A DNA stretch of 64,000 bases, taken from the NCBI GenBank assembly GCA_017499595.2, contig CM039000.1, positions 620,001 through 684,000 of the forward strand, given 5' to 3'. This DNA comes from Psilocybe cubensis (taxonomy: Eukaryota). This document shows positions 1-64,000 of the stretch, piece after piece; within the stretch, counting starts at the first letter, position 1, and every line of letters starts with the position of its first letter. Under the pieces are notes generated by a model. The model was not told the DNA's origin. It ran no database searches and saw only the letters and a program-made list of their open reading frames with translations. Both the position numbers and the translations under genes were made by a program.

Positions 1-1670
1 CAGTTTGAAGAGGTGTAGGGGGGATTTTGTGAGCTGAGGGGCTGGAATAGTATGAAATTTAAGTGATGAGTAGTGAAATTTGAGTGCTAAAACCTTGAGA
101 AAAGTTACACATTTCAAAAAATATTAAGCGCCCGAATAGACATCACACTGAATTGCGTGAACACAGCAATTCCAAAGGCATTCCTCAGGTATCTCTGTAT
201 AGCAGCAGATACTACCATACCCCTAATCACTCACATCGTGCATCCCATGTCAACAATCCCAAAAAATTCAACAAAATTTTCAACTCACGTACATACCAAC
301 ATCCTCCCCCTCCCCCGATTCGCGAATACAGCCCATTTCGAACGCCTCCCTTTCTTCCTGGTCTTTTCCGGCACTAACGGGGACCTGCTCGGCTAGGCTA
401 GGCTGCCGTCACCCGACCTAGAAGGACGGAAATGAAAGCAACCACTGACGGTCTTCAGCTGAATACACAAATGCAATGATACGTACCGTACAATTCTGCG
501 CGTTTTCCGCGTATTCCTGGCATTTAGGGTGTTTTAATACGTTACCTATGGTGTTATGCTGGTGTCTGGGCGTCGGATCGAAGGTTGAAAAGTCGTAAGG
601 TTTGTCTGGTTTCGTATTGCAAGTGTGCTCATGGAGCCGAATGCCCTCATTGTTGGAATAACGGGTTTACATGGTTTTTCAATGTCAGGTAGCCCCTGAG
701 TGATATGATAGATGCTCTTCAGTATGTGAGTATGTCTGCGAGACTTGTTGAGCTCGGAGCACGATGGAAAAGGGTGTACTGCGTATCAACTCCAAATAAG
801 CGCCGAGAACGTGCATATCTACATACAGTGCAAAACAACACTACACACACCTCTAGAAAGATGACAGGGGTAATAATACCTCTCAGCTCTACCCCTCCAA
901 ACCATCCACCCCGCGGAACCATCGAAACAGCTGAACCAATCACATCCGAATCTGCACCTCCTCTCCCAAATCCGCATTCCACCCCATTCCAACCGCATTT
1001 CTTTTCTTCCGGCTTCGGAATCTCACCACCTCGGCTACTCAGAGTCATAACGGCAGATCAGAAGAAGACAGCGGCGTTCAATTTGTCGCTGTGCAGAAGA
1101 CGAGTTTTACGGGTGTTGACTACAGAGCAAGTGTCCGCACTCCGGGAGAGCTAGAATGTGTCGTTTGTGTGATTATGGGTAGAATACGTATGGGTGGTGA
1201 ATTGAATGTACGTACTGGTTTCCCCGAGTCGTGAAGCATTTGAAAATTGTGGAAGATTTGGTGCTAAAGTTTTGTTATTCGTCGTTCAGGCAATTTTGAG
1301 GAAATGGAGTGTATCATGAATCCAGTACTTGTATTGTCCTGGTTTGCGTCTTCAAGCATTGTAAATCTTTATTCTTTATTGAGTTGAATATAATTCTCTC
1401 TTGAGCGCAATGCATCGACATCAGCTCAAACAAACAAATGTACGAAATCATATTTCACAATACAACACACCCACCCAAAGTTTCACTCACTGCAAACGGA
1501 GAAACCACATCCAATCTACAATCTCGACACACACGGACGATCGGACCACAACTCGCGTAACCCAAATCCGAACCCGCACTAACAAGCGACACCGAAAAAA
1601 AAAAAGAATCTGTATATTTCATTATTCGGTCTACTTACGACATGTAACAGGCGTACTAGTAACAGCCCCA

Positions 1671-3937
1671 CGCGGGTATATAAAGACCACGCACCTTGCT
1701 GGCCTTTCTTCATCCCCTCACCGCCTACTCTCCTCTGCCTCTTCAGCTCTCCTCTTCTTTTCTCTTCGGGCTTGGATGGCGCGTTCTGGCAGACGGTGAG
1801 CCTTCTAGTTCGTTCTCGACGGCGCTGACGTTGTGCACTATATAGGCATTGGTGAGTGATATTGACACGACGCCGAGGCGATTCTGACGCGTTTCTCATA
1901 GGCCCGCGCACCACGATGAAAACACCCCTCCTAACCTTGCCCGTAAAGGTGAGTTGCACCCACCCAACGATGCGCTGCTACTCACTTTGCTTCTCGCTGC
2001 ACAGAAAAGTAAGGATTTCCGTGAGTCGGGGCCCCTATGACACGCAGAGCGCTGACAACGCACCTTGACAGAATGGCCTCTCGATCCATCCACCTGACGG
2101 CGTGGGCTGGTTGATACCGTGAAGGTTGCTGGAAAGGTCCTAGACGGTGTGGACACGATAACGACGGTAAGTAGTAGGGCAATAACTAACAGATGCTTTA
2201 CTGACCCACCTTGAAATTAGATTCCCCGCCCGCCTCTGTCACTGCAAGTTGGATCCATTGGACTATGAGGGGACATAACATGCCCCCCAAATCCCGCTCC
2301 ACGGTGAGTGTCGAGAGCGACTGAAAGTGCTTGCTGATTAATCCGACGCTTGCTGGGGTAGACGACCCTACGCGGGTATAAAGACCACGGGTGTTGCTGG
2401 CATTCTTCATCTTTGGGCTTGGATGACGTGTTCGGGCAGACGGTGAGCTTTGTAGTCGACAGCGCTGACGTTGAGCACACCAGAGCCACCGTTTGAGGCG
2501 ACGGTGAGTAACATGCACACGATGCCAATGTGATTCTGACGCATTCCTCGTAGAAGTGCTATAGGTGCGTTGGTCACCGCAGAACGCTGACAACATACCT
2601 CGACAGAACACCACCTAGCCTGTCCCGCTCTGCCCAGACCAGCCAACACCGCTTCTCGCTACACAGACAAGGCATTGCCTACAGAATTTCTGTGAGTCGG
2701 GGCCCCTGATACGTAGAAAGCTGACGAAATACCTTGACAGAATGTCTTCTTGATCCATCCCGCTCCTCTCCCTGGCATAACGATTGACGGCGTGAAAAAA
2801 AAGAAGTTTAGATGCGTAACGAACTGCAGAGTACTGACCGTGCCGATTACTCCATCCCACACTCTCCTTGTATCCTTTCCCTCTCCGCATTGCCCCATAC
2901 CACCAATGACCGCGCGCAGCGACACTGTCTTGACGGCCGTCCAGAATGCATGCAGCTGAGGGGAGAGAGGTAAGCACAATCCCTCGCGGTCAAAAGAATT
3001 GTCAACTTACTGACCGGTGATACAAGCTGTTGAAAATTGACATGGCCTGCCCACACCATCGATGACCTGCGCTGTGTGCTGGATAGCGCGCAGTGACGCT
3101 GTCTTGACGGCCGCCCAGAATGCACACAGCTGAGGGAAAGCGGTAAGCACGGTCCCTTGAGGTTGAAAGAGTTGTCTACTGACCTGTGACACAAATCGAC
3201 CCCCTAGGTCCATGGATAGCGAGCAAAGACTCTTGACCGCAAGGTAAGCCGTCGATATAATAACCCAACCAACCTATTGACGCACCAATTGACCTCTAGT
3301 CGGGCACGACTGTATGCGCGAGCCTTGTTCTTTGAGGCGCAAGGAACCTTGGGTGTTGGTTAAAGGTATGCCCGCTCAGTTTGTCTGCGAAACTGTCTTG
3401 AATGGCGGGCTGAATGCTGCATGCACTGTGGCTTGACGGGGGTGGAAAGACTCTGCAAGGGTGCTGTCACTGGCTTGGGCATCCATCGCTTGTCCCATGA
3501 CGGCGGCGTGTCGACGTTGGGATCAACGTTGTTTAGTGATGAGTCTGCGTGCTGCCACATTCCCCTATACGGACATGCGGCCTCAAGCTGAGATCCAACA
3601 ACTGAGAAAGTCAAATATAAAAAGACGGACAATAACGTACCTCAGTTTCCCCTAGATGCTCACAAATATCAAGGTAGGCGAAGATCGGGGTGTGTGAGTG
3701 AGAAGACGAAGCGGGTAATATAGGTGCTGTGGGGATGAGGCGGAGAGTGCAACATGTGTCGCCTCCTTCATCTTCCAACGGAAAGGACTTGAGCGCAAGG
3801 TGCACGGCGTGACGGTGGTCAAGGAGCTCATCAAAAACGAAGGCCGACTGCCTTCTTCAAGGGGCTGACGCCAAAGGTATGCCAGTGTCCTACTTAGTTG
3901 CAATTCGCCGCATGCACCGCATCGACACAACGTCTAG
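1671..3937 (+). other. Intron-dense transcription unit without a long ORF (spliced ncRNA, small-peptide gene or decayed gene), copy 1
   Basis: TATA-like GTATATAAAG at ~1676, then GT..AG introns, most with a CTGAC/CTAAC-type branch point, at 1796-1845, 1852-1901, 1949-2004, 2021-2071, 2167-2220, 2304-2361, 2443-2483, 2504-2553, 2565-2606, 2692-2740, 2970-3026, 3143-3207, 3244-3299; weaker candidates with donors at 3366, 3674 and 3877. Confidence 0.6.
3791..3876 (+). pseudogene. Isolated exon fragment resembling the C-terminal part of mitochondrial GTP/GDP carrier GGC1 (frameshifted)
   Basis: ERKVHGVTVVKELIKNEG/TAFFKGLTPK followed by donor GTATGC; resembles the KNEG.TAFFKGLTPK motif I recall for fungal Ggc1. 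One base is missing after GAAGGC. Confidence 0.7.
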
Positions 3938-4639
3938 TGATTACTTGCTAAAACAGGTATACATACATCTCGTAGTGTAGAGTATGATTCAGGAGCACAT
4001 GCACAGCTGGTGGGGATAGATAGGGTAGGTAGGTTACTATAGGTGTAGTAGTAGTATGTCGGCTGTACACACATGAAAAAAGGTATAAGTGTTAACGTGA
4101 ATGTGAATCTGGGAAAACAAGGTCATAAAGATGGGAGAAAATTAAATATAGGAAATGTGCGGTCGGGTGTGCGTGCACACTATGCAGCAGAGGAGAACAC
4201 AACAGGCAGAAGGTAGAGGTGGATGATAACGAGGTGAACATGCCGAAGAAGAAGAAAAAGAGGAGAACAATGCAGAGGAGGGAAAATCGAGAACGAAATT
4301 GAAGGAAGACGAAACGAGAATCAAATCAGAACGGCTCGAAATCCAAAATCCAGTTCCGATTCCAATAGTTTTCTACAACAACTCTACTCTACAAAGATCT
4401 TCTACTTTTACAAATTCGTCTTCGACACGTCAACGCGTCGTCGACGATCACCCGCGTACCGCGCCACCTGCTCTGCAGTGGTCACTCGTCCTCGCACGCA
4501 CGCGTGCAAGTGCACAAATCAAGCACGACCGGTGAGTCTTTCTACTACATCAAAACAAAAAAAAGCAGAAACGGGGGAAAGAAATAGAAAACAAAAGGAG
4601 AAAGCGGGAACTGGACTGGACGATATACACGAGGGGCTT

Positions 4640-4660
4640 GGTGGTGGTGGTGGTGGTGGT
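4640..4660. repeat. (GGT)7 microsatellite; (GGT)6 in haplotype B
   Basis: Read directly; compare 15363-15380. Confidence 0.9.
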
Positions 4661-4917
4661 GGCAACAACAGACAGCATCGAGCGCCAGGCGGTCTAGGGA
4701 TGGACAGAAGGGATCCTCCGAGCATGCATGCACGCGCGTGTGCTCCCCTCCCTCTCATCCTCCGAGGTGTGATGTTGGCCCGCAAAAAGTGAATAGGTGC
4801 GTATGTGGGTGGAAATCAACTCCGGGTATCGGTTACTGAACTAGATGGGAAGGGGGGGAGGAGACTTGGACAGACATGTATGGTATGCAGGGAGGCACGA
4901 CGGAAGAAGGAGGGCGC

Positions 4918-6711
4918 TCAGAGTGAGAACCACTGCCTCTTCGCGTGAAGCCTCCTGTGCGCGGTGGTTGCAGCTACTTTCACCTGTGGCTCGGGCTCGG
5001 GCGATTTCTTGACGAGCACGCCCTCCTCCGGGGAGGGAAGCAAAGCGCGTCTCCTGCGCCTGCTCGAGCGCTTCTGGCAAGACGGGGCGGGGTTGCCGTT
5101 GTCGTTGCTGGTAGAAACAGAAGCAGCGGATGCAGAAGAAGCGGAGGCAGAGGCAGAGGAAGAAGCGCCTGCGGCGAGGTTGGCGGGGGCGGGGCTTGCA
5201 CCGGTGTTCCCACCTGAGTTTGCGTTGTTCGAGCCTGAGCCGTTGTTTGAGTTGGGTTTGTTCGAGCCCGAGTTGTTGTTGTTGGAGCCAGAATTGTTGG
5301 AACCGGAGTTGCCTGCGGGAGCACTCGGAGCGCCGGCAAAGATATCGTTCTGCGCGCCTGAAAAGAAGAATCGCAAAAAAACGCCAGGTCAGCCACTTAC
5401 AATCCGAAATAAAAAAAAAATAATCATTGAAACCAACCATCAGCGAAACCCAGCTTGGCATTGTATGCTGGAGACTTGAAGCTGCCTGAAAGGTCGTATC
5501 CACTGACAGCGATGTTGTTGCCCTCGTTCTGGTTCCAGTAAATCATCTGCTTCGAGCCCTTGACGCAGGCACCTGGGTTGCCCTCGCACCACACGGGTGG
5601 CTGTGGGGGTGCAATGGGCGTAGTGCTCTTCGCGCCGGTGACTTTGCACTTGAATGGCTGGTGGTACATGTTCGGCTGGCCGCAGCCGTTCGGGACCCAT
5701 CCCCACTGTGGAAAGAGTTAGACGAAAAATGTGAAGTTTGAATAGAAGTCGGCTTACAGCGCAGATGCAGCCTCCTTCAGGGCAGGCGGGCAAGTTGGCC
5801 GGGACATCGTAGCTGATAACGCGCTTCCAGGGTGTGCTGTGGGGGATTTTATTGATAAGCGTCATTGATTTATTTGCAAGGAATGAAAACCACTCACTTA
5901 TAACGAACAGTGAACACTGCAAGGTTCTGGGGAGTTACTGCCTTGATGTCAGACTAGAAAGTATTTGCAAAGTGAGCGCTAGATATGATTTTGAACGAGA
6001 GTTGGGGACTTGCGTTGTACGAGATTGCGAATGCGGTTCCGGCCGCCATAGACTGATTCTGGGCATGCACTGCACAAAAATGAATCAGCAAAAACGCCAA
6101 GAAACGAGGGCCGCTCACTGTTTGGGGACGTGATGCATGAAGGGACATTCTGTGAGGCACAGTGGGTTAATTAATCAGTTGCTAGGAATATGGGAAAGAC
6201 ACGCACATAGTCCTCGGGGTATGTCGCACCGTCTGGCCATTCTGAGGTGTCGCGCCCGTTGTACGCCAGCGTGGTCTTTGCGCGGTTGGAGGCGATCTCG
6301 ACGGTGAAGCTTCCACCAGCAGGACTGAAGTCGGGGTTTAGACGACGGAAATCAAAAATACAGGTGTGTTGGGACTCACAGCTCGAGGAAGTCCCCGTCT
6401 GCAGGAGGATATAGGTCACACTAGGTTAACAATTGCGTTGTTGATATGATGGACTGCAGAGTGTTGTTTAATGAGATGAACATAGCACAACGGCAAAACA
6501 CGTACACCACCAATCCTTAAAGTTGAGCTGGACAATCGCGTAGGAATTCAAGTCTTGCGCAGCTTGCGGACCCTATAGAAAGAATGTAGATTCTTCAGCG
6601 GTTCTGAACATTTTGAAATGAGGACTACATTCCTTTGTGGAAAGCTGCAAGATGGGCGTTGGCGCCGCTTAGCCACAAGGCCGCTGTGAGAAGGGTTGCA
6701 GCTCGAAACAT
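4918..6711 (-). pseudogene. AA14-like lytic polysaccharide monooxygenase, copy 1 (haplotype A), probable pseudogene
   Basis: Signal peptide MFRAATLLTAALWLSGANA followed directly by His (HLAAFHKGM). Manually spliced exons give ...DFLELPAGGSFTVEIASNRA...MHAQNQSMAAGTAFAISYNSDI...TPWKR...[36 protein letters not shown]...[13 protein letters not shown]...GFADGAQNDIF, which I recognise as AA14-type motifs, then an N/S/G/A-rich tail. TAG at 6625-6627, 12-bp exon deletion, intron 3 reduced to 16 nt. Confidence 0.85.
5954..6013 (-). other. GC-AG intron (60 nt) in the LPMO gene, present in all copies
   Basis: TAC AAC|GCAAGT...TTTCTAG|TCT GAC ATC gives in-frame AISYN-SDIKAV. Confidence 0.8.
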
Positions 6712-6839
6712 TGACTTGAACTTGTTGAGCCGCGTTGAAAAAGAGTGTGGTTGGCCTTGAAGAAAGTTTGGCGTAAACCGAGCGGGATGGTACAGGAAGG
6801 AGTCGTACAAGTCGTTGGAGTGAAAAGTTGACAGTCTAG

Positions 6840-6845
6840 TTTATA
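6840..6845 (-). promoter_or_regulatory. Candidate TATA box of the LPMO gene
   Basis: TATAAA on the minus strand about 130 bp upstream of the ATG at 6711; retained in both haplotypes. Confidence 0.4.
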
Positions 6846-7369
6846 AGCTAATCAGGAAGTGAGCGGATGGATGATACCCTGCGTTCATCATGGAAGAAGG
6901 GGAGGCAGACCACCTAAATTGATAGATTACTATTTATGATGTGCAGATGTTGCTTTTTCTGGCGAGTTTTTTCTCGGTAAAATGTCGAGATCTATTAATA
7001 GGCCAAAAAAAGAGCGTAGTCCATGCATTCCAACACCTTCAATTTATCGTACAAGCAGAGGTTAGCCCCGCCCGAAGGCCAGAATGGGGCGTAACCGGTC
7101 TATCTACAGGGAAATCACTCACCGGCGAAAATCTGTCAAGGTCACGGGACAAACATCCTACCACAACGACGGGTCATACGTGTTCTTCCCGGGTTGACAA
7201 TAGGCCCGCCTACGTCGTGTTAGAGGGTTCAAGGGCCCCGCGCGGGTCCACTTCAGAGGTGTCCAACAATAATCGCTAGAGCATACCCCTGCGTCAAAGC
7301 TCCCCGGACGCCATTATGTTGTGTCAGAGCATAGCGGGGTGACTCGAGGGTGCTGAACGGAAATTAGGG

Positions 7370-8090
7370 TGAGTCCTGCTCGCCGGGTCAAAGCAACGAT
7401 GTGTCGTGTTTGTCTAACGCCATACTGGTGCTGGGTGAGGAGTAGGCTGTATCCAGTTCGGCAGACAGCAATACATCTCCAGTTGGGTGGGTGCATAGCA
7501 CTGCCTCCAAAGAGGCTGGACAACATTGGATGAAGGAGGAGATGCGCGTCTTGCCGGACGGCAATACATGGATAAGAGTTGGGTAGATCCTACTCGCCGG
7601 AAGACGATATGCTGCATTGGGGCATATGTAGTCGAGACGAGCAAAGGGGAGAATTGAGCTCGCCGGACGGCGATACATAGCGTCAGCGCATAGTGGGTTA
7701 AATCCTGCTTGCCGCAAGACGATGCATCGCGTTGGAGCATCCGCTGGTTGCACATAGAGTCAAAACAAGCAAAGAGGAGGGCCCAGCTCGCCGGACGGCA
7801 ATACATAGCGTCAGAGCGTAGTTGGACAAGGAGTGTGGTGGATCCTGCTCGCCGGAAGACGACGCATTGCGTTGAAGCATCCGTTGGTCGCACATGGAGT
7901 CGATACGAGTAAAGGGGAGGGTCCAGCTCGCCGGACAGCGATATATCGTGTCGGGGCATTATTTGGTGTCCTTGGGACAAGCAAAGCGGGTGGGTTTAGC
8001 TCGCCGGACGACGATATGTTGCCTCAGAGCATCTTTAGGCATGCTGGCACTAGCGAGTCGCGGGGAAGAAATACATTGCGTCGGAGTAAT
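7370..8090. repeat. Degenerate direct-repeat field built on CTCGCCGGA(A/C)G(A/G)C(G/A)AT
   Basis: Motif variants near 7379, 7456, 7550, 7593, 7659, 7708, 7787, 7848, 7927 and 8000, spaced about 45-95 bp apart. Confidence 0.85.
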
Positions 8091-8446
8091 CTGGGTTATG
8101 GAAAACAGTTAAGCACATGTCTAGCACTCTGAACAGCAATACACTTACCAATACCATGGCCCTTTATTCTCAAGGCGAGTATCGATGCATAGCTTCAAGG
8201 CGAAACTGATACAAAGTCAGTACATGTTTTCAACACTATATCCAATGTCACATACCTCTTGGTTACCGCGCATTCCTTTACCAGCATTCGTCGGACACCC
8301 GAATCTCAAATTTGATTCTGCACACATTGTCAGTACTATATAAGTCTTTGAAGGTATAAAACTTACAAGGTTGAAACCAGATTACGTAGCCCGAGAGCCC
8401 AAGGTTGATACTAGAGCATGGCATAGGCAGAGTGCGATGCCAAGGA

Positions 8447-8570
8447 GGGTGCATGACGATGAGGAACGTCCACGACGAGGAGGGTGCACAACAATGGGTG
8501 CATGACGAGGAGGGTACGCAAAAAGAAAGGTGTGCAACGAGGGAGGTAACGACGAGGACGGGTACACGTC
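8447..8570. repeat. Short degenerate repeats (GACGAGGAGGGT(G/A)C-like)
   Basis: GGGTGCATGACGA occurs twice and GACGAGGA three times within about 120 bp. Confidence 0.6.
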
Positions 8571-9200
8571 GACGTACATCCAGCATTAGGGCATAATGCA
8601 CGGCTGGGTTTCATGAAATTCCAGTCCCTCTTTATACTCTTTTTTTCCAAGTTTTCAAGGTCACGTTGTAATTTTGCTGGCACATCACCTCATTTCTGTA
8701 GCTTCATCAATTAGACTAGTCTTCGCTTCACTCCAACTTCGTTTACGAAGTGTAAAATTTATTTTATGGAATGCCATAATTTGACTCTTAGGAGTCCGGG
8801 AATATGAGTGATTCCACTTCCCTGTTTGCTCTCCAACTTGAATTCCAAGGCAGAAGATCCTGCTACAAATGTCCGAAAACTGTCCACATCCACAAATTAC
8901 ATTCCATGCTCGAGCACTGGAACAGCCGCTTTCCATCCTCGTAAACTCGTATCATTGTGCTAGACCCGGAGATCCACTTACGCGTAGAAGGCCGTAGTTT
9001 TGTTGAACGTTGCTTCACAACATTACGTGCATTTACATCCAACATAACGTCCTGTACCGCTGGCACAACACGCGCATAATGCACATTCAGCATTCAGGTA
9101 TCCTGAATGCGACGCGACACATCTCATCCCGAGCAAAAAGACCCTGAACGCGAGCACCCCTAAACGCGAATTGGTTTCGGATAACAAAGTCAGCTGAACT

Positions 9201-9226
9201 TGACGCGACGCGTCGGACGCGTGTCA
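9201..9226. promoter_or_regulatory. ACGCGT-rich palindrome (TGAC-GCG-ACGCGTC-G-GACGCGT-GTCA), possible promoter element
   Basis: Perfect 7-bp inverted repeat containing two ACGCGT (MCB-like) sites, with more CGCG motifs at 9110-9170; core unchanged in all six units. Confidence 0.4.
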
Positions 9227-12184
9227 GGGCAGAGCTGAGCTGTTTAATCTAATGACGCACATTTTCGTAACAAGCGCTGCTTCCTTTGAAACCCGCTTTT
9301 GGAATAGTCGCGCTAGCGCCCGATCCGTGTCATCGCGATTCCGGATTCACGATCCTTGATTCAAGCCTAATTTTAAATCTGGGCAGACCAACATCCAGGC
9401 CCACATTTACATAAATGCTTGCTGGAGAGCTTTCTACTACGTCTGGGGGTCATTTTTGATGTAGCGACTGTAATTGAAGGTGTTTTCATGGGAGTTAAAT
9501 ATAACTCTGGCTTGTTTTCAATGTAAATATAACTAAATCTCGAGGTATACTCTACAGACATTGTTTGTGGGCATACCGGTAAGTCAGGTTGCATCCGCAT
9601 ACTCGCTGACTATCTGTAGCACTGTATAGATTTGATATACGCGCTCAGATAAATATTCAGTACACTCTGCGGCCGAAAATCCGTCTCGGAAACGGATACT
9701 TAAATAACTCGTGCAGGGGTTCCTTGAGCCCCTGTTCCGCTCTTGAACGCAAATTTCAAGTCTATGTCAGGATTTTAGCTCAATGAGGCTAGTGCCTCGG
9801 CTGCTCGGAGCCATCACAATGTTCAGCGGAGACTCTGAAGTTTCGGAGGATTGAGAAAAATACAGTGACGTGGCATTCGAATTCACGGTAGTTTGACCTC
9901 CATAAGGCGTCTGTGAGTTGAATAGTGTACCATAGAGTGTGAATAGAAGACAATATGATAAAATCCACTTGTAACTAACAGAATAAATTGAAATCTCTTG
10001 TGAATTTTCAAGTACTCGTCCTAAAATCGACTGCAAGCAATTTCATCCGCAGAATATAGATTACAACAAGCCCACAGGCAGGGTATGGTGTACCAGTACT
10101 GATATATTACCTAGAATAGTCCAAAATCACTCACAGGAAGCAATGACATTTGTTTGACATATAAACCAATGACATTCTCCTCCTCCCCCGATACGTCAAT
10201 TTACGTCGTTTCAGTCGTTTCCATTCCATCCGTACCTTATTATAGATTAGCCTAGCACCCTTCGGCTCGCGAATAACGTTGTGAATCGGTCCTCTAGAGC
10301 CCAGAAGAACGTAGTTGATTGGATACAGTGCAGGCGGGTAATAACAACGTGGCATGCGTACCGCGGCCGTTTGCTGCATACTCGCCATTTGAGGCGGTTT
10401 GGCGGATGCGTATAGGTGTAGTAATGCGTGGTTGAAGAGATGATGCGCCGTGGTGCAAGGAAAAATCGACAATTTGGAGTTATTCACGTCGAGCCGTGAA
10501 ATGGTGTAAATCGCGCATTCCCGCAGTTTGAAGAGGTGTAGGGGGGATTTTGTGAGCTGAGGGGTTGGAATAGTATGAAATTTAAGTGATGAGTAGTGAA
10601 ATTTGAGTGCTGAAACCTTGAGAAAAGTTACACATTTCAAAAAATATTAAGCGCCCGAATAGACATCACACTGAATTGCGTGAATACAGCAATTCCAAAG
10701 GCATTCCTCAGGTATCTCTGTATAGCAGCAGAACCCCTAATCACTCACATCGTGCATCCCATGTCAACAATCCCAAAAAATTCAACAAAATTTTCAACTC
10801 ACGTACATACCAACATCCTCCCCCTCCCCCGATTCGCGAATACAGCCCATTTCGAACGCCTCCCTTTCTTCCTGGTCTTTTCCGGCACTAACGGGGACCT
10901 GCTCGGCTAGGCTAGGCTGCCGTCACCCGACCTAGAAGGACGGAAATGAAAGCAACCACTGACGGTCTTCAGCTGAATACACAAATGCAATGATACGTAC
11001 CGTACAATTCTGCGCGTTTTCCGCGTATTCCTGGCATTTAGGGTGTTTTAATACGTTACCTATGGTGTTATGCTGGTGTCTGGGCGTCGGATCGAAGGTT
11101 GAAAAGTCGTAAGGTTTGTCTGGTTTCGTATTGCAAGTGTGCTCATGGAGCCGAATGCCCTCATTGTTGGAATAACGGGTTTACATGGTTTTTCAATGTC
11201 AGGTAGCCCCTGAGTGATATGATAGATGCTCTTCAGTATGTGAGTATGTCTGCGAGACTTGTTGAGCTCGGAGCACGATGGAAAAGGGTGTACTGCGTAT
11301 CAACTCCAAATAAGCGCCGAGAACGTGCATATCTACATACAGTGCAAAACAACACTACACACACCTCTAGAAAGATGACAGGGGTAATAATACCTCTCAG
11401 CTCTACCCCTCCAAACCATCCACCCCGCGGAACCATCGAAACAGCTGAACCAATCACATCCGAATCTGCACCTCCTCTCCCAAATCCGCATTCCACCCCA
11501 TTCCAACCGCATTTCTTTTCTTCCGGCTTCGGAATCTCACCACCTCGGCTACTCAGAGTCATAACGGCAGATCAGAAGAAGACAGCGGCGTTCAATTTGT
11601 CGCTGTGCAGAAGACGAGTTTTACGGGTGTTGACTACAGAGCAAGTGTCCGCACTCCGGGAGAGCTAGAATGTGTCGTTTGTGTGATTATGGGTAGAATA
11701 CGTATGGGTGGTGAATTGAATGTACGTACTGGTTTCCCCGAGTCGTGAAGCATTTGAAAATTGTGGAAGATTTGGTGCTAAAGTTTTGTTATTCGTCGTT
11801 CAGGCAATTTTGAGGAAATGGAGTGTATCATGAATCCAGTACTTGTATTGTCCTGGTTTGCGTCTTCAAGCATTGTAAATCTTTATTCTTTATTGAGTTG
11901 AATATAATTCTCTCTTGAGCGCAATGCATCGACATCAGCTCAAACAAACAAATGTACGAAATCATATTTCACAATACAACACACCCACCCAAAGTTTCAC
12001 TCACTGCAAACGGAGAAACCACATCCAATCTACAATCTCGACACACACGGACGATCGGACCACAACTCGCGTAACCCAAATCCGAACCCGCACTAACAAG
12101 CGACACCGAAAAAAAAAAAGAATCTGTATATTTCATTATTCGGTCTACTTACGACATGTAACAGGCGTACTAGTAACAGCCCCA

Positions 12185-14469
12185 CGCGGGTATATAAAGA
12201 CCACGCACCTTGCTGGCCTTTCTTCATCCCCTCACCGCCTACTCTCCTCTGCCTCTTCAGCTCTCCTCTTCTTTTCTCTTCGGGCTTGGATGGCGCGTTC
12301 TGGCAGACGGTGAGCCTTCTAGTTCGTTCTCGACGGCGCTGACGTTGTGCACTATATAGGCATTGGTGAGTGATATTGACACGACGCCGAGGCGATTCTG
12401 ACGCGTTTCTCATAGGCCCGCGCACCACGATGAAAACACCCCTCCTAACCTTGCCCGTAAAGGTGAGTTGCACCCACCCAACGATGCGCTGCTACTCACT
12501 TTGCTTCTCGCTGCACAGAAAAGTAAGGATTTCCGTGAGTCGGGGCCCCTATGACACGCAGAGCGCTGACAACGCACCTTGACAGAATGGCCTCTCGATC
12601 CATCCACCTGACGGCGTGGGCTGGTTGATACCGTGAAGGTTGCTGGAAAGGTCCTAGACGGTGTGGACACGATAACGACGGTAAGTAGCAGGGCAATAAC
12701 TAACATATGGTTTACTGACCCACCTTGAAATTAGATTCCCCGCCCGCCTCTGTCACTGCAAGTTGGATCCACCGGACTATGAGGGGACATAACATGCCCC
12801 CCCAAATCCCGCTCCACGGTGAGTGTTGAGAGCGACTGAAAGTGCTTGCTTGCTGGGATAGACGACCCTACGCGGGTATAAAGACCGCGGATGTTGCTGG
12901 CATTCTTCATCTTTGGGCTTGGATGACGTGTTCGGGCAGACAGTGAGCTTTGTAGTCGACAGCGCTGACGTTGAGCACACCAGAGCCACCGTTTGAGGCG
13001 ACGGTGAGTAACATGCACACGATGCCAATGTGATTCTGACGCATTCCTCGTAGAAGTGCTATAGGTGCGTTGGTCACCGCAGAACGCTGACAACATACCT
13101 CGACAGAACACCACCTAGCCTGTCCCGCTCTGCCCAGACCAGCCAACACCGCTTCTCGCTACACAGACAAGGCATTGCCTACAGAATTTCTGTGAGTCGG
13201 GGCCCCTGATACGTAGAAAGCTGACAACATACCTTGACAGAATGTCTTCTTGATCCATCCCGCTCCTCTCCCTGGTATAACGATTGACGGCGTGAAAAAA
13301 AAGAAGTTTATTCCGGTACCGTACCTACAATGCGTAACGAGCAGCAGAGTACTGAGCTTGCCAATTACTCCATCCCACACTCTCCTTGTATCCTCTCCCC
13401 TGCTTTGGCCTCTGTCAGCCACTCTCTACATTGCCCACACCATCGATGGCCTGCACCGTGCGCTGGATAGCGTGTAGTGACGCTCTTTTGACGGCCGTTC
13501 AGAATGCATGCAGCTGAAGGGAGAGCGGTAAGCACAATCCCTTGCGGTCAAAAGAATTGTCAACTTACTGACCGGTGATACAAGCTGTTGAAAATTGACA
13601 TGGTGTCTATCCTCTCCCCAGCACTGGCCTCTATCAACTGCTCTCCACATTGCCCACTCCATCGATGGCCTGACGCTGTCTTGACGGCCGCCCAGAATGC
13701 ACACAGCTGAGGGAAAGCGGTAAGCACGATGCCTCGCAGTTGAAAGTGTCTACTGACCTGTGACGCAAGCTATTGAGATCGACCCCCTAGGTCCGTGGAT
13801 AGCGAGCAAAGACTCTTGACCGCAAGGTAAGCCGTCGATATAATAACCCAACCAACCTATTGACGCACCAATTGACTTCTAGTCGGGCACGACTGTATGC
13901 GCGAGCCTTGTTGTTTGAGGCGCAAGGAACCTTGGGTGTTGGTTAAAGGTATGCCCGCTCAGTTTGTCTGCGAAACCGTCTTGAATGGCAGGCTGAATGC
14001 TGCATGCACTGTGGCTTGACGGGGGTGGAAAGACTCTGCAAGGGTGCTGTCACCGGCTTGGGCATCCATCGCTTGTCCCATGACGGCGGCGTGTCGACGT
14101 TGGGATCAACGTTATTCCCCTATACGGACATCCGGCCTCAAGCTGAGATCCAACAACTGAGAAAGTCAAATATAAAAAGACGGATAGATGCTCAGAAATA
14201 TCAAGGTAGGCGAAGATCGGGGTGTGTGAGTGAGAAGACGAAGCGGGTAATATAGGTGCTGTGGGGATGAGGCGGAGAGTGCAACATGTGTCGCCTCCTT
14301 CATCTTCCAACGGAAAGGACTTGAGCGCAAGGTGCACGGCGTGACGGTGGTCAAGGAGCTCATCAAAAACGAAGGCCGACTGCCTTCTTCAAGGGGCTGA
14401 CGCCAAAGGTATGCCAGTGTCCTACTTAGTTGCAATTCGCATCACGCACCGCATCGACACAACGTCTAG
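12185..14469 (+). other. Intron-dense unit, copy 2
   Basis: Homologous to 1671-3937, with B-type indels. Confidence 0.55.
14323..14408 (+). pseudogene. GGC1-like exon fragment, copy 2 (frameshifted)
   Basis: Same as 3791-3876. Confidence 0.65.
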
Positions 14470-14586
14470 TAATTACTTGCTAAAACAGGTATACATACAT
14501 CTCGTAGTGTAGAGTATGATTCAGGAGCACAGCTGGTGGGGATAGATAGGGTAGGTAGGTTACTATAGGTGTAGTAGTATGTCGGC

Positions 14587-14803
14587 TGTACATACATACA
14601 TACATACATACACTGCATGTATATGTACACCAATAGACAATGGAGGTATGACAGTAATAAGATAGCCTGTGAAGGGCGTAGAGTGTGATATGATGGGGGT
14701 AGTCGTACACGCCCGGTATGGATGGATGGACGTGTATGGGAATATCATGTAAGGGAAGGATAGGCGTGGGTTGGGAGGCAATAGAAGTCTAGGAGGAGAA
14801 AAA
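14587..14803. other. ~215-bp segment with a (TACA)n microsatellite, present only in haplotype B units
   Basis: Unit 1 reads GGCTGTACACACATGAAAAAAGGTATAAG at 4061-4090; units 2-4 carry the extra block there. Confidence 0.85.
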
Positions 14804-15650
14804 TGGTATAAGTGTTAACGTGAATGCGAATCTGGGAAAACAAGGTCATAAAGATGGGAGAAAATTAAATATAGGAAATGTGCGGTCGGGTGTGCGTGCA
14901 CACTACGCAGCAGAGGAGAACACAACAGGCAGAAGGTAGAGGTGGATGATAACGAGGTGAACATGCCGAAGAAGAAGAAAAAGAGGAGAACAATGCAGAG
15001 GGGGGAAAATCGAGAACGAAATTGAAGGAAGACGAAACGAGAATCAAATCAGAACGGCTCGAAATCCAAAATCCAGTTCCGATTCCAATAGTTTTCTACA
15101 ACAACTCTACTCTACAAAGATCTTCTACTTTTACAAATTCGTCTTCGACACGTCAACGCGTCGTCGACGATCACCCGCGTACCGCGCCACCTGCTCTGCA
15201 GTGGTCACTCGCCCTCGCACGCACGCGTGCAAGTGCACAAATCAAGCACGACCGGTGAGTCTTTCTACTACATCAAAACAAAAAAAAGCAGAAACGGGGG
15301 AAAGAAATAGAAAACAAAAGGAGAAAGCGGGAACTGGACTGGACGATATACACGAGGGGCTTGGTGGTGGTGGTGGTGGTGGCAACAACAGACAGCATCG
15401 AGCGCCAGGCGGTCTAGGGATGGACAGAAGGGATCCTCCGAGCATGCATGCACGCGCGTGTGCTCCCCTCCCTCTCATCCTCCGAGGTGTGATGTTGGCC
15501 CGCAAGAAGTGAATAGGTGCGTATGTGGGTGGAAATCAACTCCGGGTATCGGTTACTGAACTAGATGGGAAGGGAGGGAAGGGGGGGAGGAGACTTGGAC
15601 AGACATGTATGGCATGCAGGGAGGCACGACGGAAGGAGGAGGGGGGGCGC

Positions 15651-17495
15651 TCAGAGCGAGAACCACTGCCTCTTCGCGTGAAGCCTCCTGTGCGCGGTGG
15701 TTGCAGCTACTTTCACCTGTGGCTCGGGCTCGGGCGATTTCTTGACGAGCACGCCCTCCTCCGGGGAGGGAAGCAAAGCGCGTCTCCTGCGCCTGCTCGA
15801 GCGCTTCTGGCAAGACGGGGCGGGGTTGCCGTTGTCGTTGCTGGTAGAAACAGAAGCAGCGGATGCAGAAGAAGCGGAGGCAGAGGCAGAGGAAGAAGCG
15901 CCTGCGGCGAAGTTGGCGGGGGCGGGGCTTGCACCGGTGTTCCCACCTGAGTTTGCGTTGTTCGAGCCTGAGCCGTTGTTTGAGTTGGATTTGTTCGAGC
16001 CCGAGTTGTTGTTGTTGGAGCCAGAATTGTTGGAACCGGAGTTGCCTGCGGGAGCACTCGGAGCGCCAGCAAAGATATCGTTCTGCGCGCCTGAAAAGAA
16101 GAATCGCAAAAACGCCAAGTCAGCCTCTTACAATCCGAAATAATAAAAAAATCATTAAAAACAAACCATCAGCGAAACCCAGCTTGGCGTTGTATGCTGG
16201 AGACTTGAAGCTGCCTGAAAGGTCGTATCCACTGACAGCGATGTTGTTGCCCTCGTTCTGGTTCCAGTAAATCATCTGCTTCGAGCCCTTGACGCAGGCA
16301 CCTGGGTTGCCCTCGCACCACACGGGTGGCTGTGGGGGTGCAATGGGCGTAGTGCTCTTCGCGCCGGTGACTTTGCACTTGAATGGCTGGTGGTACATGT
16401 TCGGCTGGCCGCAGCCGTTCGGGACCCATCCCCACTGTGGAAAGAGTTAGACGAAAAATGTGAAGTTTGAATAGAAGTCGGCTTACAGCGCAGATGCAGC
16501 CTCCTTCAGGGCAGGCGGGCAAGTTGGCCGGGACATCGTAGCTGATAACGCGCTTCCAGGGTGTGCTGTGGGGGATTTTATTGATAAGCGTCATTGATTT
16601 ATTTGCAAGGAATGAAAACCACTCACTTATAACGAACAGTGAACACTGCAAGGTTCTGGGGAGTTACTGCCTTGATGTCAGACTAGAAAGTATTTGCAAA
16701 GTGAGCGCTAGATATGATTTTGAACGAGAGTTGGGGACTTGCGTTGTACGAGATTGCGAATGCGGTTCCGGCCGCCATAGACTGATTCTGGGCATGCACT
16801 GCACAAAAATGAATCAGCAAAAACGCCAAGAAACGAGGGCCGCTCACTGTTTGGGGACGTGATGCATGAAGGGACATTCTGTGAGGCACAGTGGGTTAAT
16901 TAATCAGTTGCTAGGAATATGGGAAAGACACGCACATAGTCCTCGGGGTATGTCGCACCGTCTGGCCATTCTGAGGTGTCGCGCCCGTTGTACGCCAGCG
17001 TGGTCTTTGCGCGGTTGGAGGCGATCTCGACGGTGAAGCTTCCACCAGCAGGACTGAAGTCGGGGTTTAGACGACGGAAATCAAAAATACAGGTGTGTTG
17101 GGACTCACAGCTCGAGGAAGTCCCCGTCTGCAGGAGGATATAGGTCACACTAAGATTGTTTCGCAAGTTTCAGAGAATACTAGGTTAACAATTGCACCAA
17201 AAACACACGTTGTTGATATGATGGACTGCAGAGTGTTGTTTAATGAGATGAACATAGCACAACGGCAAGGCACGTACACCACCAATCCTTAAAGTTGAGC
17301 TGGTATAGAGGTGAGACAATCGCATAGGAATTCAAGTCTTGCGCAGCTTGCGGACCCTATAGAAAGAATGTAGATTCTTCAGCGGTTCTGAACATTTTGA
17401 AATGAGGACTACATTCCTTTGTGGAAAGCTGCAAGATGGGCGTTGGCGCCGCTTAGCCACAAGGCCGCTGTGAGAAGGGTTGCAGCTCGAAACAT
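15651..17495 (-). pseudogene. AA14-like LPMO, copy 2 (haplotype B); exons 2-11 open, exon 1 junction defective
   Basis: 11 exons/10 introns: exon 2 17278-17356 (GPQAAQDLNSYAIVSPLYQLNFKDWW), 17-nt exon 3 17209-17225, intron 3 17150-17208. TAG at 17409-17411 after HKGM. Confidence 0.85.
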
Positions 17496-18444
17496 TGACT
17501 TCAACTTATTGAGCCGCGTTGAAAAAGAGTGTGGTTGGCCTTGAAGAAAGTTTGGCGTAAACCGAGCGGGATAGTACAAGCGTAGGTACAGGAAGGGGGA
17601 AGGAGTCGTCTGTCCAAGTCGTTGGAGTGAAAAGTTGACAGTCTAGTTTATAAGCTAATCAGGAAGTGAGCGGATGGATGATACCCTGCGTTCATCATGG
17701 AAGAAGGGGAGGCAGACCACCTAAATTGATAGATTACTATTTATGATGTGCAGATGTTGCTTTTTCTGGCGAGTTTTTACTCGGTAAAATGTCGAGATCT
17801 ATTAATAGGCCAAAAAAAGAGCGTAGTCCATGCATTCCAACACCTTCAATTTATCGTACAAGCAGAGGTTAGCCCCGCCCGAAGGCCAGAATGGGGCGTA
17901 ACCGGTCTATCTACAGGGAAATCACTCACCGGGTCTCAGTAGCGAAAATCTGTCAAGGTCACGGGACAAACATCCTACCACAACGACGGGTCATACGTGT
18001 TCTTCCCGGGTTGACAATAGGCCTGCCTCACTGATCAGAGGCCCCGGATGAAGTGCGCGGGTCCACTTCAGAGGTGTCCAACAATAATCGCTAGAGCATA
18101 CCCCTGTGTTAAAGCTCCCCGGACGCCATTATGTTGTGTCAGAGCATAGCGGGCCGAACGGAAATTAGGGTGAGTCCTGCTCGCCGGGTCAAAGCAACGA
18201 TGTGTCGTGTTTGTCTAACGCCATACTGGGGTGACTCGAGGGTGCTGGGTGAGGAGTAGGCTGTATCCAGTTCGGCAGACAGCAATACATCTCCAGTTGG
18301 GTGGGTGCATAGCACTGCCTCCAAAGAGGCTGGACAACATTGGATGAAGGAGGAGATGCGCGTCTTGCCGGACGGCAATACATGGATAAGAGTTGGGTAG
18401 ATCCTACTCGCCGGAAGACGATATGCTGCATTGGGGCATATGTA

Positions 18445-18728
18445 GTCGAGACGAGCAAAGGGGAGGGTCCAGCTCTCCGGAAGGCGATACGTTGCGTTGG
18501 GGCATACGTTGGTTGCACATGAAGTCGAGACGAGCAAAGGGGAGGGTCCAGCTCTCCGGAAGGCGATACGTTGCGTTGGGGCATACGTTGGTTGCACATG
18601 AAGTCGAGACGAGCAAAGGGGAGGGTCCAGCTCGCCGGAAGGCGATACGTTGCGTTAGGGCATACGTTGGTTGCACATGAAGTCGAGACGAGCAAAGGGG
18701 AGGGTCCAGCTCGCCGGAAGGCGATACA
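18445..18728. repeat. 79-bp minisatellite, 3 full + 1 partial copies
   Basis: GTCGAGACGAGCAAAGGGGAGGGTCCAGCTC...GCACATGAA starts at 18445, 18524, 18603, 18682. Confidence 0.97.
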
Positions 18729-21700
18729 TGGCGTCGGCGCATAGCTGGATACGTAGTGGGTTAAATCCTGCTTGCCGGAAGACGATGCTTCGCGTTGGAG
18801 CATCCGCTGGTTGCACATAGAGTCAAAACAAGCAAAGAGGAGGGCCCAGCTCGCCGGACGGCAATACATAGCGTCGGAGCGTAGTTGGACAAGGAGTGTG
18901 GTGGATCCTGCTCGCCGGAAGACGTCGCATTGCGTTGAAGCATCCGTTGGTTGCACATGGAGTCCATACAAGTAAAGGGGAGGGTCCAGCTCGCCGGACA
19001 GCGATATATCGTGTCGGGGCATTATTTGGTGGTACAGGACTCCTTGGGACAAGCAAAGCGGGTGGGTTTAGCTCGCCGGACGACGATATGTTGCCTCAGA
19101 GCATCTTTAGGCATGCTGGCACTAGCGAATCGCGGGGAAGAAATACATTGCGTCGGAGTAATCTGAGTTATGGAAAACAGTTAAGCACATGTCTAGCACT
19201 CTGAACAGCAATACACTTACCAATACCACAGCCCTTTATTCTCAAGGCGAGTATCGATGCATAGCTTCAAGGCGAAACTGATACAAAGTCAGTACATGTT
19301 TTCAACACTATATCCAATGTCACATACCTCTTGGTTACCGCGCATTCCTTTACCAGCATTCGTCGGACACCCGAATCTCAAATTTGATTCTGCACACATT
19401 GTCAGTACTTATAAGTCTTTGAAGCGTATAAAACTTACAAGGTTGAAACCAGAATACATCGCCCGAGAGACCTAGGTTGATACTAGAGCATGGCATAGAC
19501 AGAGTGCGATGCCAAGGAGGGTGCATGACGATGAGGAACATCCACGACGAGGAGGGTGCACAACAATGGGTGCATGACGAGGAGGGTACGCAAAAAGAAA
19601 GGTGTGCAACGAGGGAGGTAACGACGAGGACGGGTACACGTCGACGTACATCCAGCATTAGGGCATAATGCACGGCTGGTGTTCATGAAATTCCAGTCCC
19701 TCTTTATACTCTTTTTTTACCAAGTTTTCAAGGTCACGTTGTATTTTCGCTGGCACATCACCTCATTTCTGTAGCTTCATCAATTACACTAGTCTTCGCT
19801 TCACTCCAACTTCGTTTACGAAGTGTAAAATTTATTTATTGGAATGCCATAATTTGACTCTTAGGAGTCCGGGAATATGAGTGATTCCACTTCCCTGTTG
19901 CTCTCCGACTTGAATTCCAAGGCAGAAGATCCTGCTACAAATGTCCGAAAACTGTCCACATCCACAAATTACATTCCATGCTCGAGCACTGGAACAGCCG
20001 CTTTCCATCCTCGTAAACTCGTATTATTGTGCTAGACCCGGAGATCCACTTACGCGTAGAAGGCCGTAGTTTTGTTGAACGTTGCTTCACAACATTACGT
20101 GCATTTACATCCAACATAACGTCCTGTACCGCTGGCACAACACGCGCACCCGGCATGCAGGTATTCTGAATTCGACGCGACGCGTCTCATCCACAACGCC
20201 AGAAAGCAAAAGACCCTGAACGCGAACGCCCCTAAACGCGAATTGGTTTCGGATAACAAAGTCAGCTGAACTTGACGCGACGCGTCGGACGCGTGTCAGG
20301 GCAGAGCTGAGCTGTTTAATCTAATGACGCACATTTTCGTAACAAGCGCTGCTTCCTTTGAAACCCGCTTTTGGAATAGTCGCGCTAGCGCCCGATCCGT
20401 GTCATCGCGATTCCGGATTCACGATCCTCGATTCAAGCCTAAATTTAAATCTGGGCAGACCAACATCCAGGCCCACATTTACATAAATGCTTGCTGGAGA
20501 GCTTTCTACTATGTCTGGGGGTCATTTTTGATGTAGCGACTGTAATTGAAGGTGTTTTCATGGGAGTTAAATGTAACTCTGGCTTGTTTTCAATGTAAAT
20601 ATAACTAAATCTCAAGGTATACTCTACAGAAATTGTTTGTGGGAATACCGGTAAGTCAGGTTGCATCTGCATACTCGCTGACTATCTGTAGCACTGTAGA
20701 GGTTTGATATACGTGCTTATATTAACATTCATTTCACTCTGCGGCCAAAAATCCGTCTCTGAACGGATATTTAAATAACTCATGCAGGGGTCACCCGAGC
20801 CCCTGTCCCGCTCTTGAATGTAAATTTAAAGTCTAACTGCAGGCCTATGACATGCTTTACCTCAACAAGGCTAGTGCCTCGGCTGCTCGGAGCCATCACA
20901 ATGTTCAGCGGAGACTCTGAAGTTTCGGAGGATTGAGAAAAATACAATGACGTGGCATTCAAATTCACAGTAGTTTGACCTCCATAAGACGTCTGTGAGC
21001 TGAATAGTGTACCATAGAGTGTGAATAGAAGACAATATGATAAAATCCACTTGTAACTAACAGAATAAATTGAAATCTCTTGTGAATTTTCAAGTACTCG
21101 TCCTAAAATCGACTGCACGCAATTTCATCCGCAGAATATAGATTACAACAAGCCCACAGGCAGGGTATGGTGTACCAGTACTGATATATTACCTAGAATA
21201 GTCCAAAATCACTCACAGGAAGCAATGGCATTTGTTTGACATATAAACCAATGACATTCTCCTCCTCCCCCGATACGTCAATTTACGTCGTTTTAGTCGT
21301 TTCCATTCTATCCGTACCTTATTATAGATTAGCCTAGCACCCTTTGGCTCGCGAATAACGTTGTGAATCGGTGCTCTAGAGCCCAGAAGAACGTAGTTGA
21401 TTGGATACAGTGCAGGCGGGTAATAACAACGTGTCATGCGTACCGCGGCTGTTTGCTGCATACTCGCCATTTGAGGCGGTTTGGCGGATGCGTATAGATG
21501 TAGTGATGCGTGGTTGAAGAGATGATGCGCCGTGGTGCAAGGAAAAGTCGGCAATTTGGAGTTGTTCACGTCAAGCCGTGAAATGGTGTAAATCGCGCAT
21601 TCCCGCAGTTTGAAGAGGTGTAGGGGGGATTTTGTGAGCTGAGGGGCTGGAATAGTATGAAATTTAAGTGATGAGTAGTGAAATTTGAGTGCTAAAACCT

Positions 21701-23275
21701 TGAGAAAAGTTACACATTTCAAAAAATATTAAGCGCCCGAATAGACATCACACTGAATTGCGTGAACACAGCAATTCCAAAGGCATTCCTCAGGTATCTC
21801 TGTATAGCAGCAGATACTACCATACCCCTAATCACTCACATCGTGCATCCCATGTCAACAATCCCAAAAAATTCAACAAAATTTTCAACTCACGTACATA
21901 CCAACATCCTCCCCCTCCCCCGATTCGCGAATACAGCCCATTTCGAACGCCTCCCTTTCTTCCTGGTCTTTTCCGGCACTAACGGGGACCTGCTCGGCTA
22001 GGCTAGGCTGCCGTCACCCGACCTAGAAGGACGGAAATGAAAGCAACCACTGACGGTCTTCAGCTGAATACACAAATGCAATGATACGTACCGTACAATT
22101 CTGCGCGTTTTCCGCGTATTCCTGGCATTTAGGGTGTTTTAATACGTTACCTATGGTGTTATGCTGGTGTCTGGGCGTCGGATCGAAGGTTGAAAAGTCG
22201 TAAGGTTTGTCTGGTTTCGTATTGCAAGTGTGCTCATGGAGCCGAATGCCCTCATTGTTGGAATAACGGGTTTACATGGTTTTTCAATGTCAGGTAGCCC
22301 CTGAGTGATATGATAGATGCTCTTCAGTATGTGAGTAGGTCTGCGAGACTTGTTGAGCTCGGAGCACGATGGAAAAGGGTGTACTGCGTATCAACTCCAA
22401 ATAAGCGCCGAGAACGTGCATATCTACATACAGTGCAAAACAACACTACACACACCTCTAGAAAGATGACAGGGGTAATAGTACCTCTCAGCTCTACCCC
22501 TCCAAACCATCCACCCCGCGGAACCATCGAAACAGCTGAACCAATCACATCCGAATCTGCACCTCCTCTCCCAAATCCGCATTCCACCCCATTCCAACCG
22601 CATTTCTTTTCTTCCGGCTTCGGAATCTCACCACCTCGGCTACTCAAAGTCATAACGGCAGATCAGAAGAAGACAGCGGCGTTCAATTTGTCGCTGTGCA
22701 GAAGACGAGTTTTACGGGTGTTGACTACAGAGCAAGTGTCCGCACCCCGGGAGAGCTAGAATGTGTCGTTTGTGCGATTATGTGTAGAATACGTATGGGT
22801 GGTGAATTGAATGTACGTACTGGTTTCCCCGAGTCGTGAAGCATTTGAAAATTGTGGAAGATTTGGTGCTAAAGTTTTGTTATTCGTCGTTCAGGCAATT
22901 TTGAGGAAATGGAGTGTATCGTGAATCCAGTACTTGTATGGTCCTGGTTTGCGTCTTCAAGCATTGTAAATCTTTATTCTGTATTGAGTTGAATATAATT
23001 CTCTCTTGAGCGCAATGCATCGACATCAGCTCAAACAAACAAATGTACGAAATCACATTTCACAATACAACACACCCACCCAAAGTTTCACTCACTGCAA
23101 ACGGAGAAACCACATCCAATCTACAATCTCGACACACACGGACGATCGGACCACAACTCGCGTAACCCAAATCCGAACCCGCACTAACAAGCGACACCGA
23201 AAAAAAAAAAGAATCTGTATATTTCATTATTCGGTCTACTTACGACATGTAACAGGCGTACTAGTAACAGCCCCA

Positions 23276-25567
23276 CGCGGGTATATAAAGACCACGCACC
23301 TTGCTGGCCTTTCTTCATCCCCTCACCGCCTACTCTCCTCTGCCTCTTCAGCTCTCCTCTTCTTTTCTCTTCGGGCTTGGATGGCGCGTTCTGGCAGACG
23401 GTGAGCCTTCTAGTTCGTTCTCGACGGCGCTGACGTTGTGCACTATATAGGCATTGGTGAGTGATATTGACACGACGCCGAGGCGATTCTGACGCGTTTC
23501 TCATAGGCCCGCGCACCACGATGAAAACACCCCTCCTAACCTTGCCCGTAAAGGTGAGTTGCACCCACCCAACGATGCGCTGCTACTCACTTTGCTTCTC
23601 GCTGCACAGAAAAGTAAGGATTTCCGTGAGTCGGGGCCCCTATGACACGCAGAGCGCTGACAACGCACCTTGACAGAATGGCCTCTCGATCCATCCACCT
23701 GACGACTGACGGCGTGGGCTGGTTGATACCGTGAAGGTTGCTGGAAAGGTCCTAGACGGTGTGGACACGATAACGACGGTAAGTAGCAGGGCAATAACTA
23801 ACATATGGTTTACTGACCCACCTTGAAATTAGATTCCCCGCCCGCCTCTGTCACTGCAAGTTGGATCCACCGGACTATGAGGGGACATAACATGCCCCCC
23901 CAAATCCCGCTCCACGGTGAGTGTTGAGAGCGACTGAAAGTGCTTGCTTGCTGGGATAGACGACCCTACGCGGGTATAAAGACCGCGGATGTTGCTGGCA
24001 TTCTTCATCTTTGGGCTTGGATGACGTGTTCGGGCAGACAGTGAGCTTTGTAGTCGACAGCGCTGACGTTGAGCACACCAGAGCCACCGTTTGAGGCGAC
24101 GGTGAGTAACATGCACACGATGCCAATGTGATTCTGACGCATTCCTCGTAGAAGTGCTATAGGTGCGTTGGTCACCGCAGAACGCTGACAACATACCTCG
24201 ACAGAACACCACCTAGCCTGTCCCGCTCTGCCCAGACCAGCCAACACCGCTTCTCGCTACACAGACAAGGCATTGCCTACAGAATTTCTGTGAGTCGGGG
24301 CCCCTGATACGTAGAAAGCTGACAACATACCTTGACAGAATGTCTTCTTGATCCATCCCGCTCCTCTCCCTGGTATAACGATTGACGGCGTGAAAAAAAA
24401 GAAGTTTATTCCGGTACCGTACCTACAATGCGTAACGAGCAGCAGAGTACTGAGCTTGCCAATTACTCCATCCCACACTCTCCTTGTATCCTCTCCCCTG
24501 CTTTGGCCTCTGTCAGCCACTCTCTACATTGCCCACACCATCGATGGCCTGCACCGTGCGCTGGATAGCGTGTAGTGACGCTCTTTTGACGGCCGTTCAG
24601 AATGCATGCAGCTGAAGGGAGAGCGGTAAGCACAATCCCTTGCGGTCAAAAGAATTGTCAACTTACTGACCGGTGATACAAGCTGTTGAAAATTGACATG
24701 GTGTCTATCCTCTCCCCAGCACTGGCCTCTATCAACTGCTCTCCACATTGCCCACTCCATCGATGGCCTGACGCTGTCTTGACGGCCGCCCAGAATGCAC
24801 ACAGCTGAGGGAAAGCGGTAAGCACGATGCCTCGCAGTTGAAAGTGTCTACTGACCTGTGACGCAAGCTATTGAGATCGACCCCCTAGGTCCGTGGATAG
24901 CGAGCAAAGACTCTTGACCGCAAGGTAAGCCGTCGATATAATAACCCAACCAACCTATTGACGCACCAATTGACTTCTAGTCGGGCACGACTGTATGCGC
25001 GAGCCTTGTTGTTTGAGGCGCAAGGAACCTTGGGTGTTGGTTAAAGGTATGCCCGCTCAGTTTGTCTGCGAAACCGTCTTGAATGGCAGGCTGAATGCTG
25101 CATGCACTGTGGCTTGACGGGGGTGGAAAGACTCTGCAAGGGTGCTGTCACCGGCTTGGGCATCCATCGCTTGTCCCATGACGGCGGCGTGTCGACGTTG
25201 GGATCAACGTTATTCCCCTATACGGACATCCGGCCTCAAGCTGAGATCCAACAACTGAGAAAGTCAAATATAAAAAGACGGATAGATGCTCAGAAATATC
25301 AAGGTAGGCGAAGATCGGGGTGTGTGAGTGAGAAGACGAAGCGGGTAATATAGGTGCTGTGGGGATGAGGCGGAGAGTGCAACATGTGTCGCCTCCTTCA
25401 TCTTCCAACGGAAAGGACTTGAGCGCAAGGTGCACGGCGTGACGGTGGTCAAGGAGCTCATCAAAAACGAAGGCCGACTGCCTTCTTCAAGGGGCTGACG
25501 CCAAAGGTATGCCAGTGTCCTACTTAGTTGCAATTCGCATCACGCACCGCATCGACACAACGTCTAG
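23276..25567 (+). other. Intron-dense unit, copy 3
   Basis: Homologous to copy 2, plus a 7-bp duplication near 23700. Confidence 0.55.
25421..25506 (+). pseudogene. GGC1-like exon fragment, copy 3 (frameshifted)
   Basis: Same as 3791-3876. Confidence 0.65.
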
Positions 25568-26748
25568 TAATTACTTGCTAAAACAGGTATACATACATCT
25601 CGTAGTGTAGAGTATGATTCAGGAGCACAGCTGGTGGGGATAGATAGGGTAGGTAGGTTACTATAGGTGTAGTAGTATGTCGGCTGTACATACATACATA
25701 CATACATACACTGCATGTATATGTACACCAATAGACAATGGAGGTATGACAGTAATAAGATAGCCTGTGAAGGGCGTAGAGTGTGATATGATGGGGGTAG
25801 TCGTACACGCCCGGTATGGATGGATGGACGTGTATGGGAATATCATGTAAGGGAAGGATAGGCGTGGGTTGGGAGGCAATAGAAGTCTAGGAGGAGAAAA
25901 ATGGTATAAGTGTTAACGTGAATGCGAATCTGGGAAAACAAGGTCATAAAGATGGGAGAAAATTAAATATAGGAAATGTGCGGTCGGGTGTGCGTGCACA
26001 CTACGCAGCAGAGGAGAACACAACAGGCAGAAGGTAGAGGTGGATGATAACGAGGTGAACATGCCGAAGAAGAAGAAAAAGAGGAGAACAATGCAGAGGG
26101 GGGAAAATCGAGAACGAAATTGAAGGAAGACGAAACGAGAATCAAATCAGAACGGCTCGAAATCCAAAATCCAGTTCCGATTCCAATAGTTTTCTACAAC
26201 AACTCTACTCTACAAAGATCTTCTACTTTTACAAATTCGTCTTCGACACGTCAACGCGTCGTCGACGATCACCCGCGTACCGCGCCACCTGCTCTGCAGT
26301 GGTCACTCGCCCTCGCACGCACGCGTGCAAGTGCACAAATCAAGCACGACCGGTGAGTCTTTCTACTACATCAAAACAAAAAAAAGCAGAAACGGGGGAA
26401 AGAAATAGAAAACAAAAGGAGAAAGCGGGAACTGGACTGGACGATATACACGAGGGGCTTGGTGGTGGTGGTGGTGGTGGCAACAACAGACAGCATCGAG
26501 CGCCAGGCGGTCTAGGGATGGACAGAAGGGATCCTCCGAGCATGCATGCACGCGCGTGTGCTCCCCTCCCTCTCATCCTCCGAGGTGTGATGTTGGCCCG
26601 CAAGAAGTGAATAGGTGCGTATGTGGGTGGAAATCAACTCCGGGTATCGGTTACTGAACTAGATGGGAAGGGAGGGAAGGGGGGGAGGAGACTTGGACAG
26701 ACATGTATGGCATGCAGGGAGGCACGACGGAAGGAGGAGGGGGGGCGC

Positions 26749-28593
26749 TCAGAGCGAGAACCACTGCCTCTTCGCGTGAAGCCTCCTGTGCGCGGTGGTT
26801 GCAGCTACTTTCACCTGTGGCTCGGGCTCGGGCGATTTCTTGACGAGCACGCCCTCCTCCGGGGAGGGAAGCAAAGCGCGTCTCCTGCGCCTGCTCGAGC
26901 GCTTCTGGCAAGACGGGGCGGGGTTGCCGTTGTCGTTGCTGGTAGAAACAGAAGCAGCGGATGCAGAAGAAGCGGAGGCAGAGGCAGAGGAAGAAGCGCC
27001 TGCGGCGAAGTTGGCGGGGGCGGGGCTTGCACCGGTGTTCCCACCTGAGTTTGCGTTGTTCGAGCCTGAGCCGTTGTTTGAGTTGGATTTGTTCGAGCCC
27101 GAGTTGTTGTTGTTGGAGCCAGAATTGTTGGAACCGGAGTTGCCTGCGGGAGCACTCGGAGCGCCAGCAAAGATATCGTTCTGCGCGCCTGAAAAGAAGA
27201 ATCGCAAAAACGCCAAGTCAGCCTCTTACAATCCGAAATAATAAAAAAATCATTAAAAACAAACCATCAGCGAAACCCAGCTTGGCGTTGTATGCTGGAG
27301 ACTTGAAGCTGCCTGAAAGGTCGTATCCACTGACAGCGATGTTGTTGCCCTCGTTCTGGTTCCAGTAAATCATCTGCTTCGAGCCCTTGACGCAGGCACC
27401 TGGGTTGCCCTCGCACCACACGGGTGGCTGTGGGGGTGCAATGGGCGTAGTGCTCTTCGCGCCGGTGACTTTGCACTTGAATGGCTGGTGGTACATGTTC
27501 GGCTGGCCGCAGCCGTTCGGGACCCATCCCCACTGTGGAAAGAGTTAGACGAAAAATGTGAAGTTTGAATAGAAGTCGGCTTACAGCGCAGATGCAGCCT
27601 CCTTCAGGGCAGGCGGGCAAGTTGGCCGGGACATCGTAGCTGATAACGCGCTTCCAGGGTGTGCTGTGGGGGATTTTATTGATAAGCGTCATTGATTTAT
27701 TTGCAAGGAATGAAAACCACTCACTTATAACGAACAGTGAACACTGCAAGGTTCTGGGGAGTTACTGCCTTGATGTCAGACTAGAAAGTATTTGCAAAGT
27801 GAGCGCTAGATATGATTTTGAACGAGAGTTGGGGACTTGCGTTGTACGAGATTGCGAATGCGGTTCCGGCCGCCATAGACTGATTCTGGGCATGCACTGC
27901 ACAAAAATGAATCAGCAAAAACGCCAAGAAACGAGGGCCGCTCACTGTTTGGGGACGTGATGCATGAAGGGACATTCTGTGAGGCACAGTGGGTTAATTA
28001 ATCAGTTGCTAGGAATATGGGAAAGACACGCACATAGTCCTCGGGGTATGTCGCACCGTCTGGCCATTCTGAGGTGTCGCGCCCGTTGTACGCCAGCGTG
28101 GTCTTTGCGCGGTTGGAGGCGATCTCGACGGTGAAGCTTCCACCAGCAGGACTGAAGTCGGGGTTTAGACGACGGAAATCAAAAATACAGGTGTGTTGGG
28201 ACTCACAGCTCGAGGAAGTCCCCGTCTGCAGGAGGATATAGGTCACACTAAGATTGTTTCGCAAGTTTCAGAGAATACTAGGTTAACAATTGCACCAAAA
28301 ACACACGTTGTTGATATGATGGACTGCAGAGTGTTGTTTAATGAGATGAACATAGCACAACGGCAAGGCACGTACACCACCAATCCTTAAAGTTGAGCTG
28401 GTATAGAGGTGAGACAATCGCATAGGAATTCAAGTCTTGCGCAGCTTGCGGACCCTATAGAAAGAATGTAGATTCTTCAGCGGTTCTGAACATTTTGAAA
28501 TGAGGACTACATTCCTTTGTGGAAAGCTGCAAGATGGGCGTTGGCGCCGCTTAGCCACAAGGCCGCTGTGAGAAGGGTTGCAGCTCGAAACAT
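26749..28593 (-). pseudogene. AA14-like LPMO, copy 3 (haplotype B)
   Basis: Same sequence as copy 2 at offset +11098. Confidence 0.85.
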
Positions 28594-29542
28594 TGACTTC
28601 AACTTATTGAGCCGCGTTGAAAAAGAGTGTGGTTGGCCTTGAAGAAAGTTTGGCGTAAACCGAGCGGGATAGTACAAGCGTAGGTACAGGAAGGGGGAAG
28701 GAGTCGTCTGTCCAAGTCGTTGGAGTGAAAAGTTGACAGTCTAGTTTATAAGCTAATCAGGAAGTGAGCGGATGGATGATACCCTGCGTTCATCATGGAA
28801 GAAGGGGAGGCAGACCACCTAAATTGATAGATTACTATTTATGATGTGCAGATGTTGCTTTTTCTGGCGAGTTTTTACTCGGTAAAATGTCGAGATCTAT
28901 TAATAGGCCAAAAAAAGAGCGTAGTCCATGCATTCCAACACCTTCAATTTATCGTACAAGCAGAGGTTAGCCCCGCCCGAAGGCCAGAATGGGGCGTAAC
29001 CGGTCTATCTACAGGGAAATCACTCACCGGGTCTCAGTAGCGAAAATCTGTCAAGGTCACGGGACAAACATCCTACCACAACGACGGGTCATACGTGTTC
29101 TTCCCGGGTTGACAATAGGCCTGCCTCACTGATCAGAGGCCCCGGATGAAGTGCGCGGGTCCACTTCAGAGGTGTCCAACAATAATCGCTAGAGCATACC
29201 CCTGTGTTAAAGCTCCCCGGACGCCATTATGTTGTGTCAGAGCATAGCGGGCCGAACGGAAATTAGGGTGAGTCCTGCTCGCCGGGTCAAAGCAACGATG
29301 TGTCGTGTTTGTCTAACGCCATACTGGGGTGACTCGAGGGTGCTGGGTGAGGAGTAGGCTGTATCCAGTTCGGCAGACAGCAATACATCTCCAGTTGGGT
29401 GGGTGCATAGCACTGCCTCCAAAGAGGCTGGACAACATTGGATGAAGGAGGAGATGCGCGTCTTGCCGGACGGCAATACATGGATAAGAGTTGGGTAGAT
29501 CCTACTCGCCGGAAGACGATATGCTGCATTGGGGCATATGTA

Positions 29543-29984
29543 GTCGAGACGAGCAAAGGGGAGGGTCCAGCTCTCCGGAAGGCGATACGTTGCGTTGGGG
29601 CATACGTTGGTTGCACATGAAGTCGAGACGAGCAAAGGGGAGGGTCCAGCTCTCCGGAAGGCGATACGTTGCGTTGGGGCATACGTTGGTTGCACATGAA
29701 GTCGAGACGAGCAAAGGGGAGGGTCCAGCTCGCCGGAAGGCGATACGTTGCGTTAGGGCATACGTTGGTTGCACATGAAGTCGAGACGAGCAAAGGGGAG
29801 GGTCCAGCTCTCCGGAAGGCGATACGTTGCGTTGGGGCATACGTTGGTTGCACATGAAGTCGAGACGAGCAAAGGGGAGGGTCCAGCTCGCCGGAAGGCG
29901 ATACGTTGCGTTAGGGCATACGTTGGTTGCACATGAAGTCGAGACGAGCAAAGGGGAGGGTCCAGCTCGCCGGAAGGCGATACA
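29543..29984. repeat. 79-bp minisatellite, 5 full + 1 partial copies
   Basis: Starts at 29543, 29622, 29701, 29780, 29859, 29938. Confidence 0.97.
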
Positions 29985-32900
29985 TGGCGTCGGCGCATAG
30001 CTGGATACGTAGTGGGTTAAATCCTGCTTGCCGGAAGACGATGCTTCGCGTTGGAGCATCCGCTGGTTGCACATAGAGTCAAAACAAGCAAAGAGGAGGG
30101 CCCAGCTCGCCGGACGGCAATACATAGCGTCGGAGCGTAGTTGGACAAGGAGTGTGGTGGATCCTGCTCGCCGGAAGACGTCGCATTGCGTTGAAGCATC
30201 CGTTGGTTGCACATGGAGTCCATACAAGTAAAGGGGAGGGTCCAGCTCGCCGGACAGCGATATATCGTGTCGGGGCATTATTTGGTGGTACAGGACTCCT
30301 TGGGACAAGCAAAGCGGGTGGGTTTAGCTCGCCGGACGACGATATGTTGCCTCAGAGCATCTTTAGGCATGCTGGCACTAGCGAATCGCGGGGAAGAAAT
30401 ACATTGCGTCGGAGTAATCTGAGTTATGGAAAACAGTTAAGCACATGTCTAGCACTCTGAACAGCAATACACTTACCAATACCACAGCCCTTTATTCTCA
30501 AGGCGAGTATCGATGCATAGCTTCAAGGCGAAACTGATACAAAGTCAGTACATGTTTTCAACACTATATCCAATGTCACATACCTCTTGGTTACCGCGCA
30601 TTCCTTTACCAGCATTCGTCGGACACCCGAATCTCAAATTTGATTCTGCACACATTGTCAGTACTTATAAGTCTTTGAAGCGTATAAAACTTACAAGGTT
30701 GAAACCAGAATACATCGCCCGAGAGACCTAGGTTGATACTAGAGCATGGCATAGACAGAGTGCGATGCCAAGGAGGGTGCATGACGATGAGGAACATCCA
30801 CGACGAGGAGGGTGCACAACAATGGGTGCATGACGAGGAGGGTACGCAAAAAGAAAGGTGTGCAACGAGGGAGGTAACGACGAGGACGGGTACACGTCGA
30901 CGTACATCCAGCATTAGGGCATAATGCACGGCTGGTGTTCATGAAATTCCAGTCCCTCTTTATACTCTTTTTTTACCAAGTTTTCAAGGTCACGTTGTAT
31001 TTTCGCTGGCACATCACCTCATTTCTGTAGCTTCATCAATTACACTAGTCTTCGCTTCACTCCAACTTCGTTTACGAAGTGTAAAATTTATTTATTGGAA
31101 TGCCATAATTTGACTCTTAGGAGTCCGGGAATATGAGTGATTCCACTTCCCTGTTGCTCTCCGACTTGAATTCCAAGGCAGAAGATCCTGCTACAAATGT
31201 CCGAAAACTGTCCACATCCACAAATTACATTCCATGCTCGAGCACTGGAACAGCCGCTTTCCATCCTCGTAAACTCGTATTATTGTGCTAGACCCGGAGA
31301 TCCACTTACGCGTAGAAGGCCGTAGTTTTGTTGAACGTTGCTTCACAACATTACGTGCATTTACATCCAACATAACGTCCTGTACCGCTGGCACAACACG
31401 CGCACCCGGCATGCAGGTATTCTGAATTCGACGCGACGCGTCTCATCCACAACGCCAGAAAGCAAAAGACCCTGAACGCGAACGCCCCTAAACGCGAATT
31501 GGTTTCGGATAACAAAGTCAGCTGAACTTGACGCGACGCGTCGGACGCGTGTCAGGGCAGAGCTGAGCTGTTTAATCTAATGACGCACATTTTCGTAACA
31601 AGCGCTGCTTCCTTTGAAACCCGCTTTTGGAATAGTCGCGCTAGCGCCCGATCCGTGTCATCGCGATTCCGGATTCACGATCCTCGATTCAAGCCTAAAT
31701 TTAAATCTGGGCAGACCAACATCCAGGCCCACATTTACATAAATGCTTGCTGGAGAGCTTTCTACTATGTCTGGGGGTCATTTTTGATGTAGCGACTGTA
31801 ATTGAAGGTGTTTTCATGGGAGTTAAATGTAACTCTGGCTTGTTTTCAATGTAAATATAACTAAATCTCAAGGTATACTCTACAGAAATTGTTTGTGGGA
31901 ATACCGGTAAGTCAGGTTGCATCTGCATACTCGCTGACTATCTGTAGCACTGTAGAGGTTTGATATACGTGCTTATATTAACATTCATTTCACTCTGCGG
32001 CCAAAAATCCGTCTCTGAACGGATATTTAAATAACTCATGCAGGGGTCACCCGAGCCCCTGTCCCGCTCTTGAATGTAAATTTAAAGTCTAACTGCAGGC
32101 CTATGACATGCTTTACCTCAACAAGGCTAGTGCCTCGGCTGCTCGGAGCCATCACAATGTTCAGCGGAGACTCTGAAGTTTCGGAGGATTGAGAAAAATA
32201 CAATGACGTGGCATTCAAATTCACAGTAGTTTGACCTCCATAAGACGTCTGTGAGCTGAATAGTGTACCATAGAGTGTGAATAGAAGACAATATGATAAA
32301 ATCCACTTGTAACTAACAGAATAAATTGAAATCTCTTGTGAATTTTCAAGTACTCGTCCTAAAATCGACTGCACGCAATTTCATCCGCAGAATATAGATT
32401 ACAACAAGCCCACAGGCAGGGTATGGTGTACCAGTACTGATATATTACCTAGAATAGTCCAAAATCACTCACAGGAAGCAATGGCATTTGTTTGACATAT
32501 AAACCAATGACATTCTCCTCCTCCCCCGATACGTCAATTTACGTCGTTTTAGTCGTTTCCATTCTATCCGTACCTTATTATAGATTAGCCTAGCACCCTT
32601 TGGCTCGCGAATAACGTTGTGAATCGGTGCTCTAGAGCCCAGAAGAACGTAGTTGATTGGATACAGTGCAGGCGGGTAATAACAACGTGTCATGCGTACC
32701 GCGGCTGTTTGCTGCATACTCGCCATTTGAGGCGGTTTGGCGGATGCGTATAGATGTAGTGATGCGTGGTTGAAGAGATGATGCGCCGTGGTGCAAGGAA
32801 AAGTCGGCAATTTGGAGTTGTTCACGTCAAGCCGTGAAATGGTGTAAATCGCGCATTCCCGCAGTTTGAAGAGGTGTAGGGGGGATTTTGTGAGCTGAGG

Positions 32901-34531
32901 GGCTGGAATAGTATGAAATTTAAGTGATGAGTAGTGAAATTTGAGTGCTAAAACCTTGAGAAAAGTTACACATTTCAAAAAATATTAAGCGCCCGAATAG
33001 ACATCACACTGAATTGCGTGAACACAGCAATTCCAAAGGCATTCCTCAGGTATCTCTGTATAGCAGCAGATACTACCATACCCCTAATCACTCACATCGT
33101 GCATCCCATGTCAACAATCCCAAAAAATTCAACAAAATTTTCAACTCACGTACATACCAACATCCTCCCCCTCCCCCGATTCGCGAATACAGCCCATTTC
33201 GAACGCCTCCCTTTCTTCCTGGTCTTTTCCGGCACTAACGGGGACCTGCTCGGCTAGGCTAGGCTGCCGTCACCCGACCTAGAAGGACGGAAATGAAAGC
33301 AACCACTGACGGTCTTCAGCTGAATACACAAATGCAATGATACGTACCGTACAATTCTGCGCGTTTTCCGCGTATTCCTGGCATTTAGGGTGTTTTAATA
33401 CGTTACCTATGGTGTTATGCTGGTGTCTGGGCGTCGGATCGAAGGTTGAAAAGTCGTAAGGTTTGTCTGGTTTCGTATTGCAAGTGTGCTCATGGAGCCG
33501 AATGCCCTCATTGTTGGAATAACGGGTTTACATGGTTTTTCAATGTCAGGTAGCCCCTGAGTGATATGATAGATGCTCTTCAGTATGTGAGTAGGTCTGC
33601 GAGACTTGTTGAGCTCGGAGCACGATGGAAAAGGGTGTACTGCGTATCAACTCCAAATAAGCGCCGAGAACGTGCATATCTACATACAGTGCAAAACAAC
33701 ACTACACACACCTCTAGAAAGATGACAGGGGTAATAGTACCTCTCAGCTCTACCCCTCCAAACCATCCACCCCGCGGAACCATCGAAACAGCTGAACCAA
33801 TCACATCCGAATCTGCACCTCCTCTCCCAAATCCGCATTCCACCCCATTCCAACCGCATTTCTTTTCTTCCGGCTTCGGAATCTCACCACCTCGGCTACT
33901 CAAAGTCATAACGGCAGATCAGAAGAAGACAGCGGCGTTCAATTTGTCGCTGTGCAGAAGACGAGTTTTACGGGTGTTGACTACAGAGCAAGTGTCCGCA
34001 CCCCGGGAGAGCTAGAATGTGTCGTTTGTGCGATTATGTGTAGAATACGTATGGGTGGTGAATTGAATGTACGTACTGGTTTCCCCGAGTCGTGAAGCAT
34101 TTGAAAATTGTGGAAGATTTGGTGCTAAAGTTTTGTTATTCGTCGTTCAGGCAATTTTGAGGAAATGGAGTGTATCGTGAATCCAGTACTTGTATGGTCC
34201 TGGTTTGCGTCTTCAAGCATTGTAAATCTTTATTCTGTATTGAGTTGAATATAATTCTCTCTTGAGCGCAATGCATCGACATCAGCTCAAACAAACAAAT
34301 GTACGAAATCACATTTCACAATACAACACACCCACCCAAAGTTTCACTCACTGCAAACGGAGAAACCACATCCAATCTACAATCTCGACACACACGGACG
34401 ATCGGACCACAACTCGCGTAACCCAAATCCGAACCCGCACTAACAAGCGACACCGAAAAAAAAAAAGAATCTGTATATTTCATTATTCGGTCTACTTACG
34501 ACATGTAACAGGCGTACTAGTAACAGCCCCA

Positions 34532-36824
34532 CGCGGGTATATAAAGACCACGCACCTTGCTGGCCTTTCTTCATCCCCTCACCGCCTACTCTCCTCTGCC
34601 TCTTCAGCTCTCCTCTTCTTTTCTCTTCGGGCTTGGATAGCGCGTTCTGGCAGACGGTGAGCCTTCTAGTTCGTTCTCGACGGCGCTGACGTTGTGCACT
34701 ATATAGGCATTGGTGAGTGATATTGACACGACGCCGAGGCGATTCTGACGCGTTTCTCATAGGCCCGCGCACCACGATGAAAACACCCCTCCTAACCTTG
34801 CCCGTAAAGGTGAGTTGCACCCACCCAACGATGCGCTGCTACTCACTTTGCTTCTCGCTGCACAGAAAAGTAAGGATTTCCGTGAGTCGGGGCCCCTATG
34901 ACACGCAGAGCGCTGACAACGCACCTTGACAGAATGGCCTCTCGATCCATCCACCTGACGACTGACGGCGTGGGCTGGTTGATACCGTGAAGGTTGCTGG
35001 AAAGGTCCTAGACGGTGTGGACACGATAACGACGGTAAGTAGCAGGGCAATAACTAACATATGGTTTACTGACCCACCTTGAAATTAGATTCCCCGCCCG
35101 CCTCTGTCACTGCAAGTTGGATCCACCGGACTATGAGGGGACATAACATGCCCCCCCAAATCCCGCTCCACGGTGAGTGTTGAGAGCGACTGAAAGTGCT
35201 TGCTTGCTGGGATAGACGACCCTACGCGGGTATAAAGACCGCGGATGTTGCTGGCATTCTTCATCTTTGGGCTTGGATGACGTGTTCGGGCAGACAGTGA
35301 GCTTTGTAGTCGACAGCGCTGACGTTGAGCACACCAGAGCCACCGTTTGAGGCGACGGTGAGTAACATGCACACGATGCCAATGTGATTCTGACGCATTC
35401 CTCGTAGAAGTGCTATAGGTGCGTTGGTCACCGCAGAACGCTGACAACATACCTCGACAGAACACCACCTAGCCTGTCCCGCTCTGCCCAGACCAGCCAA
35501 CACCGCTTCTCGCTACACAGACAAGGCATTGCCTACAGAATTTCTGTGAGTCGGGGCCCCTGATACGTAGAAAGCTGACAACATACCTTGACAGAATGTC
35601 TTCTTGATCCATCCCGCTCCTCTCCCTGGTATAACGATTGACGGCGTGAAAAAAAAGAAGTTTATTCCGGTACCGTACCTACAATGCGTAACGAGCAGCA
35701 GAGTACTGAGCTTGCCAATTACTCCATCCCACACTCTCCTTGTATCCTCTCCCCTGCTTTGGCCTCTGTCAGCCACTCTCTACATTGCCCACACCATCGA
35801 TGGCCTGCACCGTGCGCTGGATAGCGTGTAGTGACGCTCTTTTGACGGCCGTTCAGAATGCATGCAGCTGAAGGGAGAGCGGTAAGCACAATCCCTTGCG
35901 GTCAAAAGAATTGTCAACTTACTGACCGGTGATACAAGCTGTTGAAAATTGACATGGTGTCTATCCTCTCCCCAGCACTGGCCTCTATCAACTGCTCTCC
36001 ACATTGCCCACTCCATCGATGGCCTGACGCTGTCTTGACGGCCGCCCAGAATGCACACAGCTGAGGGAAAGCGGTAAGCACGATGCCTCGCAGTTGAAAG
36101 TGTCTACTGACCTGTGACGCAAGCTATTGAGATCGACCCCCTAGGTCCGTGGATAGCGAGCAAAGACTCTTGACCGCAAGGTAAGCCGTCGATATAATAA
36201 CCCAACCAACCTATTGACGCACCAATTGACTTCTAGTCGGGCACGACTGTATGCGCGAGCCTTGTTGTTTGAGGCGCAAGGAACCTTGGGTGTTGGTTAA
36301 AGGTATGCCCGCTCAGTTTGTCTGCGAAACCGTCTTGAATGGCAGGCTGAATGCTGCATGCACTGTGGCTTGACGGGGGTGGAAAGACTCTGCAAGGGTG
36401 CTGTCACCGGCTTGGGCATCCATCGCTTGTCCCATGACGGCGGCGTGTCGACGTTGGGATCAACGTTATTCCCCTATACGGACATCCGGCCTCAAGCTGA
36501 GATCCAACAACTGAGAAAGTCAAATATAAAAAGACGGATAGATGCTCAGAAATATCAAGGTAGGCGAAGATCGGGGTGTGTGAGTGAGAAGACGAAGCGG
36601 GTAATATAGGTGCTGTGGGGATGAGGCGGAGAGTGCAACATGTGTCGCCTCCTTCATCTTCCAACGGAAAGGACTTGAGCGCAAGGTGCACGGCGTGACG
36701 GTGGTCAAGGAGCTCATCAAAAACGAAGGCCCGACTGCCTTCTTCAAGGGGCTGACGCCAAAGGTATGCCAGTGTCCTACTTAGTTGCAATTCGCATCAC
36801 GCACCGCATCGACACAACGTCTAG
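34532..36824 (+). other. Intron-dense unit, copy 4
   Basis: Homologous to copy 3; first ATG is changed to ATA (~34639). Confidence 0.55.
36677..36763 (+). pseudogene. GGC1-like exon fragment, copy 4 (in frame)
   Basis: An extra C (GAAGGCCCGACT) gives ERKVHGVTVVKELIKNEGPTAFFKGLTPK uninterrupted. Confidence 0.7.
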
Positions 36825-38005
36825 TAATTACTTGCTAAAACAGGTATACATACATCTCGTAGTGTAGAGTATGATTCAGGAGCACAGCTGGTGGGGATAG
36901 ATAGGGTAGGTAGGTTACTATAGGTGTAGTAGTATGTCGGCTGTACATACATACATACATACATACACTGCATGTATATGTACACCAATAGACAATGGAG
37001 GTATGACAGTAATAAGATAGCCTGTGAAGGGCGTAGAGTGTGATATGATGGGGGTAGTCGTACACGCCCGGTATGGATGGATGGACGTGTATGGGAATAT
37101 CATGTAAGGGAAGGATAGGCGTGGGTTGGGAGGCAATAGAAGTCTAGGAGGAGAAAAATGGTATAAGTGTTAACGTGAATGCGAATCTGGGAAAACAAGG
37201 TCATAAAGATGGGAGAAAATTAAATATAGGAAATGTGCGGTCGGGTGTGCGTGCACACTACGCAGCAGAGGAGAACACAACAGGCAGAAGGTAGAGGTGG
37301 ATGATAACGAGGTGAACATGCCGAAGAAGAAGAAAAAGAGGAGAACAATGCAGAGGGGGGAAAATCGAGAACGAAATTGAAGGAAGACGAAACGAGAATC
37401 AAATCAGAACGGCTCGAAATCCAAAATCCAGTTCCGATTCCAATAGTTTTCTACAACAACTCTACTCTACAAAGATCTTCTACTTTTACAAATTCGTCTT
37501 CGACACGTCAACGCGTCGTCGACGATCACCCGCGTACCGCGCCACCTGCTCTGCAGTGGTCACTCGCCCTCGCACGCACGCGTGCAAGTGCACAAATCAA
37601 GCACGACCGGTGAGTCTTTCTACTACATCAAAACAAAAAAAAGCAGAAACGGGGGAAAGAAATAGAAAACAAAAGGAGAAAGCGGGAACTGGACTGGACG
37701 ATATACACGAGGGGCTTGGTGGTGGTGGTGGTGGTGGCAACAACAGACAGCATCGAGCGCCAGGCGGTCTAGGGATGGACAGAAGGGATCCTCCGAGCAT
37801 GCATGCACGCGCGTGTGCTCCCCTCCCTCTCATCCTCCGAGGTGTGATGTTGGCCCGCAAGAAGTGAATAGGTGCGTATGTGGGTGGAAATCAACTCCGG
37901 GTATCGGTTACTGAACTAGATGGGAAGGGAGGGAAGGGGGGGAGGAGACTTGGACAGACATGTATGGCATGCAGGGAGGCACGACGGAAGGAGGAGGGGG
38001 GGCGC

Positions 38006-39850
38006 TCAGAGCGAGAACCACTGCCTCTTCGCGTGAAGCCTCCTGTGCGCGGTGGTTGCAGCTACTTTCACCTGTGGCTCGGGCTCGGGCGATTTCTTGA
38101 CGAGCACGCCCTCCTCCGGGGAGGGAAGCAAAGCGCGTCTCCTGCGCCTGCTCGAGCGCTTCTGGCAAGACGGGGCGGGGTTGCCGTTGTCGTTGCTGGT
38201 AGAAACAGAAGCAGCGGATGCAGAAGAAGCGGAGGCAGAGGCAGAGGAAGAAGCGCCTGCGGCGAAGTTGGCGGGGGCGGGGCTTGCACCGGTGTTCCCA
38301 CCTGAGTTTGCGTTGTTCGAGCCTGAGCCGTTGTTTGAGTTGGATTTGTTCGAGCCCGAGTTGTTGTTGTTGGAGCCAGAATTGTTGGAACCGGAGTTGC
38401 CTGCGGGAGCACTCGGAGCGCCAGCAAAGATATCGTTCTGCGCGCCTGAAAAGAAGAATCGCAAAAACGCCAAGTCAGCCTCTTACAATCCGAAATAATA
38501 AAAAAATCATTAAAAACAAACCATCAGCGAAACCCAGCTTGGCGTTGTATGCTGGAGACTTGAAGCTGCCTGAAAGGTCGTATCCACTGACAGCGATGTT
38601 GTTGCCCTCGTTCTGGTTCCAGTAAATCATCTGCTTCGAGCCCTTGACGCAGGCACCTGGGTTGCCCTCGCACCACACGGGTGGCTGTGGGGGTGCAATG
38701 GGCGTAGTGCTCTTCGCGCCGGTGACTTTGCACTTGAATGGCTGGTGGTACATGTTCGGCTGGCCGCAGCCGTTCGGGACCCATCCCCACTGTGGAAAGA
38801 GTTAGACGAAAAATGTGAAGTTTGAATAGAAGTCGGCTTACAGCGCAGATGCAGCCTCCTTCAGGGCAGGCGGGCAAGTTGGCCGGGACATCGTAGCTGA
38901 TAACGCGCTTCCAGGGTGTGCTGTGGGGGATTTTATTGATAAGCGTCATTGATTTATTTGCAAGGAATGAAAACCACTCACTTATAACGAACAGTGAACA
39001 CTGCAAGGTTCTGGGGAGTTACTGCCTTGATGTCAGACTAGAAAGTATTTGCAAAGTGAGCGCTAGATATGATTTTGAACGAGAGTTGGGGACTTGCGTT
39101 GTACGAGATTGCGAATGCGGTTCCGGCCGCCATAGACTGATTCTGGGCATGCACTGCACAAAAATGAATCAGCAAAAACGCCAAGAAACGAGGGCCGCTC
39201 ACTGTTTGGGGACGTGATGCATGAAGGGACATTCTGTGAGGCACAGTGGGTTAATTAATCAGTTGCTAGGAATATGGGAAAGACACGCACATAGTCCTCG
39301 GGGTATGTCGCACCGTCTGGCCATTCTGAGGTGTCGCGCCCGTTGTACGCCAGCGTGGTCTTTGCGCGGTTGGAGGCGATCTCGACGGTGAAGCTTCCAC
39401 CAGCAGGACTGAAGTCGGGGTTTAGACGACGGAAATCAAAAATACAGGTGTGTTGGGACTCACAGCTCGAGGAAGTCCCCGTCTGCAGGAGGATATAGGT
39501 CACACTAAGATTGTTTCGCAAGTTTCAGAGAATACTAGGTTAACAATTGCACCAAAAACACACGTTGTTGATATGATGGACTGCAGAGTGTTGTTTAATG
39601 AGATGAACATAGCACAACGGCAAGGCACGTACACCACCAATCCTTAAAGTTGAGCTGGTATAGAGGTGAGACAATCGCATAGGAATTCAAGTCTTGCGCA
39701 GCTTGCGGACCCTATAGAAAGAATGTAGATTCTTCAGCGGTTCTGAACATTTTGAAATGAGGACTACATTCCTTTGTGGAAAGCTGCAAGATGGGCGTTG
39801 GCGCCGCTTAGCCACAAGGCCGCTGTGAGAAGGGTTGCAGCTCGAAACAT
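38006..39850 (-). pseudogene. AA14-like LPMO, copy 4 (haplotype B)
   Basis: Same sequence as copy 2 at offset +22355. Confidence 0.85.
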
Positions 39851-40799
39851 TGACTTCAACTTATTGAGCCGCGTTGAAAAAGAGTGTGGTTGGCCTTGAA
39901 GAAAGTTTGGCGTAAACCGAGCGGGATAGTACAAGCGTAGGTACAGGAAGGGGGAAGGAGTCGTCTGTCCAAGTCGTTGGAGTGAAAAGTTGACAGTCTA
40001 GTTTATAAGCTAATCAGGAAGTGAGCGGATGGATGATACCCTGCGTTCATCATGGAAGAAGGGGAGGCAGACCACCTAAATTGATAGATTACTATTTATG
40101 ATGTGCAGATGTTGCTTTTTCTGGCGAGTTTTTACTCGGTAAAATGTCGAGATCTATTAATAGGCCAAAAAAAGAGCGTAGTCCATGCATTCCAACACCT
40201 TCAATTTATCGTACAAGCAGAGGTTAGCCCCGCCCGAAGGCCAGAATGGGGCGTAACCGGTCTATCTACAGGGAAATCACTCACCGGGTCTCAGTAGCGA
40301 AAATCTGTCAAGGTCACGGGACAAACATCCTACCACAACGACGGGTCATACGTGTTCTTCCCGGGTTGACAATAGGCCTGCCTCACTGATCAGAGGCCCC
40401 GGATGAAGTGCGCGGGTCCACTTCAGAGGTGTCCAACAATAATCGCTAGAGCATACCCCTGTGTTAAAGCTCCCCGGACGCCATTATGTTGTGTCAGAGC
40501 ATAGCGGGCCGAACGGAAATTAGGGTGAGTCCTGCTCGCCGGGTCAAAGCAACGATGTGTCGTGTTTGTCTAACGCCATACTGGGGTGACTCGAGGGTGC
40601 TGGGTGAGGAGTAGGCTGTATCCAGTTCGGCAGACAGCAATACATCTCCAGTTGGGTGGGTGCATAGCACTGCCTCCAAAGAGGCTGGACAACATTGGAT
40701 GAAGGAGGAGATGCGCGTCTTGCCGGACGGCAATACATGGATAAGAGTTGGGTAGATCCTACTCGCCGGAAGACGATATGCTGCATTGGGGCATATGTA

Positions 40800-41083
40800 G
40801 TCGAGACGAGCAAAGGGGAGGGTCCAGCTCTCCGGAAGGCGATACGTTGCGTTGGGGCATACGTTGGTTGCACATGAAGTCGAGACGAGCAAAGGGGAGG
40901 GTCCAGCTCTCCGGAAGGCGATACGTTGCGTTGGGGCATACGTTGGTTGCACATGAAGTCGAGACGAGCAAAGGGGAGGGTCCAGCTCGCCGGAAGGCGA
41001 TACGTTGCGTTAGGGCATACGTTGGTTGCACATGAAGTCGAGACGAGCAAAGGGGAGGGTCCAGCTCGCCGGAAGGCGATACA
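40800..41083. repeat. 79-bp minisatellite, 3 full + 1 partial copies
   Basis: Starts at 40800, 40879, 40958, 41037. Confidence 0.97.
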
Positions 41084-44000
41084 TGGCGTCGGCGCATAGC
41101 TGGATACGTAGTGGGTTAAATCCTGCTTGCCGGAAGACGATGCTTCGCGTTGGAGCATCCGCTGGTTGCACATAGAGTCAAAACAAGCAAAGAGGAGGGC
41201 CCAGCTCGCCGGACGGCAATACATAGCGTCGGAGCGTAGTTGGACAAGGAGTGTGGTGGATCCTGCTCGCCGGAAGACGTCGCATTGCGTTGAAGCATCC
41301 GTTGGTTGCACATGGAGTCCATACAAGTAAAGGGGAGGGTCCAGCTCGCCGGACAGCGATATATCGTGTCGGGGCATTATTTGGTGGTACAGGACTCCTT
41401 GGGACAAGCAAAGCGGGTGGGTTTAGCTCGCCGGACGACGATATGTTGCCTCAGAGCATCTTTAGGCATGCTGGCACTAGCGAATCGCGGGGAAGAAATA
41501 CATTGCGTCGGAGTAATCTGAGTTATGGAAAACAGTTAAGCACATGTCTAGCACTCTGAACAGCAATACACTTACCAATACCACAGCCCTTTATTCTCAA
41601 GGCGAGTATCGATGCATAGCTTCAAGGCGAAACTGATACAAAGTCAGTACATGTTTTCAACACTATATCCAATGTCACATACCTCTTGGTTACCGCGCAT
41701 TCCTTTACCAGCATTCGTCGGACACCCGAATCTCAAATTTGATTCTGCACACATTGTCAGTACTTATAAGTCTTTGAAGCGTATAAAACTTACAAGGTTG
41801 AAACCAGAATACATCGCCCGAGAGACCTAGGTTGATACTAGAGCATGGCATAGACAGAGTGCGATGCCAAGGAGGGTGCATGACGATGAGGAACATCCAC
41901 GACGAGGAGGGTGCACAACAATGGGTGCATGACGAGGAGGGTACGCAAAAAGAAAGGTGTGCAACGAGGGAGGTAACGACGAGGACGGGTACACGTCGAC
42001 GTACATCCAGCATTAGGGCATAATGCACGGCTGGTGTTCATGAAATTCCAGTCCCTCTTTATACTCTTTTTTTACCAAGTTTTCAAGGTCACGTTGTATT
42101 TTCGCTGGCACATCACCTCATTTCTGTAGCTTCATCAATTACACTAGTCTTCGCTTCACTCCAACTTCGTTTACGAAGTGTAAAATTTATTTATTGGAAT
42201 GCCATAATTTGACTCTTAGGAGTCCGGGAATATGAGTGATTCCACTTCCCTGTTGCTCTCCGACTTGAATTCCAAGGCAGAAGATCCTGCTACAAATGTC
42301 CGAAAACTGTCCACATCCACAAATTACATTCCATGCTCGAGCACTGGAACAGCCGCTTTCCATCCTCGTAAACTCGTATTATTGTGCTAGACCCGGAGAT
42401 CCACTTACGCGTAGAAGGCCGTAGTTTTGTTGAACGTTGCTTCACAACATTACGTGCATTTACATCCAACATAACGTCCTGTACCGCTGGCACAACACGC
42501 GCACCCGGCATGCAGGTATTCTGAATTCGACGCGACGCGTCTCATCCACAACGCCAGAAAGCAAAAGACCCTGAACGCGAACGCCCCTAAACGCGAATTG
42601 GTTTCGGATAACAAAGTCAGCTGAACTTGACGCGACGCGTCGGACGCGTGTCAGGGCAGAGCTGAGCTGTTTAATCTAATGACGCACATTTTCGTAACAA
42701 GCGCTGCTTCCTTTGAAACCCGCTTTTGGAATAGTCGCGCTAGCGCCCGATCCGTGTCATCGCGATTCCGGATTCACGATCCTCGATTCAAGCCTAAATT
42801 TAAATCTGGGCAGACCAACATCCAGGCCCACATTTACATAAATGCTTGCTGGAGAGCTTTCTACTATGTCTGGGGGTCATTTTTGATGTAGCGACTGTAA
42901 TTGAAGGTGTTTTCATGGGAGTTAAATGTAACTCTGGCTTGTTTTCAATGTAAATATAACTAAATCTCAAGGTATACTCTACAGAAATTGTTTGTGGGAA
43001 TACCGGTAAGTCAGGTTGCATCTGCATACTCGCTGACTATCTGTAGCACTGTAGAGGTTTGATATACGTGCTTATATTAACATTCATTTCACTCTGCGGC
43101 CAAAAATCCGTCTCTGAACGGATATTTAAATAACTCATGCAGGGGTCACCCGAGCCCCTGTCCCGCTCTTGAATGTAAATTTAAAGTCTAACTGCAGCCT
43201 ATGACATGCTTTACCTCAACAAGGCTAGTGGCTCGGCTGCTCGGAGCCATCACAATGTTCAGCGGAGACTCTGAAGTTTCGGAGGATTGAGAAAAATACA
43301 ATGACGTGGCATTCAAATTCACAGTAGTTTGACCTCCATAAGGCGTCTGTGAGTTGAATAGTGAATAGAAGACAATATGATAAAATCCACTTGTAACTAA
43401 CAGAATAAATTGAAATCTCTTGTGAATTTTCAAGTACTCGTCCTAAAATCGACTGCACGCAATTTCATCCGCAGAATATAGATTACAACAAGCCCACAGG
43501 CAGGGTATGGTGTACCAGTACTGATATATTACCTAGAATAGTCCAAAATCACTCACAGGAAGCAATGACATTTGTTTGACATATAAACCAATGACATTCT
43601 CCTCCTCCCCCGATACGTCATTTTACGTCGTTTCAGTCGTTTCCATTCTATCCGTACCTTATTATAGATTAGCCTAGCACCCTTCGGCTCGCAAATAACG
43701 TTGTGAATCGGTGCTCTAGAGCCCAGAAGAACGTAGTTGATTGGATACAGTGCAGGCGGGTAATAACAATGTGGCATGCGTACCGCGGCCGTTTGCTGCA
43801 TACTCGCCATTTGAGGCGGTTTGGCGGATGCGTATAGGTGTAGTGATGCGTGGTTGAAGAGATGATGCGCCGTGGTGCAAAGAAAAGTCGGCAATTTGGA
43901 GTTGTTCACGTCAAGCCGTGAAATGGTGTAAATCGCGCATTCCCGCAGTTTGAAGAGGTGTAGGGGGGATTTTGTGAGCTGAGGGGCTGGAATAGTATGA

Positions 44001-45615
44001 AATTTAAGTGATGAGTAGTGAAATTTGAGTGCTAAAACCTTGAGAAAAGTTACACATTTCAAAAAATATTAAGCGCCCGAATAGACATCACACTGAATTG
44101 CGTGAACACAGCAATTCCAAAGGCATTCCTCAGGTATCTCTGTATAGCAGCAGATACTACCATACCCCTAATCACTCACATCGTGCATCCCATGTCAACA
44201 ATCCCAAAAAATTCAACAAAATTTTCAACTCACGTACATACCAACATCCTCCCCCTCCCCCGATTCGCGAATACAGCCCATTTCGAACGCCTCCCTTTCT
44301 TCCTGGTCTTTTCCGGCACTAACGGGGACCTGCTCGGCTAGGCTAGGCTGCCGTCACCCGACCTAGAAGGACGGAAATGAAAGCAACCACTGACGGTCTT
44401 CAGCTGAATACACAAATGCAATGATACGTACCGTACAATTCTGCGCGTTTTCCGCGTATTCCTGGCATTTAGGGTGTTTTAATACGTTACCTATGGTGTT
44501 ATGCTGGTGTCTGGGCGTCGGATCGAAGGTTGAAAAGTCGTAAGGTTTGTCTGGTTTCGTATTGCAAGTGTGCTCATGGAGCCGAATGCCCTCATTGTTG
44601 GAATAACGGGTTTACATGGTTTTTCAATGTCAGGTAGCCCCTGAGTGATATGATAGATGCTCTTCAGTATGTGAGTATGTCTGCGAGACTTGTTGAGCTC
44701 GGAGCACGATGGAAAAGGGTGTACTGCGTATCAACTCCAAATAAGCGCCGAGAACGTGCATATCTACATACAGTGCAAAACAACACTACACACACCTCTA
44801 GAAAGATGACAGGGGTAATAATACCTCTCAGCTCTACCCCTCCAAACCATCCACCCCGCGGAACCATCGAAACAGCTGAACCAATCACATCCGAATCTGC
44901 ACCTCCTCTCCCAAATCCGCATTCCACCCCATTCCAACCGCATTTCTTTTCTTCCGGCTTCGGAATCTCACCACCTCGGCTACTCAGAGTCATAACGGCA
45001 GATCAGAAGAAGACAGCGGCGTTCAATTTGTCGCTGTGCAGAAGACGAGTTTTACGGGTGTTGACTACAGAGCAAGTGTCCGCACTCCGGGAGAGCTAGA
45101 ATGTGTCGTTTGTGTGATTATGGGTAGAATACGTATGGGTGGTGAATTGAATGTACGTACTGGTTTCCCCGAGTCGTGAAGCATTTGAAAATTGTGGAAG
45201 ATTTGGTGCTAAAGTTTTGTTATTCGTCGTTCAGGCAATTTTGAGGAAATGGAGTGTATCATGAATCCAGTACTTGTATTGTCCTGGTTTGCGTCTTCAA
45301 GCATTGTAAATCTTTATTCTTTATTGAGTTGAATATAATTCTCTCTTGAGCGCAATGCATCGACATCAGCTCAAACAAACAAATGTACGAAATCATATTT
45401 CACAATACAACACACCCACCCAAAGTTTCACTCACTGCAAACGGAGAAACCACATCCAATCTACAATCTCGACACACACGGACGATCGGACCACAACTCG
45501 CGTAACCCAAATCCGAACCCGCACTAACAAGCGACACCGAAAAAAAAAAAGAATCTGTATATTTCATTATTCGGTCTACTTACGACATGTAACAGGCGTA
45601 CTAGTAACAGCCCCA

Positions 45616-47882
45616 CGCGGGTATATAAAGACCACGCACCTTGCTGGCCTTTCTTCATCCCCTCACCGCCTACTCTCCTCTGCCTCTTCAGCTCTCCTCT
45701 TCTTTTCTCTTCGGGCTTGGATGGCGCGTTCTGGCAGACGGTGAGCCTTCTAGTTCGTTCTCGACGGCGCTGACGTTGTGCACTATATAGGCATTGGTGA
45801 GTGATATTGACACGACGCCGAGGCGATTCTGACGCGTTTCTCATAGGCCCGCGCACCACGATGAAAACACCCCTCCTAACCTTGCCCGTAAAGGTGAGTT
45901 GCACCCACCCAACGATGCGCTGCTACTCACTTTGCTTCTCGCTGCACAGAAAAGTAAGGATTTCCGTGAGTCGGGGCCCCTATGACACGCAGAGCGCTGA
46001 CAACGCACCTTGACAGAATGGCCTCTCGATCCATCCACCTGACGGCGTGGGCTGGTTGATACCGTGAAGGTTGCTGGAAAGGTCCTAGACGGTGTGGACA
46101 CGATAACGACGGTAAGTAGTAGGGCAATAACTAACAGATGCTTTACTGACCCACCTTGAAATTAGATTCCCCGCCCGCCTCTGTCACTGCAAGTTGGATC
46201 CATTGGACTATGAGGGGACATAACATGCCCCCCAAATCCCGCTCCACGGTGAGTGTCGAGAGCGACTGAAAGTGCTTGCTGATTAATCCGACGCTTGCTG
46301 GGGTAGACGACCCTACGCGGGTATAAAGACCACGGGTGTTGCTGGAATTCTTCATCTTTGGGCTTGGATGACGTGTTCGGGCAGACGGTGAGCTTTGTAG
46401 TCGACAGCGCTGACGTTGAGCACACCAGAGCCACCGTTTGAGGCGACGGTGAGTAACATGCACACGATGCCAATGTGATTCTGACGCATTCCTCGTAGAA
46501 GTGCTATAGGTGCGTTGGTCACCGCAGAACGCTGACAACATACCTCGACAGAACACCACCTAGCCTGTCCCGCTCTGCCCAGACCAGCCAACACCGCTTC
46601 TCGCTACACAGACAAGGCATTGCCTACAGAATTTCTGTGAGTCGGGGCCCCTGATACGTAGAAAGCTGACGAAATACCTTGACAGAATGTCTTCTTGATC
46701 CATCCCGCTCCTCTCCCTGGCATAACGATTGACGGCGTGAAAAAAAAGAAGTTTAGATGCGTAACGAACTGCAGAGTACTGACCGTGCCGATTACTCCAT
46801 CCCACACTCTCCTTGTATCCTTTCCCTCTCCGCATTGCCCCATACCACCAATGACCGCGCGCAGCGACACTGTCTTGACGGCCGTCCAGAATGCATGCAG
46901 CTGAGGGGAGAGAGGTAAGCACAATCCCTCGCGGTCAAAAGAATTGTCAACTTACTGACCGGTGATACAAGCTGTTGAAAATTGACATGGCCTGCCCACA
47001 CCATCGATGACCTGCGCTGTGTGCTGGATAGCGCGCAGTGACGCTGTCTTGACGGCCGCCCAGAATGCACACAGCTGAGGGAAAGCGGTAAGCACGGTCC
47101 CTTGAGGTTGAAAGAGTTGTCTACTGACCTGTGACACAAATCGACCCCCTAGGTCCATGGATAGCGAGCAAAGACTCTTGACCGCAAGGTAAGCCGTCGA
47201 TATAATAACCCAACCAACCTATTGACGCACCAATTGACCTCTAGTCGGGCACGACTGTATGCGCGAGCCTTGTTCTTTGAGGCGCAAGGAACCTTGGGTG
47301 TTGGTTAAAGGTATGCCCGCTCAGTTTGTCTGCGAAACTGTCTTGAATGGCGGGCTGAATGCTGCATGCACTGTGGCTTGACGGGGGTGGAAAGACTCTG
47401 CAAGGGTGCTGTCACTGGCTTGGGCATCCATCGCTTGTCCCATGACGGCGGCGTGTCGACGTTGGGATCAACGTTGTTTAGTGATGAGTCTGCGTGCTGC
47501 CACATTCCCCTATACGGACATGCGGCCTCAAGCTGAGATCCAACAACTGAGAAAGTCAAATATAAAAAGACGGACAATAACGTACCTCAGTTTCCCCTAG
47601 ATGCTCACAAATATCAAGGTAGGCGAAGATCGGGGTGTGTGAGTGAGAAGACGAAGCGGGTAATATAGGTGCTGTGGGGATGAGGCGGAGAGTGCAACAT
47701 GTGTCGCCTCCTTCATCTTCCAACGGAAAGGACTTGAGCGCAAGGTGCACGGCGTGACGGTGGTCAAGGAGCTCATCAAAAACGAAGGCCGACTGCCTTC
47801 TTCAAGGGGCTGACGCCAAAGGTATGCCAGTGTCCTACTTAGTTGCAATTCGCCGCATGCACCGCATCGACACAACGTCTAG
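45616..47882 (+). other. Intron-dense unit, copy 5
   Basis: Homologous to copy 1. Confidence 0.55.
47736..47821 (+). pseudogene. GGC1-like exon fragment, copy 5 (frameshifted)
   Basis: Same as 3791-3876. Confidence 0.65.
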
Positions 47883-48862
47883 TGATTACTTGCTAAAACA
47901 GGTATACATACATCTCGTAGTGTAGAGTATGATTCAGGAGCACATGCACAGCTGGTGGGGATAGATAGGGTAGGTAGGTTACTATAGGTGTAGTAGTAGT
48001 ATGTCGGCTGTACACACATGAAAAAAGGTATAAGTGTTAACGTGAATGTGAATCTGGGAAAACAAGGTCATAAAGATGGGAGAAAATTAAATATAGGAAA
48101 TGTGCGGTCGGGTGTGCGTGCACACTATGCAGCAGAGGAGAACACAACAGGCAGAAGGTAGAGGTGGATGATAACGAGGTGAACATGCCGAAGAAGAAGA
48201 AAAAGAGGAGAACAATGCAGAGGAGGGAAAATCGAGAACGAAATTGAAGGAAGACGAAACGAGAATCAAATCAGAACGGCTCGAAATCCAAAATCCAGTT
48301 CCGATTCCAATAGTTTTCTACAACAACTCTACTCTACAAAGATCTTCTACTTTTACAAATTCGTCTTCGACACGTCAACGCGTCGTCGACGATCACCCGC
48401 GTACCGCGCCACCTGCTCTGCAGTGGTCACTCGTCCTCGCACGCACGCGTGCAAGTGCACAAATCAAGCACGACCGGTGAGTCTTTCTACTACATCAAAA
48501 CAAAAAAAAGCAGAAACGGGGGAAAGAAATAGAAAACAAAAGGAGAAAGCGGGAACTGGACTGGACGATATACACGAGGGGCTTGGTGGTGGTGGTGGTG
48601 GTGGTGGCAACAACAGACAGCATCGAGCGCCAGGCGGTCTAGGGATGGACAGAAGGGATCCTCCGAGCATGCATGCACGCGCGTGTGCTCCCCTCCCTCT
48701 CATCCTCCGAGGTGTGATGTTGGCCCGCAAAAAGTGAATAGGTGCGTATGTGGGTGGAAATCAACTCCGGGTATCGGTTACTGAACTAGATGGGAAGGGG
48801 GGGAGGAGACTTGGACAGACATGTATGGTATGCAGGGAGGCACGACGGAAGAAGGAGGGCGC

Positions 48863-50656
48863 TCAGAGTGAGAACCACTGCCTCTTCGCGTGAAGCCTCC
48901 TGTGCGCGGTGGTTGCAGCTACTTTCACCTGTGGCTCGGGCTCGGGCGATTTCTTGACGAGCACGCCCTCCTCCGGGGAGGGAAGCAAAGCGCGTCTCCT
49001 GCGCCTGCTCGAGCGCTTCTGGCAAGACGGGGCGGGGTTGCCGTTGTCGTTGCTGGTAGAAACAGAAGCAGCGGATGCAGAAGAAGCGGAGGCAGAGGCA
49101 GAGGAAGAAGCGCCTGCGGCGAGGTTGGCGGGGGCGGGGCTTGCACCGGTGTTCCCACCTGAGTTTGCGTTGTTCGAGCCTGAGCCGTTGTTTGAGTTGG
49201 GTTTGTTCGAGCCCGAGTTGTTGTTGTTGGAGCCAGAATTGTTGGAACCGGAGTTGCCTGCGGGAGCACTCGGAGCGCCGGCAAAGATATCGTTCTGCGC
49301 GCCTGAAAAGAAGAATCGCAAAAAAACGCCAGGTCAGCCACTTACAATCCGAAATAAAAAAAAAATAATCATTGAAACCAACCATCAGCGAAACCCAGCT
49401 TGGCATTGTATGCTGGAGACTTGAAGCTGCCTGAAAGGTCGTATCCACTGACAGCGATGTTGTTGCCCTCGTTCTGGTTCCAGTAAATCATCTGCTTCGA
49501 GCCCTTGACGCAGGCACCTGGGTTGCCCTCGCACCACACGGGTGGCTGTGGGGGTGCAATGGGCGTAGTGCTCTTCGCGCCGGTGACTTTGCACTTGAAT
49601 GGCTGGTGGTACATGTTCGGCTGGCCGCAGCCGTTCGGGACCCATCCCCACTGTGGAAAGAGTTAGACGAAAAATGTGAAGTTTGAATAGAAGTCGGCTT
49701 ACAGCGCAGATGCAGCCTCCTTCAGGGCAGGCGGGCAAGTTGGCCGGGACATCGTAGCTGATAACGCGCTTCCAGGGTGTGCTGTGGGGGATTTTATTGA
49801 TAAGCGTCATTGATTTATTTGCAAGGAATGAAAACCACTCACTTATAACGAACAGTGAACACTGCAAGGTTCTGGGGAGTTACTGCCTTGATGTCAGACT
49901 AGAAAGTATTTGCAAAGTGAGCGCTAGATATGATTTTGAACGAGAGTTGGGGACTTGCGTTGTACGAGATTGCGAATGCGGTTCCGGCCGCCATAGACTG
50001 ATTCTGGGCATGCACTGCACAAAAATGAATCAGCAAAAACGCCAAGAAACGAGGGCCGCTCACTGTTTGGGGACGTGATGCATGAAGGGACATTCTGTGA
50101 GGCACAGTGGGTTAATTAATCAGTTGCTAGGAATATGGGAAAGACACGCACATAGTCCTCGGGGTATGTCGCACCGTCTGGCCATTCTGAGGTGTCGCGC
50201 CCGTTGTACGCCAGCGTGGTCTTTGCGCGGTTGGAGGCGATCTCGACGGTGAAGCTTCCACCAGCAGGACTGAAGTCGGGGTTTAGACGACGGAAATCAA
50301 AAATACAGGTGTGTTGGGACTCACAGCTCGAGGAAGTCCCCGTCTGCAGGAGGATATAGGTCACACTAGGTTAACAATTGCGTTGTTGATATGATGGACT
50401 GCAGAGTGTTGTTTAATGAGATGAACATAGCACAACGGCAAAACACGTACACCACCAATCCTTAAAGTTGAGCTGGACAATCGCGTAGGAATTCAAGTCT
50501 TGCGCAGCTTGCGGACCCTATAGAAAGAATGTAGATTCTTCAGCGGTTCTGAACATTTTGAAATGAGGACTACATTCCTTTGTGGAAAGCTGCAAGATGG
50601 GCGTTGGCGCCGCTTAGCCACAAGGCCGCTGTGAGAAGGGTTGCAGCTCGAAACAT
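48863..50656 (-). pseudogene. AA14-like LPMO, copy 5 (haplotype A)
   Basis: Same sequence as copy 1 at offset +43945. Confidence 0.85.
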
Positions 50657-51538
50657 TGACTTGAACTTGTTGAGCCGCGTTGAAAAAGAGTGTGGTTGGC
50701 CTTGAAGAAAGTTTGGCGTAAACCGAGCGGGATGGTACAGGAAGGAGTCGTACAAGTCGTTGGAGTGAAAAGTTGACAGTCTAGTTTATAAGCTAATCAG
50801 GAAGTGAGCGGATGGATGATACCCTGCGTTCATCATGGAAGAAGGGGAGGCAGACCACCTAAATTGATAGATTACTATTTATGATGTGCAGATGTTGCTT
50901 TTTCTGGCGAGTTTTTTCTCGGTAAAATGTCGAGATCTATTAATAGGCCAAAAAAAGAGCGTAGTCCATGCATTCCAACACCTTCAATTTATCGTACAAG
51001 CAGAGGTTAGCCCCGCCCGAAGGCCAGAATGGGGCGTAACCGGTCTATCTACAGGGAAATCACTCACCGGCGAAAATCTGTCAAGGTCACGGGACAAACA
51101 TCCTACCACAACGACGGGTCATACGTGTTCTTCCCGGGTTGACAATAGGCCCGCCTACGTCGTGTTAGAGGGTTCAAGGGCCCCGCGCGGGTCCACTTCA
51201 GAGGTGTCCAACAATAATCGCTAGAGCATACCCCTGCGTCAAAGCTCCCCGGACGCCATTATGTTGTGTCAGAGCATAGCGGGGTGACTCGAGGGTGCTG
51301 AACGGAAATTAGGGTGAGTCCTGCTCGCCGGGTCAAAGCAACGATGTGTCGTGTTTGTCTAACGCCATACTGGTGCTGGGTGAGGAGTAGGCTGTATCCA
51401 GTTCGGCAGACAGCAATACATCTCCAGTTGGGTGGGTGCATAGCACTGCCTCCAAAGAGGCTGGACAACATTGGATGAAGGAGGAGATGCGCGTCTTGCC
51501 GGACAGCAATACATGGATAAGAGTTGGGTAGATCCTAC

Positions 51539-51714
51539 TCGCCGGAAGACGATACGTTGCGTTGGGGCATATGTTGGTGGCACATAAAGTCGACACGAGC
51601 AAAGGGGAGAATTGAGCTCGCCGGAAGGCGATACGTTGCGTTGGGGCATACGTTGGTTGCACATGAAGTCGAGACGAGCAAAGGGGAGGGTCCAGCTCGC
51701 CGGAAGGCGATACA
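51539..51714. repeat. 79-bp minisatellite, about 2 diverged copies
   Basis: Repeat heads at 51589 and 51668, preceded by a repeat tail. Confidence 0.85.
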
Positions 51715-54700
51715 TGGCGTCGGCGCATAGCTGGATACGTAGTGGGTTAAATCCTGCTTGCCGGAAGACGATGCTTCGCGTTGGAGCATCCGCTGGTTGC
51801 ACATAGAGTCAAAACAAGCAAAGAGGAGGGCCCAGCTCGCCGGACGGCAATACATAGCGTCGGAGCGTAGTTGGACAAGGAGTGTGGTGGATCCTGCTCG
51901 CCGGAAGACGTCGCATTGCGTTGAAGCATCCGTTGGTTGCACATGGAGTCCATACAAGTAAAGGGGAGGGTCCAGCTCGCCGGACAGCGATATATCGTGT
52001 CGGGGCATTATTTGGTGGTACAGGACTCCTTGGGACAAGCAAAGCGGGTGGGTTTAGCTCGCCGGACGACGATATGTTGCCTCAGAGCATCTTTAGGCAT
52101 GCTGGCACTAGCGAATCGCGGGGAAGAAATACATTGCGTCGGAGTAATCTGAGTTATGGAAAACAGTTAAGCACATGTCTAGCACTCTGAACAGCAATAC
52201 ACTTACCAATACCACAGCCCTTTATTCTCAAGGCGAGTATCGATGCATAGCTTCAAGGCGAAACTGATACAAAGTCAGTACATGTTTTCAACACTATATC
52301 CAATGTCACATACCTCTTGGTTACCGCGCATTCCTTTACCAGCATTCGTCGGACACCCGAATCTCAAATTTGATTCTGCACACATTGTCAGTACTTATAA
52401 GTCTTTGAAGCGTATAAAACTTACAAGGTTGAAACCAGAATACATCGCCCGAGAGACCTAGGTTGATACTAGAGCATGGCATAGACAGAGTGCGATGCCA
52501 AGGAGGGTGCATGACGATGAGGAACATCCACGACGAGGAGGGTGCACAACAATGGGTGCATGACGAGGAGGGTACGCAAAAAGAAAGGTGTGCAACGAGG
52601 GAGGTAACGACGAGGACGGGTACACGTCGACGTACATCCAGCATTAGGGCATAATGCACGGCTGGTGTTCATGAAATTCCAGTCCCTCTTTATACTCTTT
52701 TTTTACCAAGTTTTCAAGGTCACGTTGTATTTTCGCTGGCACATCACCTCATTTCTGTAGCTTCATCAATTACACTAGTCTTCGCTTCACTCCAACTTCG
52801 TTTACGAAGTGTAAAATTTATTTATTGGAATGCCATAATTTGACTCTTAGGAGTCCGGGAATATGAGTGATTCCACTTCCCTGTTGCTCTCCGACTTGAA
52901 TTCCAAGGCAGAAGATCCTGCTACAAATGTCCGAAAACTGTCCACATCCACAAATTACATTCCATGCTCGAGCACTGGAACAGCCGCTTTCCATCCTCGT
53001 AAACTCGTATTATTGTGCTAGACCCGGAGATCCACTTACGCGTAGAAGGCCGTAGTTTTGTTGAACGTTGCTTCACAACATTACGTGCATTTACATCCAA
53101 CATAACGTCCTGTACCGCTGGCACAACACGCGCACCCGGCATGCAGGTATTCTGAATTCGACGCGACGCGTCTCATCCACAACGCCAGAAAGCAAAAGAC
53201 CCTGAACGCGAACGCCCCTAAACGCGAATTGGTTTCGGATAACAAAGTCAGCTGAACTTGACGCGACGCGTCGGACGCGTGTCAGGGCAGAGCTGAGCTG
53301 TTTAATCTAATGACGCACATTTTCGTAACAAGCGCTGCTTCCTTTGAAACCCGCTTTTGGAATAGTCGCGCTAGCGCCCGATCCGTGTCATCGCGATTCC
53401 GGATTCACGATCCTCGATTCAAGCCTAAATTTAAATCTGGGCAGACCAACATCCAGGCCCACATTTACATAAATGCTTGCTGGAGAGCTTTCTACTATGT
53501 CTGGGGGTCATTTTTGATGTAGCGACTGTAATTGAAGGTGTTTTCATGGGAGTTAAATGTAACTCTGGCTTGTTTTCAATGTAAATATAACTAAATCTCA
53601 AGGTATACTCTACAGAAATTGTTTGTGGGAATACCGGTAAGTCAGGTTGCATCTGCATACTCGCTGACTATCTGTAGCACTGTAGAGGTTTGATATACGT
53701 GCTTATATTAACATTCATTTCACTCTGCGGCCAAAAATCCGTCTCTGAACGGATATTTAAATAACTCATGCAGGGGTCACCCGAGCCCCTGTCCCGCTCT
53801 TGAATGTAAATTTAAAGTCTAACTGCAGGCCTATGACATGCTTTACCTCAACAAGGCTAGTGCCTCGGCTGCTCGGAGCCATCACAATGTTCAGCGGAGA
53901 CTCTGAAGTTTCGGAGGATTGAGAAAAATACAATGACGTGGCATTCAAATTCACAGTAGTTTGACCTCCATAAGACGTCTGTGAGCTGAATAGTGTACCA
54001 TAGAGTGTGAATAGAAGACAATATGATAAAATCCACTTGTAACTAACAGAATAAATTGAAATCTCTTGTGAATTTTCAAGTACTCGTCCTAAAATCGACT
54101 GCACGCAATTTCATCCGCAGAATATAGATTACAACAAGCCCACAGGCAGGGTATGGTGTACCAGTACTGATATATTACCTAGAATAGTCCAAAATCACTC
54201 ACAGGAAGCAATGGCATTTGTTTGACATATAAACCAATGACATTCTCCTCCTCCCCCGATACGTCAATTTACGTCGTTTTAGTCGTTTCCATTCTATCCG
54301 TACCTTATTATAGATTAGCCTAGCACCCTTTGGCTCGCGAATAACGTTGTGAATCGGTGCTCTAGAGCCCAGAAGAACGTAGTTGATTGGATACAGTGCA
54401 GGCGGGTAATAACAACGTGTCATGCGTACCGCGGCTGTTTGCTGCATACTCGCCATTTGAGGCGGTTTGGCGGATGCGTATAGATGTAGTGATGCGTGGT
54501 TGAAGAGATGATGCGCCGTGGTGCAAGGAAAAGTCGGCAATTTGGAGTTGTTCACGTCAAGCCGTGAAATGGTGTAAATCGCGCATTCCCGCAGTTTGAA
54601 GAGGTGTAGGGGGGATTTTGTGAGCTGAGGGGCTGGAATAGTATGAAATTTAAGTGATGAGTAGTGAAATTTGAGTGCTAAAACCTTGAGAAAAGTTACA

Positions 54701-56261
54701 CATTTCAAAAAATATTAAGCGCCCGAATAGACATCACACTGAATTGCGTGAACACAGCAATTCCAAAGGCATTCCTCAGGTATCTCTGTATAGCAGCAGA
54801 TACTACCATACCCCTAATCACTCACATCGTGCATCCCATGTCAACAATCCCAAAAAATTCAACAAAATTTTCAACTCACGTACATACCAACATCCTCCCC
54901 CTCCCCCGATTCGCGAATACAGCCCATTTCGAACGCCTCCCTTTCTTCCTGGTCTTTTCCGGCACTAACGGGGACCTGCTCGGCTAGGCTAGGCTGCCGT
55001 CACCCGACCTAGAAGGACGGAAATGAAAGCAACCACTGACGGTCTTCAGCTGAATACACAAATGCAATGATACGTACCGTACAATTCTGCGCGTTTTCCG
55101 CGTATTCCTGGCATTTAGGGTGTTTTAATACGTTACCTATGGTGTTATGCTGGTGTCTGGGCGTCGGATCGAAGGTTGAAAAGTCGTAAGGTTTGTCTGG
55201 TTTCGTATTGCAAGTGTGCTCATGGAGCCGAATGCCCTCATTGTTGGAATAACGGGTTTACATGGTTTTTCAATGTCAGGTAGCCCCTGAGTGATATGAT
55301 AGATGCTCTTCAGTATGTGAGTATGTCTGCGAGACTTGTTGAGCTCGGAGCACGATGGAAAAGGGTGTACTGCGTATCAACTCCAAATAAGCGCCGAGAA
55401 CGTGCATATCTACATACAGTGCAAAACAACACTACACACACCTCTAGAAAGATGACAGGGGTAATAATACCTCTCAGCTCTACCCCTCCAAACCATCCAC
55501 CCCGCGGAACCATCGAAACAGCTGAACCAATCACATCCGAATCTGCACCTCCTCTCCCAAATCCGCATTCCACCCCATTCCAACCGCATTTCTTTTCTTC
55601 CGGCTTCGGAATCTCACCACCTCGGCTACTCAGAGTCATAACGGCAGATCAGAAGAAGACAGCGGCGTTCAATTTGTCGCTGTGCAGAAGACGAGTTTTA
55701 CGGGTGTTGACTACAGAGCAAGTGTCCGCACTCCGGGAGAGCTAGAATGTGTCGTTTGTGTGATTATGGGTAGAATACGTATGGGTGGTGAATTGAATGT
55801 ACGTACTGGTTTCCCCGAGTCGTGAAGCATTTGAAAATTGTGGAAGATTTGGTGCTAAAGTTTTGTTATTCGTCGTTCAGGCAATTTTGAGGAAATGGAG
55901 TGTATCATGAATCCAGTACTTGTATTGTCCTGGTTTGCGTCTTCAAGCATTGTAAATCTTTATTCTTTATTGAGTTGAATATAATTCTCTCTTGAGCGCA
56001 ATGCATCGACATCAGCTCAAACAAACAAATGTACGAAATCATATTTCACAATACAACACACCCACCCAAAGTTTCACTCACTGCAAACGGAGAAACCACA
56101 TCCAATCTACAATCTCGACACACACGGACGATCGGACCACAACTCGCGTAACCCAAATCCGAACCCGCACTAACAAGCGACACCGAAAAAAAAAAAGAAT
56201 CTGTATATTTCATTATTCGGTCTACTTACGACATGTAACAGGCGTACTAGTAACAGCCCCA

Positions 56262-58528
56262 CGCGGGTATATAAAGACCACGCACCTTGCTGGCCTTTCT
56301 TCATCCCCTCACCGCCTACTCTCCTCTGCCTCTTCAGCTCTCCTCTTCTTTTCTCTTCGGGCTTGGATGGCGCGTTCTGGCAGACGGTGAGCCTTCTAGT
56401 TCGTTCTCGACGGCGCTGACGTTGTGCACTATATAGGCATTGGTGAGTGATATTGACACGACGCCGAGGCGATTCTGACGCGTTTCTCATAGGCCCGCGC
56501 ACCACGATGAAAACACCCCTCCTAACCTTGCCCGTAAAGGTGAGTTGCACCCACCCAACGATGCGCTGCTACTCACTTTGCTTCTCGCTGCACAGAAAAG
56601 TAAGGATTTCCGTGAGTCGGGGCCCCTATGACACGCAGAGCGCTGACAACGCACCTTGACAGAATGGCCTCTCGATCCATCCACCTGACGGCGTGGGCTG
56701 GTTGATACCGTGAAGGTTGCTGGAAAGGTCCTAGACGGTGTGGACACGATAACGACGGTAAGTAGTAGGGCAATAACTAACAGATGCTTTACTGACCCAC
56801 CTTGAAATTAGATTCCCCGCCCGCCTCTGTCACTGCAAGTTGGATCCATTGGACTATGAGGGGACATAACATGCCCCCCAAATCCCGCTCCACGGTGAGT
56901 GTCGAGAGCGACTGAAAGTGCTTGCTGATTAATCCGACGCTTGCTGGGGTAGACGACCCTACGCGGGTATAAAGACCACGGGTGTTGCTGGAATTCTTCA
57001 TCTTTGGGCTTGGATGACGTGTTCGGGCAGACGGTGAGCTTTGTAGTCGACAGCGCTGACGTTGAGCACACCAGAGCCACCGTTTGAGGCGACGGTGAGT
57101 AACATGCACACGATGCCAATGTGATTCTGACGCATTCCTCGTAGAAGTGCTATAGGTGCGTTGGTCACCGCAGAACGCTGACAACATACCTCGACAGAAC
57201 ACCACCTAGCCTGTCCCGCTCTGCCCAGACCAGCCAACACCGCTTCTCGCTACACAGACAAGGCATTGCCTACAGAATTTCTGTGAGTCGGGGCCCCTGA
57301 TACGTAGAAAGCTGACGAAATACCTTGACAGAATGTCTTCTTGATCCATCCCGCTCCTCTCCCTGGCATAACGATTGACGGCGTGAAAAAAAAGAAGTTT
57401 AGATGCGTAACGAACTGCAGAGTACTGACCGTGCCGATTACTCCATCCCACACTCTCCTTGTATCCTTTCCCTCTCCGCATTGCCCCATACCACCAATGA
57501 CCGCGCGCAGCGACACTGTCTTGACGGCCGTCCAGAATGCATGCAGCTGAGGGGAGAGAGGTAAGCACAATCCCTCGCGGTCAAAAGAATTGTCAACTTA
57601 CTGACCGGTGATACAAGCTGTTGAAAATTGACATGGCCTGCCCACACCATCGATGACCTGCGCTGTGTGCTGGATAGCGCGCAGTGACGCTGTCTTGACG
57701 GCCGCCCAGAATGCACACAGCTGAGGGAAAGCGGTAAGCACGGTCCCTTGAGGTTGAAAGAGTTGTCTACTGACCTGTGACACAAATCGACCCCCTAGGT
57801 CCATGGATAGCGAGCAAAGACTCTTGACCGCAAGGTAAGCCGTCGATATAATAACCCAACCAACCTATTGACGCACCAATTGACCTCTAGTCGGGCACGA
57901 CTGTATGCGCGAGCCTTGTTCTTTGAGGCGCAAGGAACCTTGGGTGTTGGTTAAAGGTATGCCCGCTCAGTTTGTCTGCGAAACTGTCTTGAATGGCGGG
58001 CTGAATGCTGCATGCACTGTGGCTTGACGGGGGTGGAAAGACTCTGCAAGGGTGCTGTCACTGGCTTGGGCATCCATCGCTTGTCCCATGACGGCGGCGT
58101 GTCGACGTTGGGATCAACGTTGTTTAGTGATGAGTCTGCGTGCTGCCACATTCCCCTATACGGACATGCGGCCTCAAGCTGAGATCCAACAACTGAGAAA
58201 GTCAAATATAAAAAGACGGACAATAACGTACCTCAGTTTCCCCTAGATGCTCACAAATATCAAGGTAGGCGAAGATCGGGGTGTGTGAGTGAGAAGACGA
58301 AGCGGGTAATATAGGTGCTGTGGGGATGAGGCGGAGAGTGCAACATGTGTCGCCTCCTTCATCTTCCAACGGAAAGGACTTGAGCGCAAGGTGCACGGCG
58401 TGACGGTGGTCAAGGAGCTCATCAAAAACGAAGGCCGACTGCCTTCTTCAAGGGGCTGACGCCAAAGGTATGCCAGTGTCCTACTTAGTTGCAATTCGCC
58501 GCATGCACCGCATCGACACAACGTCTAG
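56262..58528 (+). other. Intron-dense unit, copy 6
   Basis: Homologous to copy 1. Confidence 0.55.
58382..58467 (+). pseudogene. GGC1-like exon fragment, copy 6 (frameshifted)
   Basis: Same as 3791-3876. Confidence 0.65.
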
Positions 58529-59508
58529 TGATTACTTGCTAAAACAGGTATACATACATCTCGTAGTGTAGAGTATGATTCAGGAGCACATGCACAGCTG
58601 GTGGGGATAGATAGGGTAGGTAGGTTACTATAGGTGTAGTAGTAGTATGTCGGCTGTACACACATGAAAAAAGGTATAAGTGTTAACGTGAATGTGAATC
58701 TGGGAAAACAAGGTCATAAAGATGGGAGAAAATTAAATATAGGAAATGTGCGGTCGGGTGTGCGTGCACACTATGCAGCAGAGGAGAACACAACAGGCAG
58801 AAGGTAGAGGTGGATGATAACGAGGTGAACATGCCGAAGAAGAAGAAAAAGAGGAGAACAATGCAGAGGAGGGAAAATCGAGAACGAAATTGAAGGAAGA
58901 CGAAACGAGAATCAAATCAGAACGGCTCGAAATCCAAAATCCAGTTCCGATTCCAATAGTTTTCTACAACAACTCTACTCTACAAAGATCTTCTACTTTT
59001 ACAAATTCGTCTTCGACACGTCAACGCGTCGTCGACGATCACCCGCGTACCGCGCCACCTGCTCTGCAGTGGTCACTCGTCCTCGCACGCACGCGTGCAA
59101 GTGCACAAATCAAGCACGACCGGTGAGTCTTTCTACTACATCAAAACAAAAAAAAGCAGAAACGGGGGAAAGAAATAGAAAACAAAAGGAGAAAGCGGGA
59201 ACTGGACTGGACGATATACACGAGGGGCTTGGTGGTGGTGGTGGTGGTGGTGGCAACAACAGACAGCATCGAGCGCCAGGCGGTCTAGGGATGGACAGAA
59301 GGGATCCTCCGAGCATGCATGCACGCGCGTGTGCTCCCCTCCCTCTCATCCTCCGAGGTGTGATGTTGGCCCGCAAAAAGTGAATAGGTGCGTATGTGGG
59401 TGGAAATCAACTCCGGGTATCGGTTACTGAACTAGATGGGAAGGGGGGGAGGAGACTTGGACAGACATGTATGGTATGCAGGGAGGCACGACGGAAGAAG
59501 GAGGGCGC

Positions 59509-61302
59509 TCAGAGTGAGAACCACTGCCTCTTCGCGTGAAGCCTCCTGTGCGCGGTGGTTGCAGCTACTTTCACCTGTGGCTCGGGCTCGGGCGATTTCT
59601 TGACGAGCACGCCCTCCTCCGGGGAGGGAAGCAAAGCGCGTCTCCTGCGCCTGCTCGAGCGCTTCTGGCAAGACGGGGCGGGGTTGCCGTTGTCGTTGCT
59701 GGTAGAAACAGAAGCAGCGGATGCAGAAGAAGCGGAGGCAGAGGCAGAGGAAGAAGCGCCTGCGGCGAGGTTGGCGGGGGCGGGGCTTGCACCGGTGTTC
59801 CCACCTGAGTTTGCGTTGTTCGAGCCTGAGCCGTTGTTTGAGTTGGGTTTGTTCGAGCCCGAGTTGTTGTTGTTGGAGCCAGAATTGTTGGAACCGGAGT
59901 TGCCTGCGGGAGCACTCGGAGCGCCGGCAAAGATATCGTTCTGCGCGCCTGAAAAGAAGAATCGCAAAAAAACGCCAGGTCAGCCACTTACAATCCGAAA
60001 TAAAAAAAAAATAATCATTGAAACCAACCATCAGCGAAACCCAGCTTGGCATTGTATGCTGGAGACTTGAAGCTGCCTGAAAGGTCGTATCCACTGACAG
60101 CGATGTTGTTGCCCTCGTTCTGGTTCCAGTAAATCATCTGCTTCGAGCCCTTGACGCAGGCACCTGGGTTGCCCTCGCACCACACGGGTGGCTGTGGGGG
60201 TGCAATGGGCGTAGTGCTCTTCGCGCCGGTGACTTTGCACTTGAATGGCTGGTGGTACATGTTCGGCTGGCCGCAGCCGTTCGGGACCCATCCCCACTGT
60301 GGAAAGAGTTAGACGAAAAATGTGAAGTTTGAATAGAAGTCGGCTTACAGCGCAGATGCAGCCTCCTTCAGGGCAGGCGGGCAAGTTGGCCGGGACATCG
60401 TAGCTGATAACGCGCTTCCAGGGTGTGCTGTGGGGGATTTTATTGATAAGCGTCATTGATTTATTTGCAAGGAATGAAAACCACTCACTTATAACGAACA
60501 GTGAACACTGCAAGGTTCTGGGGAGTTACTGCCTTGATGTCAGACTAGAAAGTATTTGCAAAGTGAGCGCTAGATATGATTTTGAACGAGAGTTGGGGAC
60601 TTGCGTTGTACGAGATTGCGAATGCGGTTCCGGCCGCCATAGACTGATTCTGGGCATGCACTGCACAAAAATGAATCAGCAAAAACGCCAAGAAACGAGG
60701 GCCGCTCACTGTTTGGGGACGTGATGCATGAAGGGACATTCTGTGAGGCACAGTGGGTTAATTAATCAGTTGCTAGGAATATGGGAAAGACACGCACATA
60801 GTCCTCGGGGTATGTCGCACCGTCTGGCCATTCTGAGGTGTCGCGCCCGTTGTACGCCAGCGTGGTCTTTGCGCGGTTGGAGGCGATCTCGACGGTGAAG
60901 CTTCCACCAGCAGGACTGAAGTCGGGGTTTAGACGACGGAAATCAAAAATACAGGTGTGTTGGGACTCACAGCTCGAGGAAGTCCCCGTCTGCAGGAGGA
61001 TATAGGTCACACTAGGTTAACAATTGCGTTGTTGATATGATGGACTGCAGAGTGTTGTTTAATGAGATGAACATAGCACAACGGCAAAACACGTACACCA
61101 CCAATCCTTAAAGTTGAGCTGGACAATCGCGTAGGAATTCAAGTCTTGCGCAGCTTGCGGACCCTATAGAAAGAATGTAGATTCTTCAGCGGTTCTGAAC
61201 ATTTTGAAATGAGGACTACATTCCTTTGTGGAAAGCTGCAAGATGGGCGTTGGCGCCGCTTAGCCACAAGGCCGCTGTGAGAAGGGTTGCAGCTCGAAAC
61301 AT
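59509..61302 (-). pseudogene. AA14-like LPMO, copy 6 (haplotype A)
   Basis: Same sequence as copy 1 at offset +54591. Confidence 0.85.
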
Positions 61303-62184
61303 TGACTTGAACTTGTTGAGCCGCGTTGAAAAAGAGTGTGGTTGGCCTTGAAGAAAGTTTGGCGTAAACCGAGCGGGATGGTACAGGAAGGAGTCGTACA
61401 AGTCGTTGGAGTGAAAAGTTGACAGTCTAGTTTATAAGCTAATCAGGAAGTGAGCGGATGGATGATACCCTGCGTTCATCATGGAAGAAGGGGAGGCAGA
61501 CCACCTAAATTGATAGATTACTATTTATGATGTGCAGATGTTGCTTTTTCTGGCGAGTTTTTTCTCGGTAAAATGTCGAGATCTATTAATAGGCCAAAAA
61601 AAGAGCGTAGTCCATGCATTCCAACACCTTCAATTTATCGTACAAGCAGAGGTTAGCCCCGCCCGAAGGCCAGAATGGGGCGTAACCGGTCTATCTACAG
61701 GGAAATCACTCACCGGCGAAAATCTGTCAAGGTCACGGGACAAACATCCTACCACAACGACGGGTCATACGTGTTCTTCCCGGGTTGACAATAGGCCCGC
61801 CTACGTCGTGTTAGAGGGTTCAAGGGCCCCGCGCGGGTCCACTTCAGAGGTGTCCAACAATAATCGCTAGAGCATACCCCTGCGTCAAAGCTCCCCGGAC
61901 GCCATTATGTTGTGTCAGAGCATAGCGGGGTGACTCGAGGGTGCTGAACGGAAATTAGGGTGAGTCCTGCTCGCCGGGTCAAAGCAACGATGTGTCGTGT
62001 TTGTCTAACGCCATACTGGTGCTGGGTGAGGAGTAGGCTGTATCCAGTTCGGCAGACAGCAATACATCTCCAGTTGGGTGGGTGCATAGCACTGCCTCCA
62101 AAGAGGCTGGACAACATTGGATGAAGGAGGAGATGCGCGTCTTGCCGGACAGCAATACATGGATAAGAGTTGGGTAGATCCTAC

Positions 62185-62360
62185 TCGCCGGAAGACGATA
62201 CGTTGCGTTGGGGCATATGTTGGTGGCACATAAAGTCGACACGAGCAAAGGGGAGAATTGAGCTCGCCGGAAGGCGATACGTTGCGTTGGGGCATACGTT
62301 GGTTGCACATGAAGTCGAGACGAGCAAAGGGGAGGGTCCAGCTCACCGGAAGGCGATACA
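62185..62360. repeat. 79-bp minisatellite, about 2 diverged copies
   Basis: Repeat heads at 62235 and 62314. Confidence 0.85.
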
Positions 62361-64000
62361 TGGCGTCGGCGCATAGCTGGATACGTAGTGGGTTAAATCC
62401 TGCTTGCCGGAAGACGATGCTTCGCGTTGGAGCATCCGCTGGTTGCACATAGAGTCAAAACAAGCAAAGAGGAGGGCCCAGCTCGCCGGACGGCAATACA
62501 TAGCGTCAGAGCGTAGTTGGACAAGGAGTGTGGTGGATCCTGCTCGCCGGAAGACGTTGCATTGCGTTGAAGCATCCGTTGGTTGCACATGGAGTCGATA
62601 CGAGTAAAGGGGAGGGTCCAGCTCGCCGGACAGCGATATATCGTGTCGGGGCATTATTTGGTGTCCTTGGGACAAGCAAAGCGGGTGGGTTTAGCTCGCC
62701 GGACGACGATATGTTGCCTCAGAGCATCTTTAGGCATGCTGGCACTAGCGAGTCGCGGGAAAGAAATATATCGCGTCGGAGTAATCTGAGTTATGGAAAA
62801 CAGTTAAGCACATGTCTAGCACTGTGAACAGCAATACACTTACCAATACCACAGCCCTTTATTCTCAAGGCGAGAATCAATGCATAGCTTCAAGGCAAAA
62901 CTGATACAAAGTCAGTACATGTTTTCAACACTATATCCAATGTCACATACCTCTTGGTTACCATGCATTCCTTTACCAGCATTCGTCGGACACCCGAATC
63001 TCAAATTTGATTCTGCACACATTGTCAGTACTTATAAGTCTTTGAAGCGTATAAAACTTACAAGGTTGAAACCAGAATACATCGCCCGAGAGACCTAGGT
63101 TGATACTAGAGCATGGCATAGACAGAGTGCGATGCCAAGGAGGGTGCATGACGATGAGGAACGTCCACGACAAGGAGGGTGCACAACAATGGGTGCATGA
63201 CGAGGAGGGTACGCAAAAAGAAAGGTGTGCAACGAGGGAGGTAACGACGAGGACGGGTACACGTCGACGTACATCCAGCATTAGGGCATAATGCACGGCT
63301 GGTGTTCATGAAATTCCAGTCCCTCTTTATACTCTTTTTTTACCAAGTTTTCAAGGTCACGTTGTATTTTCGCTGGCACATCACCTCATTTCTGTAGCTT
63401 CATCAATTACACTAGTCTTCGCTTCACTCCAACTTCGTTTACGAAGTGTAAAATTTATTTATTGGAATGCCATAATTTGACTCTTAGGAGTCCGGGAATA
63501 TGAGTGATTCCACTTCCCTGTTTGCTCTCCAACTTGAATTCCAAGGCAGAAGATCCTGCTACAAATGTCCGAAAACTGTCCACATCCACAAATTACATTC
63601 CATGCTCGAGCACTGGAACAGCCGCTTTCGATCCTCGTAAACTCGTATCATTGTGCTAGACCCGGAGATCCACTTACGCGTAGAAGGCCGTAGTTTTGTT
63701 GAACGTTGCTTCACAACATTACGTGCATTTACATCCAACATAACGTCCTGCACCGCTGGCACAACACGCGCACACGGCATGCAGGTATTCTGAATTCGAC
63801 GCGACGCATCTCATCCACAACGCCAGAAAGCAAAAAGACCCTGAACGCCCCTAAACGCGAATTGACTCCGAAAATAACAAAGTCACTTGAACTCGACGCG
63901 ACGCGTCGGACGCGTGTCAGGGCAGCTGAGCTGTTTAATCTAATGACGCACATTTTCGTAACAAGCGCTGCTTCCTTTGAAACCCGCTTTTGGAATAGTC

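What the first reader, a model, noticed from the sequence alone, without database searches (positions are those of the whole stretch)
1..64000. Recently amplified ~11-kb gene-bearing tandem array (at least 6 units) that is not rDNA
Seen: six near-identical head-to-tail units, each with an LPMO gene copy, an orphan carrier exon, an intron-dense unit and a repeat field; I recognised no transposase. Inference: this mix of unrelated gene pieces in a tandemly amplified unit suggests a non-autonomous cargo-carrying element (Helitron-like rolling-circle or eccDNA-type amplification) or a gene-bearing macrosatellite, rather than selection for gene dosage.
Basis: partly seen in the sequence, partly recalled or inferred. 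Interest (0 to 1): 0.8.

Follow-up and report, generated by a model that had tools for sequence, protein, structure and literature searches.

The report
Mobile element duplicating kilobases of genes
A mushroom genome carries a family of long non-coding mobile elements that, where they sit, are flanked by two copies of several thousand bases of the surrounding genes, and these paired copies have then recombined into long tandem arrays such as this one, a route to gene duplication that I did not find described for such an element family.

Summary
The array is real but is not gene cargo. It reads R-(U-R)x13 over about 150 kb (C3:563.7-713.3 kb). R is local host DNA (mitochondrial-carrier gene plus AA14 LPMO); U is a 7.2-7.7 kb non-coding insert. 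Three of four other runs laid show the empty site (single R, no U tail); one holds the array. U belongs to a family with a conserved structured end: 69 copies at 23 loci, 11 of them arrays. At 14 of 19 loci tested, U is flanked by a direct 0.4-5 kb duplication of different host genes, like a giant target-site duplication. Inner R copies are chimeras of the two outer ones, so unequal crossing-over grew the array. Only 1 of 14 LPMO copies (outside the window) is intact, so dosage selection is out. No Helitron termini, TIRs, poly(A) or coding partner were found; the mobilising enzyme is unknown (reverse transcriptase in trans is my best guess, about 40%). Closest precedents: Dualen LINE long duplications and the ToxB unit-junction array. 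This scan noted a Rho1 array in this genome before; it is the same family, unrecognised then.

The parts
1..3756 (+). U copy 5 (partial; begins left of the window): body and TATA/intron module
3757..6895 (.). R copy 6: duplicated host segment (carrier relic plus broken LPMO 4918-6711 on -)
6896..14288 (+). U copy 6, non-coding element including junction linker; conserved end starts 6954
14289..17702 (.). R copy 7 (broken LPMO 15651-17495 on -)
17703..25386 (+). U copy 7; conserved end starts 17761
23279..25386 (+). TATA box plus intron-dense non-coding module and locus-specific tail of U (shown for copy 7; one in each U)
   Evidence: 6 strict introns on + against 0 on -, longest spliced ATG frame 83 aa; last 1.4 kb has no match outside the array
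25387..28800 (.). R copy 8: duplicated host segment
25387..25506 (+). Mitochondrial-carrier relic: 33 bp from the start codon joined to a 104-bp piece reaching into the next intron; 1,172 and 832 bp of the parental gene are missing (one in each R in the window)
26749..28593 (-). AA14 LPMO pseudogene (20-bp deletion removes the end of exon 1 and its splice donor)
28801..36642 (+). U copy 8
28859..29012 (.). Conserved family end of U with a long stem and a near-invariant inner hairpin (one in each U: starts 6954, 17761, 28859, 40116, 50899, 61545)
29534..30278 (+). 79/140-bp repeat field of U (copy number varies between units)
36643..40057 (.). R copy 9 (broken LPMO 38006-39850 on -)
40058..47701 (+). 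U copy 9
47702..50840 (.). R copy 10 (broken LPMO 48863-50656 on -)
50841..58347 (+). U copy 10
58348..61486 (.). R copy 11 (broken LPMO 59509-61302 on -)
61487..64000 (+). U copy 11 (partial; continues right of the window)

Best explanation
Two steps. Step 1: a non-autonomous, non-coding mobile element U (about 7.5 kb, one conserved structured end, one variable end) inserted at the carrier-LPMO locus, and about 5.4 kb of target DNA was duplicated as direct repeats on its two sides (R-U-R), a giant target-site duplication. Shown: the architecture, the empty site, and the same pattern at other loci. Inferred: that duplication and insertion were one event, made by joining U's two ends to 3' ends that lie kilobases apart (staggered nicks or a broken fork). 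Step 2: unequal crossing-over between the R repeats expanded R-U-R to R-(U-R)13 and still changes the number. Shown by chimeric inner copies and identical runs of units. The enzyme of step 1 is not shown. My split: target-primed reverse transcription in trans by a Penelope-like or LINE reverse transcriptase about 40%, host break repair copying from another U about 25%, an HUH/Helitron2-type nickase about 20%, other about 15%.
For: Array ends: intact carrier gene then R at the left, R running into unique flank at the right; 14 R for 13 U. Empty site: run X8 has one 19.8-kb contig from the parental carrier 3' flank through LPMO into the right flank at even depth; raw reads X14 and X15 give R depth equal to flank depth (30 v 28; 28 v 30) and about zero on the U tail; X5 holds the U tail and the R|U junction. 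Family: core 16-mer has 69 matches against 2 for the control, at 23 loci, 11 of them arrays with 7.4-11 kb basic periods. Direct flanking duplication of host DNA at 14 of 19 loci tested; none of that kind in 110 kb of nearby control DNA. Polarity: over 8 loci, 18 of 36 deletions in the left R fall in the fifth next to U, 16 of 25 in the right R likewise. Templated direct pieces of R at 3 of 12 junctions examined. Inner LPMO copies carry the right copy's carrier deletions and subsets of the left copy's 5' deletions. Precedent for kb-scale target duplications: Dualen-4b, median 900 bp (PMC9977147).
Against: 5 of 19 loci show no direct flanking duplication within 6 kb upstream and 12-14 kb downstream. 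No coding partner shares U's end: no detected Helitron or APE-LINE lies within 10 kb of a motif copy, and 4 LINE 3' ends and the flanks of 2 Helitrons do not match. U has no poly(A), hammerhead or telomeric tract at its ends, and keeps its introns. U copies at different loci are mostly 65-84% alike while their R pairs are mostly 94-98% alike, so either R pairs are being homogenised or the source copies are missing from this genome. The junction-near deletions could also come from relaxed selection next to U; their microhomology is only slightly raised (mean 1.6 v 0.8 nt). The empty site was tested at this locus only. No de novo insertion was observed.
Confidence: 0.72

Rival explanations
1. 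Helitron-like route (first reader; ToxB-HLE model): U inserts next to R, rolling-circle read-through copies U+R in tandem, and a later crossover removes the terminal U, leaving R-(U-R)n.
For: One fixed and one variable end suit one-ended rolling-circle movement. U's inner hairpin resembles the FoHeli1 5' hairpin quoted in PMC5148889. Autonomous Helitrons with 1,958 and 2,808 aa frames are in the genome. The same unit-junction-unit layout was read this way for ToxB.
Against: No 5' TC, no terminal hairpin+CTRR, no inverted 10-mers between the ends; the hairpin lies over 100 bp inside the end. Five single-U loci are already R-U-R, each needing a clean loss of a second U. The LPMO segment was found only at its own locus (a limited search). 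Sampled Helitron flanks do not match U.
Confidence: 0.11
2. U is not a transposon with a dedicated enzyme. U paralogues act as templates in host break repair (template switching), or U's structured end is a fragile site, so U-filled tandem duplications arise as repair products.
For: Templated pieces and serial short deletions at junctions look like repair scars. No partner enzyme found. U bodies are very diverged, and the second subfamily shares little but the end.
Against: The same end of U abuts the end of the left R within about 100 bp at every aligned locus, and the end stays conserved while bodies decay, which points to a recognised terminus. Random repair would not start at one fixed position.
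Confidence: 0.12
3. Plain segmental duplication of an ancestral carrier-LPMO-U block, kept by selection for LPMO dosage.
For: Tandem array with a secreted enzyme gene in each unit.
Against: U tail is absent at the empty site in 3 of 4 runs; 13 of 14 LPMO copies are broken; the same U end recurs at 23 loci with different genes.
Confidence: 0.03
4. Assembly artefact.
For: Several units are identical, so the exact number 13 could be off; no long read was available.
Against: At least eight distinct U haplotypes; two junction types; run X5 of another study holds the U tail and both junction forms at several times flank depth.
Confidence: 0.02

Closest known systems
Dualen-4b_cRei LINE of Chlamydomonas reinhardtii (PMC9977147; passages and section 8 read, Supplemental Fig. 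S7 not seen)
   Same: Insertion flanked on both sides by a long, variable direct duplication of target DNA.
   Different: Dualen encodes RT with APE and RLE endonucleases; duplications have a median of 900 bp. U is non-coding, keeps introns, has no poly(A), duplicates 0.4-5 kb including whole genes, and has seeded 11 tandem arrays.
ToxB unit / 251-bp 'sequence junction' array of Pyrenophora tritici-repentis, ToxB-HLE (bioRxiv 10.1101/2025.11.13.688278; abstract and sections 12, 16, 20 read, supplements closed)
   Same: Host unit - foreign junction - host unit, junction absent in single-copy isolates, copy number changed by unequal crossing-over.
   Different: One locus, 251-bp junction, intact identical gene copies with a dosage effect, read as Helitron-like. 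Here the junction is 6-9 kb, forms a dispersed family at 23 loci, and the extra gene copies are broken.
Endonuclease-deficient Penelope-like elements (Coprina, Athena, Terminons) (PMC3846280, PMC6431247, PMC8557442; passages read)
   Same: Keep introns, can prime at chromosome ends or breaks, form co-oriented chains; U-like bodies occur in this genome's Coprina-capped chromosome ends.
   Different: U has no hammerhead, pLTR or telomeric tract at its ends; no kb-scale target duplication is reported for them in the passages read.
Fungal Helitron2 (FoHeli) and Pleurotus HELPO Helitrons (PMC5148889 passages; PMC4289320 search listing only)
   Same: Asymmetric ends, a small GC hairpin with a GAA-type loop, association with host gene pieces.
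   Different: Helitrons make no target duplication and carry captured pieces inside; U's hairpin is subterminal, with no ATIR or CTRR found.

Membership tests
Helitron1 | 5' TC and 3' hairpin followed by CTRR | tested here: not met
   neither end of U nor the end of R shows it
Helitron1/2 | No target-site duplication; captured genes lie inside the element | tested here: not met
   host DNA is duplicated on both sides at 14 of 19 loci; empty site single
Helitron2 | Asymmetric terminal inverted repeat plus terminal hairpins | tested here: inconclusive
   no inverted 10-mer between first 300 and last 400 bp; inner hairpin resembles FoHeli1's but is subterminal
Helitron1/2 | RepHel partner with the same termini | tested here: inconclusive
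   22 Rep matches in the genome, none beside a motif copy; flanks of only 2 elements compared, no match
LINE / Dualen | RT and endonuclease ORF | tested here: not met
   no conserved open frame among U copies; no RT-like frame in the U bodies read
LINE / Dualen | Long variable direct target duplication | tested here: met
   0.4-5 kb at 14 of 19 loci
LINE-dependent non-autonomous element | 3' tail (poly(A) or simple repeat) and 3' end shared with a partner LINE | tested here: not met
   no tail at either end; 4 of 21 APE-domain loci compared, no shared end
Penelope-like (Coprina type) | pLTR with hammerhead and reverse-complement telomeric repeats | tested here: not met
   canonical hammerheads found in the Coprina pLTRs but not at U ends
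Penelope-like (Coprina type) | Intron retention in genomic copies | tested here: met
   6 strict introns in the module; also expected for any DNA-based element
Penelope-like (Coprina type) | Mobilisation by the PLE reverse transcriptase | not testable with these tools
   only circumstantial: U-like bodies co-oriented in Coprina chains
TIR DNA transposon / Pack-type element | Terminal inverted repeats and 2-10 bp target duplication | tested here: not met
   family ends align at one end only
rDNA array | rRNA genes in the unit | tested here: not met
   (two full units scanned)
AA14 LPMO | PF22810 match, signal peptide followed by N-terminal His | tested here: met
   copy 14 gives a 428-aa frame with His at residue 20 after a hydrophobic leader (leader judged by eye); the other 13 copies are broken

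The most novel reading that the evidence does not exclude
U defines an undescribed class of long non-coding mobile elements whose normal insertion reaction duplicates kilobases of target DNA, recognised only through a ~150-bp structured end and mobilised in trans (possibly by the endonuclease-free Coprina reverse transcriptase acting at internal breaks or forks). They act as a genome-wide gene-duplication and array-seeding engine that differs between strains.
Probability: 0.35. Interest if true: 0.9.

Novelty: new variant of a known kind. Interest (0 to 1): 0.76.

Why it matters
It gives one cause for at least 11 tandem gene arrays and several single duplications in one mushroom genome, touching housekeeping genes (a Rho GTPase, amino-acid and nucleotide enzymes by translated motifs). 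Such elements escape repeat finders: the long target duplications look like LTRs or segmental duplications, the bodies are non-coding and diverged, and only a ~150-bp end is shared. Because strains differ in presence and copy number, the insertion reaction and the array dynamics can be studied directly. It also widens the known size range of target-site duplications from a median of 900 bp (Dualen) to whole genes, and offers an alternative reading of unit-junction-unit arrays such as ToxB.

Tried and rejected
tblastx among 7 U copies gave no conserved open frame (output partly cut). Rfam: nothing at family threshold. Fold z-scores of the conserved end are about zero on both strands, and RNAalifold found 10 pairs with no double-sided change, so which strand is structured is open; by eye the 3' arm of the stem is rebuilt in three divergent copies. 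A simple HDV-ribozyme descriptor found 0 hits in 21 U regions. Hammerhead pattern: none convincing in U. Two exact-pattern scans of metagenome contigs for the end motif: 0 hits each. A covariance model was built but the genome cannot be searched with it. The long Coprina-like frames matched neither Pfam nor PDB (one frame), so that label rests on recalled RT motifs, hammerhead-plus-telomere pLTRs and earlier notes. The co-orientation of U-like bodies with Coprina at contig ends (11 of 13 pieces within about 130 kb of an end point inwards, my count with contig lengths; C15 and C2 left out; not independent) was kept only as a lead, since Coprina also caps truncated ordinary DNA. Terminons paper PMC5850863 is not held. 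PMC9674265, PMC5640933 and PMC7943196 (passages) gave nothing on this architecture.
Full report
OBSERVATION. The window is C3:620,001-684,000 of a 46.6-Mb, 21-contig genome. Earlier notes of this scan call the organism Psilocybe cubensis; I did not check this. Self-BLAST confirms head-to-tail units at 96-99.9% identity, with periods of 10.6-11.3 kb in the window. Each unit has an AA14 LPMO gene (PF22810), a mitochondrial-carrier relic (PF00153; the name GGC1 is recalled, not tested), an intron-dense non-coding module and a 79/140-bp repeat field. No rRNA was found in two units.

ARRAY ENDS. With 100 kb fetched on each side, the array runs from C3:563,739 to 713,311. At the left lies an intact carrier gene followed by a convergent LPMO gene. 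At the right an LPMO copy runs into unique DNA. The unit therefore has two parts: R, the host segment from the carrier start codon to the LPMO promoter (5.4 kb in copy 1; 3.1-3.5 kb in copies 2-14, which lack 1,172 and 832 bp of the carrier gene), and U, 7.2-7.7 kb of other DNA. There are 14 R and 13 U. A 4.15-kb hAT-like element sits in the first U only.

EMPTY SITE AND POLYMORPHISM. Four of 15 listed runs were laid on C3:707,001-717,000. X8 has one 19,832-bp contig that enters from the parental carrier 3' flank (its loose end equals C3:565,850-565,879), crosses LPMO and continues into the right flank at even depth. Raw reads X14 and X15 give R and flank the same depth (30 v 28 and 28 v 30) and about zero on the U tail, while the shared U body is four to five times deeper from other family members. 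X5, from another study than X14/X15, holds the U tail and the R|U junction, with contig depths of 295 (tail), 334 (R) and 86 (flank); the tool warns these are not copy numbers, so I read them only as 'several copies'. So the ancestral locus is carrier-LPMO-flank, U is an insertion, and the array is real and differs between strains.

THE FAMILY. Segments of U match many loci. All share a conserved end of about 150 bp with a long stem and a near-invariant inner hairpin. Its 16-bp core has 69 matches against 2 for the reversed control, at 23 loci; 11 loci are arrays holding 57 copies. A second subfamily shares only part of the end. Bodies are non-coding and 65-84% alike or unalignable; the last 1.3-2.5 kb is locus-specific. 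I tested 19 loci for a direct duplication around U. Fourteen have one: this locus; C3:848-885k (3.5 kb); C13:401-413k (2.15 kb, 98.1%); C13:631-645k (about 3 kb); C13:218-234k (3.84 kb, 97.2%); C7:2.639-2.662M (3.25 kb); C9:3.017-3.030M (2.4 kb, 96.9%); C6:223k (about 2 kb); C6:48k (415 bp); C6:2.774M (about 1.6 kb); C11:439-505k (3.3 kb); C9:1.636M; C10:1.010-1.034M (1.75 kb); C7:2.753-2.795M (2.3 kb). Both array ends were seen for 11 of the 14, one end for 3 (C6:223k, C6:2.774M, C9:1.636M). Five loci have none (C1:4.197M, C6:3.552M, C8:2.650M, 2.699M, 2.812M); three of these lie in inverted structures and the two outer C8 loci are inverted copies of each other. Four loci were not tested at their ends. 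The duplicated genes differ from locus to locus (names judged from translated frames by recall). In 110 kb of control DNA beside the array no comparable duplication of 90% or more occurs. The C6:225-316k array carries Rho-type motifs and is most likely the Rho1 array of note e1-7270353.

JUNCTION SCARS. Over 8 loci, deletions of 4 nt or more in the R before U fall 5, 5, 4, 4, 18 by fifth towards U; in the R after U they fall 16, 1, 4, 4, 0 away from U. The 34 junction-near deletions at 7 loci are 5-25 nt but for one of 196 nt, with mean microhomology 1.6 against 0.8 nt at random (one repeat slip with 11 nt raises the mean). At 3 of 12 junctions examined, 12-31-nt pieces copied in direct orientation from 0.6-2 kb inside R lie between R and U. 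These fit error-prone extension of 3' ends during insertion, but relaxed selection beside U can also explain the direction of the deletions.

GENES AND GROWTH. Only LPMO copy 14 (start codon C3:713,066, outside the window) is intact: 11 exons, 428 aa. The other 13 have lost the start codon, the end of exon 1 or splice sites. Copy 1 has five 5' deletions; inner copies carry subsets of them together with the carrier deletions that mark the right-hand copy. That is the chimera expected from crossing-over between the left and right R. U copies 3-5 and 11 have no substitution between them, as have 12-13, while others differ by up to 210 SNPs and are mosaic: an older insertion with recent turnover. 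One working carrier gene (left) and one working LPMO (right) remain, so the array is close to neutral for gene content.

MECHANISM. Shown: insertion of U, duplication of R, recombinational growth. Inferred: one event joins U's ends to 3' ends kilobases apart. The enzyme is unknown. For reverse transcription in trans: asymmetry of the ends, the Dualen precedent (PMC9977147), statements that endonuclease-free Penelope-like elements prime at breaks and keep introns (PMC3846280), and U-like bodies in Coprina-capped contig ends, in one case starting 5 bp after a hammerhead pLTR and six telomere repeats. Against: no poly(A), hammerhead or telomeric tract on U, no shared end with 4 LINEs, and Coprina also caps truncated host DNA (note e1-7271727), which would explain that case. 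For an HUH route: hairpin likeness to FoHeli1 (PMC5148889) and intact Helitrons in the genome; against: no TC/CTRR/ATIR and five single-U loci that are already R-U-R.

NOVELTY. Ten literature searches of an open-access library found two partial precedents, Dualen long duplications and the ToxB unit-junction array, and no description of a dispersed non-coding family that does this at many loci in a basidiomycete. Subscription journals and Repbase were not searchable, and the supplements of both precedents were not seen. I file it as a new variant of a known kind (mobile element with very long target duplication), not as a member of any tested family. If the mobiliser proves new, it would be a new class.

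VERDICT. Observation confirmed; interpretation partly supported; interest 0.76.

Noticed in passing
L005:9330-10000 and L006:1-3479 (C3:569,330-573,479): hAT-like transposon (4.15 kb, TIRs, hAT dimerisation domain E 0.0012) inserted exactly at the inner border of U's conserved end, with a 7-bp duplication plus 5 inverted bases on its right side.
   Followed up: partly
L007:4130-4200 (C3 units 2-5): Second junction type: R runs about 70 bp further into the right flank and is followed by a templated piece of the LPMO last exon; run X5 shows the same joint.
   Followed up: yes
L066-L071 (C4:44-63 kb): Chain of co-oriented U-like bodies of several subfamilies without the conserved end, inside a 33.6-kb duplication that also holds a host oxidoreductase-like gene and ends at Coprina pLTRs.
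   Followed up: partly
L059-L065 (C15) and L072-L078 (C8:3.24-3.31 Mb): Coprina-type retroelement chains with canonical hammerheads of two kinds and telomere repeats; a 1,006-aa frame without Pfam match in the C15 29.4-kb unit.
   Followed up: partly
window 29013-29035 and the same place in other family members: A splice-donor-like motif on the minus strand recurs about 15-20 bp inside the conserved end in most subfamily-1 members; subfamily 2 has an acceptor-like motif further out, so the hairpin may lie in a minus-strand intron.
   Followed up: no
L014:3200-4550 (C3:717,199-718,542): 1.34-kb near-perfect palindrome made of a 666-bp element in tandem and inverted arrangement, 4 kb right of the array.
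   Followed up: no
L004:8840-9906 and L014:1011-2082: An older 74%-identical direct gene duplication (about 1.1 kb plus) brackets the whole locus, 4 kb left and 1.7 kb right of the array.
   Followed up: no
L091-L096 (C8:2.65-2.81 Mb) and L053-L054 (C1:4.18-4.20 Mb): U ends here are tied to inverted duplications (a 160-kb-scale inverted pair on C8; near-perfect inverted repeats on C1) instead of direct ones; possibly another outcome of the same reaction.
   Followed up: partly
L083 and L090: The same insert with Spt5-like KOW/NGN domains interrupts both the C6:2.79M and the C11:505k arrays.
   Followed up: no

Follow-up and report, generated by a model that had tools for sequence, protein, structure and literature searches.

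In some multi-exon long non-coding RNAs (lncRNAs), among them lincRNAs of animals, constraint falls on splice-related motifs and not on exon sequence. Introner-like elements of fungi are near-identical introns spread over unrelated genes, and Helitron or Pack-type transposons capture gene fragments. Here we compare these systems, together with unprocessed pseudogenes and snoRNA host genes, with an intron-dense unit at positions 1671–3937 (+ strand) of a 64-kb window, the whole stretch of Psilocybe cubensis DNA that was analysed. The unit is convergent with the gene of a wood-degrading enzyme, an AA14 LPMO (4075–6894, − strand), whose transcript reaches at least position 4075, and a preliminary description had proposed that it might be a spliced lncRNA, a micro-peptide gene or a chimeric element-borne transcript. 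The account that we favour, believing and doubting it in equal measure, is that the stretch is non-coding gene wreckage hitch-hiking with amplification of the LPMO gene. In the portions of the literature available to our search, there is no report of an AA14 array that carries a unit of this kind, nor of intron-dense non-coding units in Agaricomycetes.

All 13 short introns described earlier in the unit were reproduced as intron-like segments of 41–65 nt with a GTRNGY-like start and an AG end, as were the microexons of 6, 16, 20 and 11 nt between segments. Six segments on the + strand (1796–1845, 1852–1901, 1949–2004, 2021–2071, 2167–2220 and 2304–2361) fall in a first module, A; four (2443–2483, 2504–2553, 2565–2606 and 2692–2740) in a second, A′; and three (2970–3026, 3143–3207 and 3244–3299) in a series of B modules. 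A TATA-like box on the same strand, read directly at 1677–1685, is followed by a CT-rich tract and, 91 nt downstream, by the first ATG (1776), from which in-silico splicing yields the 26-aa peptide of the preliminary description, or its 39-aa alternative when a donor at 2009 is used. A degenerate second TATA-like box lies at 2377–2384, within module A′. A strict intron motif (GTRNGH..YTRAY..YAG, no longer than 90 nt) has 12 matches on the unit's + strand versus 2 on its − strand, and 500 dinucleotide shuffles gave a mean of 2.56 matches (sd 1.85) with a maximum of 9. Equal density of intron signals is present within the 64-kb window only in five other copies of the unit. The unit's signals are unusually close to consensus, because only three of nine RNA-verified LPMO introns fit the same motif. 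The unit itself, with an intron every ~115 nt and microexons of 6–20 nt, is more densely interrupted than the neighbouring real genes.

These properties count against gene wreckage, as decaying sequence should look worse than real genes and here the splice signals are nearer consensus than those of the LPMO introns. Near-consensus signals favour, together with the strand asymmetry, a functional, lineage-specific spliced lncRNA gene driven by the TATA-like box and convergent on the LPMO, for which transcription and splicing would matter and exon sequence would not. We consider this second reading possible but doubtful; such an RNA could, for instance, act at the LPMO 3′ end as a buffer for convergent transcription, or give what is transcribed from a repeated array a 'gene-like' mark. 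None of the 14 segments (the 13 above and a further one at 3877–3937, described below) shows a stable fold (z −2.4 to +1.0, with 13 of the 14 within ±1.7), ruling out mirtron-like introns, and no structured small RNA is indicated at 1685–1850 (z −0.07 to −1.25). Searches of positions 1–11500 for known RNA families returned no Rfam match at E ≤ 1 and nothing with ARAGORN. A snoRNA host gene would likewise be a multi-intron unit with no reading frame, but is ruled out by the lack of Rfam matches and by introns of 41–65 nt, too short for a snoRNA.

The preliminary description had suggested looking for family members. Six units of ~11 kb, arrayed head to tail, make up the window, each with its own copy of the intron-dense unit. 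The array period is evident from position 1500, which recurs at 12014, 23105, 34361, 45445 and 56091, and a contig of DNA run X3 joins position 10500 to position 1 through 23 letters (window 10501–10523). The array units fall into two types, A and B, a lettering separate from that of the modules: copy 1 (1671–3937), used as the reference, is 99.96% identical to each of the type A copies 5 (45616–47882) and 6 (56262–58528), and copies 2 (12185–14469), 3 (23276–25567) and 4 (34532–36824) belong to type B units, all on the + strand. Positions 1500–2093 are identical in all six copies save one base in copy 4, and the tract with no difference between unit types spans 210–2090, including ~1.5 kb upstream of the TATA-like box. 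This mosaic of divergence fits concerted evolution and not local constraint, and since the array is homogenised, the six copies are not independent evidence of constraint, which removes one possible support for the lncRNA. Elsewhere in the unit, positions 7001–7350 have 3–6 times the contig depth of their surroundings in DNA runs, marking a dispersed repeat.

Within each unit, older duplications account for part of the intron number. Module A (1666–2365, +) contains the TATA-like box, the CT-rich leader, the ATG at 1776 and six intron-like segments, and module A′ (2366–2905, +) is an old tandem duplicate of its first ~430 nt with four such segments; the two are 78% identical over aligned columns, with many indels. 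Three B modules follow on the + strand (B, 2906–3079; B′, 3080–3212; B″, 3213–3299), degenerate tandem repeats of ~130–175 nt that each carry a terminal intron-like segment, and a weak fourth B-like copy at 3380–3450 (+; 77% over 31 nt) carries none. The B modules are the most indel-rich and most divergent part between the two unit types, and both sets of repeats are too diverged to be detected by Tandem Repeats Finder. Segments 1796 and 2443, 1852 and 2504, 2021 and 2692 (and 2565), and 2970 and 3143 are positional paralogues. As the unit was built from old internal duplications (A/A′ and four B modules), the number of introns stands at 13 as described, but only ~8–9 of them are independent. 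The same pattern bears on introner-like elements, which the unit resembles in its families of similar short introns with near-consensus signals. Among the 91 pairs of the 14 segments, only 2 score above the highest shuffle value, each a pair of positional paralogues. Similar copies occur within the 64 kb solely at the same position in each unit or as local duplicates, with none in the LPMO gene, so that the spread over unrelated genes that defines introner-like elements is not seen in the window; the segments also lack a stable fold.

Old duplicates also allow conservation to be compared between splice signals and neighbouring bases. Between A and A′ and between B and B′, splice-signal positions are kept at 62 of 70 versus 317 of 483 other positions when gaps are counted as differences (p 5e-5), and at 61 of 65 versus 318 of 399 when only aligned columns are considered (p 0.005); the reciprocal test is not significant (55/70 versus 324/460, p 0.2). 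In type B units, too, 12 of the 13 segments retain their donor, branch-like motif and acceptor, the exception being segment 2304–2361, whose best branch motif is lost through a 15-nt deletion. Better retention of signal positions speaks for the lncRNA and against wreckage, with the reciprocal result weighing on the other side. In this respect, and in having no conserved frame, the unit resembles multi-exon lncRNAs, in that old duplicates agree more often at donor, branch and acceptor positions than at the surrounding ones; it differs from them in its tiny exons, its introns of 41–65 nt, the absence of any observed splice junction or cross-species conservation, and the amplification of the locus six-fold or more.

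RNA evidence comes from two small runs, X1 and X2; no listed run is recorded as RNA, and these two are taken as such on the grounds that their contigs join the LPMO exons across all nine introns. Two short X2 contigs (119 and 131 nt, depth 12–22) cover 1685–1850 of a variant copy, just behind the TATA-like box, so that a related copy is represented in that run by at least its 5′ end, an observation that supports the lncRNA and sits uneasily with wreckage. Both contigs, which do not give the strand, are unspliced across donor 1796 and intron 1, and one begins at 1685, upstream of any TATA-driven start. Of the joints given for these two runs, for which contigs alone were available, none is a junction at the 14 candidate sites. 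Positions 1851–3756 have no contig in X1 or X2, and run X4, from a relative, has none on 1751–3500 at ≥90% likeness; both are gaps in cover that we do not use as evidence. The proposal of a spliced lncRNA thus gains from the preferential retention of splice-like signals in old duplicates and loses from the unspliced contigs and the missing junctions.

The unit encodes no protein; the preliminary description had already noted the lack of a long ORF. No reading frame is common to its near-identical copies. Copies 3 and 4 have a 7-nt indel in the putative exons, where indels of 1, 18 and 23 nt also separate copies, and these lengths include some that are not multiples of three. An exhaustive search over splice paths, a check that had been proposed, gave a best frame of 238 aa in copy 1 and 93 aa in copy 2, although the two copies are ~98% identical, and eight control stretches gave best frames of 47–250 aa, a range that contains both values. 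Outside the carrier exon described below, Pfam searches found nothing in 20 further + strand open reading frames (ORFs) of the unit and nothing in 10 long ORFs from the remainder of the ~11-kb unit; the LPMO aside, nine other ORFs (six on the − strand) produced a few weak matches, all below curated cut-offs. A frame kept among copies and paralogues, the signature of a coding gene, is therefore absent, and the reading as a long protein is close to refuted. A gene with microexons that makes the 26- or 39-aa product, or the product of some other exon combination, has in its favour an ATG placed after a TATA-like box and CT-rich leader, and exons of the 26-aa frame that are identical in five of six copies. 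Copy 4 has lost that ATG to ATA, and paralogue A′ shows changes at the first positions of codons and departs from A after the seventh codon, a pattern without coding-type conservation. The micro-peptide proposal finds no support in these comparisons, and we regard any protein or micro-peptide gene here as scarcely credible.

The 3′ end of the unit has a recognizable origin. Positions 3751–3937 are a relic of a GGC1-type mitochondrial GTP/GDP-carrier gene, in which the start codon and ~11 codons are joined to codons ~243–273, followed by the gene's own intron. The start (3751–3788, +) consists of the ATG, a 2-nt insertion and codons 2 to ~12; it matches residues 1–14 of the carrier P0003 by tblastn at E 0.23 and the gene start at related locus L012 with 94% identity over 33 nt by blastn and, over 3757–3789, at E 0.0024 by nhmmer. 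The following exon piece (3789–3876, +; residues ~243–273) is 30/34 identical to residues 240–273 of a 299-aa carrier, and nhmmer matches it to seven relatives at E 1e-7 to 7e-15 over 3788–3883/3918. It carries a frameshift (1-nt deletion) in five of the six copies, with the frame intact in copy 4 (36644–36763). The intron-like segment 3877–3937 (+), the fourteenth, occupies the position of the real GGC1 intron after residue 273 in relatives, whose exon boundaries we took from tblastn, and the nhmmer match to L004 extends into it, to 3918. A protein search with the relic retained 69 of 88 candidates at E ≤ 0.001, all 69 with PF00153; the best named full-length matches are annotated in Agaricales as 'Mitochondrial GTP/GDP carrier protein 1'. 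For the 40-aa piece alone, Pfam Mito_carr gives E 6e-4 and 19.9 bits, below the 22.3 cut-off.

Little of the carrier remains, as ~230 internal codons have been deleted, the last exon is lost (residues 274–299 have no match anywhere in the window) and the frame is shifted in most copies, leaving ~120 nt of coding sequence. Two contigs of the RNA runs (953 and 1378 nt) match 3789–3876 only, differing there by 1 mismatch and 1 gap; as their sequence on both sides of this piece does not resemble the window, the parent carrier gene must lie elsewhere and be expressed. Homology to an expressed GGC1-type carrier, a retained intron position, ancestral synteny and disabling lesions are what an unprocessed pseudogene, or the relic of a neighbour gene caught in tandem duplication, would display. 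The unit departs from that model in the small amount of coding sequence left and in its upstream 2.1 kb, with 13 of the 14 segments, for which no parent gene was identified.

Synteny in relatives explains how the carrier piece came to be there. Of 17 related metagenome loci, 7 have an intact GGC1 downstream of the AA14 LPMO gene on the opposite strand, convergent with it, indicating that the relic is in situ and was not captured. This arrangement bears on the idea of mobile-element cargo, in which gene fragments would have been captured by a Helitron-like or Pack-type transposon and the ~11-kb units would be multimers of the element. The unit is indeed a chimeric mosaic, with a promoter-like box followed by part of a cellular gene, the units run head to tail, and the array contains the dispersed repeat noted above. 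But the fragment stands at its ancestral position beside the LPMO gene, so it has not moved; no transposase, Rep/helicase or reverse-transcriptase domain occurs in the 10 long ORFs or the ORFs of the unit; and throughout the 64 kb, modules A and B are confined to their own place within each unit. We judge capture by a mobile element to be very unlikely; of the earlier phrase 'chimeric element-borne transcript', the first word is borne out by the GGC1 piece and the second is not.

Apart from the relic, the unit has no counterpart in relatives. Window positions 1–4100 otherwise show no likeness to the 17 related loci at the DNA or translated level, relatives have no intron-dense cluster upstream of GGC1, and an exact 22-nt pattern from the unit had 0 matches in metagenome contigs. 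The absence of a counterpart in the 17 loci and of an upstream cluster makes the unit lineage-specific, and tells against the lncRNA. A gene upstream of GGC1 in relatives was rejected as the parent of this region: 10 ORFs at L012 contain no Pfam family, 10 ORFs at L003 contain only a sub-threshold MARVEL match, and no coding sequence is conserved among L003, L009 and L012. Descent of the B modules from decayed copies of the GGC1 exon is suggestive at most. Comparisons with that exon gave tblastn E values of 2.6–7.2 and local-alignment z scores of 0.5, −0.8, 3.5 and 1.7, with nothing from nhmmer or profile hmmsearch; scores summed over seven relatives gave z 1.9, −0.5, 2.2 and 1.8 (controls 0.9 to −0.8), and nhmmer against L003 gave E 0.79. 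No parent gene of modules A and B was found in the 64-kb window or the 17 related loci, which, with an intron density above that of neighbouring genes, is a further point against wreckage.

Gene wreckage nevertheless offers a coherent history. In every unit of the AA14 LPMO array, the wreckage would fill the place that GGC1 holds in related fungi, its last ~190 nt being the remains of a GGC1 copy while expression of a working GGC1 comes from another locus. From the TATA-like box onwards, the 2.1 kb ahead of the relic arose as intron-bearing segments were duplicated in tandem, locally and repeatedly: duplication of A to A′ (~700 nt) and repetition of B four times (~130–175 nt) multiplied an original ~8–9 intron-like segments, giving 13. 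Were the TATA-like box to fire, it would yield a multi-intron RNA with only short, unconserved frames, a likely target of nonsense-mediated decay. We infer that the unit itself lacks any sequence-specific function and is carried by amplification of a highly expressed LPMO gene. Another course from the same origin, which we think unlikely, is that a young lineage-specific non-coding gene arose from the wrecked LPMO neighbour and local duplications and was kept for its dense, consensus-strength introns and not for any sequence; splicing during transcription, together with termination, in convergence with each LPMO gene would insulate the highly expressed copies of this near-identical array from read-through, antisense RNA and repeat-directed silencing.

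The direct value of the finding is modest: an amplified gene for a carbohydrate-active enzyme drags along its neighbour and guts it. Local duplication can make a stretch look richer in introns than real genes are, which may mislead gene predictors as well as readers who have only the sequence. If the lncRNA reading is true, the unit would give fungi a compact example of splice signals that persist with neither coding sequence nor exons under constraint, and in which splicing of a non-coding unit is linked to expression of a tandemly amplified gene.

The intron-dense unit at 1671–3937 (+), which recurs as copies 1–6, is most likely non-coding gene wreckage, a reading we hold at middling confidence and in which a gutted copy of the mitochondrial GTP/GDP carrier gene GGC1 is combined with intron-bearing segments that were duplicated locally and for which no parent gene was found. 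Six units of 10.5–11.3 kb follow one another head to tail across the window, in an array that extends past both window ends, with one AA14 LPMO gene per array unit on the − strand (Pfam LPMO_AA14, E = 3.4e-28); a contig from DNA run X3 joins 10500 to position 1 through 23 letters identical to window 10501–10523. Type A copies 1 (1671–3937), 5 (45616–47882) and 6 (56262–58528) share 99.96% identity across the unit. They differ from type B copies 2 (12185–14469), 3 (23276–25567) and 4 (34532–36824) as a mosaic, with zero differences between about 210 and 2090, divergence of a few per cent at 2094–2800 and a substitution and indel hot spot at 2800–3200, as expected under gene conversion or unequal crossing-over. 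A tandem repeat of about 79 nt (at about 7300–8100, 18436–19017, 29534–30273 and 40791–41372), whose copy number varies by unit, explains much of why array units differ in length. DNA runs X3 and X4 cover 7001–7350, and the corresponding stretch of every array unit, at 3–6 times the contig depth seen elsewhere in the unit, and contig ends lie loose at 7049 and 7107; the pattern points to a short dispersed repeat sitting upstream of the LPMO gene.

The intron-dense unit begins with a TATA-like box (1677–1685, +) with a CT-rich tract behind it, and the 13 introns and microexons of the preliminary description were reproduced. Intron-like segments of 41–65 nt at 1796–3299, with a GTRNGY-like donor, a CTRAY-like branch motif and an AG end, are separated by exons that can be as small as 6, 16, 20 and 11 nt; a fourteenth segment lies at 3877–3937. 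Within 1671–3937, a strict intron motif has 12 occurrences on the + strand and two on the − strand, compared with a mean of 2.56 (sd 1.85, maximum 9) in 500 dinucleotide-preserving shuffles. Because the strict motif fits just three of the nine LPMO introns verified by contigs from X1 and X2, the runs treated as RNA, the signals of the unit are unusually close to consensus.

These signals enclose no detectable coding capacity, as had been suspected. In silico splicing from the ATG at 1776 returns the 26-aa peptide reported earlier and a donor at 2009 the 39-aa alternative, and the fully spliced 1.5-kb product carries 17–29 stops per frame, in agreement with the stops noted in later exons. An exhaustive search over candidate introns, proposed at the outset, yielded frames of up to 238 aa in copy 1 but no more than 93 aa in copy 2, within the 47–250 aa of eight control stretches. 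Indels of 7, 1, 18 and 23 nt separate the putative exons of near-identical copies. Pfam matched none of 20 + strand ORFs of the unit and gave only weak sub-threshold matches among the remaining ORFs that were scanned, six of which lie on the − strand. A micro-peptide gene, as once considered, or a protein gene is very improbable, given these discordant best frames, an ATA in copy 4 where other copies have the first ATG, and no sign of coding-type conservation in the internal paralogue A′. Likewise, no Rfam family (E ≤ 1) or tRNA was found over 1–11500, nor any stable fold in the 5′ piece that RNA-run contigs cover or in the 14 intron-like segments, so that neither a structured small RNA nor a snoRNA host gene nor mirtron-like introns have support.

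Internal duplication accounts for part of the intron density. Module A (1666–2365) is followed by A′ (2366–2905), which carries a second version of its TATA-like box, ‘first exon’ and first introns (78% identity in aligned columns, with numerous indels), and then by four B modules of about 130–175 nt starting at 2906, 3080, 3213 and, weakly, 3380. Positional paralogues among the segments are 1796/2443, 1852/2504, 2021/2692 (+2565) and 2970/3143, and the 2 of 91 pairs of intron interiors that exceed the shuffle maximum are both positional paralogues; with segments related through duplication, only about 8–9 of the 13 are independent. The main rival, possible but less probable than wreckage, is a functional spliced lncRNA, with the splice signals as the maintained feature. 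It would better explain signals of consensus strength; type B units retain the signals of 12 of the 13 segments, and A′ and B′ conserve the signal positions defined in A and B more often than other positions (62/70 versus 317/483 with gaps as differences, P = 5e-5; 61/65 versus 318/399 in aligned columns only, P = 0.005). In the reciprocal test the difference is not significant (55/70 versus 324/460, P = 0.2), and the six homogenised copies give no independent evidence for constraint. Only two RNA-run contigs lie on the unit proper, both short, from X2 and of a variant copy (1685–1765, continuing at 1810, and 1732–1833); both pass donor 1796 unspliced and enter the first intron-like segment; one of them starts only 8 nt past the start of the TATA-like box. 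In 17 related loci, metagenome contigs found with an LPMO exon as query, there is no counterpart of the unit at the DNA or translated level, and relatives lack an intron-dense cluster upstream of GGC1.

The wreckage reading draws on the 3′ end of the unit. X1 and X2 yielded contigs of 953 and 1378 nt whose sole match to the window is at 3789–3876 (1 mismatch, 1 gap), with unlike sequence on either side; a working GGC1 is expressed from another locus. In copy 4, one extra C restores the frame of this carrier piece, giving 40 aa that match Pfam Mito_carr at E = 6e-4 (19.9 bits, under the 22.3 cut-off) and 69 database proteins, PF00153 being present in 69/69. The best named full-length matches are Agaricales ‘Mitochondrial GTP/GDP carrier protein 1’, and 30 of 34 residues are identical to residues 240–273 of a 299-aa carrier, of which residues 274–299 match nowhere in the window. 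Adjoining upstream is a GGC1 start relic at 3751–3788, where a 2-nt insertion separates the ATG from the next ~11 codons of the gene (tblastn E = 0.23; nhmmer E = 0.0024; 94% over 33 nt to the gene start at locus L012, with the starts of relatives also read). Downstream, the fourteenth segment continues the relic: relatives have a GGC1 intron directly after residue 273, in the same place, and the match at locus L004 extends into the segment. At 7 of the 17 loci (L003, L004, L005, L006, L009, L012 and L015), the region downstream of the LPMO carries a GGC1-type gene on the other strand (tblastn E = 4e-27 to 1e-151); in the remaining ten, no more than 3.2 kb is available downstream. This convergent AA14 LPMO/GGC1 pair is conserved across several related metagenome-sampled fungi, with a spacing of about 0.7–3 kb between LPMO exon match and GGC1 3′ end. 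Synteny and intron position together indicate that the carrier piece was left behind when the LPMO's ancestral neighbour was gutted, and was not captured from elsewhere. Element-borne capture of a gene fragment is accordingly unlikely, as the relic is in syntenic position and the ORFs scanned in the array unit contain no transposon protein domain; of the ‘chimeric element-borne transcript’ first suggested, the GGC1 piece bears out the chimera, and the element is not supported. A tempting likeness to the GGC1 exon in the B modules, upstream of the relic, could not be established.

LPMO contigs from X1 and X2, with nine introns of the gene spliced out, extend to at least 4075, and LPMO and unit are therefore convergent, as originally described. 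Contig depth is high in both RNA runs, and the 3′ untranslated region is long (about 840 nt to 4075, if 4918–5388 is the last coding exon). Past 4075 the contig continues for 186 letters into an insertion of about 200 nt (14598–14797) present in type B units only, so the LPMO copies expressed in those runs are type-B-like. Differences between RNA contigs and the window at 4075–6894 are strand-biased (G>A 15 versus C>T 3 in X1; 12 versus 2 in X2), corresponding to C>T on the LPMO sense strand, and are symmetric in DNA runs X3 and X4. Between-copy or between-strain differences are more likely than editing, because several sites vary in the DNA runs too.

Literature comparisons cover introner-like elements, lincRNAs constrained at splice motifs, gene capture by Helitrons in mushrooms and the AA14 family. 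The unit belongs to known kinds, either pseudogene relic or lncRNA candidate; as gene wreckage, it would have been carried along by amplification of the highly expressed AA14 LPMO.
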